Shown: in pieces, positions 1-64,000 of the stretch
How the letters are laid out: the number at the start of each line of letters is the position of its first letter
How positions within the stretch are numbered: the stretch's first letter is position 1
Position numbers and translations under genes: made by a program
Source: Auanema rhodensis
Lineage: Eukaryota; Animalia; Nematoda
Length of the DNA: 64,000 bases
Assembly (NCBI GenBank): GCA_964057225.1
Contig: OZ059894.1
Location: 9,672,001-9,736,000 of the forward strand
Direction: 5' to 3'
Notes under the pieces: model-generated
What the model saw: the letters and a program-made list of their open reading frames with translations, nothing else
Told to the model about the DNA's origin: nothing
The model's database searches: none

Positions 1-208
1 TGAATATCGTACGGATTATACATATAAGTCTTAGGATTACAATTCGTTTTTAAAACAATAATATCGCGGATTATAATCACATTTACATGAAACGAAATGT
101 TTTTTTATTATTATTATTTTTATCTTTGATGAATTTATTAATGGAGCGAAATAAGAAAAAAAGAAGGTTTAATTATATATATTAAGCTAATTATGCCAAA
201 ATACATAC

Positions 209-336
209 CTTTTTGTTTTTGAGCCAACGAATTTCTGGTGTTGGTTCTCCTTGGATTTCTGCTGATAACTTGATCTTTTTTCCTTTAATACAGATTGTGT
301 CTAATGGAGCATTAGTTATTGATGGTTTAATAGCAG
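209..336 (-). CDS. ttn-1: Exon, Ig N-half (last exon in window; gene continues below position 1)
   Basis: [22 protein letters not shown]; AAG|GTATGT donor at 208. Confidence 0.88.
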
Positions 337-3300
337 CTTAAACATATAATTTATATTTATTTCTAATAATTAATCATTTTTACCTTGTTTATCATTACAT
401 TGAATGGCGTCAGAACTTCCAGATGTTTGACTCTGTCCAGCAGAATTCTTAGCAGTTACACGGAAAATATATTCAACTCCACTCTTCAAATTTGGAACAG
501 TATATGATGTTGCATTGATGCCTTCTTTGGTTATAATAGTCCATGGTCTTTTGGATTTAGCCTAAGCATTTCAGTTGGAGAAGTCTCATTAATCATACAG
601 TAGTACCTCTTTCATTTCTACGATGTAGCTGATAACAGGACTGTCGGAAGCTTTCCATTCCAAGGTAATTGAATCTTTTGTGCTTGACTTGCATGTAGGT
701 ACTCCGGGAAGAAGAGCACCTTCTCCGGAAACTGAAGCTTTTTCTTTAAAATTTAAAATATTAACACATATTTAGTAGATTAGATTATACCTATTTGAGA
801 TTTCATTTCTATTGCCTTTTCAGTAGTTAACGGCTTGCCTGTACCCAGAGCATTTTCAGCAGCAACTCGGAACATATAGGAAGATCCAGTGGCCAAATTA
901 TCTGAAGATGAAGAAGAATGTTAAATAAATTAAATTTTAATATAGAATATTACCGATGTTATATGATGTATCAGTTGTTCGTTGAACAAATGCCCATGTA
1001 TTTTTCTTGGCATCCTTCTTATCCACGCAATATCCCAAAACATCATTAGCAGAAGTAGGTGGTTTCCAGTTCAGTTTGCAAGATGTTGGAGTAGTTTGAG
1101 TAACTTCTAATGGACCAGTAGGGGCTCCAGGGGGTCCTAGAACCAGGTTGCACGTTAATACACAACATATATAGTTATCAATACCTTTGATGACAAGTTC
1201 AACAGAAGCTGAATCGCCACCTGATTCATTATTAGCTGTCAGAACATAGATTCCAGCGTGATGTGGTTCAGTCTTTTTAATTCGAAGCAGAGCTGTTCCA
1301 TTACTTGATGTTATAGCAATATTGTTGTCAGCCTAATATTAAATAAAATGAAAAAAAGGAAAAAACCTAAGTTTAAATCACAGCTAAACCGTGTGAAAAT
1401 AAAAAAAAAAAGTAAAATGATAATGTTTAAGTGAACAAAAATGTTTACGTGACGTCTTATGACGCACATTGACCTAATTAGCATATTCTTTGTATTATGC
1501 TAATTTGACACGTGACTCTCAAAATGCCGTAGATTTATAATAAATGTTTGAAAAATAATTTAAATTTAAGAAACAATGAAAATTACCTCTACTACTTTTC
1601 CTTCTTTAGTCCAAACACATTTGGGTAATGGTGATCCAGATACGCTTACATATAACTTGGCTTCGTCTCCAGCTTTAACTTTGATAACTTTTTCCTCAGC
1701 AGATGCAGATGGTTTTCCTGTAAATTCAAAATTCATGTTTTTCTAATACTCAAAATTCCAATCACCTTCAACAGCAAGTTCAATGCTTACTGTTGCTTCT
1801 TCGCCTGCTTTGTTCTTTACATGACATTTGTATGTTCCTGATGATAAATTATCAATGGCTTTGATGATTAATGCACTTTGATTGGCATCATTCTTGACGT
1901 TGAATTCGGCATCAACAGATTGATCATTCTTTGTCCAAGTGAACTTCAGATCATCTCCTTCAGCTTCAGCTACAAGTTCTGCTTTCTCTCCAACTTTTCC
2001 CATAACTTTTGCATTTTTAGCTTTGATTTTCAGCATTTTAGTTGAGGCATCAGTTTTTTCTTGATCGCCAGCGGCTACTTTTTTCTTCTTAACGACTTTC
2101 TTAGCTGGTGTTTTAGTAGCGGAATCAGATTCTGAAAAATATAAAAAGTAAATTTGAAAATCTTTAATATATATCTTACTAGAATCTTGTTGAGCCGTTT
2201 GATCCGTCTTCTTTGCAGCCTTCTTTTCGATTTTTTCGTCACCAGTCAATGAATCTTGAGTTTGGTCCTTCTTTGAAGATTTTTCGGCGGACACTCCAAC
2301 GTCATCCATATGGATAGCAATCGTAACGGGATCGGTTACTTCACTTGGTTTTGAGATAGCATGGATTCCGGAAGCAGTTACACGATAAATGTATTTTCCT
2401 GACTTTTCGATAGAACAGTCATTGAAAAATTCACGATCAACATTTGTCAGCTCGAGCCATTCTCCTGAGTCGAGCTCACGACGTTCGATTGTGAACAAGC
2501 TGGTTTCAGGCGTTCGAGTCCATGACAAATGAACTTTTGTGCCTTCAACACGAACGCTTGGCTTTTCTGGGCGTTCAAGCCTGGCAATTATTGGCGTGAT
2601 TGTATCAGATCTCTCGGATATCGATAAGTCTTCTTGTTCAGTTAGCACATCAACTGCGACACTAGGCTCAGATTCTCCGACATCGTTAACTGCCAGAATT
2701 CTGAAGCCATAAACTTGATCAGAGAACAAATCAGTTGCTTCGAATGTTAATTGTTGAGCTCTTGTCTTTCCGACAGGTCTCCAGCGATTGTTATCGACAG
2801 CCTTGCGTTCGATAACATAACCACTGATCGGAGATCCATTGTTTTCTTCAGGAGCACTCCAATACAGAACGGTGGAGTTAGTTGTAGTGCTCTCGTATCC
2901 GAGATCCAATGGTGCTGATGGAACATCAATAATAGAGAGATTGATCTCCTTAATGACGGATCCTGATTCGTTTTCGGCAACAATTCGAATAATTCCGGAA
3001 TCAGAGCGGGTCAGGTTTTTCATGCGTACACTGACACTATCATCGTATGTTTCGATGGCAGCGCGGCTCTTAATAGGTACAGCATTATGTGTTACATGCA
3101 CAGAAGGAGCTGGATGTCCAATGAATTCAACATGGAAATCTAGTTCTTTACCAGCGTGCATGACAACTTCCTTATCCAAATTTTCAGCAATATTGACAAT
3201 AGGACTAACTTTCAGCTTTAACTTAGCTGGAGCTGAATTCTCGCTGTCATTAAGAGAGCAGTAGTACTCTCCTTCATCATGCTTATCAATATTTTTGATT

Positions 3301-6300
3301 TCCAATGTAGCTTGATTATCATTTACTTCCATAATAGCTTTTCCCATTTGTGGCCAGACTTCTTGTCCATTCTTATACCAACGTACTCGACGAACTGGCT
3401 TGGATGTTTGACAGGTAAAGACAGTATTTCCTTCGAAAGCAGTGATAACAACATCCTGAGGTCCAACAAGAATACAAGCTTCTTCTTCTGAAAAAATATA
3501 TATTTAAATATTGAAGCGATGACTAAATTATACCTTTAATGAGCACTTTTCCTTCTGTTCTGCTCTTTCCATCGATAGTCTCACATCGATAGTTACCCTT
3601 ATCAGCAGAGGAGGCATTCTTGATGCGAAGAGATCTCTTACATCCTAATGTGAAGAATTCGATTCTATCACTTGGAGCAAGTCTCTTTCCATCCTTGTAC
3701 CAGATAACTACAGCTTCTTCATCTGACAATGTGCAACTAAGTTCGAAATCTCCTCCTTCATTGACTTCAGTCATTTCAGAGAATGATGACTCAAAATGAG
3801 CTCGAACAGCTGAATAAGATTTAAAATTTGAAAAAAATAATAATAAAATGCGATTACTTGAGACTACAATAGTTGCTTCCGATTTGGAATGACCATATTT
3901 ATTTCGGACATGACAGGTGTATGTACCTCCATCGGATTCATCCGTCTTATGAATTGTTAACAAACTGCGATATCCTTCGCTTACAATCTGAAAAATTGAA
4001 CAACGTCAGAATTCATTCATTCTCATTCATTAACAGACCTCAGTATTCTCATCAGCTGGAATCAATTCAACACCATCCTTATACCAAATGTATTCTGGAG
4101 CTGGTTCACCCAGAGCGTGGCATTCTAAGCGAAGCTCACGTTTCTTTGCTACAGTATAATCTTTGATAGCCTTGATGATAGTTGGAGCAACATTAGCTAG
4201 AATATTCAAAATATTCAAAATATCATTTTAGAGAGAAAAAAAACCTGTGACTTTAACAGGAAGAGATTCTTCAGAGTATTCGCCTGTTCCATTCATATTT
4301 CGAGCGGCTACTTTGAAAACGTAGGAAACACCTTCTTTGAGGCCATCAATATGACATTTTGGATTAGTACATTCAACCTAAAAAGAAAAAATTATTTAAT
4401 AAACAATGGAAATTACTAACCTGAATCCAAACAGATGATCCTTCTGACTTGTATTGAACGGTATAGTGTACAGGAAGAACATCAACAACTGGATCCCATT
4501 CCATGGTAACCTTATCAACACCAGTGATTGTTATACGTGGAGTACATGGAATAACAGTTGGTACACCTCCAGATGGTAAAACCGTTAGTGGATGACTGCC
4601 TGGAGAATTAGAAGAACGAAGACCAGCTTCATTTGTTGCTTCAATCTTGAAAACAATTGGAATTTCTGTTTTTAAGTCAGTAACATGGTAACGATCAGTG
4701 AATACAAGCTCATCATTCAACTGAAACAAATGTTTAAGAAAAAGATTGAAACATGTGTATACCTTGATCCAATCGTTATTACCCTCTTTCTTGTATACAT
4801 CATATCCATAGATTGGTGATCCACCATCCATAACAGGCTTATACCATTGAAGGTTACATGAGTTTCCAATTGTATCAACAACTTCAGGTGGACAATTGAT
4901 AATAGGAGAAGAATATGGTGTACCAGTTGTAATCTAAATGTATAAATTAAAGATTCAAGTTTGAAATTTTTTGTTTTAAGTTTAAAAGTTTTTTTTAGTG
5001 ATTTACAGTTTTTTTTATAATCTTACCGGCTTTGTTTCAACAAATTCTCCGATTCCATACTTATTTATAGCAGCAATACGGAATATATAGCATGTATCAA
5101 TATCCAAATCATCAATCGTAGTTGATCTCTTAGCTCCAGATGTTTGAGCAACTTTATGGAATGTACGTCGACCTTGCTCTTTCTTTTCAACCAAATATGC
5201 AGTAATGATTTCTCCTCCATTGTTAGTTGGTGGTTTCCATTCAATTGTCACATTATCGGTTTGAACATCACTGATAGAAATATCAGCAGGAGCATCAGGC
5301 ACATCTATTAAGAATATAATATAATATATTTTATTATTATAACTAATAATATTATATATTTTTAATTTTAAATAAATTATAATAATCAATGTATATAACA
5401 TTGAGCATAAATCTAAATAAAGCTTCAAAACAAATATGCATGAAGCATTAACTATATCATATAAATTTAAAAAAATGTAATGTACATACCTTTTACTACA
5501 ACGTCGAATATTTCCGTTATTTCTCCAAAATCATTCGTCAACTTGAAAATGTATTCTCCAGCATCAGCCTTGGTTACTTGACGCTTACAGAACTTAATAT
5601 GATTATTTGAAACATCAAATTGAGTTCTGATATCTGTATCCAATTGTTTTCCATTCAATGTACATGTAACATTAGGTTCTGGCCGACTTTCAATTGTCAT
5701 ATTGATAGTAAGATTATCATCTCGTTCTACTTCAATTGATTTCTTATCCTTATCCTTTATTACTGGCTTTCCATGAATTTCGACGTGTGTATGTGATTCA
5801 GCTCCATCAGCTACGACAGTGTAACGTCCAGCATCTCCGTATTTAGATTTACGGATAGTAAGTGAGCAATTAGCACCAACAGTGTCTATGGTGTAATGCG
5901 CAGTAATCTCGGAAAGCTCTAATCCATCTTTGAACCATCGGACGCAGTGAGCGGGATGGTTCAGATGAACTGTTAATGTGATATCTTCACCTTCATTGCC
6001 AGAAGTCTTACGAGGAAGTCGTTCCAAGATTACACTAGGTGATTCCTCAACTCGAAGTTTAGACAAAGCTACATGTTCGTTTAACCGAACTTGTACCTCA
6101 GCCCCAGTATCATCAAGTTTACAATGAGAAATATGAAGAATGCGAAGATAGCCAATAGTTTCCGTTCGACATCTAGCACTTTCAGTCGATGGCTTACCCT
6201 TAAAGAACCACTCAACTTCATCGTACTCATTCATCAATTCACAAACAACAGGTACAGTTTCTCCACGAAGAGCAAGAATTTCAGCTAAAGGAACAGATGC

Positions 6301-9300
6301 AAATCCTTCTTGACGATTACGTCTACGAGAAAGAGTTCTAGCTTCGTCAAAGATGGAAACTCCGGATGGTAAATTTGGATCTTCTTCATCATCACTTTCT
6401 TCGACTTCACGTTTTCTTGCAATAGGTCTTCTCTTGATCTTCTTCTTAGGTGTCAATTCTCCGGAAATTTTGCGAGCAGGAAGAGCATCGTCAGATAGAA
6501 GATGTCTGTCACTGATTCTCTCATGATGTACTTCCTCTTCAAGCATATATGGCCGTCTAGGTATGTTGCGATACGCCTCATGATCCGCTGAAGTTTCATG
6601 GTATTTAGCTGTGGTGACAGATGACCCTTCAAAGCTTTCCGTTCGCTCTTTCTTAGCTGTCATTTTCCTGGTTCTTAGTGATGAGCTGACATCAGTAGTA
6701 TCTTGCGTGGTGGGTAGTCTTTTTGATGCGGAACTACGATCAGTGCCAGCATCAGATTCTGACACATCGCTTTTGCTTTCGATGTCAGATTTAAGAATAT
6801 CAGTTTTCTTTTTGATGGTAGTCTTCCTGGTCTTTGTTGGCACGCTGGATGCTTTATCTCCACCTTCTTGTTTGTGCTTAACGCTTTCAGCAGCAGATTT
6901 CTTACTTTTAGTTTTCCTGCTGTCAGAGGTCTCCGATTCAGTTGAAGTTTTCTGTTCCTTTTCATCTTCAGTCTTTTCCTGCGTTAATGATGTTATATCC
7001 GTTTCCTTGATATAATCAGGGTCAACCTTCTCTTTCACTTCCCCTATCTGTTCTTCGCTCTTCTCAGGTTCTGTCTTCTTCTCAATATAAGCCTTCTTTG
7101 GTTCAGCTGCAGCATTCTTTGGTTCAGCTTCAGCCTTCTCTGGTTTAGCTTCAATAGTCTTCTCAGTTTCAGCCTTGCTCTCAGCTACAGTCTCCACTTT
7201 CTTCTTTTTTGGTTTAGTTTCTGACTTTGCTCCAACCTTCTTCTCAGATTCTGTGTGAATGTTTTTATCAGCTTCAGCGGTCTTCTCAGCTTCAGAAGTC
7301 TTCTCAGCTTCAGCCTTCTTTTCAGTTTCAGACTTCTTCTCAACTTCAATCTCCCTTGGTTTAGCTTCAACCTTCTGTTTTGCTCCAGTTTCAGATTCAG
7401 CTTTCTGTTTCTTCTCAAGTTTGCTCTTCTTCTCGAGTTTGGTCTTTTTCTCATCTGCAGACTTCTTCTCAGCTTCAGCCATTTGTTTCTTCTCGAGTTC
7501 GGCCTTCTTCTCTGCATCAGCCTTCTTCTCCACTTTAGCCTCCTTCTCCGTTTCAGCCTTCTGCTTTTTCTCGAGTTCAGCCTTCTTCTCAGCTTCAGCC
7601 TTCTGTTTCTTCTCGAGTTCAGCCTTCTTCTCAGCTTCAGCCTTCTTTTCAGCTTCAGCCTTCTTCTCAGTTTCAGCCTTCTGCTTATTCTCGAGTTCAG
7701 CCTTTTTCTCAGCTTCAGCCTTCTGTTTCTTCTCGAGTTGAGCCTTCTTTTCAGCTTCAGCCTTCTTCTCAGTTTCAGCCTTCTGTTTCTTCTCGAGTTC
7801 AGCCTTCTTCTCAGCTTCAGCCTTCTGTGTCTTCTCGAGTTCAGCCTTCTTCTCAGCTTCAGCCTTCTGTTTCTTCTCGAGTTCAGCCTTCTTCTCAGCT
7901 TCAGTCTTCTGTTTCTTCTCGAGTTCAGCCTTCTTCTCAGCTTCAGCCTTCTGTTTCTTCTCGAGTTCAGCCTTCTTCTCAGCTTCAGCCTTCTGTTTCT
8001 TCTCGAGTTCAGCCTTCTTCTCAGCTTCAGCCTTCTTCTCAGCTTCAGCCTTCTTCTCAGCTTCAGCCTTCTTCTCAGCTTCAGCCTTCTTCTCGAGTTC
8101 AGCCTTCTTCTCAGCTTCAGCCTTCTTCTCAGCTTCAGCCTTCTTCTCAGCTTCAGCCTTCTTCTCAGCTTCAGCCTTCTTCTCAGCTTCAGCCTTTTGT
8201 TTCTTCTCGAGTTCAGCCTTCTTCTCAGCTTCAGCCTTTTTCTCAGCTTCAGCCTTTTGTTTCTTCTCGAGTTCAGCCTTTTGTTTCTTTTCGAGTTCAG
8301 CCTTCTTCTCAGCTTCAGCCTTTTTCTCAGCTTCAGCCTTCTGTTTCTTCTCGAGTTCAGCCTTCTTCTCAGCTTCAGCCTTCTTCTCGAGTTCAGCCTT
8401 CTTCTCAGCTTCAGCCTTCTTCTCGAGTTCAGCCTTCTTTTCAGCTTCAGCCTTCTGTTTCTTCTCGAGTTCAGCCTTCTTCTCAGCTTCAGCCTTCTTC
8501 TCAGCTTCAGCCTTCTTCTCAGCTTCAGCCTTCTTCTCAGCTTCAGCCTTCTGTTTCTTCTCGAGTTCAGCCTTCTTCTCGAGTTCAGCCTTCTTCTCAG
8601 CTTCAGCCTTCTTCTCGAGTTCAGCCTTCTTCTCAGCTTCAGCCTTCTTCTCAGCTTCAGCCTTCTTCTCAGCTTCAGCCTTCTTCTCAGCTTCAGCCTT
8701 CTTCTCAGCTTCAGCCTTCTTCTCGAGTTCAGCCTTCTTCTCAGCTTCAGCCTTCTTCTCAGCTTCAGCCTTCTTCTCAGCTTCAGCCTTTTGTTTCTTC
8801 TCGAGTTCAGCCTTCTTCTCAGCTTCAGCCTTTTTCTCAGCTTCAGCCTTTTGTTTCTTCTCGAGTTCAGCCTTTTGTTTCTTCTCGAGTTCAGCCTTTT
8901 GTTTCTTTTCGAGTTCAGCCTTCTTCTCAGCTTCAGCCTTTTTCTCAGCTTCAGCCTTCTGTTTCTTCTCGAGTTCAGCCTTCTTCTCAGCCTCAGCCTT
9001 CTTCTCAGCCTCAGCCTTCTTCTCAGCTTCTGCTTTCTGTTTTTTCTCGACTTCAGCCTTCTTCTCAGCCTCAGCCTTCTTCTCAGCTTCAGCCTTCTGT
9101 TTCTTCTCGAGTTCAGCCTTCTTTTCAGCTTCAGCCTTCTTCTCAGTTTCAGCCTTCTGCTTATTCTCGAGTTCAGCCTTTTTCTCAGCTTCAGCCTTCT
9201 GTTTCTTCTCGAGTTGAGCCTTCTTCTCAGCTTCAGCCTTTTTCTCAGCTTCAGCCTTCTGTTTCTTCTCGGGTTCAGCCTTCTTCTCGGTCTCAGTTTT

Positions 9301-12300
9301 CTTTTCCGCTTCAGCTTGCTGCTTGTTGTCAGCTTCATTATCAGCTTCCGGTGTAAGTTTCTGTTTCTTCTCGATTTTAATTTTTTTCTCCGTTTCAGTG
9401 TCCAGTTTGTTTTCGATATCGTCATCGACTTCTTTTTTACCTGTAGGTGGCAATCCAGTTCGATCTCTACTTTGGCTTCTTCTTCGTGTATCGTCCACTT
9501 TCAGATCTGGAGTTTGAGAACGTCGTTTAAATGAAAATTGAGCCGATGCGTTGTCTTTAGTTGAACCAGCACTGTCTACTTTCATAGTAATGCTGGCTGA
9601 GATGGGTTGTTTAATTGGTGATGCAATTTCAGCGCTACCTTCTCGTGCAGTGATTTGAGTTGTGATGTTAGTCTCAGAGTGAAGAGTGCTAGGATCTCCA
9701 AAGCGTGAACTAATTTCATCAGGAATGAAAAGTGGTTTAGGAATATTTTTCTTCTTCTTTCCTTCCTCCGCAGGTGATGCTTCTCTTCTTACTGGTTCGG
9801 TCTTGGCTGTGTGTTTCTCATCATGTGTCTTCTTGCTATCTTGATCTTTAGTTTTCAAGCTCTTCTTCTTTGATTCCGCTTCAGCTTCAGATTTCTTTTC
9901 AGATTCAGCTTTCTGTTTCTTCTCGAGTTCAGCCTTTTTCTTAGAGTCAACTTTTTGTTTCTTTTCAGCTTCAGCCTTCTTCTCAGCTTCAGATTTGATC
10001 TCAGCTTCAGCCTTCTTCTCAGCTTCAGATTTGATCTCAGCTTCAGCCTTCTTCTCAGCTTCAGATTTGATCTCAGCTTCAGCCTTCTTCTCAGCTTCAG
10101 ATTTGATCTCAGCTTCAGCCTTCTTCTCAGCTTCAGATTTGATCTCAGCTTCAGCCTTCTTCTCAGCTTCAGATTTGATCTCAGCTTCAGCCTTCTTCTC
10201 AGCTTCAGATTTGTTCTCAGCTTCAGACTTCTTCTCAGCTTCAGTCTTCTTCGATTTAGCTTCAACCTTCTTCTTCGCTTCAGCTTCAGCCTCAGCCTTT
10301 TTCTTTGTTTCCGTTTCAGCTTCAGCTTTCTTCTTTGCTTCAGTTTCAGGTTCAACCTTTTTCTCAGCTTCAGGCTTCTTTGGTTCAGCTTCAGTCTTAT
10401 TCTCAGCTTCAACCTTCTTCTCAACTTCTGCCTTCTTCTTTGATTCAGCTTCAGCCTTCTTTTCAGCTTCAGCCTTTTTCTCAGCTTCAACCTTCTTCTC
10501 AGCTTCAGGCTTCTTTGGTTCAGCTTCAGTCTTATTCTCAGCTCCAGTGGTCTTCTCAGATTCAGCCTTCTCATCAGCTTTAACCTTTTTCTTAGCTTCT
10601 GTCTTCTTCTTTGGTTCAGCATCAGCCTTTTTCTCAGTTTCAGCCTTCTTTGGTTCAGCTTCAGCCTTCTTTGGTTCAGCTTCAGCCTTCTTTGGTTCAG
10701 CTTCAGTCTTCTTCTCAGCTCCAGTGGTCTTTTCAGCTTCAGCTTTCTTCTCAGCTTCAGCCTTCTCTTCAGCTTCAACCTTTTTCTTAGCTTCTGTCTT
10801 CTTCTTTGGTTCAGCTTCAGCCTTCTTTGGTTCAGCTTCAGCCTTCTTTGATTCAGCTTCAGCCTTCTTTGGTTCAGCTTCAGCCTTCTTTGGTTCAGAT
10901 TCAGCCTTCTTTGGTTCAGCTTCAGTCTTCTTCTCAGCTCCGGTGGTCTTCTCAGCTTCAGCCTTCTTCTCAGCTTCAGCCTTCTTATCAGCTTCAGCCT
11001 TCTTATCAGCTTCAACCTTCTTCTCAATTTTCGCCTTCTTTTTCGGTTCAGCATCAGCCTTTTTCTCGACTTCCTCCTTCTTCTCTGGTTCAGCTTCAGC
11101 TTTCTTTTCTGGTTCAAACTCTGCCATAGTCTCGGCTTCAACGGATTTTTTCGTTTTCTTCACAGATTTCTTGGACGGTTTTTTTGTTAGTTCTGCCTCT
11201 GTAAGTTCTCTGGTCTCATCCTCAGCCGGAATAGCAACTGTGTCGTCTTCTGTAGATTTGTCGTTTGAAGATATTTCCTGTTCTTCTGGTTTTTTCAGCT
11301 TTTTTAATGATTTCTTTTCTATGTCTTCTGAAAAAGTGAGATATTCATCTAAAAAAACTAAACTACTAAGTTAGGTAAAGTGAGCTGTGGTTTGCGTATT
11401 CTAACTATATGTGAAACGTGATACATGGACAGACGTATAACAAAGACAACACACCTTTGGACGAAAACACACATAAATCTGAAAAGCACCACGCTTCTCC
11501 AGCTTCATTTACTGCTTGACAAGCGTACTCAGCCTGTTCTTTCCTCTTGATATCTTTCAAGATAAGATAATGTTGACTAAGTGGTTGTCCAATTTCGTGG
11601 CGAATTTCAACCTTACAAAAATAGTTTAATATGGAATAATTATGATATGTTTTACATGTTTATCGTCCTGAGATATGAGTCGACCATCTTGGTAGAATCG
11701 AACTTCTGGATCTGGTGTACCATGAGTGGTTACAACCATTACTACATTTTCTCCTTCGATCACATCATGATCAGAGAGAATTTTATCAAATCGTGGTGGA
11801 ATAAGTTGTGTTAAACGTGGTTCGGTAGGATTAGTTCGTTCAATAACCTATAATTAAGTATTATGATTATATATTTAGTTAATATAAACAGACTCGTCGA
11901 ATTCTTCGTCTTCGTTTAGGTTTCATTCCACCGTCTTCTTCGTCAGATGACTGCTCTGCTTTCGCCTTTCTTGACTTCTTGACAAGTCGTCGGCGACGAT
12001 ATCGTTCACTATCGTTGTACTCTGAATATGTTATGAAAATAAATAATTTATAATAATATGTAATATTACCATCGCAATCAACATTAATTTCAAAGTTGCA
12101 ACTGTCGACTCCTCCAATATTTTCAACCAGAAGACTATAATCATCATCGTCAGTAAATGCGCAATTGGGAATAGTAACTTCGAAGTTTCCATCTAAAATA
12201 ATAAATTATATGAATTAATTTATAATTTATAGTTTACCTGATGAATAATTAAGGTTATACTTTGAAGATGGATTACCCATATCAACTTCTTTCCCATTTT

Positions 12301-15300
12301 TCAACCAGATTAATACAGGAACAGGGTATCCCGTAACTTTACCAGATAAGCTGAAATTAAACATTAAAACCGGTCATTTGGAAGCAAATCAGTAAAATAA
12401 GTTCTCACGTGGTGTATAGTTACATTTTCAAATCTTACGTGAAGCATACACCGTATGCCAATTTCACGTGAAATTAAAAAAAAAGTGAAAAACTTACGTG
12501 ACAGTTTCTCCTTCTCTAGCATTAACATCAGAAACTTGGCTTGTAATTCCAGCTGGTTCAAATTCTCGATCAAAGAAACAACGCTCTTCAAATGGAATAG
12601 ATTCTAAATTTGAATACTTAAACTTCAAAACTGTTCATGAAAATCATACTTTTAACATCCAGCTGTACAAGACAACTTTCAGAACCAGCACTATTTTCAG
12701 CATAGAAAATGATTTCTCCTGATTCTTCTAATCCAACTTCTTCAAATGTTAATGTGACATTATATAAATATTCATCATTTGTAACAGAAATTGTCAAATT
12801 TTCTGATTCTTTGATTTCCTGCTCATTATGATATACGCATAACTATAAATATTATATTATAAAATATATAAACTGATTTGATATATTCTTACTGATGGCT
12901 CTGGACTGGCTGTAAATTTCACTTCAACTGTTACATATTCACCTTCAGTACACACAATGTACTGTTCTGGTTCTTCAAAACATGGCTGAAGCTCTAGCTT
13001 TACTATTTCTTCTGAAATAATTAGTAAAATAAATTAAAATATGAAAACGACACAAACCTTTACGACTTTCATTCAATGAAATACACTGTTGCAAATTGCT
13101 TTGAGAGTTCCTCGATAATGTATCTGATGTACTATCTTGCTCAATTGATTTTGATAGAACTTCATCAATAGTTATATCACTTGTAACTGGTTCCATCATT
13201 TCTTTTTCCAATTGAGCTTGACGTTTAGCTTCGAGAAGTTTTTCTGTTTCTTCAGAAATATATTTGGTTTTGGTGACCATCACATTTTGACTTGTTGTAC
13301 TAAGGGAATCCTTGGTTTTTCTGGTTTTTCTTGTTGACTTGATAATCTCTGTGCCTTCTTCACATGGAACTACAACTTCAATCTCTTCACCAGGATGAAC
13401 AAACTCAGTTGTAGTTTCAATAACAGTCTTCTTGATTATCTTAGTTTTTCCCTTAGCCTTTGGTTGTTCAGTAGACAGACAAGCTTTATCTTTAGCTTTA
13501 TCTGTCAATGCGATGTCAGCTGCTTGTTGCGCTTCAGAATCTTTACCCAATGTTTGTTTTGATTGTGATTCTGAATACGAATCTTTATCTTTAATTATAG
13601 AAGTTGTTTGTTTCAAACTTTCAGCATCATCAGCATCTTCCGAATTTTTCATTTGAACGTTTTGAGAATTGATTGTAAATTCTGTTGAATCCTCTTCTCT
13701 TAAGTTCATTTCAGCAATAACATTTTCTCCTTGCTCTTCAGGAACCTTTTCAAAGATTACAGTTTTCGATTTTTCCGAAAAAGAAGATTTGCCTTTCTTC
13801 TTTATATCCGATATCTTCATATTTTCTTCTTCTTCTGGTGTTTTTGTGAGAGCAAAACCTTTGCCAGAAAGACTAAGCGAGTCTTGAGCATCCTGCTTAG
13901 ATTCGACCGATTTCGTAACGGTGACAGCTTCTTTAGCTTCAGTCTTTTTAAGCTTCAAAGATTTTCTCTGTTCAGATAATGAGTCAGAAGCTTGAACCTT
14001 CTGCATTTCTTTCTCCGTCAATGTTGCTTCTTCGGATTTTTGAGTATTCTTCAATTTCAAATTTTGGTTCTTCTCACTATAGACTGATGGTACCGATGAA
14101 ATTGGTAAAGGTGAAGATATCTCAACTGCCTCTTCCTGCTCTGACTTGCCAACCAATTTCAGGTTCCTGCTCTTCTCACTGTACGTTGATGGTTCCATTG
14201 TGCCAGGCAAAGCAGAGGATTTTTCAACCTCCTCACTTTGCTTAGAATTTGATTTCAATCTTAAATTCTTGTTTTTCTCATTGAAGGTGGTAGAATCATT
14301 AATTTTTGTCTTCTCCAGGCATGAGCCTGTTGTGTCAGCTAAGCTATCTTCCTTAGAAAGCTTAGTTTTCTGCGTTCTTTCAGCATAACTATCAGTTGAT
14401 TTTGTTGGTAAATTGCGAGCTGCATCACTGCTTTCTTCAGTTTGCTTCAAACCGACATTTTTAGTTTTCTCTTGATAGCTTTGACGTTTTAAATCAATTT
14501 CCTTGGATGTCTTGTCAGCTGACAGATTCTCTTCCGGTTTCGTAAACTTGGATCGTTTTGTTTTCTCCGTTAATTGATCCTGAGCTTTCTCGACTTCAGC
14601 GTGTGTTATTTCCGCTTGCTCATTGGCGACTCCTTTTGATTTCAAAGATGATCGTAGTGTTTTCTCACTAAACTCAGACATCTCTGCTGATGTTTTCTCC
14701 GGATTTGATATTTCAACAGTTTGTTCCATGCTGTCCTCCTTAGCCAACTCCTCCTCGATGCTTACGGCTACATCTGTTGGCTCCGATACGCTACCGTGAT
14801 GAGCATGTCGAAGAGAGGATGTTACATCCAAACTTGTACTTTGAACGATATCCTCATGAACAAGTTGTAAATCACTATCGACCGATGTTATCGTAGCTTC
14901 TTTAATGCTCAAATTCTTTGTCAGACGTTTGGATCCTTTGCGAATTTGACGCTTGGTTTTTTGCCTTTCCTCCGTATGTTCTAAGGATGTGTCCACAACG
15001 ACTTCCTCCGCATCCAATGTATCAGCTTGCATCCTAATATCCACATCGTCAGCAGCATTTATCTCACCTTTCCCATTGGCAGACGTCGATGGTGCTAACT
15101 TTTCTGTGTCTGTTTGTTCAGCTATTGAAGCCGAAACTGCAAAATCACAAGTTAACGTACTCGGACATACTTGTTCCACTTAATAGCCATTCTGAAAATT
15201 TATTTTTCGGCACACGAATGCACCCATGAGACTGCACTTTTAGTTTACGAGTACCAGTACCAACATGTATCAAATCTTATATAAAGTTTGTATAAATTTT

Positions 15301-16121
15301 GAAAGATGAACAATGAATAGATAAAGAGAAAAACAGATAGATTGTTAAACATGCAACATGCACAAGACAAGAAAACAGATATTGACGACACATATTTCTT
15401 TGTAAAAATAAAGAAATTCATGACAATATATCCACATATATACTATATATTATACATAAATACATATAGTAGAACGATTGTCACGAGCTCACTTACCCTC
15501 AGATATCAATCGCAACATTAAGTAAACAAACATACCGTCCTCAATATTGATTTCAATCTCAGATACCCCATCATCTGAAGAAGAAATTAATATAACTGTC
15601 TAATAGAAACATGGCAAAATAATGTTTTTTTCTCCAAATTTCAAGATGATGATGACGCAAAATAGAAAACAAGAATAGTCAAGATTGTTTCGCAATAAGA
15701 ACGAACAGAAAGGAAAGAAGAAACGATTTCATGACAAGTATTGCGAGAAAGCAAGAATGTTGAAACTTGAAATATGAAGCTTTTTGGAACAAAATTTTAA
15801 TTTTTTTCACATATTTTAAAGTCTTGACGATATTGTACAAGCTAAAAGTGTTCACGATGATATTGACAAGTGCTTGAACGGTTTTTTTCTCAGCAAAGGG
15901 ACATGAACAAAGGTGAGTTTACAGCACACATGTGCTTCAAGAGAGGTTAAAAATTAAAAAAGAAAAGCAAAAAAAGCATGAGAATAATACAAATTTTTAA
16001 ATAATGAACCTATTTTTGGATAAAAGAACTATGATTTTTCAAAGTAGTCAATGGAGAAAAAAAGTGTGAATGAGAAAAAGAGAGTAAGAAGGATGGAGAG
16101 AGAAAGAGAGAGAGGGAAAGA

Positions 16122-16153
<32 letters not shown>

Positions 16154-19100
16154 AATTGAGAGAGAAATAGAGATACAGAGAGAAAGAGAAAGCAAGGTTA
16201 TGGAGAGAAAGTTGGAGAGATGTACACATATAATCCGAATAAGGGCAATAAACAAATGCTTGATAATGGTAAGAATTCAACTAACACGAGTTTTTTTGCG
16301 AAACTCAGAAAATAGAGTTGATTTACTTTCTGGAAAAATCTCGAAAAAGCTTTAGGCAAATCAGAGATGATATTGCGATCAGTTGGGATTCTGAATTTTT
16401 TGTTGTTTACATAAAAGATTTTGAAAGATATGAGATAGATGACCAATGCGTAGGAGTTCATGATTAATTTGCAAATTTTGGAACAAAAATTGAGAATTAG
16501 AAGAATAATTTGTTAATAAAGATGAATAGAAGGTAAATCTCATACAATAACAATGAAAAAATAAATGAAAATAGCTTCAATATTGTAGAAAATCCAAATA
16601 GTAATGTAGAAAATAGGAATATTGTAATCGAAAAATATAAAATGTGTAGGAAATACTTCTTGAACGTCGCAAAGGTTTAAACGCTTGTGCTACGAGATAG
16701 CTGTAGAGCAACACACGCATGCAGATGATAAATAGAGAGCAGAGGTTGCTCCGTGCAGCTGGTCGGTCGGCTACGTCTCGATGAAGCTGGCTATATCTTC
16801 AGCACTATCTTCAATGCTACATCTTCGTTCTTCATATTTTCTTCGCCATCTTCTCTATCTCATCCTTCTTCACATATCTCAGTCTCGTTTCTATCGTCGT
16901 CAGATAAAATGCAGGTCGCGTCGTCGCGCGCTCCGTGCCCCCGCAGACGCAGATACAAGAGACGCGAGAGCACTCTCCAAGCTCTCTAACTTGAGGTGAA
17001 GCAGCAACCAGCGTCAGTAGTGGTTTTCACCGATAAACTACAAGACATTTAGGCATTGAAGAAACAAGAAGAAGACATTGGAAAGTATATGTAGAGGAAG
17101 TGAAGGATAAGGAGAAATAGATGAAAGTGGAGAGAAAAAAGATAAAAGAGAGAACAAGTAGTGATGACGAAGAACTATAAGTGATCTCAGATAGATTGAC
17201 AAATGCCGATGTGCGGTACAAAAGTCAAGATGAGAATGAGCGACGATGACAAGCAAGGACACCGTGCTACAGCCGGTTACTACGTAGATACTTGTCAAAT
17301 AGGCTGAAGCCGACTCTTTTCATTAGATCAGACACCAGTTAATGAGATACAATGTTTGGGAGTAACAACGTCTTGAACAACATCAAAAGGAAAACAGAAA
17401 AGAAAATGAAGAATTGTCGTATACTCTTGTTTTCAATGAATTTCTTTCAAATAATTTGGAGAAAAAACGAATAAAAAAAAAGAATTAAAGCAAAACTTTA
17501 CCGAGCTCATCTTCTTCATCCAATGTTTCCACATCTAATGATTTAGTTGGCTGACTTGCTCCAACCTTGTTGATAGCACTCACTCGGAAAGCATATAGCT
17601 CATTGGGGAATAAATCTTCGCAAACGAATTGCACACATCCAGCAGGTACTGTTCCGGCATGTCTCCATCTAGCATATTCAACAGATTTCCGTTCAATGGA
17701 ATATTCAGTGATTGGTGCTCCATGATCATCTGCGGGTGGTACCCATCTGATCTTGGCATATGTTCCACCAACTTGAACAAGTTCAAGTTGTTGAACAACG
17801 GATGGTACATCTACAACAATGATTGGAACTTCTAGAACATCTTCATGAGCGTCATTTGAAGCTTTGAAAATGATTTTTCCAGTGTCCGACTGTTTGATGT
17901 TTTTGATTCGAACAGAAACGAAATCATCGTAAACTTCCACATTACCACGAAGTTTCAAATCTTGACCATTTATCGTCATCTCCAATTTGGGTGTAGGATG
18001 ACCAATGAAATGAACGGTGAAATCGAAATGCTTTCCAGCATCCAATGAATGAGTATCACAACCCTCATATGTGAGTTTTGGTCTAATATCCATATCCAAT
18101 ATAGCTTGTTGTGACCAGACAACATTATCAACTTGGGCTGTAATTTTGCCCAAATCGCTTGGCTCAACATTATGAATTGTTAGCTCAGAAACAGCATCTC
18201 TAGTTTCAATTTCAATTTTACCATATTTGGCACTAATCTCTCTTGAGTTACGATACCATTTCACAATTTGAGCCTTCTTATTGAATTTACATCTGAAGAC
18301 AGCGTTCTCTTCTGGTTTCATGATTTTAACAGGTAACGGCTGTTCAATAAACTCAATTTCACCTAAAATATAGAACTGTTTTAAGGAAAACAAAATCGAA
18401 AAAACCATCACTGAATCCAGACTCCAAATCCAATGTTAACGTATGAGAATCTGCAGTTGATATATCCTCTTCCATTTCGTTGCATGTACCCAAATCAGAA
18501 TCAATTGGAGACAATCTTTCCACTGAAAACGCTAAAAAAATTTAACATTTGAAATGCCAGAACCAACCTTCTTCTTCAGATTTAACCCCTTTTTTGCTAT
18601 CCCCTTCAGCTTTCTTCTCAACTTTAGCCTTCTTCTTCGGTTCAGCTTCGTCCTTCTTCTCCGCTTCAGCATCACCCTTCTTCTCCGCTTCAGCCTTCTT
18701 CTCAGATTTAGCCTTTTTCTTTGGTTCAGCTTCAGCCTTCTTTGGTTCAGCTTCAGTCTTATTCTCAGTTTGATCTTCCTTTGTTGGTTCTGCCTCGACC
18801 TTCTGCTCAGCTTCAGCCTTCTTCTCAGCATCAACTTTCTTCTCAGCTACCTTCTTCTTCTTGGGTTCAGCATCAGCCTTTGTCTTTGATTCAGCTTCAG
18901 CCTTCATCTCAGCTTCAGCCTTCTTCTCGGCTTCAGCCTTCTTCTTTAGTTCAGCTTCAGCCTTCTTCTTTGGTTCAGCTTCAGCCTTCTTCTTTGGTTC
19001 AGCTTCAGCCTTCTTCTCAGCTTCAGCTTCAGCCTGCTTCTTTGGTTCTGATTCAGCCTTCTTCTCAGCTTCAGCCTTCTTCTCGGCTTCAGCCTTCTTC

Positions 19101-22100
19101 TCAGCTTCAGCCTTCTTCTCGGCTTCAGCCTTCTTCTTTGGTTCAGTTTCAGCCTTCTTCTCAGCTTCAGCCTTCTTCTTAGCTTCAGCCTTTTTCTCAG
19201 CTTCTGCCTGCTTCTCAGCTTCAGCCTTCTTCTTTGGTTCAGTTTCAGCCTTCTTCTCGAGTTCAGCCTTCTTCTTTGGTTCAGCTTCAGCCTTCTTCTC
19301 AGCTTCAGCCTGCTTCTTTGGTTCTGCTTCAGCCTTCTTCTCAGCTTCAGCCTTCTTCTCTGCTTCAGCCTTCTTCTTTGGTTCTGCTTCAGCCTTCATC
19401 TCAGCGTCAGCCTTCTTCTTTGGTTCAGCTTCAGCCTTCTTCTCAGCTTCAGCTTCAGCCTGCTTCTTTGGTTCTGATTCAGCCTTCTTCTCAGCTTCAG
19501 CCTTCTTCTCGGCTTCAGCCTTCTTCTCAGCTTCAGCCTTCTTCTCGGCTTCAGCCTTTTTCTCGGCTTCAGCCTTCTTCTTTGGTTCAGTTTCAGCCTT
19601 CTTCTCAGCTTCAGCCTTCTTCTTAGCTTCAGCCTTCTTCTCAGCTTCTGCCTGCTTCTCAGCTTCAGCCTTCTTCTTTGGTTCAGTTTCAGCCTTCTTC
19701 TCGAGTTCAGCCTTCTTCTTTGGTTCAGCTTCAGCCTTCTTCTCAGCTTCAGCCTGCTTCTTTGGTTCTGCTTCAGCCTTCTTCTCAGCTTCAGCCTTCT
19801 TCTCTGCTTCAGCCTTCTTCTTTGGTTCAGCTTCAGCCTTCATCTCAGCGTCAGCGTTCTTCTTTGGTTCAGCTTCAGCCTTCTTGTCTGCTTCAGCCTT
19901 CTTCTTTGGTTCAGCTTCAGCCTTCTTGTCTGCTTCAGCCTTCTTCTTTGGTTCAGCTTCAGCGTCAACCTGCTTCTTTGGTTTTGATTCAGCCTTCTTC
20001 TCAGCTTCAGCCTTCTTCTCGGCTTCAGCCTTCTTCTCAGCTTCAGCCTTCTCCTTCGGTTCAGTTTCAGCCTTCTTCTCAGCTTCAGCCTTCTTCTCAG
20101 CTTCTGCCTGCTTCTCAGCTTCAGCCTTCTTCTTTGGTTCAGTTTCAGCCTTCTTCTCGAGTTCAGCCTTCTTCTTTGGTTCAGCTTCAGCCTTCTTCTC
20201 AGCTTCTGCCTGCTTCTCAGCTTCAGCCTTCTTCTTTGGTTCAGTTTCAGCCTTCTTCTCGAGTTCAGCCTTCTTCTTTGGTTCAGCTTCAGCCTTCTTC
20301 TCAGCTTCAGCCTGCTTCTTTGGTTCTGCTTCAGCCTTCTTCTCAGCTTCAGCCTTCTTCTCAGCTTCAGCCTTCTTCTCAGGTTCAGCCTTCTTCTTTG
20401 GTTCAGCTTCAGCTTTTTTCTCGGCTTCAGCCTTCTTCTCAGCTTCTGCCTTCTTCTCGGGTTCAGCCTTCTTCTTTGGATCAGCTTCAGCCTTCTTCTC
20501 GAGTTCAGCCTTCTTCTCGAGTTCAGCCTTCTTCTCAGCTTCAGCCTTCTTCTCGAGTTCAGCCTTCTTCTCGGCTTCAGCCTTCTTCTCAGCTTCAGCC
20601 TTCTTCTTTGGTTCAGCTTCAGCCTTCTTTTCAGGTTCTGCCTTCTTTTCGAGTTCAGCCTTTTTCTTTGGTTCAGCTTCAGCCTTCTTCTTTGGTTCAG
20701 CTTCAGCTTTCTTCTCGGCTTCAGCCTTCTTCTTTGGTTCTGCTTCAGCTTTCTTCTCGGCATCAGCCTTCTTCTCAGCTTCTCCCTTCTTCTCAACTTC
20801 AGCCTTCTTCTTTGGTTCATCTTCAGCCTTCTTCTCAGCTCCAGCCTTTTTCTCAACTTCAGCCTTCTTGTCAGCTTCTGCCTTCTTCTTTGGTTCAGCT
20901 TCAGCCTTCTTCTTTGGTTCAGCTTCAGCCTTCTTCTCAGCTTCAGATTTCTGCTCGAGCTCAGCCTTCTTCTTTGGTTCAGCTTCAGCCTTCTTCTTTG
21001 GTTCAGCTTCAGCCTTCTTCTCAGCTTCAGCCTTCTTCTCAGCTTCTGCCTTCTTCTTTGGTTCACCTTCAGCCTTCTTCTCAGGTTCTGCCTTCTTCTC
21101 GAGTTCAGCCTTTTTCTTTGGTTCAGCTTCAGCCTTCTTCTCAGCTTCTGCCTTCTTCTTTGGTTCAGCTTCAGCCTTCTTCTCAGATTCTGCCTTCTTC
21201 TCGAGTTCAGCCTTCTTCTTTGGTTCAGCTTCAGCCTTCTTCTTTGGTTCAGCTTCAGCCTTCTTCTTTGGTTCAGCTTCAGCCTTCTTCTCAGCTTCTG
21301 CTGTCTTCTCAGCTTCAGACTTCTGCTCGAGCTCGGCCTTCTTCTCAGGTTCAGCTTTTTTCTTTGGTTCATCTTCAGCCTTCTTCTCGAGTTCAGCCTT
21401 CTTCTTTGGTTCAGCTTCAGCCTTCTTCTTTGGTTCAGCTTCAGCCTTCTTCTCAGCTTCTGCTGTCTTCTCAGCTTCAGACTTCTGCTCGAGCTCGGCT
21501 TTCTTCTTTGGTTCAGCTTCTGTCTTCTTCTCGAGTTTAGCCTTCGTCTCTGGTTCAGCTTCAGCCTTTTTCTCAGTTTCAGTTTTCGTCTCAGCGTCAT
21601 CTTTCTGCTCAGCCTTAGGTTTCTTCGCAGCTTTAGTTTTCTTCTTTGGTTCAGCTTCAGCCGTTTTCTCAGTTTCGGCCTCTTTCTTTGCTGTTGTTGA
21701 TTCATCGTGTTGTTCTTGCTCACTTTGTTTTTTCTTCTTCTTGATAACTTTAGATGGTTCATTGGTAGTTTCGGATTGTTGATCCAGTTCCTCTTGAACT
21801 GTTTCTCGTTCGTTCGTAATTTCATCGAGTTCCTCTAATTCTTTTTTGGGAAGTTTGATAATTTTGTGTGCAAATTGATCTCGTTCTTCATCAAATGATA
21901 GATCAGGACATATAAACTCAAAATCTTCAAATTGTTCTTCGTCAATTGGCGTAATAACGTCGACCGTGGCACTTGGCACTCCGGGACCGTACTGGTTTGT
22001 TGCTATTACACGGAATGCATACATCTCTCCAGGTACTAATTCTTGAGCAATATAATTCTTATTATTCTGAACTTTCATTTTGCGCCAGCGACTGCTCTCT

Positions 22101-25100
22101 GCAGTCTTGCGCTCTACGATATACTCGAGTGGTTCCTCGTCGCCTTCTGGAGGCGATGTCCATTTAATCTCGGCTGTCGTAGCAGACAGATGAATCAGCT
22201 GAATGTATCGAGGAGCTAACGGTGTATCAACCATTTTCAAGGCATAGCTAGCTTCATCTTCTCCAAATTGGTTAACCAGATGAACTCTAAGCTCGCCTTC
22301 ATCATCTTTTTTCATTTTGCGAATACGGAATGAAACATGATCTTCATATTGTTCCATATCCAAATCAGTAACAGGCTCTCTGTTCAAAGTAATACGAATG
22401 AGTGGTGCAGGGAAAGCTGTGAAGAATAGCTTTCTTTCGAAACTGCTTCCAGCTTTATGATAGACAAGTTTTGTAGACCTGAAACAAACTCAATTTCAAT
22501 CAGATTACTAATGCAATAACTCACTTCTCTTGAATAGTTGGTGGAATATCAGCAGAAATGCGAGCTGGAGAGCTACCAATGTCATCATCAATAACAACAT
22601 GGTAAACTCCGATATAGAAATTAGAAAATTGAACTAATTGAAGTGTTGTAACATTGTTTTCAATTTGAATGTTGATGAAATCGTTTGATAGAACAATCAT
22701 ACCATTCTTGAACCATTTAGCGTTTCTTATTCTCTTACTTGCTACACATCGAAGTTCAATAACTTGGTAAAGATCTGATAAAGCAATAGCTTTTGGATGT
22801 TCAATGATCTGTTGTGGTGTTCCATCATCTGTATTCATAAAATAAGTTTGCATCAGACTTATTGAATATCTTACCTTCAAGAATATCTTCTGTACTTACT
22901 ATATCTTGCTCATCTACATCTTCATCCTTCTTCAATGATTTTCCGATAGTTAATTGAACTGACATCTTAGTTTCAGTTATTGTAATGAATTCTTCTTCGT
23001 TGGTATTTATAAGTATTTTTCTTTCATCCACATTTCTTGATATATTAGCACTGGCGCTTGAGATCATGACTGTAGTTGAAGCTTCCTGAATAGCAGACAT
23101 TCATACTAGAATTTTAATAAAAAATTTCTTTATTACCTGAGATGAGAATTCTTCGGGGAATGCTTCAATACCGTCTTCTTCGGAGATAGAATCAAGTAGA
23201 ACATCAACTTCAATAGCACTTTCGGATGTGCTTTCAGAATCGCTGTATTCATCTTCATAAATCATTAACTCCGTTTCATCATAATCATAGAAATTCAAAT
23301 CAACAATAGCATCTGTGGTTGAAGATTCTTCTCCGGCTTCAATATCGACTTCAACTATCATGTCACTAGTTCCTATAAAAAGTTCACTTAACTATTCGAA
23401 TATATTGTAAAGATATCATATGAGATGAAATAAAAAATACCTGATATTGTACGTGTTCTAGATACGTTCACTTCAAGTGTGGAATCAGATTTGGCTGCAA
23501 GACCGAGAGTCATATCTACATCTTCAGTTGGGGATGTAACGATTATTTCAATTCTTTCCTTCTTCTGAGATTTTTTCTTCTTTAATTTACCCAACTTTTT
23601 CTTTTTCTTATCCTTCTCCTCAGTAATAACAGCAGCTTCAGTTGTATCTGTAATACCAGTCACTGAAAATAAACATATCAACTTATTATCCGCCTACAAA
23701 CAGTAAGCTTACTCTCCAATTCTTGTTCCGGACAACCATCTTCATCCTTGTTTTTTAACAAATCCCAAATTATTCCCACACCTATCTTTTGAGTACGTGG
23801 CTTGATCAGTGAGCATTCAAGTAAAATAGATTCTTCGGCACATTCCAAACAATCCAGCTTTTCAATCTCCAATAATGGAATAAAGCAAAGTTTTGAAACT
23901 TCAAGAGATTCTCCAGTAACAGAGAAAACAGAATTGATTTCACGAGAAATAACCGTTTTCTCAGCTTCAGCTTTCTGTTTCTTTTCGAGTTCAGCCTTCT
24001 TCTCAGTCTCAGCCTTCTTCTCAGCTTCAGCCTTCTGTTTCTTGTCGAATTCAGCCTTCTTCTCAGTCTCAGCCTTCTTCTCAGCTTCAGCCTTCTGTTT
24101 CTTGTCGAGTTCAGCCTTCTTCTCAGTCTCAGCCTTCTGTTTCTTTTCGAGTTCAGCCTTCTTCTCAGCTTCAGCCTTCTGTTTCTTTTCGAGTTCAGCC
24201 TTCTTCTCAGTCTCAGCCTTCTGTTTCTTTTCGAGTTCAGCCTTCTTCTCAGCTTCAGCCTTCTGTTTCTTCTCCAGTTCAGTCTTCTTCTCAGCGTCAG
24301 CCTTCTTCTCAGTCTCAGTCTTCTTCTCAACGTCAGCCTTCTGTTTCTTTTCGAGTTCAGCCTTCTTCTCAGCTTCAGCCTTTTTCTCAGCTTCAGCCTT
24401 CTGTTTCTTCTCCAGTTCAGTCTTCTTCTCAGTCTCAGTCTTCTTCTCAACGTCAGCCTTCTGTTTCTTTTCGAGTTCAGCCTTCTTCTCAGCTTCAGCC
24501 TTCTGTTTCTTCTCCAGTTCAGTCTTCTTCTCAGCGTCAGCCTTCTTCTCAGTCTCAGTCTTTTTCTCAACGTCAGCCTTCTGTTTCTTTTCGAGTTCAG
24601 CCTTCTTCTCAGCTTCAGCCTTATTCTCAGCTTCAGCCTTCTGTTTCTTCTCGAGTTCAGCCTTCTTCTCAGCTTCAACCTTCTGTTTCTTCTCGAGTTC
24701 AGTCTTCTTCTCAGAGTCAGCCTTCTGTTTCTTCTCGAGTTCAGCCTTCTTTTCAGCCTCAGCCTTCTTCTCAGCTTCAGCCTTCGGTTTCTTCTGGAGT
24801 TCAGTCTTCTTCTCAGCTTCAGCCTTCTGTTTCTTCTCAAGTTCACTCTTCTTCTCAGCTTCAGCCTTCTGTTTCTTCTCGTCTTCATTCTTCTTCTCAG
24901 CTTCAGCCTTCTGTTTCTTCTCGAGTTCTGTCTTCTTCTCAGCTTCAGACTTCTGTTTCTTTTCGAGTTCAGTCTTCTTCTCAGCGTCAGCCTTCTGTTT
25001 CTTCTCGAGTTCAGCCTTCTTTTCAGTCTCAGCCTTCTTCTCAGCTTCAGCCTTCTGTTTCTTCTCGAGTTCAGCCTTCTTCTCAGCTTCAGACTTCTGT

Positions 25101-28100
25101 TTCTTTTCGAGTTCAGTCTTCTTCTCAGCTTCAGATTTCTTCTCAGCGTCAGCCTTCTTCTCAGCTTCAGACTTCTGTTTCTTCTCGAGTTCAGCCTTCT
25201 TTTCAGCCTCAGCCTTCTTCTCAGCTTCAACCTTCGGTTTCTTCTGGAGTTCAGTCTTCTTCTCAGCTTCAGCCTTCTGTTTCTTCTCAAGTTCACTCTT
25301 CTTCTCAGCTTCAGCCTTCTGTTTCTTCTCGTCTTCAGTCTTTTTCTCAGCTTCAGCCTTCTGTTTCTTCTCGAGTTCTGTCTTCTTCTCAGCTTCAGCC
25401 TTCTGTTTCTTTTCGAGTTCAGTCTTCTTCTCAGCTTCAGATTTCTTCTCAGCGTCAGCCTTCTTCTCAGCTTCAGACTTCTGCTTCTTCTCGAGTTCTG
25501 TCATCTTCTCAGCTTCAGCCTTCTGTTTCTTTTCGAGTTCAGTCTTCTTCTCAGCGTCAGCCTTCTGTTTCTTCTCGAGTTCAGCCTTCTTTTCAGTCTC
25601 AGCCTTCTTTTCAGCTTCAGCCTTCTGTTTCTTCTCGAGTTCAGCCTTCTTCTCAGCTTCAGACTTCTGTTTCTTTTCGAGTTCAGTCTTCTTCTCAGCT
25701 TCAGATTTCTTCTCAGCTTCAGACATCTGTTTCTTCTCGAGTTCAGCTTTCTTTTCAGCCTCAGCCTTCTTCTCAGCTTCAGCCTTCGGTTTCTTCTGGA
25801 GTTCAGTCTTCTTCTCAGCTTCAGCCTTCTGTTTCTTCTCAAGTTCACTCTTCTTCTCAGCTTCAGCCTTCTGTTTCTTCTCGTCTTCAGTCTTCTTCTC
25901 AGCCTCAGCCTTCTTCTCAGCTTCAGCCTTCTTCTCAGCTTCAGACTTCTGTTTCTTCTCGAGTTCAGTCTTCTTCTCAGCTTCAGCCTTCTTCTCAGCT
26001 TCAGCCTTCTGTTTCTTCTCGAGTTCAGTCTTCTTCTCAGCTTCAGCCTTTTGTTTCTTCTCGAGTTCAGTCTTCTTTTCAGCTTCAGCCTTCTTCTCAG
26101 CTTCAGCCTTCTGTTTCTTCTCGAGTTCAGTCTTCTTCTCAGCTTCAGCCTTTTGTTTCTTCTCGAGTTCAGCCTTCTTTTCAACCTCAGCCTTCTTCTC
26201 AGCTTCAGCCTTCTGTTTCTTCTCGAGTTCAGTCTTCTTTTCAGCTTCAGCCTTCTTCTCAGCTTCAGCCTTCTGTTTCTTCTCGAGTTCATTCTTCTTC
26301 TCAGCTTCAGACTTCTGTTTCTTCTCGAGTTCAGCCTTCTTTTCAACCTCAGCCTTCTTCTCAGCTTCAGCCTTCTGTTTCTTCTCGAGTTCAGTCTTCT
26401 TCTCAGCTTCAGCCTTCTTCTCAGCCTCAGCCTTCTTCTCAGCTTCAGCCTTCTGTTTCTTCTCGAGTTCAGCCTTCTTCTCAGCCTCAGCCTTCTTCTC
26501 AGCTTCAGCCTTCTGTTTCTTCTCGAGTTCAGTCTTCTTTTCAGCTTCAGCCTTCTTCTCAGCTTCAGCCTTCTGTTTCTTCTCGAGTTCAGTCTTCTTC
26601 TCAGCTTCAGACTTCTGTTTCTTCTCGAGTTCAGCCTTCTTTTCAACCTCAGCCTTCTTCTCAGCTTCAGCCTTCTGTTTCTTCTCGAGTTCAGTCTTCT
26701 TCTCAGCTTCAGCCTTCTTCTCAGCCTCAGCCTTCTTCTCAGCTTCAGCCTTCTGTTTCTTCTCGAGTTCAGCCTTCTTCTCAGCCTCAGCCTTCTTCTC
26801 AGCTTCAGCCTTCTGTTTCTTCTCGAGTTCAGCCTTCTTCTCAGCCTCAGCCTTCTTCTCAGCTTCAGCCTTCTTCTCAGCCTCAGCCTTCTTCTCAGCT
26901 TCAGCCTTCTGTTTCTTCTCGAGTTCAGCCTTCTTCTCAGCCTCAGCCTTCTTCTCAGCTTCAGCCTTCTGTTTCTTCTCGAGTTCAGCCTTCTTCTCAG
27001 CCTCAGCCTTCTTCTCAGCTTCAGCCTTCTGTTTCTTCTCGAGTTCAGCCTTCTTCTCAGCCTCAGCCTTCTTCTCAGCTTCAGCCTTCTGTTTCTTCTC
27101 GAGTTCAGCCTTCTTTTCAACCTCAGCCTTCTTCTCAGCTTCAGCCTTCTGTTTCTTCTCGAGTTCAGCCTTCTTCTCAGCCTCAGCCTTCTTCTCAGCT
27201 TCAGCCTTCTGTTTCTTCTCGAGTTCAGCCTTCTTCTCAGCCTCAGCCTTCTTCTCGGCTTCAGTCTTCTTTTCAGTTTCTTCCTTCTTCTCAGCTTCAG
27301 CTTTCTGTTTCTTCTCGAGTTCAGTCTTCTTCTCAGCTTCAGCCTTCTTTTCAGCGTCAGCCTTTTGTTTCTTCTCGAGTTCAACCTTCTTCTCAGCCTC
27401 AGCCTTCTTCTCAGCTTCAGCCTTCTGTTTCTTGTCGAGTTCAGCCTTCTTCTCAGCCTCAGTCTTCTTCTCAGCTTCAGTCTTCTTTTCAGTTTCTTCC
27501 TTCTTCTCAGCTTCAGCTTTCTGTTTCTTCTCGAGTTCAGTCTTCTTCTCAGCGTCAGCCTTCTGTTTCTTCTCGAGTTCAGTCTTCTTCTCAGCTTCTG
27601 CCTTCTTCTCAGCTTCAGCTTTCTGTTTCTTCTCGAGTTCAGTCTTCTTCTCAGCTTCAGCCTTCTTCTCAGCGTCAGCCTTTTGTTTCTTCTCGAGTTC
27701 AGTCTTCTTCTCAGCTTCAGCCTTTTTCTCAGCGTCAGCCTTCTGTTTCTTCTCAAGTTCAGCCTTCTTCTCAGTCTCAGCCTTCTTATCAGCTTCAGCC
27801 TTCTGTTTCTTCTCGAGTTCAGCCTTTTTCTCAGCCTCAGCCTTCTTCTCAGCTTCAGCCTTCTGTTTCTTGTCGAGTTCAGCCTTTTTCTCAGCCTCAG
27901 CCTTCTTCTCAGCTTCAGCCTTCTGTTTCTTCTCGAGTTCAGTCTTCTTTTCAGCTTCAGCCTTCTTCTCAGCTTCAGCCTTCTGTTTCTTCTCGAGTTC
28001 AGTCTTCTTCTCAGCTTCAGCCTTCTTCTCAGCGTCAGCCTTCTGTTTCTTCTCAAGTTCAGCCTTCTTCTCAGCCTCAGCCTTCTTCTCAGCTTCAGCC

Positions 28101-31100
28101 TTCTGTTTCTTCTCGAGTTCAGCCTTCTTCTCAGCCTCAGCCTTCTTCTCAGCTTCAGCCTTCTGTTTCTTCTCGAGTTCAGCCTTCTTTTCAACCTCAG
28201 CCTTCTTCTCAGCTTCAGCCTTCTGTTTCTTCTCGAGTTCAGTCTTCTTCTCAGCTTCAGCCTTCTTCTCAGCCTCAGCCTTCTTCTCAGCTTCAGCCTT
28301 CTGTTTCTTCTCGAGTTCAGCCTTCTTCTCAGCCTCAGCCTTCTTCTCGGCTTCAGTCTTCTTTTCAGTTTCTTCCTTCTTCTCAGCTTCAGCTTTCTGT
28401 TTCTTCTCGAGTTCAGTCTTCTTCTCAGCTTCAGCCTTCTTTTCAGCGTCAGCCTTTTGTTTCTTCTCGAGTTCAACTTTCTTCTCAGCCTCAGCCTTCT
28501 TCTCAGCTTCAGCCTTCTGTTTCTTGTCGAGTTCAGCCTTCTTCTCAGCCTCAGCCTTCTTCTCAGCTTCAGCCTTCTGTTTCTTGTCGAGTTCAGTCTT
28601 CTTCTCAGCTTCAGTCTTCTTTTTAGTTTCTTCCTTCTTCTCAGCTTCAGCTTTCTGTTTCTTCTCGAGTTCAGTCTTCTTCTCAGCTTCAGCCTTCTTC
28701 TCAGCGTCAGCCTTCTGTTTCTTCTCGAGTTCAGTTTTCTTCTCAGCTTCTGCCTTCTTCTCAGCTTCAGCTTTCTGTTTCTTCTCGAGTTCAGTCTTCT
28801 TCTCAGCTTCAGCCTTCTTCTCAGCGTCAGCCTTTTGTTTCTTCTCGAGTTCAGTCTTCTTCTCAGCTTCAGCCTTCTTCTCAGCGTCAGCCTTCTGTTT
28901 CTTCTCAAGTTCAGCCTTTTTCTCAGCCTCAGCCTTCTTCTCAGCTTCAGCCTTCTGTTTCTTCTCGAGTTCAGCCTTCTTCTCAGTCTCAGCCTTCTTA
29001 TCAGCTTCAGCCTTCTGTTTCTTCTCGAGTTCAGCCTTTTTCTCAGCCTCAGCCTTCTTCTCAGCTTCAGCCTTCTGTTTCTTGTCGAGTTCAGCCTTTT
29101 TCTCAGCCTCAGCCTTCTTCTCAGCTTCAGCCTTCTGTTTCTTCTCGAGTTCAGTCTTCTTTTCAGCTTCAGCCTTCTTCTCAGCCTCAGCCTTCTTCTC
29201 AGCCTCAGCCTTCTTCTCAGCTTCAGCCTTTTGTTTCTTCTCGAGTTCAGTCTTCTTCTCAGCTTCAGCCTTTTGTTTCTTCTCGAGTTCAGTCTTCTTC
29301 TCAGCTTCAGCCTTCTGTTTCTTCTCGAGTTCAGCCTTCTGTTTCTTCTCGAGTTCAGCCTTCTTTTCAGCCTCAGCTTTCTTCTCAGCTTCAGCCTTCT
29401 GTTTCTTCTCGAGTTCAGTCTTCTTCTCAGCTTCAGCCTTCTTCTCAGCGTCAGCCTTCTGTTTCTTCTCAAGTTCAGCCTTTTTCTCAGCCTCAGCCTT
29501 CTTCTCAGCTTCAGCCTTCTGTTTCTTCTCGAGTTCAGTCTTCTTCTCAGCTTCAGCCTTCTTCTCAGCGTCAGCCTTCTGTTTCTTCTCAAGTTCAGCC
29601 TTTTTCTCAGCCTCAGCCTTCTTCTCAGCTTCAGCCGTCTGTTTCTTCTCGAGTTCAGCCTTCTTCTCAGCTTCAGCCTTCTGTTTCTTCTCAAGTTCAG
29701 CCTTCTTCTCAGCCTCAGCCTTCTTCTCAGCTTCAGCCTTCTGTTTCTTCTCGAATTCAGCCTTCTTCTCAGCCTCAGCCTTCTTCTCAGCTTCAGCCTT
29801 CTGTTTCTTCTCGAGTTCAGCCTTCTTCTCAGCTTCAGCCTTCTGTTTCTTCTCAAGTTCAGCCTTCTTCTCAGCCTCAGCCTTCTTCTCAGCTTCAGCC
29901 TTCTGTTTCTTCTCGAGTTCAGCCTTCTTCTCAGCCTCAGCCTTCTTCTCAGCTTCAGCCTTCTTCTCAGCTTCAGCCTTCTGTTTCTTCTCGAGTTCAG
30001 CCTTCTTCTCAGCCTCAGCCTTCTTCTCAGCTTCAGCCTTCTGTTTCTTCTCGAGTTCAGCCTTCTTCTCAGCTTCAGCCTTCTGTTTCTTATCGAGTTC
30101 AGCCTTCTTCTCAGCCTCAGCCTTCTGTTTCTTCTCGAGTTCAGCCTTCTTCTCAGCTTCAGCCTTCTGTTTCTTCTCGAGTTCAGCCTTCTTCTCAGCT
30201 TCAGCCTTCTTTTTCTTCTCGAGTTCAGCCTTCTTATCAGCTTCAGCCTTCTGTTTCTTCTCGAGTTCAGCCTTCTTCTCAGCCTCAGCCTTCTTCTCAG
30301 CTTCAGCCTTCTTCTCAGCTTCAGCCTTCTGTTTCTTCTCGAGTTCAGCCTTCTTCTCAGCCTCAGCCTTCTTCTCAGCTTCAGCCTTCTGTTTCTTGTC
30401 GAGTACAGCCTTCTTCTCAGCCTCAGCCTTCTTCTCAGCTTCAGCCTTCTGTTTCTTGTCGAGTTCAGCCTTCTTCTCAGCCTCAGCCTTCTTCTCAGCC
30501 TCAGCCTTCTTCTCAGCCTCAGCCTTCTTCTCAGCTTCAGCCTTCTTCTCAACTTCAGCCTTCTGTTTCTTCTCGAGTTCAGCCTTCTTCTTAGCCTCAG
30601 CCTTCTTCTCAGCTTCAGCCTTCTGTTTCTTGTCGAGTTCAGCCTTCTTCTCAGCCTCAGCCTTCTTCTCAGCTTCTGCCTTCTGTTTCTTGTCGAGTTC
30701 AGCCTTCTTCTCAGCCTCAGCCTTCTTCTCAGCTTCAGCTTTCTGTTTCTTCTCGAGTTCAGCTTTCTTCTCAGCCTCAGCCTTCTTCTCAGCTTCAGCC
30801 TTCTGTTTCTTATCGAGTTCAGACTTCTTCTCAGCTTCAGCCTTTTGTTTCTTCTCGAGTTCAGCCTTCTTCTCAGCCTCAGCCTTCTTCTCAGCTTCAG
30901 CCTTCTTCTCAGCCTCATCCTTCTTCTCAGCCTCAGCCTTCTTCTCAGCTTCAGCCTTCTGTTTCTTATCGAGTTCAGACTTCTTCTCAGCTTCAGCCTT
31001 TTGTTTCTTCTCGAGTTCAGCCTTCTTCTCAGCCTCAGCCTTCTTCTCAGCTTCAGCCTTCTTCTCAGCCTCAGCCTTCTTCTCAGCCTCAGCCTTCTTC

Positions 31101-34100
31101 TCAGCCTCAGCCTTCGTCTCAGCCTCAGCCTTCTTCTCAGCTTCAGCCTTCTGTTTCTTATCGAGTTCAGACTTCTTCTCAGCTTCAGCCTTTTGTTTCT
31201 TCTCGAGTTCAGCCTTCTTCTCAGCCTCAGCCTTCTTCTCAGCTTCAGCCTTCTTCTCAGCCTCAGCCTTCTTCTCAGCCTCAGCCTTCTTTTCAGCCTC
31301 AGCCTTCTTCTCAGCTTCAGCCTTCTTCTCAGCTTCAGCCTTCTGTTTCTTGTTGAGTTCAGCCTTCTTCTCAGCCTCAGCCTTCTTCTCAGCTTCAGCC
31401 TTCTGTTTTTTCTCGAGTTCAGCCTTCTTCTCAGCTTCAGCCTTCTTCTCAGCTTCAGCCTTCTTCTCAGCTTCAGCCTTCTGTTTCTTGTCGAGTTCAG
31501 CCTTCTTCTCAGCCTCAGCCTTCTTCTCAGCTTCAGCCTTCTGTTTCTTCTCAGCTTCAGCCTTCTGTTTCTTCTCAGCTTCAGCCTTCTTCTCAGCTTC
31601 AGCCTTCTTCTCAGCTTCAGCCTTCTGTTTTTTCTCGAGTTCAGCCTTTTTCTCAGCCTCAGCCTTCTTTTCAGCTTCAGCCTTCTTCTCAGCTTCAGCC
31701 TTCTGTTTCTTCTCGAGTTCAGCCTTCTTCTCAGCCTCAGCCTTCTTCTCAGCTTCAGCCTTCTGTTTCTTGTCGAGTTCAGCCTTCTTCTCAGCCTCAG
31801 CCTTCTTCTCAGCTTCAGCCTTCTGTTTCTTGTCGAGTTCAGCCTTCTTCTCAGCCTCAGCCTTCTTCTCAGCTTCTGCCTTCTGTTTCTTGTCGAGTTC
31901 AGCCTTCTTCTCAGTCTCAGCCTTCTTCTCAGCTTCAGCCTTCTGTTTCTTGTCGAGTTCAGCCTTCTTCTCAGCCTCAGCCTTCTTCTCAGCTTCAGCC
32001 TTCTGTTTCTTGTCGAGTTCAGCCTTCTTCTCAGCCTCAGCCTTCTTCTCAGCCTCAGCCTTCTTCTCAGCTTCAGCCTTCTTCTCAGCCTCAGCCTTCT
32101 TCTCAGCTTCAGCTTTCTGTTTCTTCTCGAGTTCAGCCTTCTTCTCAGCTTCAGCCTTCTGTTTCTTGTCGAGTTCAGACTTCTTCTCAGCTTCAGCCTT
32201 TTGTTTCTTCTCGAGTTCAGCCTTCTTCTCAGCCTCAGCCTTCTTCTCAGCTTCAGCCTTCTTCTCAGCTTCAGCCTTCTGTTTCTTGTCGAGTTCAGCC
32301 TTCTTCTCAGCCTCAGCCTTCTTCTCAGCTTCAGCCTTCTGTTTCTTCTCGAGTTCAGCCTTCTTCTCAGCCTCAGCCTTCTTCTCAGCCTCAGCCTTCT
32401 TCTCAGCTTCAGCCTTCTTCTCAGCTTCAGCCTTCTGTTTCTTGTTGAGTTCAGCCTTCTTCTCAGCTTCAGCCTTCTGTTTTTTCTCGAGTTCAGCCTT
32501 CTTCTCAGCTTCAGTCTTCTTCTCAGCTTCAGCCTTCTTCTCAGCTTCAGCCTTCTTCTCAGCTTCAGCCTTCTTCTCAGCTTCAGCCTTCTGTTTCTTG
32601 TCGAGTTCAGCCTTCTTCTCAGCCTCAGCCTTCTTCTCAGCTTCAGCCTTCTGTTTTTTCTCGAGTTCAGCCTTCTTCTCAGCTTCAGCCTTCTGTTTCT
32701 TCTCAGCTTCAGCCTTCTTCTCAGCCTCAGCCTTCTTCTCAGCTTCAGCCTTCTTTTCAGCTTCAGCCTTCTGTTTCTTGTCGAGTTCAGCCTTCTTGTC
32801 AGCCTCAGCCTTCTTCTCAGCCTCAGCCTTCTTCTCAGCTTCAGCCTTCTGTTTCTTCTCGAGTTCAGTCTTCTTCTCAGCTTCAGCCTTCTTCTCAGCG
32901 TCAGCCTTTTGTTTCTTCTCGAGTTCAGCCTTCTTCTCAGCCTCAGCCTTCTTCTCAGCTTCAGCCTTCTGTTTCTTCTCGAGTTCATCCTTCTTCTCAG
33001 CCTCAGCCTTCTTATCAGATTCAGCCTTCTGTTTCTTCTCGAGTTCAGCCTTCTTCTCAGCTTCAGCCTTCTGTTTCTTCTCAGCTTCAGCCTTCTTCTC
33101 AGCTTCAGCCTTCTTCTCAGCTTCAGCCTTCTGTTTTTTCTCGAGTTCAGCCTTTTTCTCAGCCTCAGCCTTCTTTTCAGCTTCAGCCTTCTGTTTCTTC
33201 TCGAGTTCAGCCTTCTTCTCAGCCTCAGCCTTCTTATCAGCTTCAGCCTTCTGTTTCTTCTCGAGTTCAGCTTTCTTCTCAGCTTCAGCCTTCTGTTTCT
33301 TCTCGAGTTCAGCCTTCTTCTCAGCCTCAGCCCTCTTCTCAGCTTCAGCCTTCTGTTTCTTCTCAGCCTCAGCCTTCTTCTCAGTCTCAGCCTTTTGTTT
33401 CTTCTCGAGTTCAGCTTTCTTATCAGCCTCAGCCTTCTTCTCAGCTTCAGCCTTCTTCTCAGCCTCAGCCTTCTTCTCAGCTTCAGCCTTCTTCTCAGCT
33501 TCAGCTTTCTGTTTTTTCTCGACTTCAGCCTTCTTCTCAGCCTCAGCCTTCTTCTCAGCTTCAGCCTTCTTCTCAGCCTCAGCCTTCTTCTCAGCGTCAG
33601 CCTTCTGTTTCTTCTCGAGTTCAGCCTTCTTCTCAGCTTCAGCCTTCTGTTTCTTCTCGAGTTCAGCCTTCTTCTCAGCTTCAGCCTTCTGTTTCTTCTC
33701 AGCCTCAGCCTTCTTCTCAGCGTCAGCCTTCTGTTTCTTCTCGAGTTCAGCCTTCTTCTCAGCTTCAGCCTTCTGTTTCTTCTCGAGTTCAGCTTTCTTC
33801 TCAGCTTCAGCCTTCTGTTTCTTCTCGAGTTCAGCCTTCTTCTCAGCCTCAGCCCTCTTCTCAGCTTCAGCCTTCTGTTTCTTCTCAGCCTCAGCCTTCT
33901 TCTCAGTCTCAGCCTTTTGTTTCTTCTCGAGTTCAGCTTTCTTATCAGCCTCAGCCTTCTTCTCAGCTTCAGCCTTCTTCTCAGCCTCAGCCTTCTTCTC
34001 AGCTTCAGCCTTCTTCTCAGCTTCAGCTTTCTGTTTTTTCTCGACTTCAGCCTTCTTCTCAGCCTCAGCCTTCTTCTCAGCTTCAGCCTTCTTCTCAGCG

Positions 34101-37100
34101 TCAGCCTTCTGTTTCTTCTCGAGTTCAGCCTTCTTCTCAGCTTCAGCCTTCTGTTTCTTCTCGAGTTCAGCCTTCTTCTCAGCTTCAGCGTTCTGTTTCT
34201 TCTCGAGTTCAGCCTTCTTCTCAGCTTCAGCCTTCTTCTCAGCTTCGGCCTTCTTCTCAGCGTCAGCCTTCTGTTTCTTCTCGAGTTCAGCCTTCTTCTC
34301 AGCTTCAGCCTTCTGTTTCTTCTCGAGTTCAGCCTTCTTCTCAGCTTCAGCTTTCTTCTCAGCTTCAGTCTTCTGTTTCTTCTCGAGTTCAGCCTTCTTC
34401 TCAGCTTCAGCCTTCTTCTCAGCTTCAGTCTTCTGTTTCTTCTCGAGTTCAGCCTTCTTGTCAGCCTCAGCCTTCTTCTCAGCTTCAGCCTTCTGTTTCT
34501 TCTCGAGTTCAGCCTTCTTCTCAGCTTCAGCCTTCTTCTGAGCTTCAGCTTTCTTCTCAGCCTCAGCCTTCTTCTCAGCTTCAGCCTTCTTCTCAGCTTC
34601 GGCCTTCTTCTCAGCGTCAGCCTTCTGTTTCTTCTCGAGTTCAGCCTTCTTCTCAGCTTCAGCCTTCTGTTTCTTCTCGAGTTCAGCCTTCTTCTCAGCT
34701 TCAGCCTTCTTCTCAGCTTCAGTCTTCTGTTTCTTCTCGAGTTCAGCCTTCTTCTCAGCTTCAGCCTTCTTCTCAGCTTCAGTCTTCTGTTTCTTCTCGA
34801 GTTCAGCCTTCTTGTCAGCCTCAGCCTTCTTCTCAGCTTCAGCCTTCTGTTTCTTCTCGAGTTCAGCCTTCTTCTCAGCTTCAGCCTTCTGTTTCTTCTC
34901 GAGTTCAGCCTTCTTCTCAGCTTCGGCCTTCTTCTCAGCTTCAGCCTTCTGTTTCTTCTCGAGTTCAGCCTTCTTCTCAGCTTCAGCTTTCTTCTCAGCT
35001 TCAGTCTTCTGTTTCTTCTCGAGTTCAGCCTTCTTCTCAGCTTCAGCCTTCTGTTTCTTCTCAGCCTCAGCCTTCTTCTCAGCTTCAGCGTTCTGTTTCT
35101 TCTCGAGTTCAGCCTTCTTCTCAGCTTCAGCCTTCTTCTGAGCTTCAGCCTTCTTCTCAGCCTCAGCCTTCTTCTCAGCTTCAGCCTTCTTCTCAGCTTC
35201 GGCCTTCTTCTCAGCGTCAGCCTTCTGTTTCTTCTCGAGTTCAGCCTTCTTCTCAGCTTCAGCCTTCTTCTCAGCTTCAGTCTTCTGTTTCTTCTCGAGT
35301 TCAGCCTTCTTGTCAGCCTCAGCCTTCTTCTCAGCTTCAGCCTTCTGTTTCTTCTCGAGTTCAGCCTTCTTCTCAGCTTCAGCCTTCTGTTTCTTCTCGA
35401 GTTCAGCCTTCTTCTCAGCTTCGGCCTTCTTCTCAGCTTCTGCCTTCTGTTTCTTCTCAGCTTCAGCCTTCTGTTTCTTCTCGAGTTCAGCCTTCTTCTC
35501 AGCTTCAGCCTTCTTCTCAGCTTCAGTCTTCTGTTTCTTCTCGAGTTCAGCCTTCTTGTCAGCCTCAGCCTTCTGTTTCTTCTCGAGTTCAGCCTTCTTC
35601 TCAGCTTCGGCCTTCTTGTCAGCTTCAGCCTTCTGTTTCTTCACGAGTTCAGCCTTCTTCTCAGCTTCAGCTTTCTTCTCAGCTTCAGTCTTCTGTTTCT
35701 TCTCGAGTTCAGCCTTTTTCTCAGCTTCGGCCTTCTTCTCAGCGTCAGCCTTCTTCTCAGCTTCAGCCTTCTGTTTCTTCTCGAGTTCAGCCTTCTTGTC
35801 AGCTTCAGCCTTCTTCTCAGCTTCAGCCCTCTGTTTCTTCTCGAGTTCAGCCTTCTTCTCAGCTTCCGCCTTCTTCTCAGCTTCAGTCTTCTGTTTCTTC
35901 TCGAGTTCAGCCTTTTTCTCAGCTTCGGCCTTCTTCTCCGCGTCAGCCTTCTTCTCAGCTTCAGCCTTCTGTTTCTTCTCGAGTTCAGCCTTCTTGTCAG
36001 CCTCAGCCTTCTTCTCAGCTTCAGCCTTCTTCTCAGCTTCAGCCTTCTTCTGAGCTTCAGCCTTCTTCTCAGCCTCAGCCTTCTTCTCAGCTTCAGTCTT
36101 CTTCTCAGCTTCGGCCTTCTTCTCAGCGTCAGCCTTCTGTTTCTTCTCGAGTTCAGCCTTCTTCTCAGCTTCAGCCTTCTTCTGAGCTTCAGCCTTCTTC
36201 TCAGCCTCAGCCTTCTTCTCAGCTTCAGCCTTCTTCTCAGCTTCGGCCTTCTTCTCAGCGTCAGCCTTCTGTTTCTTCTCGAGTTCAGCCTTCTTCTCAG
36301 CTTCAGCCTTCTTCTCAGCTTCAGTCTTCTGTTTCTTCTCGAGTTCAGCCTTCTTGTCAGCCTCAGCCTTCTTCTCAGCTTCAGCCTTCTGTTTCTTCTC
36401 GAGTTCAGCCTTCTTCTCAGCTTCAGCCTTCTGTTTCTTCTCGAGTTCAGCCTTCTTCTCAGCTTCGGCCTTCTTCTCAGCTTCTGCCTTCTGTTTCTTC
36501 TCAGCTTCAGCCTTCTGTTTCTTCTCGAGTTCAGCCTTCTTCTCAGCTTCAGCCTTCTTCTCAGCTTCAGTCTTCTGTTTCTTCTCGAGTTCAGCCTTCT
36601 TGTCAGCCTCAGCCTTCTGTTTCTTCTCGAGTTCAGCCTTCTTCTCAGCTTCGGCCTTCTTGTCAGCTTCAGCCTTCTGTTTCTTCACGAGTTCAGCCTT
36701 CTTCTCAGCTTCAGCTTTCTTCTCAGCTTCAGTCTTCTGTTTCTTCTCGAGTTCAGCCTTTTTCTCAGCTTCGGCCTTCTTCTCAGCGTCAGCCTTCTTC
36801 TCAGCTTCAGCCTTCTGTTTCTTCTCGAGTTCAGCCTTCTTGTCAGCTTCAGCCTTCTTCTCAGCTTCAGCCCTCTGTTTCTTCTCGAGTTCAGCCTTCT
36901 TCTCAGCTTCCGCCTTCTTCTCAGCTTCAGTCTTCTGTTTCTTCTCGAGTTCAGCCTTTTTCTCAGCTTCGGCCTTCTTCTCCGCGTCAGCCTTCTTCTC
37001 AGCTTCAGCCTTCTGTTTCTTCTCGAGTTCAGCCTTCTTGTCAGCCTCAGCCTTCTTCTCAGCTTCAGCCTTCTTCTCAGCTTCAGCCTTCTTCTGAGCT

Positions 37101-40100
37101 TCAGCCTTCTTCTCAGCCTCAGCCTTCTTCTCAGCTTCAGTCTTCTTCTCAGCTTCGGCCTTCTTCTCAGCGTCAGCCTTCTGTTTCTTCTCGAGTTCAG
37201 CCTTCTTCTCAGCTTCAGCCTTCTGTTTCTTCTCGAGTTCAGCCTTCTTCTCAGCTTCAGCCTTCTTCTCAGCTTCAGTCTTCTGTTTCTTCTCGAGTTC
37301 AGCCTTCTTGTCAGCCTCAGCCTTCTGTTTCTTCTCGAGTTCAGCCTTCTTCTCAGCTTCGGCCTTCTTCTCAGCTTCAGCCTTCTGTTTCTTCTCGAGT
37401 TCAGCTTTCTTCTCAGCTTCAGTCTTCTGTTTCTTCTCGAGTTCAGCCTTTTTCTCAGCTTCGGCCTTCTTCTCAGCGTCAGCCTTCTTCTCAGCTTCAG
37501 CCTTCTGTTTCTTCTCGAGTTCAGCCTTCTTCTCAGCTTCCGCCTTCTTCTCAGCTTCAGTCTTCTGTTTCTTCTCGAGTTCAGCCTTTTTCTCAGCTTC
37601 GGCCTTCTTCTCCGCGTCAGCCTTCTTCTCAGCTTCAGCCTTCTGTTTCTTCTCGAGTTCAGCCTTCTTCTCAGCCTCAGCCTTCTTCTCAGCTTCAGCC
37701 TTCTGTTTCTTCTCGAGTTCAGCCTTCTTCTCAGCTTCGGCCTTCTTCTCAGCGTCAGCCTTCTTCTCAGCTTCAGCCTTCTGTTTCTTCTCGACTTCAG
37801 CCTTCTTCTCAGCCTCAGCCTTCTTCTCAGCTTCAGCCTTCTGTTTCTTCTCGAGTTCAGCCTTCTTCTCAGCTTCGGCCTTCTTCTCAGCTTCAGCCTT
37901 CTGTTTCTTCTCGAGTTCAGCCTTCTTGTCAGCCTCAGCCTTCTTCTCAGCTTCAGCCTTCTGTTTCTTCTCGAGTTCAGCCTTCTTCTCAGCTTCAGCC
38001 TTCTGTTTCTTCTCGAGTTCAGCCTTCTTCTCAGCTTCGGCCTTCTTCTCCGCTTCAGCCTTCTGTTTCTTCTCGAGTTCAGCCTTCTTCTCAGCCTCAG
38101 CCTTCTTCTCAGCTTCAGCCTTCTGTTTCTTCTCGAGTTCAGCCTTCTTCTCAGCTTCGGCCTTCTTCTCAGCTTCAGCCTTCTTCTCAGCTTCAGCCTT
38201 CTGTTTCTTTTCGAGTTCAGCCTTCTTCTCAGCTTCGGCCTTCTTCTCAGCTTCAGTCTTCTGTTTCTTCTCGAGTTCAGCCTTTTTCTCAGCTTCAGCC
38301 TTCTTCTCAGCTTCAGTCTTCTGTTTCTTCTCGAGTTCAGCCTTCTTCTCAGCTTCGGCCTTCTTCTCAGCTTCAGCCTTCTTCTCAGCTTCAGCCTTCT
38401 GTTTCTTCTCGAGTTCAGCCTTCTTCTCAGCTTCGGCCTTCTTCTCCGCTTCAGCCTTCTGTTTCTTCTCGAGTTCAGCCTTCTTCTCAGCCTCAGCCTT
38501 CTTCTCAGCTTCAGCCTTCTGTTTCTTCTCGAGTTCAGCCTTCTTCTCAGCTTCGGCCTTCTGTTTCTTTTCGAGTTCAGCCTTCTTCTCAGCTTCAGCC
38601 TTCTTCTCAGCCTCAGCCTTCTTCTCAGCTTCAGCCTTCTGTTTCTTCTCGAGTTCAGCCTTCTTCTCAGCTTCGGCCTTCTTCTCAGCTTCAGCCTTCT
38701 TCTCAGCTTCAGCCTTCTGTTTCTTTTCGAGTTCAGCCTTCTTCTCAGCTTCGGCCTTCTTCTCAGCTTCAGTCTTCTGTTTCTTCTCGAGTTCAGCCTT
38801 TTTCTCAGCTTCAGCCTTCTTCTCAGCTTCAGTCTTCTGTTTCTTCTCGAGTTCAGCCTTCTTCTCAGCTTCGGCCTTCTTCTCAGCTTCAGCCTTCTTC
38901 TCAGCTTCAGCCTTCTGTTTCTTCTCGAGTTCAGCCTTCTTCTCAGCTTCGGCCTTCTTCTCCGCTTCAGCCTTCTGTTTCTTCTCGAGTTCAGCCTTCT
39001 TCTCAGCCTCAGCCTTCTTCTCAGCTTCAGCCTTCTGTTTCTTCTCGAGTTCAGCCTTCTTCTCAGCTTCGGCCTTCTTCTCAGCTTCAGCCTTCTTCTC
39101 AGCTTCAGCCTTCTGTTTCTTCTCGAGTTCAGCCTTCTTCTCAGCTTCGGCCTTCTTCTCAGCTTCAGTCTTCTGTTTCTTCTCGAGTTCAGCCTTTTTC
39201 TCAGCTTCGGCCTTCTTCTCAGCGTCAGCCTTCTTCTCAGCTTCAGCCTTCTGTTTCTTCTCGAGTTCAGCCTTCTTGTCAGCCTCAGCCTTCTTCTCAG
39301 CTTCAGCCTTCTGTTTCTTCTCGAGTTCAGCCTTCTTCTCAGCTTCAGCCTTCTGTTTCTTTTCGAGTTCAGCCTTCTTCTCAGCCTCAGCCTTCTTCTC
39401 AGCTTCAGCCTTCTGTTTCTTCTCGAGTTCAGCCTTCTTCTCAGCTTCAGCCTTCTGTTTCTTCTCGAGTTCAGCCTTCTTCTCAGCTTCGGCCTTCTTC
39501 TCCTCTTCAGCCTTCTGTTTCTTCTCGATTTCAGCCTTCTTCTCAGCCTCAGCCTTCTTCTCAGCTTCAGCCTTCTGTTTATTCTCGAGTCCAGCCTTCT
39601 TCTCAGCTTCAGCCTTCTGTTTCTTCTCGAGTTCAGCCTTCTTCTCAGCTTCGGCCTTCTTCCCCGCTTCAGCCTTCTGTTTCTTCTCGAGTTCAGCCTT
39701 CTTCTCAGCCTCAGCCTTCTTCTCAGCTTCAGCCTTCTGTTTCTTCTCGAGTTCAGCCTTCTTCTCAGCTTCGGCCTTCTTCTCAGCTTCAGCCTTCTTC
39801 TCAGCTTCAGCCTTCTGTTTCTTCTCGACTTCAGCCTTCTTGTCAGCCTCCGCCTTCTTCTCAGCTTCAGCCTTCTGTTTCTTCTCGAGTTCAGCCTTCT
39901 TCTCAGCTTCAGCCTTCTGTTTCTTCTCGAGTTCAGCCTTCTTCTCAGCTTCGGCCTTCTTCTCAGCTTCAGTCTTCTGTTTCTTCTCGAGTTCAGCCTT
40001 TTTCTCAGCTTCGGCCTTCTTCTCAGCGTCAGCCTTCTTCTCAGCTTCAGCCTTCTGTTTCTTCTCGAGTTCAGCCTTCTTGTCAGCCTCAGCCTTTTTC

Positions 40101-43100
40101 TCAGCTTCAGCCTTCTGTTTCTTCTCGAGTTCAGCCTTCTTCTCAGCTTCAGCCTTCTGTTTCTTCTCGAGTTCAGCCTTCTTCTCAGCTTCGGCCTTCT
40201 TCTCAGCTTCAGCCTTCTGTTTCTTCTCGAGTTCAGCCTTCTTCTCATCTTCAGCCTTTTTCTCAGCTTCAGTCTTCTGTTTCTTCTCGAGTTCAGCCTT
40301 CTTCTCAGCTTCAGTCTTCTGTTTCTTCTCGAGTTCAGCCTTCTTCTCAGCTTCGGCCTTCTTCTCAGCGTCAGCCTTCTTCTCAGCTTCAGCCTTCTGT
40401 TTCTTCTCGACTTCAGCCTTCTTCTCAGCCTCAGCCTTCTTCTCAGCTTCAGCCTTCTGTTTCTTCTCGAGTTCAGCCTTCTTCTCAGCTTCGGCCTTCT
40501 TCTCAGCTTCAGCCTTCTGTTTCTTCTCGAGTTCAGCCTTCTTGTCAGCCTCAGCCTTCTTCTCAGCTTCAGCCTTCTGTTTCTTCTCGAGTTCAGCCTT
40601 CTTCTCAGATTCAGCCTTCTGTTTCTTCTCGAGTTCAGCCTTCTTCTCAGCTTCGGCCTTCTTCTCCGCTTCAGCCTTCTGTTTCTTCTCGAGTTCAGCC
40701 TTCTTCTCAGCCTCAGCCTTCTTCTCAGCTTCAGCCTTCTGTTTCTTCTCGAGTTCAGCCTTCTTCTCAGCTTCGGCCTTCTTCTCAGCTTCAGCCTTCT
40801 TCTCAGCTTCAGCCTTCTGTTTCTTCTCGAGTTCAGCCTTCTTCTTAGCTTCGGCCTTCTTCTCAGCTTCAGTCTTCTGTTTCTTCTCGAGTTTAGCCTT
40901 TTTCTCAGCTTCGGCCTTCTTCTCAGCGTCAGCCTTCTTTTCAGCTTCAGCCTTCTGTTTCTTCTCGAGTTCAGCCTTCTTCTCAGCTTCAGCCTTCTGT
41001 TTCTTCTCGAGTTCAGCCTTCTTCTCAGCCTCAGCCTTCTTCTCAGCTTCAGCCTTCTGTTTCTTCTCGAGTTCAGCCTTCTTCTCAGCTTCAGCCTTCT
41101 GTTTCTTCTCGAGTTCAGCCTTCTTCTCAGCTTCGGTTTTCTTCTCCGCTTCAGCCTTCTGTTTCTTCTCGAGTTCAGCCTTCTTCTCAGCCTCAGCCTT
41201 CTTCTCAGCTTCAGCCTTCTGTTTCTTCTCGAGTTCAGCCTTCTTCTCAGCTTCAGCCTTCTGTTTCTTCTCGAGTTCAGCCTTCTTCTCAGCTTCGGCC
41301 TTCTTCTCAGCTTCAGCCTTCTGTTTCTTCTCGAGTTCAGCCTTCTTCTCATCTTCAGCCTTCTTCTCAGCTTCAGTCTTCTGTTTCTTCTCGACTTCAG
41401 CCTTCTTCTCAGCCTCAGCCTTCTTCTCAGCTTCAGTCTTCTGTTTCTTCTCGACTTCAGCCTTCTTCTCAGCCTCAGCCTTCTTCTCAGCTTCAGCCTT
41501 CTGTTTCTTCTCGAGTTCAGCCTTCTTCTCAGCTTCGGCCTTCTTCTCAGCGTCAGCCTTCTGTTTCTTCTCGAGTTCAGCCTTCTTCTCAGCTTCGGCC
41601 TTCTTCTCAGCGTCAGCCTTCTTCTCAGCTTCGGCCTTCTTCTCAGCCTCAGCCTTCTTCTCAGCTTCAGCCTTCTTATCAGATTCAGCCTTCTGTTTCT
41701 TCTCGAGTTCAGCCTTCTTCTCAGCCTCAGCCTTCTTCTCAGCTTCAGTCTTCTGTTTCTTCTCGACTTCAGCCTTCTTCTCAGCCTCAGCCTTCTTCTC
41801 AGCTTCAGCCTTCTGTGATTTTTCGAGTTCAGCCTTCGTATCAGCTTCCGCCTTCTGTTTCTTTTCGAGTTCAGCCTTCGTATTAGCTTCCGCCTTCTTG
41901 TCAGCTTCAGCTTTCTGTAATTTCTCGAGTTCCGCCTTCTTCTCAGATTCAGCCTTCTTCTCAGCTTCAGCCTTTTCCTCAGATTTAGCCTTCTTTTCAG
42001 TCTCAGCCTTCTTCTCAGCTTCAGCCTTTTTCTCAGCTTCAGCCTTCTGTGATTTTTCGAGTTCAGCCTTCGTATCAGCTTCCGCCTTCTGTTTCTTTTC
42101 GAGTTCAGCCTTCGTATTAGCTTCCGCCTTCTTGTCAGCTTCAGCTTTCTGTAATTTCTCGAGTTCAGATTCTTTAGGAAAGGTGTTCAACGAAACTGAA
42201 TCGAACATGTCTAAGAACAAATCGATTTCCAATCCAGAAATCTCTTCTTCTCGAACTAAAGAGATGTTCGCATTTTGCTCATTCATTTTAACAGTGAATT
42301 CAACCAAATCTATTGTATCTAAGTACAAGTCGATTTCTAGACCAAAACTTTCCTCCGTTTTATTAAATACCGCTTTAACAGTTTGAGCTTCGTCAGTTTT
42401 CTGTGCAGGAATCTCCTCTTGCTTCTCAGCTACCAGAGGTTGAGGTTCCTTTGATGGTTCAGCAGAATCCTTCGGTTCAGCTTCGTCAGTTTTCTGTGCA
42501 GGAATCTCCTCTTGCTTCTCAGCTACCAGAGGTTGAGGTTCCTTTGATGGTTCAGCAGAATCCTTCGGTTCAGCTTCGTCAGTTTTCTGTGCAGGAATCT
42601 TCTCTTGCTTCTCAGCTACCAGAGGTTGAGGTTCCTTTGATGGTTCAGCAGAATCCTTCGGTTCAGCTTCGTCAGTTTTCTGTGCAGGAATCTCCTCTTG
42701 CTTCTCAGCTACCAGAAGTTGAGGTTCCTTTGATGGTTCAGCAGAATCCTTCGGTTCAGCTTCGTCAGTTTTCTGTGCAGGAATCTTCTCTTGCTTCTCA
42801 GCTACCAGAGGTTGAGGTTCCTTTGATGGTTCAGCAGAATCCTTCGGTTCAGCTTCGTCAGTTTTCTGTGCAGGAATCTCCTCTTGCTTCTCAGCTACCA
42901 GAGGTTGAGGTTCCTTTGATGGTTCAGCAGAATCCTTCGGTTCAGCTTCGTCAGTTTTCTGTGCAGGAATCTCCTCTTGCTTCTCAGCTACCAGAGGTTG
43001 AGGTTCCTTTGATGGTTCAGCAGAATCCTTCGGTTCAGCTTCGTCAGTTTTCTGTGCAGGAATCTTCTCTTGCTTCTCAGCTACCAGAGGTTGAGGTTCC

Positions 43101-46100
43101 TTTGATGGTTCAGCAGAATCCTTCGGTTCAGCTTCGTCAGTTTTCTGTGCAGGAATCTCCTCTTGCTTCTCAGCTACCAGAAGTTGAGGTTCCTTTGATG
43201 GTTCAGCAGATTCCTTTGGTTCAGCTTCGTCAGTTTTCTGTGCAGGAAACTCCTCTTGCTTCTCAGCTACCAGAAGTTGAGGTTCCTTTGATGGTTCAGC
43301 AGATTCCGTTGGTTGAGCTTCTTCAAGCTTCTGTGCAGGAATCTCCTTTGGCTTTTCAGTTGCCTCAGGTTGAGGTTCCTTTGTTGGTTCAGCAGATTCC
43401 TTTGGTTCAGCTTCGTCAGTTTTCTGTGCAGGAATCTCCTCTTGCTTCTCAGCTACCAGAAGTTGAGGTTCCTTTGATGGTTCAGCAGATTCCTTTGGTT
43501 CAGCTTCGTCAGTTTTCTGTGCAGGAATCTCCTCTTGATTCTCAGCTACCAGAAGTTGAGGTTCCTTTGATGGTTCAGCAGATTCCGTTGGTTGAGCTTC
43601 TTCAAGCTTCTGTGCAGGAATCTCCTTTGGCTTTTCAGTTGCCTCAGGTTGAGGTTCCTTTGATGATTCGGAAGAATCCTTAAGTTGAGCTTCTTCAATC
43701 TTCTGTGCAGGAGTCTCCGCTGGCTTTTCAGCTACCAGAGGATGAGGTTCCTTTGATTGTTCAGCAGATTCCTTTGGTTGAGCTTCTTCAATCTTCTGTG
43801 CAGGAATCTCCTCTTGCTTCTCAGATGACTGAGGTTGAGGTTCCTTTGATGGTTCAGCAGATTGCTTTGGTTGAGCTTCTTCAATCTTCTGTGCAGGAAT
43901 CTCATCTGGCTTCTCAGCTACCAAAGGTTGAGGTTCCTTTGATTGTTCAGCAGATTCCTTTGGTTGAGCTTCTTCAATCTTCTGTGCAGGAGTCTCCGCT
44001 GGCTTTTCAGCTACCAGAGGTTGAGGTTCCTTTGATTGTTCAGCAGATTCCTTTGGTTGAGCTTCTTCAATCTTCTGAACAGGAATCTCATCTGGCTTCT
44101 CAGTTACCTGAGGTTGAGGTTCCTTTGATTGTTCAGCAGATTCCTTTGGTTGAGCTTCTTCAATCTTCTGTGCAGGAGTCTCCGCTGGCTTTTCAGCTAC
44201 CAGAGGTTGAGGTTCCTTTGATTGTTCAGCAGATTCCTTTGGTTGAGCTTCTTCAATCTTCTGAACAGGAATCTCATCTGGCTTTTCAGTTGCCTGAGGT
44301 TGAGGTTCCTTTGATTGTTCAGCAGATTCTTTTGGTTGAGCTTCTTCAATCTTCTGTGCAGGAATCTCCTCTGGCTTTTCAGTTGCCTGAGGTTGAGGTT
44401 CCTTTGATGGTTCAGCAGATTGCTTTGGTTGAGCTTCTTCAATCTTCTGTGCAGGAATCTCCTCTGGCTTTTCAGTTGCCTGAGGTTGAGGTTCCTTTGA
44501 TGGTTCAGCAGATTGCTTTGTTTGAGCTTCGTCAATCTTCTGTGCAGGAATCTCCTCTGGCTTTTCAGTTGCCTGAGGTTGAGGTTCCTTTGATGGTTCA
44601 GCAGATTCCTTTGGTTGAGCTTCTTCAATCTTCTGTGCAGGAATCTCCGCTGGCTTTTCAGCTACCAGAGGTTGAGGTTCCTTTGATGGTTCAGCAGATT
44701 CTTTTGCTTGAGCTTCTTCAATCTTCTGTGCAGGAATCTCATCTGGCTTCTCAGCTACCTGAAGTTGAGGTTCCTTTGATGGTTCAGCAGATTCCTTTGG
44801 TTCAGCTTCGTCAGTTTTCTGTGCAGGAATCTCCTCTTGCTTCTCAGCTAGCAGAAGTTGAGGTTCCTTTGATGGTTCAGCAGATTCCGTTGGTTGAGCT
44901 TCTTCAAGCTTCTGTGCAGGAATCTCCTTTGGCATTTCAGTTGCCTCAGGTTGAGGTTCCTTTGATGATTCGGAAGAATCCTTAAGTTGAGCTTCTTCAA
45001 TCTTCTGTGCAGGAATCTCCTCTTGCTTCTCAGCTACCTCAGGTTGAGGTTCCTTCGATGGTTCAGCAGATTGCTTTGGTTGAGCTTCGTCAATCTTCTG
45101 TGCAGGAGTCTCCGCTGGCTTTTCAGATGCTTGAGGTTGAGGTTCCTTTGATTGTTCAGCAGATTCCTTTGGTTGAGCTTCTTCAATCTTCTGTGCAGTA
45201 GTCTCCGCTGGCTTTTCAGGTAACAGAGGTTGAGGTTCCTTTGATTGTTCAGCAGATTCCTTTGGTTGAGCTTCTTCAATCTTCTGTGCAGGAATCTCCT
45301 CTGGCTTTTCAGTTGCCTGAGGTTGAGGTTCCTTTGATGGTTCAGCAGATTCCTTTGGTTGAGCTTCTTCAATCTTCTGTGCAGGAATCTCCTCTTGCTT
45401 CTCAGCTACCTCAGGTTGAGGTTCCTTCGATGGTTCAGCAGATTCCTTTGGTTGAGCTTCTTCAATCTTCTGAACAGGAATCTCATCTGGCTTCTCAGTT
45501 ACCTGAGGTTGAGGTTCCTTTGATTGTTCAGCAGATTCCTTTGGTTGAGCTTCTTCAATCTTCTGTGCAGTAGTCTCCGCTGGCTTTTCAGGTACCAGAG
45601 GTTGAGGTTCCTTTGATTGTTCAGCAGATTCCTTTGGTTGAGCTTCTTCAATCTTCTGTGCAGGAATCTCCTCTGGCTTTTCAGTTGCCTGAGGTTGAGG
45701 TTCCTTTGATGGTTCAGCAGGTTCCTTTGGTTGAGCTTCTTCAATCTTCTGTGCAGGAGTCTCCGCTAACTTTTCAGCTACCAGAGGTTGAGGTTCCTTT
45801 GATTGTTCAGCAGATTCCTTTGGTTGAGCTTCTTCAATCTTCTGTGCAGGAGTCTCCGCTAACTTTTCAGCTACCAGAGGTTGAGGTTCCTTTGATGGTT
45901 CAGCAGATTCCTTTGGTTGAGCTTCTTCAATCTTCTGTGCAGGAGTCTCCGCTAACTTTTCAGCTACCAGAGGTTGAGGTTCCTTTGATTGTTCAGCAGA
46001 TTCCTTTGGTTGAGCTTCTTCAATCTTCTGTGCAGGAATCTCCTCTGGCTTTTCAGCTACCAGAGGTTGAGGTTCCTTTGATTGTTCAGCAGATTTTTTT

Positions 46101-49100
46101 GGTTGAGCTTCTTCAATCTTTTGTGCAGGAATCTCATCTGGCTTCTCAGCTACCAAAGGTTGAGGTTCCTTTGATGGTTCAGCAGATTGCTTTGGTTGAG
46201 CTTCTTCAATCTTCTGTGCAGGAATCTCCTCTGGCTTTTCAGTTGCCTGAGGTTGAGGTTCCTTTGATGGTTCAGCAGATTGCTTTGGTTGAGCTTCTTC
46301 AATCTTCTGTGCAGGAATCTCCTCTGGCTTTTCAGTTGCCTGAGGTTGAGGTTCCTTTGATGGTTCAGCAGATTCCTTTGGTTGAGCTTCTTCAATCTTC
46401 TGTGCAGGAATTTCCTCTGGCTTCTCAGATACCAGAGGTTGAGGTTCCTTTGATGGTTCAGCAGATTGCTTTGGTTGAGCTTCTTCAATCTTCTGTGCAG
46501 GAATCTCCTCTGGCTTTTCAGTTGCCTGAGGTTGAGGTTCCTTTGATGGTTCAGCAGATTGCTTTGTTCGAGCTTCTTCAATCTTCTGTGCAGGAATCTC
46601 CTCTGGCTTCTCAGCTACCAGAGCTTGAGGTTCCTTTGATTGTTCAGCAGATTCCTTTGGTTGAGCTTCTTCAATCTTCTGTGCAGGAATCTCATCTGGC
46701 TTCTCAGCTACCAAAGGTTGAGGTTCCTTTGATGGTTCAGCAGATTGCTTTGGTTGAGCTTCGTCAATCTTCTGTGCAGGAATCTCCGCTGGCTTTTCAG
46801 CTACCAGAGGTTGAGGTTCCTTTAATGGTTCAGCAGATTCCTTTGGTTGAGCTTCGTCTGTCTTCTGTGCAGGAATCTCCTCTTGCTTCTCAGCTACCAG
46901 AGGTTGAGGTTTCTTTGATGGTTCAGCAGATTCCTTTGGTTGAGCTTCGTCTGTCTTCTGTGCAGGAATCTCCTCTTGCTTCTCAGTTACCTGAGGTTGA
47001 GGTTCCTTTGGTGGTTCAGCAGATTCCTTTGGTTGAGCTTCTTCAATCTTCTGTGCAGGAATCTCCTCTTGCTTCTCAGTTACCTGAGGTTGAGGTTCCT
47101 TTGGTGGTTCAACAGAATCGTTTGGTTGCGCTTCTTCAATCTTCTGTGCAGGAATCTCATCTTGCTTCTCAGCTACCAGAGGTTGAGGTTCCTTTGATGG
47201 TTCAGCAGATTCCTTTGGTTGAGCTTCTTCAGTCTTCTGTGCAGGAATCTCATCTTGCTTCTCAGCTACCAGAGGTTGAGGTTCCTTTGATGGTTCAGCA
47301 GATTCCTTTGGTTGAGCTTCTTCAATCTTCTGTGCAGGAATCTCATCTGGCTTCTCAGCTACCAAAGGTTGAGGTTCCTTTGATGGTTCAGCAGATTGCT
47401 TTGGTTGAGCTTCTTCAATCTTCTGTGCAGGAATCTCCTCTGGCTTTTCAGTTGCCTGAGGTTGAGGTTCCTTTGCTGGTTCAGCAGATTGCTTTGGTTG
47501 AGCTTCGTCAATCTTCTGTGCAGGAATCTCCGCTGGCTTTTCAGCTACCAGCGGTTGAGGTTCCTTTGATGGTTCAGTAGATTCCTTTGGTTGAGCTTCT
47601 TCAATCTTCTGTGCAGGAATCTCCTCTTGCTTCTCAGCTACCAGAGGTTGAGGTTTCTTTGATGGTTCAGCAGATTCCTTTGGTTGAGCTTCGTCTGTCT
47701 TCTGTGCAGGAATCTCCTCTTGCTTCTCAGCTACCAGAGGTTGAGGTTCCTTTGATGGTTCAGCAGATTCCTTTGGTTGAGCTTCTTCAGTCTTCTGTGC
47801 AGGAATCTCATCTTGCTTCTCAGCTACCAGAGGTTGAGGTTCCTTTGATGGTTCAGCAGATTCCTTTGGTTGAGCTTCTTCAGTCTTCTGTGCAGGAATC
47901 TCATCTTGCTTCTCAGCTACCAGAGGTTGAGGTTCCTTTGATGGTTCAGCAGATTCCTTTGGTTGAGCTTCTTCAATCTTCTGTGCAGGAATCTCCTCTT
48001 GCTTCTCAGCTACCAGAGGTTGAGGTTCCTTTGATGGTTCAGCAGATTCCTTTGGTTGAGCTTCGTCTGTCTTCTGTGCAGGAATCTCCTCTTGCTTCTC
48101 AGCTACCAGAGGTTGAGGTTCCTTTGATGGTTCAGCAGATTCCTTTGGTTGAGCTTCTTCAGTCTTCTGTGCAGGAATCTCATCTTGCTTCTCAGCTACC
48201 AGAGGTTGAGGTTCCTTTGATGGTTCAGCAGATTCCTTTGGTTGAGCTTCTTCAATCTTCTGTGCAGGAATCTCATCTTGCTTCTCAGCTACCAGAGGTT
48301 GAGGTTCCTTTGATGGTTCAGCAGATTCCTTTGGTTGAGCTTCTTCAATCTTCTGTGCAGGAATCTCATCTTGCTTCTCAGCTACCAGAGGTTGAGGTTC
48401 CTTTGATGGTTCAGCAGATTCCTTTGGTTGAGCTTCTTCAGTCTTCTGTGCAGGAATCTCATCTTGCTTCTCAGCTACCAGAGGTTGAGGTTCCTTTGAT
48501 GGTTCAGCAGATTCCTTTGGTTGAGCTTCGTCTGTCTTCTGTGCAGGAATCTCCTCTTGCTTCTCAGCTACCAGAGGTTGAGGTTCCTTTGATGGTTCAG
48601 CAGATTCCTTTGGTTGAGCTTCGTCTGTCTTCTGTGCAGGAATCTCCTCTTGCTTCTCAGTTACCTGAGGTTGAGGTTCCTTTGGTGGTTCAGCAGATTC
48701 CTTTGGTTGAGCTTCTTCAATCTTCTGTGCAGGAATCTCTTCTTGCTTCTCAGCTACCAGAGGTTGAGGTTCCTTTGATGGTTCAGCAGATTCCTTTGGT
48801 TGAGCTTCGTCTGTCTTCTGTGCAGGAATCTCCTCTTGCTTCTCAGTTACCTGAGGTTGAGGTTCCTTTGATGGTTCAGCAGATTCCTTTGGTTGAGCTT
48901 CTTCAGTCTTCTGTGCAGGAATCTCATCTTGCTTCTCAGCTACCAGAGGTTGAGGTTCCTTTGATGGTTCAGCAGATTCCTTTGGTTGAGCTTCTTCAAT
49001 CTTCTGTGCAGGAATCTCATCTTGCTTCTCAGCTACCAGAGGTTGAGGTTCCTTTGATGGTTCAGCAGATTCCTTTGGTTGAGCTTCGTCTGTCTTCTGT

Positions 49101-52100
49101 GCAGGAATCTCCTCTTGCTTCTCAGTTACCTGAGGTTGAGGTTCCTTTGGTGGTTCAGCAGATTCCTTTGGTTGAGCTTCTTCAATCTTCTGTGCAGGAA
49201 TATCCTCTGGCTTTTCAGTTGCCTGAGGTTGGGGTTCCTTTGATGGTTCAGCAGATTGCTTTGGTTGAGCTTCTTCAATCTTCTGTGCCGGAGTCTCCGC
49301 TGGCTTCTCAGTTGCCTGAGGTTGAGGTTCCTTTGATGGTTCAGCAGATTCCTGTGGTTGAGCTTCGTCTGTCTTCTGTGCAGGAATCTCCTCTTGCTTC
49401 TCAGTTACCTGAGGTTGAGGTTCCTTTGGTGGTTCAGCAGATTGCTTTGGTTGAGCTTCGTCAATTTTCTGTGCAGGAGTCTCCGCTGGCTTTTCAGTTG
49501 CCTGATGTTGGGGTTCCTTTGATGGTTCAGCAGATTGCTTTGGTTGAGGTTCTTCAATCTTCTGTGCAGGAATATCCTCTGGCTTTTCAGTTGCCTGAGG
49601 TTGGGGTTCCTTTGATGGTTCAGCAGATTCCTTTGGTTGAGCCTCGTCAGTCTTCTGTGCAGGAGTCTCCGCTGGCTTCTCAGCTACCAGAGGTTGTGGT
49701 TCCTTTGATGGTTCAGCAGATTCCTTTGGTTGAGCTTCGTCAGTCTTCTGTGCAGGAATCTCCGCTGGATTTTCAGCTAAAAGAGGTTGAGGTTCCATTG
49801 ATGGTTCAGCAGATTCATTTGGTTGAGCCTCATCAGTCTTCTGTGCAGGAGTCTCCGCTTGCTTTTCAGTTGCCTGAGGTTGAGGTTTCTTTGATGGTTC
49901 AGCAGATTCCTTTGGTTGAGCCTCATCAGTCTTCTGTGCAGGAGTCTCCGCTGGCTTCTCAGCTACCAGAGGTTGAGGTTCCTTTGATGGTTGATGAGAC
50001 TCCGTTGGTTGAGCCTCGTCACTCTTCTGTGCAGGAGTCTCCGTTGGCTTTTCAGTTGCCTGAGGTTGGGGTTCCTTTGATGGTTCAGCAGATTCCTTTG
50101 GTTGAGCCTCGTCACTCTTCTGTGCAGGAGTCTCCGTTGGCTTTTCAGTTGCCTGAGGTTGAGGTTCCTTTGATGGTTCAGCAGATTGCTTTGTTTGAGC
50201 TTCGTCAATCTTCTGTGCAGGAATCTCCTCTGGCTTTTCAGTTGCCTGAGCTTCAGGTTCATTTGATGGTTCATGAGACTCCTTTGGTTGAGCTTCGTCA
50301 GTCTTCTGTGCAGGAGTCTTCGCTGGCTTTTCAGTTGCCTGAAGTTGAGGTTCTTTTGATGGCTCAGCAGATTCCTTTGGTTGAGCCTCGTCAGTCTTCT
50401 GTGCAGAAGTCTCCGCTGGCTTCTCAGCTACGAGAAGTTGAGGTTCGTTTGGTTGAGCTTCTTCAATCTTCTGTGCAGGAATTTCCTCTGGCTTTTCAAT
50501 TGCCTGAGGTTGAGGTTCCTTTGATGGTTCTGCAGAATCCTTTTGTTGAGTTTCGTTCGTCTTCTGTGCAGAAGTCTCCGCTGGCTTCTCAGCTACGAGA
50601 AGTTGAGGTTCGTTTGGTTGAGCTTCTTCAATCTTCTGTGCAGGAATTTCCTCTGGCTTTTCAATTGCCTGAGGTTGAGGTTCCTTTGATGGTTCTGCAG
50701 AATCCTTTTGTTGAGTTTCGTTCGTCTTCTGTGCAGAAGTCTCCGCTGGCTTCTCAGCTACCAGAGGTTGAGGTTCCTTTGATGGTTGATGAGACTCCGT
50801 TGGTTGAGCCTCGTCACTCTTCTGTGCAGGAGTCTCCGTTGGCTTTTCAGTTGCCTGAGGTTGAGGTTCCTTTGATGGTTCAGCAGATTGCTTTGTTTGA
50901 GCTTCGTCAATCTTCTGTGCAGGAATCTCCTCTGGCTTTTCAGTTGCCTGAGCTTCAGGTTCATTTGATGGTTCATGAGACTCCTTTGGTTGAGCTTCGT
51001 CAGTCTTCTGTGCAGGAATTTCCTCTGGCTTTTCAGTTGCCTGAAGTTGAGGTTCTTTTGATGGCTCAGCAGATTCCTTTGGTTGAGCCTCGTCAGTCTT
51101 CTGTGCAGAAGTCTCCGCTGGCTTCTCAGCTACGAGAAGTTGAGGTTCGTTTGGTTGAGCTTCTTCAATCTTCTGTGCAGGAATTTCCTCTGGTTTTTCA
51201 ATTGCCTGAGCTTCAGGTTCTTTTGATGGTTCATGAGACTCCTTTGGTTGAGCTTCTTCAATCTTCTGTGCAGGAATCTCCTTTTGCTTCTCAGTTAGCT
51301 GAGGTTGAGGTTCCTTTGGTGGTTCCGCAGATTCCTTTGGTTGAGCATCGTCAGTCTTCTGTGCAGCAGTCTCCGCTGGCTTTTCAGTTGCCTGAGGTTG
51401 AGGTTCCTTTGATGGTTCAGCAGAATCCTTTGGTTGAGTTTCGTTCGTCTTCTGTGCAGGAGTCTCCGCTGGCTTTTCAGTTGCCTGAAGTTGAGGTTCC
51501 TTTGATGGCTCAGCAGATTCCGTTGGTTGAGCCTCGTCAGTCTTCTGTGCAGGAGTCTCCGCTGGCTTCTCAGTTACCTGAGGTTGAGGTTCCTTTGGTG
51601 GTTCCGCAGATTCCTTTGGTTGAGCTTCTTCAATCTTCTGTGCAGGAATCTCCTCTTGCTTCTCAGTTACCTGAGGTTGAGGTTCCTTTGGTGGTTCCGC
51701 AGATTCCTTTGGTTGAGCTTCTTTAGTCTTCTGTGCAGGAGTCTCCTCTGGCTTTTCAGTTACCTGAGGTTGAGGTTCCTTTGATGGTTCAGCAGATTCC
51801 GTTGGTTGAGCCTCGTCAGTCTTCTGTGCAGGAGTCTCCGCTGGCTTCTCAGCTACCCGAGGTTGAGGTTCCTTTGATGGTTCAGCAGATTCCTTTAGTT
51901 GAGTTTCGTCTGTCTTCTGAACAGGCATCTCAACGGGCTTTTCAGTTGCCTGAGGTTGAGGTTCCTTTGATGGTTCAGCAGATTCCTTTGGTTGAGCTTC
52001 TTTAGTCTTCTGTGCAGGAGTCTCCTCTGGCTTTTCAGCTACCAGAGGATGAGGTTCCTTTGATTGTTCAGCAGAATCCTTTGGTTGAGCTTCTTCAATC

Positions 52101-55100
52101 TTCTGCGCAGGAATCTCCTCTTGCTTCTCAGTTACCTGAGGTTGAGGTTCCTTTGATGGTTCAGCAGAATCCTTTGGTTGAGCTTCTTCAATCTTCTGCG
52201 CAGGAATCTCCTCTTGCTTCTCAGTTACCTGAGGTTGAGGTTCCTTTGGTGGTTCCGCAGACTCCTTTGGTTGAGCCTCGTCAGTCTTCTGCGCAGGAAT
52301 CTCCTCTTGCTTCTCAGTTACCTGAGGTTGAGGTTCCTTTGGTGGTTCCGCAGAATCCTTTGGTTGAGCTTCGTCAGTCTTCTGTGCAGGAATCTCCTCT
52401 TGCTTCTCAGTTACCTGAGGTTGAGGTTCCTTTGATGGTTCAGCAGATTCCTTTGGTTGAGCTTCTTCAATCTTCTGCGCAGGAATCTCCTCTTGCTTCT
52501 CAGTTACCTGAGGTTGAGGTTCCTTTGGTGGTTCCGCAGATTCCTTTGGTTGAGCTTCTTCAATCTTCTGTGCAGGAATCTCCTCTTGCTTCTCAGTTAC
52601 CTGAGGTTGAGGTTCCTTTGGTGGTTCCGCAAATTCCTTTGGTTGAGCTTCCTCAATCTTCTGTGCAGGAATCTCCTCTTGCTTCTCAGTTACCTGAGGT
52701 TGAGGTTCCTTTGATGGTTCAGCAGATTCCGTTGGTTGAGCCTCGTCAGTCTTCTGTGCAGGAGTCTCCGCTGGCTTCTCAGCTACCCGAGGTTGAGGTT
52801 CCTTTGATGGTTCAGCAGATTCCTTTAGTTGAGTTTCGTCTGTCTTCTGAACAGGCATCTCAACGGGCTTTTCAGTTGCCTGAGGTTGAGGTTCCTTTGG
52901 TGGTTCCGCAAATTCCTTTGGTTGAGCTTCCTCAATCTTCTGTGCAGGAATCTCCTCTTGCTTCTCAGTTACCTGAGGTTGAGGTTCCTTTGATGGTTCA
53001 GCAGATTCCGTTGGTTGAGCCTCGTCAGTCTTCTGTGCAGGAGTCTCCGCTGGCTTCTCAGCTACCCGAGGTTGAGGTTCCTTTGATGGTTCAGCAGATT
53101 CCTTTAGTTGAGTTTCGTCTGTCTTCTGAACAGGCATCTCAACGGGCTTTTCAGTTACCAGAAGTTCAGGTTTCTCTGATGGTTCAGTAGATTTCTGTTG
53201 ATCTGTTCGATATTCAACTCTACTTTGACTCTTCAACCCAAGCTGTTCGAAAACATCAAGAACAAGATCAATTTCCAAACCACAACACTCGTCTTCTTTG
53301 AAAAATTCCAGACTCAGCTGAGCTTCAGGTTCATTTGATGGTTCATGAGACTCCTTTGGTTGAGCCTCGTCAGTCTTCTGCGCAGGAATCTCCTCTTGCT
53401 TCTCAGTTACCCGAGGTTGAGGTTCCTTTGGTGGTTCCGCAGAATCCTTTGGTTGAGCTTCGTCAGTCTTCTGTGCAGGAATCTCCTCTTGCTTCTCAGT
53501 TACCTGAGGTTGAGGTTCCTTTGATGGTTCAGCAGATTCCTTTGGTTGAGCTTCTTCAATCTTCAGCGCAGGAATCTCCTCTTGCTTCTCAGTTACCTGA
53601 GGTTGAGGTTCCTTTGGTGGTTCCGCAGATTCCATTGGTTGAGCTTCCTCAATCTTCTGTGCAGGAATCTCCTCTTGCTTCTCAGTTACCTGAGGTTGAG
53701 GTTCCTTTGATGGTTCAGCAGATTCCGTTGGTTGACCCTCGTCAGTCTTCTGTGCAGGAGTCTCCGCTGGCTTCTCAGCTACCAGAGGTTGAGGTTCCTT
53801 TGATGGTTCAGCAGATTCCTTTAGTTGAGTTTCGTCTGTCTTCTGAACAGGCATCTCAACGGGCTTTTCAGTTGCCTGAGGTTGAGGTTCCTTTGATGGT
53901 TCAGCAGATTCCTTTGGTTGAGCTTCTTCAGTCTTCTGTGCAGGAGTCTCCTCTGGCTTTTCAGTTACCAGAAGTTCAGGTTTCTCCGATGGTTCAGCAG
54001 ATTCCTTTAGTTGAGTTTCGTCTGTCTTCTGAACAGGCATCTCAACGGGCTTTTCAGTTGCCTGAGGTTGAGGTTCCTTTGATGGTTCAGCAGATTCCTT
54101 TGGTTGAGCTTCCTCAATCTTCTGTGCAGGAATCTCCTCTTGCTTCTCAGTTACCTGAGGTTGAGGTTCCTTTGATGGTTCAGCAGATTCCGTTGGTTGA
54201 CCCTCGTCAGTCTTCTGTGCAGGAGTCTCCTCTGGCTTTTCAGTTACCAGAAGTTCAGGTTTCTCCGATGGTTCAGCAGATTCCTTTAGTTGAGTTTCGT
54301 CTGTCTTCTGTGCAGGAATCTCCTCTTGCTTCTCAGTTACCTGAGGTTGAGGTTCCTTTGATGGTTCAGCAGATTCCGTTGGTTGACCCTCGTCAGTCTT
54401 CTGTGCAGGAGTCTCCGCTGGCTTCTCAGCTACCAGAGGTTGAGGTTCCTTTGATGGTTCAGCAGATTCCTTTAGTTGAGTTTCGTCTGTCTTCTGAACA
54501 GGCATCTCAACGGGCTTTTCAGTTGCCTGAGGTTGAGGTTCCTTTGATGGTTCAGCAGATTCCTTTGGTTGAGCTTCTTCAGTCTTCTGTGCAGGAGTCT
54601 CCTCTGGCTTTTCAGTTACCAGAAGTTCAGGTTTCTCCGATGGTTCAGCAGATTCCTTTAGTTGAGTTTCGTCTGTCTTCTGAACAGGCATCTCAACGGG
54701 CTTCTCAGTTACCAGAAGTTCAGGTTTCTCCGATGGTTCAGCAGATTCCTTTAGTTGAGTTTCGTCTGTCTTCTGTGCAGGAATCTCCTCTTGCTTCTCA
54801 GTTACCTGAGGTTGAGGTTCCTTTGATGGTTCAGCAGATTCCGTTGTTTGACCCTCGTCAGTCTTCTGTGCAGGAGTCTCCGCTGGCTTCTCAGCTACCA
54901 GAGGTTGAGGTTCCTTTGATGGTTCAGCAGATTCCTTTAGTTGAGTTTCGTCTGTCTTCTGAACAGGCATCTCAACAGTAGATTTCTGTTGATGTGTTCG
55001 ATCTTCAACTCTACTTTGACTCTTCAACCCAAGCTGTTCGAAAACATCAAGAACAAGATCAATTTCCAAACCACAACACTCGTCTTCTTTGAAAAATTCC

Positions 55101-58100
55101 AGACTCAGCTGAGCTTCAGGTTCATTTGATGGTTCATGAGACTCCTTTGGTTGAGCCTCGTCAGTCTTCTGCGCAGGAATCTCCTCTTGCTTCTCAGTTA
55201 CCTGAGGTTGAGGTTCCTTTGGTGGTTCCGCAGATTCCTTTGGTTGAGCTTCTTCAATCTTCTGTGCAGGAATCTCCTCTTGCTTCTCAGTTACCTGAGG
55301 TTGAGGTTCCTTTGGTGGTTCCGCAGAATCCTTTGGTTGAGCTTCGTCAGTCTTCTGTGCAGGAATCTCTTCTTGCTTCTCAGTTACCTGAGGTTCAGGT
55401 TCCTTTGATGGTTCAGCAGATTCCTTTGGTTGAGCTTCTTCAATCTTCTGCGCAGGAATCTCCTCTTGCTTCTCAGTTACTTGAGGTTGAGGTTCCTTTG
55501 GTGGTTCCGCAGATTCCTTTGGTTGAGCTTTGGCAGTCTTCTGTGCAGGAATCTCTTCTTGCTTCTCAGCTACCAGAGGTTGAGGTTCCTTTGGTTGAGC
55601 TTCTTCAATCTTCTGCGCAGGAATCTCCTCTTGCTTCTCAGTTACCTGAGGTTGAGGTTCCTTTGATGGTTCAGCAGATTCCTTTGGTTGAGCTTTGGCA
55701 GTCTTCTGTGCAGGAATCTCTTCTTGCTTCTCAGCTACCAGAGGTTGAGGTTCCTTTGGTTGAGCTTCTTCAATCTTGTGTGCAGGAGTCTCCGCTGGCT
55801 TTTCAGTTGCCTGAGATTGAGGTTCGTTTGATGGTTCAGCAGATTCCTTTGGTTGAGCTTTGTCAGTCTTCTGAACAGGCATCTCAGCGGGCTTCTCAGC
55901 TACCAGAGGTTGAGGTTCCTTTGGTTGAGCTTCTTTAGTCTTCTGTGCAGGAGTCTCCTCTGGCTTTTCAGCTACCAGAGAATGAGGTTCCTTTGATTGT
56001 TCAGCAGATTTCTGTTGATCTGTTCGATCTTCAGCTCTACTTTGACTCTTCAACCCAAGCTGTTCGAAAACATCAAGAACAAGATCAATTTCCAAACCAC
56101 AACACTCGTCTTCTTTGAAAAATTCCAGACTCAGCTGAGCTTCAGGTTCATTTGATGGTTCATGAGACTCCTTTGGTTGAGCTTCGTCAGTCTTCTGTGC
56201 AGGAGTCTCCTCTGCCTTTTCAGTTGACTGTGGTTGAGGTTCCTTTGATGGTTCAGCAGAATCCTTTGGTTGAGCTTCGTCAGTCTTCTGTGCAGGAATC
56301 TCCGCTGGCTTCTCAGTTACCTGAGGTTGAAGTTCCTTCGATGGTTCAACAGAATCCTTTGGTTGAGCTTTGTCAGTCTTCTGTGCAGGAGTCTCCTCTG
56401 CCTTTTCAGTTGACTGTGGTTGAGGTTCCTTTGATGGTTCAGCAGAATCCTTTGGTTGAGCTTCGTCAGTCTTCTGTGCAGGAGTCTCCTCTGGCTTTTC
56501 AGTTGCCTGTGGTTGAGGTTCCTTTGATGGTTCAGCAGAATCCTTTGGTTGAGCTTCTTCAGTCTTCTGTGCAGGAGTCTCCTCTGGTTTTTCAGTTGCC
56601 TGTGGTTGAGGTTCCTTTGATGGTTCAGCAGAATCCTTTGGTTGAGCTTCGTCAGTCTTCTGTGCAGGAGTCTCCTCTGCCTTCTCAGTTACCTGAGGTT
56701 GAGGTTCCTTTGATGGTTCAGCAGATTCCTTTGGTTGAGTTTTGTCAGTCTTCTGAACAGGCATTTCAGCGGGCTTCTCAGTTGCCTGAGGTTGAGGTTC
56801 CTTTGATGGTTCAGCAGATTCCTTTGGTTGAGTTTTGTCAGTCTTCTGTGCAGGAGTCTCCTCTGCCTTTTCAGTTGACTGTGGTTGAGGTTCCTTTGAT
56901 GGTTCAGCAGAATCCTTTGGTTGAGCTTCGTCAGTCTTCTGTGCAGGAGTCTCCTCTGCCTTTTCAGTTGACTGTGGTTGAGGTTCCTTTGATGGTTCAG
57001 CAGATTCCTTTGGTTGAGGTTCTTCGGTCTTCTGTACAAGAATCTCCGCTCGCTTCTCAGTTACCTGAGGTTGAGGTTCCTTTGATGGTTCAGCCGATTC
57101 ATTTGGTTGAGCTTCGTCAGTCTTCTGTGCAGGAGTCTCCGCTGGCTTTTCAGCTAAAAGAGGTTGAGGTTCCTTTGATGGTTCCGCAGATTTCTGTTCA
57201 TCTGTTCGATCTTCAGGTCTACTTTGACTCTTCAACCCAAGCTGTTCGAAAACATCAAGAACAAGATCAATTTCCAAACCACAACACTCCTCTTCTTTGA
57301 AAAATTCCAGACTCAGCTGAGCTTCAGGTTCATTTGATTGTTCAGCAGATTCCTTTGGTTGAGCTTCGTCAGTCTTCTGTGCAGGAGTCTCAACTAGCTC
57401 TTTAGTTGCCTGAGGTTGAGGTTCCTTCGATGGCTCAGCAGATTCCTTTGGTTGATCTTCGTCAGTCTTCTGTGCAGGAGTCTCCACTGGCTTTTCAGTT
57501 GCCTGAGGTTGAGGTTCCTTTGATGGTTCCGCAGATTTCTGTTCATCTGTTCGATCTTCAGCTCTACTTTGACTCTTCAACCCAAGCTGTTCGAAAACAT
57601 CAAGAACAAGATCAATTTCCAAACCACAACACTCCTCTTCTTTGAACAATTCAAGATTAAGCTGAGTTTCCTGTTCCTTTGATGGTTCAGCAGAATCGTT
57701 TGGTTGAGCTTCGGCAGTCTTCTGTGCAAGAGCCTCCGCTGGCTTCTCAGTTGACTGTGGTTGAGGTTCCTTTGATGGCTCAGCAGATTCCTTTGGTTGA
57801 GCTTCTTCAATTTTCTGTGCAGGAATCTCTTCTGGCTTTTCAGCTACCAGAGGTTGAAGTTCCTTTGAAGGTTCAGCAGAATCTTTTGGTTGAGGTTCTT
57901 CGGTCTTCTGTACAAGAATCTCCGCTGGCTTCTCAGTTACCTGAGTTTCCTGTTCCTTTGATGGCTCAGCAGATTCCTTTGGTTGAGCTTCGTCAGTCTT
58001 CTGTGCAGGAGTCTCCTCTGGCTTTTCAGTTGACTGTGGTTGAGGTTCCTTTGATGGTTCAGCAGAATCCTTTGGTTGAGCTTCTTCAGTCTTCTGTGCA

Positions 58101-61100
58101 GGAGTCTCCTCTGGCTTTTCAGTTGCCTGAGGTTGAGGTTCCTTTGAAGGTTCAGCAGAATCTTTTGGTTGAGGTTCTTCGGTCTTCTGTACAAGAATCT
58201 CCGCTGGCTTCTCAGTTACCTGAGTTTCCTGTTCCTTTGATGGCTCAGCAGATTCCTTTGGTTGAGCTTCGTCAGTCTTCTGTGCAGGAGTCTCCACTGG
58301 CGTTTCAGTTGCCTGAGGTTGAGGTTCCTTTGATGGTTCAGCAGTTTCCTTTGGTTGAGCTTCGTCAGTCTTCTGTGCAGGAGTCTCAACTAGCTCTTTA
58401 GTTGCCTGAGGTTGAGGTTCCTTCGATGGCTCAGCAGATTCCTTTGGTTGATCTTCGTCAGTCTTCTGTGCAGGAGTCTCCACTGGCTTTTCAGTTGCCT
58501 GAGGTTGAGGTTCCTTTGATGGTTCAGCAGATTCCTTTGGTTGATCTTCGTCAGTCTTTTGTGCAGGAGTCTCCTCTGGCTTTTCAGTTGACTGTGGTTG
58601 AGGTTCCTTTGATGGTTCAGCAGAATCCTTTGGTTGAGCTTCTTCAGTCTTCAGTGCAAGAGTCACCTGTGGCTTTTCAGTTGCCTGAGGTTGAAGTTCC
58701 TTTGATGGTTCAGCAGATTCCTTTGGTTGAGCTTCGTCAGTCTTCTGTGCAGGAGTCTCCTCTGGCTTTTCAGTTGCCTGAGGTTGAAGTTCTTTTGCTG
58801 GTTCAGCAGAATCCTTTGGTTGAGCTTCGTCAGTCTTCTGTGCAGGAGTCTCCTCTGGCTTTTCAGTTACCTGAGGTTGAAGTTCCTTTGCTGGTTCAGC
58901 AGAATCCTTCGGTTGAGCTTCGTCAGTCTTCTGTGCAGGAGTTTCCTCTGGCTTTTCAGTTGCTCGAGGTTGAGGTTCCTTTGATGGTTCAGCAGATTCC
59001 TTTGGTTGAGCTTCGTCAGTCTTCTGTGCAGGAATCTCTTCTGGCTTTTCAGCTACCAGAGGTTGAAGTTCCTTTGAAGGTTCAGCAGAATCTTTTGGTT
59101 GAGGTTCTTCGGTCTTCTTTACAAGAATCTCCGCTGGCTTCTCATTTGCCTCAGGTTGAGGTTCCTTTGATGGTTCCGCAGATTTCTGTTCATCTGTTCG
59201 ATCTTCAGCTCTACTTTGACTCTTCAACCCAAGCTGTTCGAAAACATCAAGAACAAGATCAATTTCCAAACCACAACACTCCTCTTCTTTGAACAATTCA
59301 AGATTAAGCTGAGTTTCCTGTTCCTTTGATGGCTCAGCAGATTCCTTTGGTTGAGCTTCGTCAGTCTTCTGTGCAGGAGTCTCCTCTGGCTTTTCAGTTA
59401 CCTGAGTTTCCTGTTCCTTTGATGGCTCAGCAGATTCCTTTGGTTGAGCTTCGTCAGTCTTCTGTGCAGGAGTCTCCACTGGCGTTTCAGTTGCCTGAGG
59501 TTGAGGTTCCTTTGATGGTTCAGCAGTTTCCTTTGGTTGAGCTTCGTCAGTATTCTGTACAAGAGTCACCTGTGGCTTTTCAGTTGCCTGAGGTTGAAGT
59601 TCCTTTGCTGGTTCAGCAGAATCCTTCGGTTGAGCTTCGTCAGTCTTCTGTGCAGGAGTCTCCTCTGGCTTTTCAGTTGCCTGAGGTTGAGGTTCCTTTG
59701 ATGGTTCAGCAGATTCCTTTGGTTGATCTTCGTCAGTCTTTTGTGCAGGAGTCTCCTCTGGCTTTTCAGTTGACTGTGGTTGAGGTTCCTTTGATGGTTC
59801 AGCAGAATCCTTTGGTTGAGCTTCTTCAGTCTTCAGTGCAAGAGTCACCTGTGGCTTTTCAGTTGCCTGAGGTTGAAGTTCCTTTGATGGTTCAGCAGAT
59901 TCCTTTGGTTGAGCTTCGTCAGTCTTCTGTGCAGGAGTCTCCTCTGGCTTTTCAGTTGCCTGAGGTTGAGGTTCCTTTGATGGTTCAGCAGATTCCTTTG
60001 GTTGAGCTTCGTCAGTCTTCTGTGCAGAAATCTCCTCTGGCTTTTCAGTTACCTGAGGTTGAAGTTCCTTTGCTGGTTCAGCAGAATCCTTCGGTTGAGC
60101 TTCGTCAGTCTTCTGTGCAGGAGTTTCCTCTGGCTTTTCAGTTGCTCGAGGTTGAGGTTCCTTTGATGGTTCAGCAGATTCCTTTGGTTGAGCTTCGTCA
60201 GTCTTCTGTGCAGGAATCTCTTCTGGCTTTTCAGCTACCAGAGGTTGAAGTTCCTTTGAAGGTTCAGCAGAATCTTTTGGTTGAGGTTCTTCGGTCTTCT
60301 GTACAAGAATCTCCGCTGGCTTCTCATTTGCCTCAGGTTGAGGTTCCTTTGATGGTTCCGCAGATTTCTGTTCATCTGTTCGATCTTCAGCTCTACTTTG
60401 ACTCTTCAACCCAAGCTGTTCGAAAACATCAAGAACAAGATCAATTTCCAAACCACAACACTCCTCTTCTTTGAACAATTCAAGATTAAGCTGAGTTTCC
60501 TGTTCCTTTGATGGCTCAGCAGATTCCTTTGGTTGAGCTTCGTCAGTCTTCTGTGCAGGAGTCTCCTCTGGCTTTTCAGTTGACTGTGGTTGAGGTTCCT
60601 TTGATGGTTCAGCAGAATCCTTTGGTTGAGCTTCGTCAGTCTTCTGTGCAGGAGTCTCCACTGGCTTTTCAGTTGCCTGAGGTTGAGGTTCCTTTGATGG
60701 TTCAGCAGATTCCTTTGGTTGAGCTTCGTCAGTATTCTGTACAAGAGTCACCTGTGGCTTTTCAGTTGCCTGAGGTTGAAGTTCCTTTGCTGGTTCAGCA
60801 GAATCCTTCGGTTGAGCTTCGTCAGTCTTCTGTGCAGGAGTCTCCTCTGGCTTTTCAGTTGCCTGAGGTTGAGGTTCCTTTGATGGTTCAGCAGATTCCT
60901 TTGGTTGATCTTCGTCAGTCTTTTGTGCAGGAGTCTCCTCTGGCTTTTCAGTTGACTGTGGTTGAGGTTCCTTTGATGGTTCAGCAGAATCCTTTGGTTG
61001 AGCTTCTTCAGTCTTCAGTGCAAGAGTCACCTGTGGCTTTTCAGTTGCCTGAGGTTGAAGTTCCTTTGATTGTTCTGCAGAATCCTTTGGTTGAGCTTCG

Positions 61101-64000
61101 TCAGTCTTCTGTGCAGGAGTCTCCTCTGGCTTTTCAGTTGCTCGAGGTTGAGGTTCCTTTGATGGTTCAGCAGATTCCTTTGGTTGAGCTTCGTCAGTCT
61201 TCTGTGCAGAAATCTCTTCTGGCTTTTCAGTTGCCTCAGGTTGAGGTTCCTTTGATGGTTCCGCAGATTTCTGTTCATCTGTTCGATCTTCAGCTCTACT
61301 TTGACTCTTCAACCCAAGCTGTTCGAAAACATCAAGAACAAGATCAATTTGCAAACCACAACACTCCTCTTCTTTGAAAAATTCCAGACTCAGCTGAGCT
61401 TCAGGTTCATTTGATGGTTCATGAGACTCCTCTGGTTGAGCTTCGTCAGTCTTCCGTGCAGGAATCTCCTCTGGCTTCTCAGTTGCCTGAGGTTGAAGTT
61501 CCTTTGATTGTTCTGCAGAATTCTTTGGTTGAGCTTCGTCAGTCTTCTGTGCAGGAGTCTCCTCTGGCTTTTCAGTTGCTCGAGGTTGAGGTTCCTTTGA
61601 TGGTTCAGCAGATTCCTTTGGTTGAGCTTCGTCAGTCTTCTGTGCAGGAATCTCTTCAGGCTTTTCAGCTACCAGAGGTTGAAGTTCCTTTGAAGGTTCA
61701 GCAGAATCTTTTGGTTGAGGTTCTTCGGTCTTCTGTACAAGAATCTCCGCTGGCTTCTCAGTTGCCTCAGGTTGAGGTTCCTTTGATGGTTCCGCAGATT
61801 TCTGTTCATCTGTTCGATCTTCAGCTCTACTTTGACTCTTCAACCCAAGCTGTTCGAAAACATCAAGAACAAGATCAATTTGCAAACCACAACACTCCTC
61901 TTCTTTGAACAATTCAAGATTAAGCTGAGTTTCCTGTTCCTTTGATGGCTCAGCAGATTGATTTTGTTGAGCTTCGTCAGTCTTCTGTGCAGGAGTCTCC
62001 TCTGGCTTTTCAGTTGACTGTGGTTGAGGTTCCTTTGATGGTTCAGCAGAATCCTTTGGTTGAGCTTCTTCAGTCTTCTGTGCAGGAGTCTCCTCTGGCT
62101 TTTCAGTTGCCTGAGGTTGAGGTTCCTTTGAAGGTTCAGCAGAATCTTTTGGTTGAGGTTCTTCGGTCTTCTGTACAAGAATCTCTGCTGGCTTCTCAGT
62201 TACCTGAGTTTCCTGTTCCTTTGATGGCTCAGCAGATTCCTTTGGTTGAGCTTCTTCAGTCTTCTGTGCAGGAGTCTCCTCTGGCTTTTCAGTTGACTGT
62301 GGTTGAGGTTCCTTTGATGGTTCAGCAGAATCCTTTGGTTGAGCTTCTTCAGTCTTCAGTGCAAGAGTCACCTGTGGCTTTTCAGTTGCCTGAGGTTGAA
62401 GTTCCTTTGATGGTTCAGCAGATTCCTTTGGTTGAGCTTCGTCAGTCTTCTGTGCAGGAGTCTCCTCTGGCTTTTCAGCTACCAGAGGTTGAAGTTCCTT
62501 TGAAGGTTCAGCAGAATCTTTTGGTTGAGGTTCTTCGGTCTTCTGTACAAGAATCTCCGCTGGCTTCTCAGTTACCTGAGTTTCCTGTTCCTTTGATGGC
62601 TCAGCAGATTCCTTTGGTTGAGCTTCGTCAGTCTTCTGTGCAGGAGTCTCCTCTGGCTTTTCAGTTGACTGTGGTTGAGGTTCCTTTGATGGTTCAGCAG
62701 AATCCTTTGGTTGAGCTTCTTCAGTCTTCTGTGCAGGAGTCTCCTCTGGCTTTTCAGTTGCCTGAGGTTGAGGTTCCTTTGAAGGTTCAGCAGAATCTTT
62801 TGGTTGAGGTTCTTTGGTCTTCTGTACAAGAATCTCTGCTGGCTTCTCAGTTACCTGAGTTTCCTGTTCCTTTGATGGCTCAGCAGATTCCTTTGGTTGA
62901 GCTTCGTCAGTCTTCTGTGCAGGAGTCTCCTCTGGCTTTTCAGTTGACTGTGGTTGAGGTTCCTTTGATGGTTCAGCAGAATCCTTTGGTTGAGCTTCTT
63001 CAGTCTTCAGTGCAAGAGTCACCTGTGGCTTTTCAGTTGCCTGAGGTTGAAGTTCCTTTGATGGTTCAGCAGATTCCTTTGGTTGAGCTTCGTCAGTCTT
63101 CTGTGCAGGAGTCTCCTCTGGCTTTTCAGCTACCAGAGGTTGAAGTTCCTTTGAAGGTTCAGCAGAATCTTTTGGTTGAGGTTCTTCGGTCTTCTGTACA
63201 AGAATCTCCGCTGGCTTCTCAGTTACCTGAGTTTCCTGTTCCTTTGATGGCTCAGCAGATTCCTTTGGTTGAGCTTCGTCAGTCTTCTGTGCAGGAGTCT
63301 CCTCTGGCTTTTCAGTTGACTGTGGTTGAGGTTCCTTTGATGGTTCAGCAGAATCCTTTGGTTGAGCTTCTTCAGTCTTCTGTGCAGGAGTCTCCTCTGG
63401 CTTTTCAGTTGCCTGAGGTTGAGGTTCCTTTGAAGATTCAGCAGAATCTTTTGGTTGAGGTTCTTTGGTCTTCTGTACAAGAATCTCTGCTGGCTTCTCA
63501 GTTACCTGAGTTTCCTGTTCCTTTGATGGCTCAGCAGATTCCTTTGGTTGAGCTTCGTCAGTCTTCTGTGCAGGAGTCTCCTCTGGCTTTTCAGTTGACT
63601 GTGGTTGAGGTTCCTTTGATGGTTCAGCAGAATCCTTTGGTTGAGCTTCTTCAGTCTTCTGTGCAGGAGTCTCCTCTGGCTTTTCAGTTGCCTGAGGTTG
63701 AGGTTCCTTTGAAGGTTCAGCAGAATCTTTTGGTTGAGGTTCTTCGGTCTTCAGTGCAAGAGTCACCTGTGGCTTTTCAGTTGCCTGAGGTTGAGGTTCC
63801 TTTGATGGTTCAGCAGAATCCTTTGGTTGAGCTTCGGCAGTCTTCTGTGCAAGAGTCTCCGCTGGCTTCTCAGTTGACTGTGGTTGAGGTTCCTTTGATG
63901 GTTCAGCAGAATCCTTTGGTTGAGCTTCGTCAGTCTTCTGTGCAGGAGTCTCCGCTGGCTTTTCAGTTGCATGTGGTTGAGGTTCCTTTGATGGTTCAGC
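209..64000 (-). CDS. ttn-1: Giant titin-like muscle protein gene (nematode TTN-1-like), internal fragment; 35 exons, about 19,787 codons in window, partial at both ends
   Basis: I-set Ig and Fn3 domains interleaved with huge charged/proline-rich tandem repeats. All 34 inter-exon introns are GT-AG with matching phases. Segments '[19 protein letters not shown]' and '[24 protein letters not shown]' resemble C. elegans TTN-1 as I recall it (confirm by BLASTP). Confidence 0.88.
384..561 (-). CDS. ttn-1: Exon, Fn3 C-half
   Basis: [23 protein letters not shown]. Confidence 0.88.
607..731 (-). CDS. ttn-1: Exon, Fn3 N-half
   Basis: [20 protein letters not shown]...SYIVEMKE. Confidence 0.88.
791..901 (-). 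CDS. ttn-1: Exon, Fn3 C-half
   Basis: [23 protein letters not shown]. Confidence 0.9.
954..1136 (-). CDS. ttn-1: Exon, Fn3 N-half
   Basis: [12 protein letters not shown]...SCKLNWKPP...[14 protein letters not shown]. Confidence 0.9.
1185..1332 (-). CDS. ttn-1: Exon, Ig C-half
   Basis: [23 protein letters not shown]. Confidence 0.9.
1587..1717 (-). CDS. ttn-1: Exon, Ig N-half
   Basis: [27 protein letters not shown]. Confidence 0.9.
1766..2131 (-). CDS. ttn-1: Exon, linker + Ig
   Basis: FTWTKN...[14 protein letters not shown]; TTTTCAG / GTGATT junctions. Confidence 0.88.
2180..3487 (-). CDS. ttn-1: Exon, Ig-Ig-Fn3-Fn3 + linker
   Basis: ORF 1743..3347 extended to the TTTTCAG acceptor at 3488; GTAAGA donor at 2179. 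Confidence 0.9.
3534..3809 (-). CDS. ttn-1: Exon, Ig
   Basis: FELSCTLS...IWYKDG...DKGNYRC. Confidence 0.9.
3858..3987 (-). CDS. ttn-1: Exon, Ig C-half
   Basis: [23 protein letters not shown]. Confidence 0.9.
4039..4196 (-). CDS. ttn-1: Exon, Ig N-half
   Basis: [21 protein letters not shown]. Confidence 0.9.
4245..4377 (-). CDS. ttn-1: Exon, Fn3 C-half
   Basis: [24 protein letters not shown]. Confidence 0.9.
4421..4720 (-). CDS. ttn-1: Exon, Fn3 C-half + Fn3 N-half
   Basis: [10 protein letters not shown]...VTMEWDP; TTTCAG / GTTAGT junctions. Confidence 0.9.
4763..4933 (-). CDS. ttn-1: Exon, Fn3 N-half
   Basis: [24 protein letters not shown]; TTTAG / GTATAC junctions. Confidence 0.9.
5027..5304 (-). 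CDS. ttn-1: Exon, Fn3
   Basis: DVPDAP...WKPPTNNGG...[12 protein letters not shown]. Confidence 0.92.
5490..11327 (-). CDS. ttn-1: Large exon (5,838 nt, phase 1-1): AEPKK array, unique insert, AEKK array, linker, three Ig domains
   Basis: ORF 5467..11163 extended to the TTTTCAG acceptor at 11328; AAG|GTATGT donor at 5489. Confidence 0.9.
7264..9315 (-). repeat. Second [14 protein letters not shown] coding array
   Basis: Same units as 23956-42166. Confidence 0.93.
9878..11120 (-). repeat. Coding array of AEAEPKK (21 nt) units plus six 36-nt [12 protein letters not shown] units
   Basis: gatttgatc recurs every 36 nt from about 9992 to 10172. Confidence 0.9.
11455..11611 (-). CDS. ttn-1: Exon, Ig C-half
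   Basis: [29 protein letters not shown]; AAG-type acceptor at 11612; AAG|GTGTGT donor at 11454. Confidence 0.8.
11656..11847 (-). CDS. ttn-1: Exon, Ig N-half
   Basis: [39 protein letters not shown]. Confidence 0.88.
11894..12021 (-). CDS. ttn-1: Exon, Arg/Lys-rich linker
   Basis: ATTCAG acceptor at 12022; GTCTGT donor at 11893; phases fit. Confidence 0.8.
12070..12192 (-). CDS. ttn-1: Exon, Ig end
   Basis: [24 protein letters not shown]; TTTTAG / GTAATA junctions. Confidence 0.88.
12238..12350 (-). CDS. ttn-1: Exon, Ig middle
   Basis: [19 protein letters not shown]; TTTCAG / GTAAAC junctions. Confidence 0.88.
12498..12603 (-). CDS. ttn-1: Exon, Ig start
   Basis: TTTAG acceptor at 12604; GTAAGT donor at 12497; [13 protein letters not shown]. 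Confidence 0.85.
12650..12842 (-). CDS. ttn-1: Exon, Ig C-half
   Basis: ...[24 protein letters not shown]; TTATAG / GTATGA junctions. Confidence 0.85.
12893..13011 (-). CDS. ttn-1: Exon, Ig N-half
   Basis: TTTCAG acceptor at 13012; GTAAGA donor at 12892; LQPCFEEP...[17 protein letters not shown]. Confidence 0.85.
13058..15136 (-). CDS. ttn-1: Exon, low-complexity S/E/K/T region with degenerate 30-35 aa repeats (2,079 nt, phase 1-1)
   Basis: ORF 12975..15179; TTTGCAG acceptor at 15137 gives the needed phase; AAG|GTTTGT donor at 13057. Confidence 0.8.
15171..15191 (-). CDS. Candidate 21-nt micro-exon EWLLSGT (phase 1-1)
   Basis: Perfect TTTTCAG acceptor at 15192 and GTATGT donor at 15170. 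Read-through from this acceptor hits a stop in all three frames. Confidence 0.4.
15350..15362 (-). promoter_or_regulatory. Tandem UGCAUG (RBFOX-family) intronic splicing elements
   Basis: Plus-strand CATGCA at 15350-15355 and 15357-15362 reads TGCATGTTGCATG on the pre-mRNA strand; function inferred. Confidence 0.5.
15536..15574 (-). CDS. ttn-1: 39-nt micro-exon [13 protein letters not shown] (phase 1-1), with an alternative in-frame donor at 15496
   Basis: CTTCAG acceptor at 15575; G|GTATGT donor at 15535; acidic peptide like its neighbours. Confidence 0.6.
16096..16192. repeat. Intronic (GA)n microsatellite with a ~12-nt GAAAGAGAGAGA sub-period
   Basis: Direct reading. Confidence 0.9.
16711..16723 (-). 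promoter_or_regulatory. Composite UGCAUG-C-GUGUG (RBFOX + SUP-12-like) element
   Basis: Reverse complement is TGCATGCGTGTGT, resembling the egl-15 UGCAUGGUGUG element. Confidence 0.45.
16720..17010. promoter_or_regulatory. GC/CpG-rich intronic patch with E-box CAGCTG (16756-16761) and AGACGCAGA (16945-16953); possible internal promoter or enhancer
   Basis: Composition contrasts with the AT-rich introns; motifs are seen directly, function is inferred. Confidence 0.3.
17502..18362 (-). CDS. ttn-1: Exon, Ig-Ig-Fn3 (861 nt, phase 1-1)
   Basis: ORF 17485..18411; TTTTAG acceptor at 18363; G|GTAAAG donor at 17501. Confidence 0.9.
18406..18522 (-). CDS. ttn-1: Exon, acidic linker [12 protein letters not shown]...ESGFSD (117 nt, phase 1-1)
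   Basis: TTTTCAG acceptor at 18523; GTTTTT donor at 18405; open in the required frame (not in the ORF track). Confidence 0.75.
18568..22478 (-). CDS. ttn-1: Exon, Ig + Fn3 + [12 protein letters not shown] repeat array (3,911 nt)
   Basis: TTTCAG acceptor at 22479; Fn3 motifs [17 protein letters not shown]; AAG|GTTGGT donor at 18567. Confidence 0.88.
18600..21690 (-). repeat. Coding array of AEAEPKKK (24 nt) and AEAEKK (18 nt) units
   Basis: Direct reading; includes a ~444-nt internal duplication. Confidence 0.93.
22525..22828 (-). CDS. ttn-1: Exon, Ig domain
   Basis: IELRC...AKWFKNG...GVYHV; ATACAG acceptor at 22829, GTGAGT donor at 22524. Confidence 0.85.
22875..23085 (-). CDS. ttn-1: Exon, acidic linker
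   Basis: ATTCAG acceptor at 23086; AAG|GTAAGA donor at 22874; phase 0 to 1. Confidence 0.75.
23137..23372 (-). CDS. ttn-1: Exon, acidic linker
   Basis: TTATAG acceptor at 23373; CAG|GTAATA donor at 23136; phase 1 to 0. Confidence 0.8.
23441..23662 (-). CDS. ttn-1: Exon, Lys-rich linker (222 nt, phase 1-1)
   Basis: TTTTCAG acceptor at 23663; G|GTATTT donor at 23440. Confidence 0.8.
23713..64000 (-). CDS. ttn-1: Giant repeat exon (at least 40,288 nt, at least 13,429 codons): 31-aa array + CC spacers + AEKK helical array; 5' end outside window
   Basis: ORF 23678..63766 continues in frame to the window edge ([10 protein letters not shown]... at 64000). Donor A|GTAAGC at 23712, phase 1. Confidence 0.85.
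23956..42166 (-). repeat. Coding tandem array of 18-nt (AEAEKK) and 24-nt (AELEKKQK) units, about 6,070 aa
   Basis: Direct reading; frequent 42-nt and 60-nt composite periods. Confidence 0.95.
42382..64000 (-). repeat. Coding tandem array, 93-nt / 31-aa unit (consensus about [31 protein letters not shown]), roughly 220 units, PEVK/PEVT-like
   Basis: Period read directly (e.g. ctgtgcagga at 42401 and 42494); unit count estimated from length. Confidence 0.95.
53189..61927 (-). repeat. Nine dispersed ~132-nt / 44-aa spacer motifs QL(N/S)LE(L/F)FKE(E/D)ECCGL(E/Q)[28 protein letters not shown]
   Basis: cacaacactc core seen near 53281, 55072, 56098, 57280, 57625, 59272, 60454, 61357, 61888. Confidence 0.95.

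What the first reader, a model, noticed from the sequence alone, without database searches (positions are those of the whole stretch)
209..64000. A titin-like fragment that alone is as long as or longer than full-length C. elegans TTN-1
Seen: the phase-consistent 35-exon model sums to 59,361 nt (19,787 codons) and lacks both ends. Known (recalled): the largest C. elegans TTN-1 isoform is about 18,500 aa including its N-terminal region and kinase. Inference: this orthologue is much larger, driven by repeat expansion, and may approach vertebrate titin in size.
Basis: partly seen in the sequence, partly recalled or inferred. Interest (0 to 1): 0.7.

Follow-up and report, generated by a model that had tools for sequence, protein, structure and literature searches.

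The report
Worm titin gene, normal giant size
The window holds about three quarters of this roundworm's titin gene (ttn-1), including one 40.7-kb exon made of two huge repeat "springs"; the whole protein has about 26,400 residues, which matches the long-read-corrected size of C. elegans TTN-1, so it is not an enlarged version.

Summary
A minus-strand gene fills the window.

One exon (64394..23713, 40,682 nt, 13,560 codons, 1.52 MDa) has no stop. It encodes a 7,268-aa Pro/Glu/Gln/Lys-rich array of 31-residue units and a 6,068-aa proline-free Ala/Glu/Lys array that is predicted helical. RNA-like runs show GT..AG splicing from this exon into the downstream exons.

The gene is the ttn-1 orthologue. 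Its 5' part is colinear with the Caenorhabditis nigoni ttn-1 locus, the repeat array has the same "CGLE(I/L)DL" nodes, a twitchin/MLCK-type kinase lies 3', and twitchin itself is on another contig. The whole gene spans about 119 kb and encodes about 26,400 aa (about 2.95 MDa).

The inference "much larger than C. elegans" fails. The 18,562-aa benchmark comes from collapsed repeats in the Sanger reference. Long-read assemblies predict 26,136 aa (PMC6210790), practically the same as here.

Verdict: a real, correctly measured, ordinary TTN-1 orthologue.

The parts
23713..64000 (-). Window part of the giant exon. The full exon is 64394..23713 (40,682 nt, 13,560 codons, about 1.52 MDa). It begins with the second half of an Ig domain just beyond the window.
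   Evidence: No stop in frame. The 3' end at 23713 is fixed by spliced RNA contigs in three runs. The 5' acceptor at 64394 is model-predicted only.
42383..64000 (-). Pro/Glu/Gln/Lys-rich array of 7,268 aa, reaching 64186 just outside the window. The unit is 31 residues (93 nt), about 234 unit equivalents, with consensus [31 protein letters not shown]. At least 9 Cys-Cys hydrophobic nodes ('[13 protein letters not shown]') interrupt it. This is a PEVK/PEVT-like disordered spring.
   Evidence: TRF finds period 93 with 85-92% matches and 0% indels. Composition is P 0.14-0.18 and E 0.2. Unit statistics are and nodes. A similar node motif occurs in C. nigoni.
23972..42175 (-). Proline-free Ala/Glu/Lys array of 6,068 aa (K 0.35, E 0.28, A 0.23). 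It is built from 6- and 8-residue tokens ([20 protein letters not shown]) and is predicted to be continuous alpha-helix.
   Evidence: TRF periods are 18/42/60. AlphaFold2 on 300 aa gives two helices of about 147 residues at mean pLDDT 82.7.
22525..23662 (-). Four RNA-verified small exons (23662-23441, 23372-23137, 23085-22875, 22828-22525) linking the giant exon to the next large exon.
   Evidence: Spliced contigs appear in runs X11, X12 and X14 and not in DNA run X1. GT..AG ends were checked.
18568..22478 (-). Exon of 3,911 nt: one Fn3 domain followed by about 985 aa of A/E/K-type repeats.
   Evidence: Pfam fn3, TRF, model and composition. The acceptor at 22478 is RNA-verified.
17502..18362 (-). 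Ig (I-set) plus Fn3 exon.
   Evidence: Pfam, model.
13058..15136 (-). Exon of 2,079 nt, rich in Ser/Glu/Lys, with no Pfam domain. Probably a disordered linker.
   Evidence: Open frame, no Pfam hit, model.
11455..13011 (-). Seven to eight short Ig-encoding exons.
   Evidence: Ig-like translations, model.
5490..11327 (-). Exon of 5,838 nt: about 1,017 aa of A/E/K-type repeats plus two I-set domains at its end.
   Evidence: Pfam, TRF, model.
209..5304 (-). About 14 exons encoding alternating Ig and Fn3 domains, including a 1,308-nt exon at 2180-3487. The gene continues below position 1.
   Evidence: Pfam I-set/fn3, model. The best colinear relatives are strongylid and Pristionchus titin-like proteins at 32-48% identity.

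Best explanation
The window contains the central three quarters of the ttn-1 (nematode titin) orthologue of a rhabditid (clade V) roundworm, transcribed from the minus strand. The complete gene spans about 119 kb (window coordinates about 84,778 to -34,423). It has about 95-100 exons and encodes about 26,400 residues (about 2.95 MDa). From the N-terminus it has an Ig-rich part of about 5,500 aa, then a single 40.7-kb exon encoding two springs in series, then Ig/Fn3 modules interleaved with more A/E/K repeats. After a 26-kb intron come Ig-Fn3-kinase and a tail of about eight Ig domains. The first spring is a 7,268-aa proline/glutamate-rich array of 31-residue units, comparable to titin PEVK or C. 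elegans PEVT, and it is punctuated by conserved Cys-hydrophobic nodes. The second spring is a 6,068-aa charged A/E/K helix-former, either an ER/K-type single alpha-helix or a coiled coil. Shown here: the open frame, the repeat anatomy, the domains, the splicing at the 3' end of the giant exon, colinearity with Caenorhabditis ttn-1, and a separate twitchin locus. Inferred: that the protein acts as an elastic I-band/dense-body linker as in C. elegans, and that the longest isoform includes every exon. The gene is not enlarged. Its size equals the long-read-corrected C. elegans TTN-1 (26,136 aa). The apparent excess over 18,562 aa only reflects repeat collapse in the old C. elegans reference.
For: Open frame and model. 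RNA splicing of the giant exon to downstream exons. Repeat anatomy. No self-matches at 98.5% identity or above longer than about 1.2 kb inside the arrays. Helical prediction for the A/E/K block. Ig/Fn3/kinase domains. An I-set domain is split in phase 1 across the 26-kb intron: the upstream exon ends '...RLSFSG', a downstream exon matches I-set profile positions 26-53, and the next matches 46-90. Orthology: C. nigoni PIC27588.1 residues 37-2995 map colinearly onto window coordinates 84,540..70,363 at 33-82% identity. In C. nigoni that gene sits a few kb from an EHD/RME-1-type gene and is followed directly by a 16,129-aa model. rme-1 is W06H8.1 and ttn-1 is W06H8.8. The C. nigoni Pro-rich array carries 'FCGLELDL' nodes like the 'CCGLEIDL' nodes here. 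Pristionchus loci have a Pro/Glu-rich array at the same position. Insect twitchin finds its best match on another contig, C4:6.90-6.92 Mb, at 42-47% identity against 27-28% here. C. elegans size correction: PMC6210790, PMC6581061. The 2.2 MDa figure: PMC8523150.
Against: The array lengths rest on one assembly, and no long reads were laid across them. Only the 3' junction of the giant exon is RNA-verified; its 5' acceptor, its interior and the 26-kb intron junction are not. I never obtained the C. elegans TTN-1 sequence itself, because the protein tools cannot return targets longer than about 17,500 aa, so orthology rests on C. nigoni, synteny and architecture. My model misses two Ig exons at -64..-445 and inserts one or two doubtful micro-exons in the big intron, so the total is uncertain by about 300 aa. 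The C. nigoni annotation sums to only 19,338 aa, so TTN-1 length may not be constant across the family.
Confidence: 0.8

Rival explanations
1. One reading: a lineage-specific enlargement in which repeat expansion has made this orthologue much larger than C. elegans TTN-1.
For: The window alone holds about 19,700-19,830 codons, against 18,562 aa annotated for C. elegans. The adjacent C. nigoni gene models sum to 19,338 aa, and the P. pacificus models to at least 14,460 aa.
Against: Long-read C. elegans assemblies predict 26,136 aa, against about 26,400 here. The annotations in other species are fragmentary models that run off the fetched loci and may also come from collapsed arrays.
Confidence: 0.1
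2. The array lengths, and so the headline size, are assembly artefacts: tandem repeats were over- or under-expanded.
For: Tandem arrays over 4 kb were wrong in 63 of 65 cases in the C. elegans Sanger reference (Table 1).
Against: The frame is intact through 40.7 kb, and the 93-nt array has no indels. Units are diverged (83% mean identity to consensus, 90 distinct units among 142), and there are no near-identical multi-kb blocks. The contig is 24.7 Mb long, which implies a long-read assembly.
Confidence: 0.12
3. The 26,400-aa product is only theoretical, and the main proteins are much shorter isoforms that terminate early or skip the giant exon.
For: C. elegans ttn-1 has nine isoforms. An earlier scan note (s1-418507) reports a stop-containing Ig exon about 5 kb upstream of the window that ends short isoforms. 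[quoted passage not shown]
Against: RNA contigs run from inside the A/E/K array across the 3' splice junction into the next four exons in three runs. Repeat-derived RNA contigs are abundant, with the caveat that contig depth is not quantitative. Short isoforms can coexist with the long one and need not replace it.
Confidence: 0.25
4. The locus is two or three adjacent genes (an N-terminal Ig gene, a repeat gene and a kinase gene), not one.
For: The C. nigoni and Pristionchus annotations split the locus into separate models. A 26-kb gap containing an opposite-strand ion-channel ORF precedes the kinase exons.
Against: Frame-consistent splicing links every part in the model with no internal stop. 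The giant exon starts in the middle of an Ig domain. An I-set domain is split in matching phase across the 26-kb gap. C. elegans ttn-1 is curated as one gene.
Confidence: 0.08

Closest known systems
C. elegans TTN-1 (ttn-1, W06H8.8), described by Flaherty et al. 2002 and Forbes et al. 2010
   Same: An Ig-rich N-terminus, giant tandem-repeat regions that include a proline-rich PEVT-type array and charged helix or coiled-coil formers, Ig/Fn3 modules, and a single twitchin-like kinase near the C-terminus followed by Ig domains. Short isoforms exist. Total size is about 26,000 aa once the repeats are assembled correctly (26,136 aa against about 26,400 aa).
   Different: The repeat units differ: 93-nt (31-aa) and 18/24-nt (6/8-aa) units here, against 117-bp, 24-bp and 42-bp satellites reported for C. 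elegans. I could not establish which arrays correspond one to one. A 26-kb intron with a nested opposite-strand channel gene precedes the kinase exons here.
C. nigoni ttn-1 locus (PIC27588.1, 3,209 aa, plus the adjacent 16,129-aa model)
   Same: The N-terminal 3,000 aa are colinear at 33-82% identity. They are followed by Ig exons and then a Pro-rich array interrupted by 'CGLE(I/L)DL' hydrophobic nodes.
   Different: The C. nigoni unit is a short PVEAAPVE(Q/E)K-type repeat. The annotated total is 19,338 aa and is split into two gene models.
Vertebrate titin (I-band PEVK spring)
   Same: A giant Ig/Fn3 protein with a C-terminal autoinhibited-type kinase and a proline/glutamate/lysine-rich spring made of units of about 28-31 residues.
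   Different: I saw no A-band Ig/Fn3 super-repeat and tested no Z-repeats. The 6,068-aa A/E/K helical block has no vertebrate counterpart. Size is about 77% of human titin (recalled figure).
Twitchin / UNC-22 and projectin
   Same: The kinase exon's best solved relatives are the C. elegans and Aplysia twitchin kinases, and both have Ig/Fn3 modules.
   Different: The true twitchin orthologue of this genome lies on contig C4. Twitchin lacks giant low-complexity arrays.

Membership tests
Nematode TTN-1 (titin homologue) | Arrays of I-set Ig and Fn3 domains | tested here: met
   Pfam I-set and fn3 match in 9 of 12 non-repeat open frames scanned, with E-values down to 1e-48.
Nematode TTN-1 (titin homologue) | Very long tandem-repeat regions (a PEVT-type proline-rich array plus charged helix or coiled-coil formers) encoded in giant exons | tested here: met
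   A 7,268-aa array of 31-residue units and a 6,068-aa A/E/K array lie in one 40,682-nt exon.
Nematode TTN-1 (titin homologue) | A single twitchin/MLCK-type kinase near the C-terminus in an Ig-Fn3-kinase-Ig context | tested here: inconclusive
   Kinase exons lie at -30.3 to -31.4 kb and match Pkinase and twitchin kinase structures, with Fn3 before and Ig after. The link to the same transcript is inferred from an Ig domain split in phase across the 26-kb intron. No cDNA is available.
Nematode TTN-1 (titin homologue) | Orthology to C. elegans ttn-1 (colinearity or reciprocal best match) | tested here: met
   The C. nigoni protein encoded next to the rme-1-type gene maps colinearly and best to this locus, and the node motif is shared. 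A direct comparison with the C. elegans protein was not possible because of tool length limits.
Nematode TTN-1 (titin homologue) | Muscle expression and I-band/dense-body localisation | not testable with these tools
   Only the presence of spliced transcripts in three RNA-like runs of unknown tissue could be shown.
Twitchin (UNC-22) | Best match of a bona fide twitchin lands on this locus | tested here: not met
   Anopheles twitchin residues 5600-7000 match C4:6.90-6.92 Mb at 42-47% identity. This locus matches only at 27-28%, or 51% for one kinase exon.
Vertebrate-type titin | A-band Ig/Fn3 super-repeats and a Z-disc to M-band span | not tested
   Only about a dozen Fn3 domains were seen and no super-repeat analysis was done. 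The resemblance is functional (a spring plus a kinase) and does not show orthology.

The most novel reading that the evidence does not exclude
TTN-1 length may be under stabilising selection. This worm and C. elegans, whose titin parts are only about 40-50% identical where they can be compared, both carry about 26,100-26,400 codons, and each has two arrays of about 15-22 kb. The repeat unit sequences and periods, however, have been completely replaced. That would make the spring a length-constrained molecular ruler or compliance element for obliquely striated muscle.
Probability: 0.15. Interest if true: 0.55.

Novelty: new member of a known kind. Interest (0 to 1): 0.3.

Why it matters
The practical value is a correction. 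Nematode titin sizes quoted from the C. elegans reference (18,562 aa, 2.2 MDa) are about 30% too small. Any orthologue from a long-read assembly will therefore look "expanded" unless it is compared with the 26,136-aa long-read estimate.

This locus is a second, independently assembled example of a TTN-1 of about 26,000 aa and about 3 MDa, with a 40.7-kb exon. It shows that the proline-rich array keeps conserved Cys-hydrophobic nodes while its repeat unit turns over.

It also offers a comparison point for asking whether spring length is conserved in nematode muscle. It does not reveal a new kind of protein or mechanism.

Tried and rejected
1. The big representative search with the 586-aa Ig/Fn3 exon was dominated by multi-domain twitchin- and titin-like proteins. 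No target over 8,000 aa was listed, so it could not return C. elegans TTN-1. Only the colinear, few-stretch hits were useful.

2. Two word searches with a 10,000-aa slice of the giant exon, one on the A/E/K region and one on the Pro-rich region, found nothing at E <= 0.001 among 491 and 463 candidates. Low complexity and the 5,500-17,500-aa length window make these blanks uninformative. One search was a region-length slip, which I corrected.

3. Forbes et al. 2010 (PMC2908218) is not held. Searches for the PEVT, DispRep, AAPLE and CEEEI names found nothing, so the C. elegans repeat-region names are recalled only.

4. One AlphaFold job was submitted in the wrong frame and was neither collected nor used.

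5. A megablast self-comparison was uninformative and was replaced by a shifted-identity scan.

6. I considered that the Cys-Cys "nodes" might be in-frame introns. I rejected this because they have no GT..AG consensus and a similar node motif is encoded in C. nigoni.

7. Micro-synteny with rme-1 is not kept. The EHD_N hit lies on the same contig but 2.4 Mb away.

Exons were searched one by one by reference, and lengths and masses were summed exon by exon.

Full report
**Observation.** The gene lies on the minus strand. One reading frame is open from beyond the window's end (64405) down to 23681, which is 13,575 codons, 13,440 of them inside the window. The window is G000:C1:9672001-9736000, on a 24.7-Mb contig of a 181-Mb assembly.

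I fetched 60 kb on each side and wrote a dynamic-programming exon chainer. It uses codon log-odds trained on the non-repeat open frames, GT/AG weight matrices, frame consistency and a linear intron penalty. At two stringencies it gives 30-31 exons and 59,091-59,496 coding nt inside the window (19,697-19,832 codons, 2.20 MDa). No exon has an internal stop in the phase the chain dictates.

Exons were searched singly by reference, and lengths and masses were summed exon by exon.

**Transcript evidence.** Fifteen public runs hold this DNA, and four of them look like RNA. I laid three of those and one DNA run on 21650-24350. The three RNA-like runs carry contigs that skip 23663-23712, 23373-23440, 23086-23136, 22829-22874 and 22479-22524. 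All five are GT..AG on the minus strand once the tool's stated cut ambiguity is allowed for, and none appears in the DNA run. One contig in each run is continuous from inside the A/E/K array (24002 in X11 and X12, 23836 in X14) to the donor at 23713 and on into the next exon.

My model had predicted all five introns before I compared them. The 5' acceptor (64394), the interior of the exon and every other junction remain predictions.

**Anatomy of the giant exon (64394..23713; 40,682 nt; 13,560 codons; 1.52 MDa).**
- It opens with the second half of an Ig domain.
- Next comes a 7,268-aa array of 31-residue units (93 nt, 85-92% matches, no indels). The consensus is [31 protein letters not shown], with P about 0.16, E 0.21, K 0.12 and Q 0.12.
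- This array is interrupted at least nine times by a node of about 45 residues containing '[13 protein letters not shown]'.
- A short unique junction carrying two more 'GLEIDL' motifs follows.
- Then comes a 6,068-aa array with no proline (K 0.35, E 0.28, A 0.23), made of about 600 six-residue and about 285 eight-residue tokens ([20 protein letters not shown]).
- AlphaFold2 on 300 residues of this block predicts two uninterrupted helices of about 147 residues at pLDDT 83. That fits an ER/K-type single alpha-helix or a coiled coil. This was a single-sequence prediction of a low-complexity segment, so it is only supportive.
- Similar A/E/K repeats fill about 985 aa of exon 22478-18568 and about 1,017 aa of exon 11327-5490.
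- Within the arrays, the longest shifted self-matches at 98.5% identity or above are about 1.2 kb. Units average 83% identity to the consensus, with 90 distinct sequences among 142 clean units. That argues against a trivially duplicated or collapsed assembly but does not prove copy number.

**The rest of the gene.**
- Upstream, frame-consistent exons continue to about 84,778. They include Ig-rich exons and a 5,601-nt Ser/Glu-rich exon, about 5,500 codons in all.
- Downstream, Ig exons continue to -445.
- A gap of about 26 kb follows. It holds a plus-strand Ion_trans (potassium-channel-like) open frame.
- After the gap come Ig, Fn3, a protein kinase split over about seven exons, and about eight Ig domains ending near -34,400.
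- The kinase exon's best solved relatives are the C. elegans and Aplysia twitchin kinases, MYLK4, the DAPKs and titin kinase.
- The exon before the gap ends '...RLSFSG' one base into a codon, with a GTACGC donor. The first exon after the gap starts after TTTTTAG, completes that codon, and matches I-set profile positions 26-53. The next exon matches positions 46-90. One Ig domain is thus split in matching phase by the gap, so I take the gap to be an intron of a single gene. This step is inferred.
- The whole gene is about 79.3 kb of coding sequence, about 26,400 residues and about 2.95 MDa, uncertain by about 300 aa. The model skips two weak-site Ig exons and inserts one or two doubtful micro-exons in the big intron.

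**Identity.**
- The best colinear relatives of the Ig/Fn3 exon and of the N-terminal exon are titin-like fragments from strongylids, Pristionchus and Caenorhabditis, at 32-52% identity.
- C. nigoni PIC27588.1 (3,209 aa), searched back against this genome, maps residue 37 to 2995 colinearly onto 84,540..70,363. The only other matches are weak Ig hits elsewhere.
- In C. nigoni that gene lies a few kb from an EHD/RME-1-type gene and is followed directly by a 16,129-aa model. rme-1 is W06H8.1 and ttn-1 is W06H8.8, on the same cosmid. The C. nigoni locus is therefore ttn-1.
- The start of its giant model encodes a Pro-rich PVEAAPVE(Q/E)K array interrupted by nodes containing 'FCGLELDL', which resembles the node motif here.
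- Pristionchus pacificus and P. mayeri also have a Pro/Glu-rich array in the same position, with their own units.
- A real twitchin (Anopheles) finds its orthologue on contig C4 at 42-47% identity and hits this locus only weakly.
- An earlier scan note (s1-418507) had reached the same ttn-1 assignment from an exon 5 kb upstream. I treated it as a lead, and my tests agree with it.
- I could not obtain C. elegans TTN-1 itself. The word search cannot return proteins over 17,500 aa, and the representative library listed none over 8,000 aa.

**Comparison of size.**
- Subirana and Messeguer (PMC6210790) compared that reference with Nanopore (VC2010) and PacBio assemblies. In ttn-1 the 24-bp array grows from 4,465 to 19,240 bp and the 117-bp array from 6,979 to 14,926 bp, which adds 7,574 aa. 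[quoted passage not shown]
- The VC2010 paper also notes assembly-specific coding DNA inside ttn-1 (PMC6581061).
- Against that figure, this gene (about 26,400 aa) is the same size to within about 1%.
- The window fragment beats only the outdated number. The inference of a much larger, repeat-expanded orthologue is not supported.
- At about 77% of human titin (recalled 34,350 aa), it "approaches" vertebrate titin no more than C. elegans TTN-1 does.
- eccDNA circles arising from the repeat exon of C. elegans ttn-1 (PMC5633380) show that such arrays recombine. That fits the complete turnover of unit sequence between lineages.

**Mechanism (inferred from the C. elegans literature and the anatomy).** The protein is most likely an elastic linker of the I-band/dense-body region of obliquely striated muscle. 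Ig/Fn3 modules provide filament binding. The proline-rich array acts as an entropic spring. The A/E/K block acts as a long, stiff but extensible helix, up to about 0.9 µm if it is fully helical at 0.15 nm per residue. The C-terminal kinase would serve as a stretch sensor. Short isoforms probably coexist with the long one.

**Verdict.** This is a new, well-measured member of a known family.

The one mildly novel possibility is that total spring length is conserved (26,136 aa against about 26,400 aa) while the repeat sequences are replaced. That rests on two species, and the 19,338-aa C. nigoni annotation speaks against it, though that annotation may itself be incomplete or collapsed. I give it about 15%.

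Noticed in passing
L008:7285-8031 (+), equal to window coordinates -2715..-1969, below the window's start: A plus-strand open frame of 249 aa matches Pfam Ion_trans (E 1e-33) and Ion_trans_2. It is a potassium-channel-like gene nested, on the opposite strand, in the roughly 26-kb intron that precedes the titin kinase exons.
   Followed up: partly
window 53287-61894 (nine sites) and 42176-42382; L017:about 27,900-28,100: The Cys-Cys hydrophobic nodes ('[13 protein letters not shown]') that punctuate the Pro-rich array resemble nodes in the C. nigoni ttn-1 array ('FCGLELDLLMESSEF'). They look like a conserved, coding feature of nematode titin springs and not introns. Their function is unknown.
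   Followed up: partly
window 26051-41818 (+), 23802-34541 (+), and minus-strand frame 1 at 25504-35640: Open frames of 3,400-5,300 codons occur in the wrong frames and on the wrong strand of the A/E/K array. They are by-products of an 18-nt periodic, stop-poor repeat and are not genes.
   Followed up: no
G000:C4:6,901,000-6,918,800 (+); G000:C3:7,768,000-7,775,500 (-): The twitchin (unc-22) orthologue lies on contig C4. A second Ig-rich giant locus on C3, with an 1,861-aa open frame, may be unc-89 or ketn-1.
   Followed up: no
window 24265 joined to 21650 (run X11): One RNA contig 'goes back 2616' bases, joining the A/E/K array of the giant exon to the A/E/K-like repeats of the next large exon. 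It is most likely a short-read assembly chimera between similar repeats, but a back-splice (circular RNA) is not excluded.
   Followed up: no
window 15137-17501: This intron of about 2.3 kb is far longer than the gene's median of about 50 nt. It contains low-complexity Ser/Leu-type DNA. One model run placed a 39-nt micro-exon at 15536-15574, and another scan note (s1-410038) flags a micro-exon nearby.
   Followed up: no
G000:C1:7,314,791-7,314,871: The only EHD_N (rme-1-type) hit lies on the same contig but 2.4 Mb from ttn-1. In Caenorhabditis the two genes are neighbours, so linkage is kept but micro-synteny is lost.
   Followed up: partly

Follow-up and report, generated by a model that had tools for sequence, protein, structure and literature searches.

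A candidate 21-nt micro-exon and its possible exclusion of a 2-kb exon in a nematode titin-type gene

Could 21 intronic nucleotides of a giant muscle gene be an exon whose use keeps a neighboring 2-kb exon out of the mRNA? A sequence-only reading of the stretch of rhabditid nematode DNA analysed here (64 kb in all, the window) had proposed this from a strong 3' splice site, a donor 21 nt behind it, and a spacer to the acceptor of the 2-kb exon that seemed too short to be spliced, together with a motif resembling the repressor sites of the Caenorhabditis elegans gene egl-15. All the sequence elements named in that proposal were found on the minus strand where it had placed them, and we regard a genuine micro-exon, conditionally used and exclusive of the 2-kb exon, as a tentative reading of the locus, with a probability of about 0.38. 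The parts concerned are the following (a slash marks the splice point).

15192 to 15203, minus strand: candidate strong 3' splice site ATAAATTTTCAG/A, its AG at 15193-15192; the core acceptor AAATTTTCAG ends at 15192
15191-15171, minus strand: candidate micro-exon AATGGCTATTAAGTGGAACAA, 21 nt, phase 1-1, reading (E)WLLSGT
15165 to 15170, minus strand: candidate 5' splice site CAA/GTATGT, donor G at 15170
15170-15137, minus strand: spacer of 34 nt from the candidate donor to the acceptor of the 2-kb exon, ending in GATTTTGCAG
15137 to 15148, minus strand: acceptor of the 2-kb exon, GTGATTTTGCAG with core TTTTGCAG, 1.2 bits, second weakest of 33
13058 to 15136, minus strand: exon of 2,079 nt for 693 residues (692 full codons and one split), open in frame, the first exon of a block skipped in RNA

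The host gene and its two longest introns

The host gene, judged from its domains and size, appears to be a titin of the ttn-1 type. Most of this giant muscle gene lies within the window on the minus strand, a Pfam search shows that the flanking exons encode Ig domains of the I-set type as well as Fn3 domains, and the gene contains a single ORF of 13,362 codons. Of the features that define titin-type genes, the I-set and Fn3 domains and the giant ORF are present, and the kinase falls outside the window, where it is represented by a neighboring model of Necator only: orthologous strongylid loci are colinear with the window, and the next gene model in Necator holds Pkinase and Ig domains. Our gene model has 33 introns within the window, with each exon open in its phase. 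Intron lengths are 42–68 nt (median 47, minimum 42) save for seven longer introns, and the two longest of these flank an exon of only 39 nt.

17501-15575, minus strand: longest intron, 1,927 nt, GT..AG, 5' of the 39-nt exon
15536 to 15574, minus strand: 39-nt exon, verified by the junctions of an RNA contig on both sides and situated between the window's two longest introns
15535-15137, minus strand: second longest intron, 399 nt, 3' of the 39-nt exon, holding the candidate

Nested arms at the two ends of the 1,927-nt intron can pair, 17453-17467 with 15626-15640 (15 of 15 bp) and 17422-17437 with 15662-15677 (14 of 16 bp); their duplex has a z of -3.9 against shuffles and could bring the donor near the acceptor of the 39-nt exon. 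The same intron includes a (CT)n-rich microsatellite at 16060-16200, which reads GA-rich on the plus strand. A long-range pairing between the 399-nt intron and a 127-nt intron scored a z of -3.5 against shuffles, but the duplex is long and loop-rich and we gave it no weight. The introns yielded no Rfam family, no tRNA, and no convincing ORF that would point to a nested gene or RNA. Two of the longer introns hold clusters of CACGTG/CACGTA boxes on the minus strand, with three copies at 12351-12497 and two at 1333-1586, which may be intronic E-box enhancers.

Splice sites of the candidate and of the 2-kb exon

From 15191 onward, stop codons occur in all three frames, each before or near 15137, so that, as the sequence-only reading had it, the acceptor at 15192 cannot read into the long ORF unless the 34 nt of the spacer are removed. 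The proposed phase was likewise borne out: the 21 nt enter and leave in phase 1 and are open, giving EWLLSGT, and this phase suits the donors at 17502 and 15536 as well as the acceptors at 15136, 13011, and 11327. With 21 nt and 2,079 nt both in phase 1-1, the frame is kept with either exon. The peptide is hydrophobic and includes a tryptophan, a residue that does not occur in the neighboring segment of 692 residues. The 34-nt spacer is shorter than all 33 introns of the model, the shortest of which is indeed 42 nt, and also falls below the minimum of about 40 nt for C. elegans, where shorter introns are not excised (PMC4165533).

Splice sites were scored with position weight matrices built from the 33 introns of the gene. 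The acceptor at 15192 reaches 9.3 bits, a value exceeded by 4 of the 33 real acceptors, and is one of two interior acceptors with at least 8 bits; the donor at 15170, with 8.6 bits, lies above the median of the real donors. In 4.4 kb of intron the candidate is the sole interval, in any frame, whose two sites each reach at least 7 bits, and the antisense strand of the introns, taken as a control, has none. When 3.07 kb of long-intron sequence was simulated with a first-order Markov model, the chance of a double-strong interval came out at P = 0.012 in any frame and at P = 0.0005 for one that is in frame and open. The micro-exon signal is thus locally improbable and exceeds what chance would give. 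We are cautious in extending this to the genome, given that the candidate was picked from a genome-wide scan and the P of ~5e-4 applies per 3 kb, so that a few such intervals per genome could still be chance.

The acceptor of the 2-kb exon is as weak as that of the candidate is strong, and the 9.3-bit competitor lies 55 nt upstream of it. Given this arrangement, 15192 should be either used, in the micro-exon or in an unproductive form, or masked. The product of the 2-kb exon is rich in S, E, K, and T and disordered, and its 692-residue segment had no match in Pfam, in a word search, or in a phmmer search of 1.84 billion proteins. Because no relative was detectable among these 1.84 billion proteins, we suggest that the exon encodes a lineage-specific, spring-like segment. 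Within the segment are three repeats of ~34 residues with the core (Y/F)(S/N)EKxxNL(K/R)L.

A transcript that skips the block, and the strongylid loci

The RNA data consist of contigs from three small runs with the same species label. Next to none of the words sampled from 12950-15600, which includes the 2-kb exon, were found in the three runs (a share of 0.00), and no contig of these runs lies on that exon. One contig was informative; it comes from run X2 (665 nt, depth 10.6, no mismatch to the window), with nothing in X1 and X3. Its junction 17502 to 15574 removes the 1,927-nt intron at its GT..AG ends, and its junction 15536 to 11327 is given by a loose end of 30 nt that maps uniquely to 11327-11298. 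The contig lacks the micro-exon, the 2,079-nt exon, and eight further exons, a form that the sequence-only reading had not anticipated, and because assembled contigs drop rare isoforms, it cannot show that the micro-exon is absent. The nine skipped model exons add up to 3,210 nt, or ~1,070 residues, in frame.

11455 to 13011, minus strand: eight more skipped exons (Ig, Ig, basic linker, Ig) of the 33-intron model, absent from the contig
11298 to 11327, minus strand: start of an exon of 5,838 nt (exon 11327 below), acceptor TCACTTTTTCAG/A, 10.4 bits, the highest score of any acceptor in the window; the RNA contig joins this exon to 15536

The nine-exon block is alternatively used, since the contig skips exons that are intact, open, and equipped with usable splice sites. 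In the X2 sample neither the 21-nt nor the 2-kb alternative dominates, and the micro-exon is at best a minor or conditional form there. An alternative microexon is defined here as an exon of at most 51 nt (strictly, at most 27 nt) with functional AG and GT that is found in transcripts; the AG and GT signals of the candidate are present and strong, and the candidate is not in the one contig. For annotation of the giant gene, the contig establishes that the 39-nt exon is used and that the nine-exon block (~1,070 residues) can be skipped in frame.

Vertebrate titin skips blocks of spring and Ig exons under regulation of the RBM20 type. The locus studied here resembles it in that contiguous disordered-spring and Ig exons are skipped as a unit and in frame; it differs in its lineage and in resting on one contig.

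The Ig-Ig-Fn3 exon and the conserved part of exon 11327 matched only strongylid proteins (46–66% identity) and anonymous Logan contigs, and our word, protein, and contig searches with these exons returned neither a sister species nor a Caenorhabditis model of suitable length. The Cooperia locus is colinear: its Ig-Ig-Fn3 exon is followed first by a small acidic exon that corresponds in position to the 39-nt exon and then by the homologue of exon 11327. Between the acidic exon and that homologue, nothing in the Cooperia locus could be aligned to the candidate or to the nine-exon block. We set aside three other sequences as comparison loci, namely a contig of Ancylostoma that is not colinear, a Necator contig that begins inside the gene, and a Logan contig with only 110 nt upstream. 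The Cooperia intron after the small acidic exon, at 6600-8000 of that locus, reads like the insertion of a reverse transcriptase (retroelement).

Regulatory elements and competing readings

Three RBFOX-type elements and a hairpin bear on how the candidate might be controlled.

15210-15222, minus strand: UGCAUU-C-GUGUGC, UGCAUUCGUGUG(C), 18 nt upstream of the candidate AG
15350-15362, minus strand: tandem perfect UGCAUG-U-UGCAUG, UGCAUGUUGCAUG, predicted RBFOX sites
16711-16723, minus strand: composite UGCAUG-C-GUGUGU, UGCAUGCGUGUG, in the 1,927-nt intron
15120 to 15188, minus strand: predicted hairpin in which the micro-exon, GGCUAUUAAGUGGAA, pairs with the 5' end of the 2-kb exon, enclosing the candidate donor and the weak acceptor

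In C. elegans, exon 5B of egl-15 is repressed by ASD-1/FOX-1 together with SUP-12 on abutting sites, UGCAUGGUGUGC (PMC5558909, PMC4588554, PMC2777236), and the sequence-only reading had set UGCAUU-C-GUGUGC, just upstream of the acceptor at 15192, beside this system. UGCAUU and GUGUGC are both there, but UGCAUU is without the final G and a C separates the two. An exact UGCAUG followed directly by GUGUGC was found at neither composite, as 15222-15210 and 16723-16711 both have a spacer of 1 nt, and the element at 15210-15222 can also fold as GGUGCA-UUCG-UGUGCC. The looser pattern TGCAT-N0-3-GTGTG occurs twice on both strands of the window against 0.18 expected, with both copies in the sense orientation and in the two long introns. 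TGCATG itself is scarce in the window, which has 9 copies where 22.5 would be expected; of the four copies in sense orientation, three are in the same two introns. The hairpin has a predicted energy of -22.1 kcal/mol and a z of -3.0, with 1 of 200 shuffles as good, and its z is -1.2 in a context of 131 nt.

Measured from the 39-nt exon, the tandem UGCAUG pair lies 174–186 nt downstream, and the candidate follows ~160 nt after the pair. RBFOX sites upstream of an exon repress it and those downstream enhance it (PMC2777236), and in C. elegans the sequence downstream of microexons is enriched in ASD-1/FOX-1 motifs (bioRxiv 10.64898/2026.09.14.751627). Based on this position rule and this enrichment, with which the contig agrees, the likelier role of the pair is to enhance the verified 39-nt exon and to repress the sequence downstream. 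The RBFOX-type motif at 16723 could, from its position, serve the 39-nt exon as well.

Two known designs provide the closest comparisons. Five mutually exclusive clusters of C. elegans have introns too short to excise (egl-15 5B/5A, 14 nt; let-2 9/10, 30 nt; bet-2; gly-5; gly-6), and all their exons are multiples of three (PMC4165533). The candidate and the 2-kb exon share with these clusters a spacer below ~40 nt (34 nt here), lengths divisible by three in both exons, and an upstream acceptor that is the stronger; unlike them, the pair is very unequal and non-homologous (21 against 2,079 nt), and one transcript skips both exons, whereas double skipping is avoided in the C. elegans clusters. 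With egl-15 in particular the locus has in common a GUGUGC beside a UGCAU-type element just upstream of the 3' splice site of the first exon, its setting in a muscle gene, and, by analogy, a downstream exon that would be chosen when the upstream exon is repressed, whereas the putative element here is UGCAUU, without the final G, and has a C before GUGUGC. The architecture is at best another case of the documented egl-15/let-2 design. The 21-nt candidate and the 39-nt exon also resemble RBFOX-dependent microexons in being very short, with strong splice sites, long flanking introns, and UGCAUG nearby (bioRxiv 10.64898/2026.09.14.751627), but the perfect UGCAUG stands upstream of the 21-nt candidate, on the repressive side, and downstream of the 39-nt exon. 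Microexons that depend on PRP-40 form a related class (PMC8378409).

In the mechanism that we posit for a conditional micro-exon, the acceptor at 15192 and the donor at 15170 would both be functional and would define a 21-nt exon. Given that introns below ~40 nt are not excised in C. elegans and that the minimum in this gene is 42 nt, we infer that the 34-nt spacer is too short to excise and that an mRNA using the 15170 donor could not carry the 2-kb exon; the donor would be joined to 13011 or to a different acceptor in phase 1, 11327 for example. Inclusion of the 2-kb exon would require masking of the strong site at 15192, which could come from a protein bound 18 nt upstream, at the GUGUGC/UGCAUU element, or from the hairpin between the micro-exon and the 2-kb exon. 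A switch between 7 and 693 amino acids would be plausible on these terms; the contig shows neither of its two forms.

It is quite possible, though short of even odds, that the interval is instead a chance pseudo-exon or an unused decoy in a regulatory intron, whose RBFOX-type motifs act on the 39-nt exon and on the skipping of the block. The only transcript passes over 15192, although this acceptor is nearer to 15536 than the acceptor at 11327 that is used and is nearly as strong, and the perfect UGCAUG pair sits where an enhancer downstream of the 39-nt exon would be expected (PMC2777236; bioRxiv 10.64898/2026.09.14.751627). The peptide EWLLSGT is unlike its neighbors, and the few such intervals that a genome-wide scan should return at the above P also fit a chance origin. 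This origin is harder to reconcile with a candidate that, alone in 4.4 kb of intron, has two strong sites and whose reading frame is also compatible and open. Moreover, the nematode consensus UUUUCAG is usually enough for recognition by U2AF, and an unused consensus site 55 nt upstream of a very weak one would need active masking. If the interval is a pseudo-exon, it cautions against calling microexons from splice-site strength alone.

The remaining explanations accept the acceptor and dispense with the exon. TTTTCAG with an ATG close behind resembles nematode trans-splice sites, and here, with TTTTCAG/A-ATG, the ATG follows within 1 nt; the site might accept a spliced leader for a shorter transcript from an internal promoter in the 1.9-kb or the 399-nt intron, the ATG at 15190 opening an upstream ORF of 12 codons, a combination that we consider quite improbable. 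The two longest introns of the window, just upstream, could hold such a promoter, and the nine-exon block is missing from a contig of the full-length type. Against it, the frame of the ATG ends after 12 codons when unspliced and meets a stop when spliced to 15136 or 13011, and the introns are those without a coding gene, tRNA, or Rfam family. Use of 15192 without the 15170 donor, which we likewise think unlikely, would extend the 2-kb exon by 55 nt with an in-frame TGA at 15148-15146 (phase 1), and the resulting nonsense-mediated decay would leave less titin that includes the block. A strong site upstream of a weak productive one, with stops in all three frames, suits such an unproductive acceptor, as does the partial dependence of fidelity on nonsense-mediated decay in 14 mutually exclusive exon clusters of C. 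elegans (PMC4165533), but the good donor exactly 21 nt downstream and the compatibility of frame would be left unexplained.

A conditional micro-exon, if real, would add to the sterically exclusive class an exon pair that is very unequal and non-homologous. It would also combine two mechanisms already known from C. elegans, introns too short to be spliced and RBFOX/SUP-12 repression, in a compact and genetically testable device by which a worm would set how long a titin spring segment is. In its most elaborate and rather unlikely form, the locus would be a three-way node, at which the spring exon is included, the Ig block alone is included, or all nine exons are skipped, with the 21-nt gate masked by SUP-12/RBFOX-type factors or by the hairpin and the length of the spring tuned in this way. 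Such a node would be an invertebrate counterpart of the RBM20-controlled splicing of titin.

Further potential splice sites lie near the junctions that the contig uses. A perfect consensus donor, AGG/GTAAGT (10.0 bits), is found at 15491-15499 on the minus strand, 39 nt inside the 399-nt intron; the contig uses 15536, and the 39-nt extension to this second donor is in frame and open, which may make it an alternative donor or an intronic U1 site. At the other junction, the 11327 acceptor is preceded at a distance of 21 nt by a second acceptor in tandem, TTTTTTTAG/A (8.3 bits; 11328-11360, minus strand), whose use would add 21 nt that are open and in frame and read DEYLTFS. Exons 11327 and 13011 resemble each other in their acceptor regions and over their first 14 nt (11314-11340 and 12998-13024; 81% alike over 27 nt), and both exons are phase-1 targets of the same upstream donors.

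What the first reader, a model, noticed from the sequence alone, without database searches (positions are those of the whole stretch)
23713..64000. A single coding exon of more than 40 kb
Seen: 40,288 nt with no stop, frameshift or AT-rich intron-like gap, still open at the window edge, while most introns in the gene are under 60 nt. All unit indels I saw are multiples of 3, and the other frames do contain stops, which argues for selection on this frame. Known: the largest human coding exons are about 17 kb (TTN) and about 22 kb (MUC16). The sense strand is purine-rich with few GT donors or U-rich acceptors, which would suppress cryptic splicing. Caveat: array length could be mis-assembled.
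Basis: partly seen in the sequence, partly recalled or inferred. Interest (0 to 1): 0.85.

Follow-up and report, generated by a model that had tools for sequence, protein, structure and literature searches.

The report
Giant spring exon in worm titin
A roundworm's muscle-spring (titin) gene seems to carry one unbroken coding piece of over 40,000 bases, built from short repeats; that is longer than any exon I found described, but of a known kind.

Summary
Confirmed as DNA. The minus strand is stop-free from 64000 to a donor at 23712 (40,288 nt, 13,429 codons). It belongs to a nematode TTN-1 (titin) gene whose other 33 in-window introns have a median of 48 nt. The exon holds two arrays: about 232 PEVK-like 31-aa units and 6,064 aa of A/E/K helix repeats. 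It is under coding selection (0 nonsense variants against about 16 expected). It shows no sign of inflated assembly: the longest exact duplicate is 1.09 kb, and an independent DNA run tiles the inter-array junction. The 3' end and donor phase are conserved in hookworm. Its codon pattern is that of coding DNA, but RNA depth was too low to decide. The acceptor lies outside the window; an unchecked note caps the exon near 46 kb. Likely mechanism: in-frame repeat expansion, tolerated because short introns are defined across themselves. Verdict: probable size record of a known kind (about 70%). The scan noted this stretch before, but not on other DNA.

The parts
23713..64000 (-). Giant coding exon of a TTN-1/titin gene, at least 40,288 nt (13,429 codons, about 1.5 MDa of protein); open at the window edge
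42383..64000 (-). Array 1: about 232 units of 93 nt / 31 aa, PEVK-like (E21 P16 Q13 K12 A11 %), net acidic; 112 of 167 full units distinct, 9-13% nt divergence
53193..61936 (-). Nine hydrophobic nodes with an [10 protein letters not shown]-type motif interrupting array 1 (GLEIDL at 61888, 61357, 60454, 59272, 57625, 57280, 56098, 55072, 53281)
42150..42383 (-). Unique AT-rich spacer between the arrays with two diverged GLEIDL copies; also the best cryptic in-frame intron candidate (42370-42149, 222 nt)
23960..42150 (-). Array 2: 6,064 aa of A/E/K repeats ([20 protein letters not shown]), 3 prolines, predicted continuous helix
35091..37224 (.). Only long exact duplicate in the exon (1,090 nt at offset 1,044): a recent duplication or a possible local assembly error
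23713..23960 (-). Unique 3' end of the exon; homologous to the array-ending segment in hookworm titin
23663..23712 (-). 50-nt phase-1 intron that ends the giant exon; same position and phase in Necator (69 nt)
209..23662 (-). 33 further exons of the same gene (Ig and Fn3 domains, two more K/E/A repeat exons of 3.9 and 5.8 kb); the gene continues past the left edge

Best explanation
This is the elastic-region exon of the nematode titin TTN-1. Two tandem arrays grew inside one ancestral exon by in-frame unequal exchange or slippage (inferred). Selection removed every stop and frameshift (shown). The exon is now 40.3 to about 46 kb. Splicing copes because the spliceosome pairs the splice sites across the 45-50-nt introns (intron definition), so exon length hardly matters while the A/G-rich repeats offer no good donor-acceptor pair (inferred). 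The protein segment is a two-part I-band spring: about 7,200 aa of disordered PEVK-like chain (about 2.5 micrometre contour) in series with about 6,060 aa of charged helix (about 0.9 micrometre if helical). That function is inferred by analogy to TTN-1 and Sallimus.
For: Stop-free frame. A 34-exon in-window model with 33 GT-AG introns gives 19,774 aa without a stop. Exons are collinear with nematode titins at 42-72% identity to C. japonica P0030. 0 nonsense variants against 9.4 + 6.7 expected; nonsyn/syn 0.29 in array 2. All repeats in one codon phase. Longest exact duplicate 1,090 nt, and every 1.2-kb window is unique. Independent DNA run X9 tiles the spacer and both junctions with 0 mismatches; its summed depth is never below what the assembly predicts. 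Spacer GLEIDL copies are conserved through synonymous changes, 5-6 per pairwise comparison of 18 codons. Both arrays appear in three probable RNA runs, and an X10 contig reads from array 2 through the strongest cryptic donor at 23953. Hookworm has a repeat array ending in the same segment with a phase-1 donor. AlphaFold: 31-aa units unstructured, A/E/K segment helical (single sequence, mean pLDDT 63).
Against: The acceptor was not seen. No RNA contig spans the spacer. The 42370-42149 candidate scores 12.0, inside the range of the gene's real introns. There is no long-read evidence. The 'RNA' label of X10-X12 is the tool's guess. The depth comparison is rough: the tool warns that summed depth is not a copy number.
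Confidence: 0.7

Rival explanations
1. Two exons, not one: the AT-rich spacer 42370-42149 is a 222-nt in-frame intron (always, or as a regulated exitron), giving exons of at least 21.6 kb and of 18.4 kb.
For: Best donor-acceptor pair in the exon, in frame, and covering the unique spacer almost exactly. Lowest GC of the exon. No RNA contig on it.
Against: The spacer is stop-free and keeps GLEIDL through third-position changes, matching the nine nodes in array 1. No joint was seen in RNA. The 2-3-copy stretch 42119-42148, exonic on either reading, is just as empty in RNA, so the hole reflects depth; implied single-copy RNA depth is about 0.1-3. The acceptor lacks the TTTCAG consensus.
Confidence: 0.13
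2. The exon is real as DNA, but mRNAs often shorten or skip it (weak in-frame sites inside the 93-nt array, or whole-exon skipping), as fly Sallimus does with its PEVK exons. The full 40-kb form would then be a minor isoform.
For: Weak in-frame pairs such as CAG|GTAACT recur in array 1 (score up to 9.9). Per-copy RNA signal falls from about 1.4-3.4 in array 2 to 0.1-1.2 in array 1. [quoted passage not shown] An unchecked scan note reports a length switch just upstream (s1-418507).
Against: Those pairs score below 29 of the 33 real introns. The fall in signal fits 3' bias on a transcript of over 60 kb. Whole-exon skipping would not undo the exon's size.
Confidence: 0.1
3. The arrays are mis-assembled and the true exon is much shorter than 40 kb.
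For: The sequence is 84-89% non-unique at 31-mers, and there is one exact 1,044-nt tandem duplicate. The assembly method is unknown.
Against: No exact duplicate exceeds 1.09 kb, and units diverge gradually with distance. There is no frameshift in 40 kb. X9 depth lies between the lower and upper predictions and is never below; for array 1 it is 2.5-5 times the lower one, which hints at under- rather than over-assembly.
Confidence: 0.07

Closest known systems
C. elegans TTN-1 and its nematode orthologs (C. japonica A0A8R1HRW0, Necator ETN72288.1, Nippostrongylus VDL74392.1 'Titin')
   Same: Same Ig/Fn3 order and K/E/A repeat blocks. TTN-1 is a 2-MDa I-band protein (PMC9886281). From memory, C. 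elegans TTN-1 has about 18,500 aa with PEVT/CEEEI, AAPLE, BLUE and DispRep repeats; I could not obtain that paper.
   Different: The in-window part alone is 19,774 aa (2.2 MDa) with both ends missing. The longest C. elegans exon is 15 kb (PMC3563967), against over 40 kb here. The repeat sequences have no detectable homologs.
Chironomus Balbiani-ring genes BR1/BR2, exon 4
   Same: An internal coding exon of about 35 kb in a gene with a repetitive core, constitutively spliced (PMC2654125, PMC3028071); the genome has many short introns, suggesting intron definition (PMC4192438).
   Different: Secreted proteins rather than a sarcomere protein, unrelated in sequence, and at least 5 kb shorter.
Drosophila Sallimus PEVK exons 31/32
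   Same: Large exons encoding the I-band spring; their length sets protein and sarcomere length (PMC12063666).
   Different: Exon 32 encodes about 1,700 aa against 13,400 here, and is alternatively spliced by muscle type.
Human TTN 17,106-bp exon; Drosophila 27.7-kb exon; spider AgSp1
   Same: Very long coding exons (PMC12198301; PMC3563967; bioRxiv 10.1101/492025).
   Different: All are shorter. AgSp1's 42.3-kb coding sequence is split into two similar-sized exons.

Membership tests
Nematode TTN-1 (I-band titin) | Giant protein of I-set Ig and Fn3 domains | tested here: met
   Pfam I-set/fn3 in six exons; 19,774-aa model
Nematode TTN-1 (I-band titin) | Collinear orthology to nematode titins rather than twitchin or UNC-89 | tested here: met
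   Exon-by-exon best hits run in order along C. japonica, Necator and Nippostrongylus titin models
Nematode TTN-1 (I-band titin) | Long tandem short-repeat, low-complexity regions between domain blocks | tested here: met
Nematode TTN-1 (I-band titin) | C-terminal protein kinase domain | tested here: inconclusive
   Would lie beyond the window's left edge; in orthologous loci L001 and L003 the next gene model carries a kinase
Nematode TTN-1 (I-band titin) | I-band localisation and elasticity in muscle | not testable with these tools
   needs antibodies or tags and mechanical tests
Giant repeat-built coding exon (Balbiani-ring type) | One open frame under coding selection | tested here: met
Giant repeat-built coding exon (Balbiani-ring type) | Defined donor at its 3' end | tested here: met
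Giant repeat-built coding exon (Balbiani-ring type) | Defined acceptor at its 5' end | not testable with these tools
   outside the window
Giant repeat-built coding exon (Balbiani-ring type) | No internal splicing in mRNA | tested here: inconclusive
Giant repeat-built coding exon (Balbiani-ring type) | Assembled length is the true length | tested here: inconclusive
   Favoured; no spanning reads

The most novel reading that the evidence does not exclude
This is the longest coding exon yet described in an intron-rich animal gene (40-46 kb). It is constitutively included and gives a compact-genome worm a titin of well over 2.2 MDa with a two-stage spring several micrometres long. Spring length would then evolve among nematodes by repeat expansion inside one conserved exon that draft assemblies have systematically broken.
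Probability: 0.45. Interest if true: 0.65.

Novelty: new variant of a known kind. Interest (0 to 1): 0.5.

Why it matters
It raises the observed ceiling for a spliced coding exon and offers a clean test of intron definition: a 50-nt intron next to a 40-kb exon. It shows why nematode titin models are truncated, since the hookworm scaffold and the C. japonica model both break at this exon. It also makes the titin-ruler question testable across worms: does I-band or sarcomere length track the length of this exon, as Sallimus PEVK length does in flies (PMC12063666)? It brings no new protein family or splicing mechanism.

Tried and rejected
Homolog searches with the spacer found nothing, either as a region of a 10,000-aa query or as a 120-aa query; these are length-limited and say nothing about longer or shorter kin. 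An Atlas search with a node gave no usable hit. The Pfam hit of the spacer to CrmD_SECRET (E 0.004, below cut-off) was rejected as chance. The donor at 23953, the strongest in the exon, is out of frame with the 23663 and 23648 acceptors, and RNA reads through it. 'Selection against splice motifs' was rejected as a separate claim: GTRAG 0 against 14 and TTYCAG/TTTTAG 2 against 41 in codon shuffles, but the units are copies of one ancestor, so the sample size is about one. The opposite-strand 17.9-kb ORF (23897-41818) is a by-product of the repeat composition. The Forbes 2010 TTN-1 paper was not held, so the repeat-class names rest on memory. The species was not identified.

Full report
Observation. 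A six-frame scan shows one minus-strand frame free of stops from 64000 to 23678. The sequence has a donor A|GTAAGC at 23712 and a TTTTCAG acceptor at 23663. The exon therefore ends at 23713 and is at least 40,288 nt long. Continuing downstream, 33 GT-AG introns (median 48 nt; 26 under 60 nt) give a 34-exon model of 19,774 aa without a stop, open at both window edges.

Identity. Exons searched one by one carry I-set Ig and Fn3 domains. The single-stretch best matches of the exon at 17502-18362 are nematode proteins at 46-48% identity. The downstream exons map in order along C. japonica, Necator and Nippostrongylus titin models, and in two orthologous loci a kinase-bearing model follows. The gene is a TTN-1 ortholog; C. 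elegans TTN-1 is a 2-MDa I-band protein (PMC9886281). The species was not established. The joined model was used only in scripts and was not searched.

Anatomy. From 64000 to 42383 lie about 232 units of 93 nt encoding a PEVK-like, net acidic 31-aa repeat, interrupted by nine hydrophobic nodes with a Cys-Cys pair and GLEIDL. A 234-nt unique spacer follows, then 6,064 aa of A/E/K repeats with three prolines, then about 250 unique nt before the donor. A single-sequence AlphaFold model across the junction gives no structure for the 31-aa units and a continuous helix for the A/E/K part (pLDDT 63, weak evidence).

Is the frame selected? I therefore counted distinct minor variants between repeat copies. 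There are 145 in array 1 and 122 in array 2, and none is a stop. At the type-matched missense rate 9.4 and 6.7 stops would be expected (Poisson probability of none in both, about 1e-7). The nonsyn/syn ratio is 0.81 in array 1 and 0.29 in array 2. All 4,527 repeated 24-mers occur in one codon phase. The whole stretch is maintained as coding.

Is the length real? An inflated assembly would show long exact copies. The longest is 1,090 nt (35091-37224), and no 1.2-kb window occurs twice. Units differ by 9-13%, rising with distance. DNA run X9, not flagged as a source of this DNA, tiles 42030-42414 with four contigs and no mismatch, at single-copy depth of about 440-460. Its summed depth over repeat bins lies between the prediction from the assembly's own unitigs and the upper bound where every 31-mer is a contig, and never below. 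This is rough, and the tool warns against reading depth as copy number, but it gives no sign of inflation.

Is it one exon? Splice-site matrices trained on the gene's own introns find one serious candidate: 42370-42149, 222 nt, in frame, score 12.0, within the real range. Against it, the spacer's two GLEIDL copies and the array-1 nodes keep their amino acids through third-position changes. Three probable RNA runs hold both arrays but show neither the spacer nor the spliced joint. The neighbouring low-copy stretch 42119-42148, exonic on either reading, is also empty, and the implied single-copy depth is about 0.1-3, so the test is inconclusive. One X10 contig runs from array 2 into 23931-23960 and beyond, through the strongest cryptic donor at 23953. 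The Necator scaffold starts in a K/E/V/P repeat array that ends in a homologous segment (43% identity over 30 aa) and a phase-1 donor before the homologous next exon, so the 3' boundary is ancient. The acceptor is outside the window. An unchecked note places splice sites 5.1-6.1 kb beyond the edge (s1-418507), which would cap the exon near 46 kb.

Mechanism. Shown: in-frame repeat structure, purifying selection, a conserved 3' boundary and very short downstream introns. Inferred: growth by unequal exchange or slippage; splicing by intron definition, as proposed for short-intron genomes (PMC4192438), which makes exon length nearly irrelevant; and a role as I-band spring. At 0.35 nm per residue array 1 has a contour of about 2.5 micrometres, and array 2 is about 0.9 micrometres if helical. 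In flies, deleting a 1,700-aa PEVK exon shortens Sallimus by 0.5 micrometres (PMC12063666). The shortage of GT is mostly a result of amino-acid composition and copying.

Comparison. Documented large exons are 17,106 bp in human TTN (PMC12198301), 15 kb in C. elegans and 27.7 kb in Drosophila (PMC3563967), and about 35 kb for Balbiani-ring exon 4 (PMC2654125, PMC3028071). Spider AgSp1 has 42.3 kb of coding sequence in two exons. I found nothing longer than this exon, but the paper library is incomplete, and intronless giant genes of protists and bacteria are a different case. The exon is thus a probable record by a modest margin, about 2.7 times the C. elegans maximum, and of a known kind.

Verdict. 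Observation confirmed; interpretation partly supported. One exon of 40-46 kb has a probability of about 0.7. Rivals: a spacer intron 0.13, frequent internal shortening 0.10, mis-assembly 0.07. New variant of a known kind; interest 0.5.

Noticed in passing
window:15171-15191 (-): Candidate 21-nt micro-exon (TTTTCAG acceptor, GTATGT donor) only 34 nt from the acceptor at 15137 of the 2,079-nt exon. Both lengths are multiples of 3, so the two could be mutually exclusive (also noted as s1-410038; sequence seen).
   Followed up: partly
window:15137-17501 (-): The only long intron of the gene in this window (2,365 nt), with a GA/CT dinucleotide run near 16072-16192; a possible internal promoter or regulatory region.
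   Followed up: no
window:53193-61936 (-): Nine nodes with a Cys-Cys pair and a GLEIDL motif; the same motif without cysteines occurs twice in the spacer. They may correspond to the CEEEI repeats of C. elegans TTN-1 (from memory, untested).
   Followed up: partly
L003:1-760: The Necator scaffold begins inside the orthologous repeat array. Its frame shifts a few codons into the next exon, probably a draft sequencing error, which explains where the annotated model starts.
   Followed up: partly
window:23897-41818 (+): 17.9-kb stop-free frame on the opposite strand, and 10-kb open stretches in other frames, caused by the A/E/K repeat; a trap for ORF callers.
   Followed up: yes
window:5490-11327 and 18568-22478 (-): Two further large repeat exons (5.8 and 3.9 kb) with related K/E/A/P repeats, at the same places as the K/E/A blocks of C. 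japonica titin.
   Followed up: partly
window:42374-42480: Summed depth of DNA run X9 over the 93-nt unit is 2.5-5 times the lower prediction, whereas the strongest array-2 bins fit at about 1.0-1.15 (others up to about 2-3). Array 1 could be longer in that sample, or its contigs more fragmented.
   Followed up: partly
whole window: An earlier scan note (s1-419245) points to Auanema as the genus; closest database hits here were strongylids at 46-48%. Not verified.
   Followed up: no
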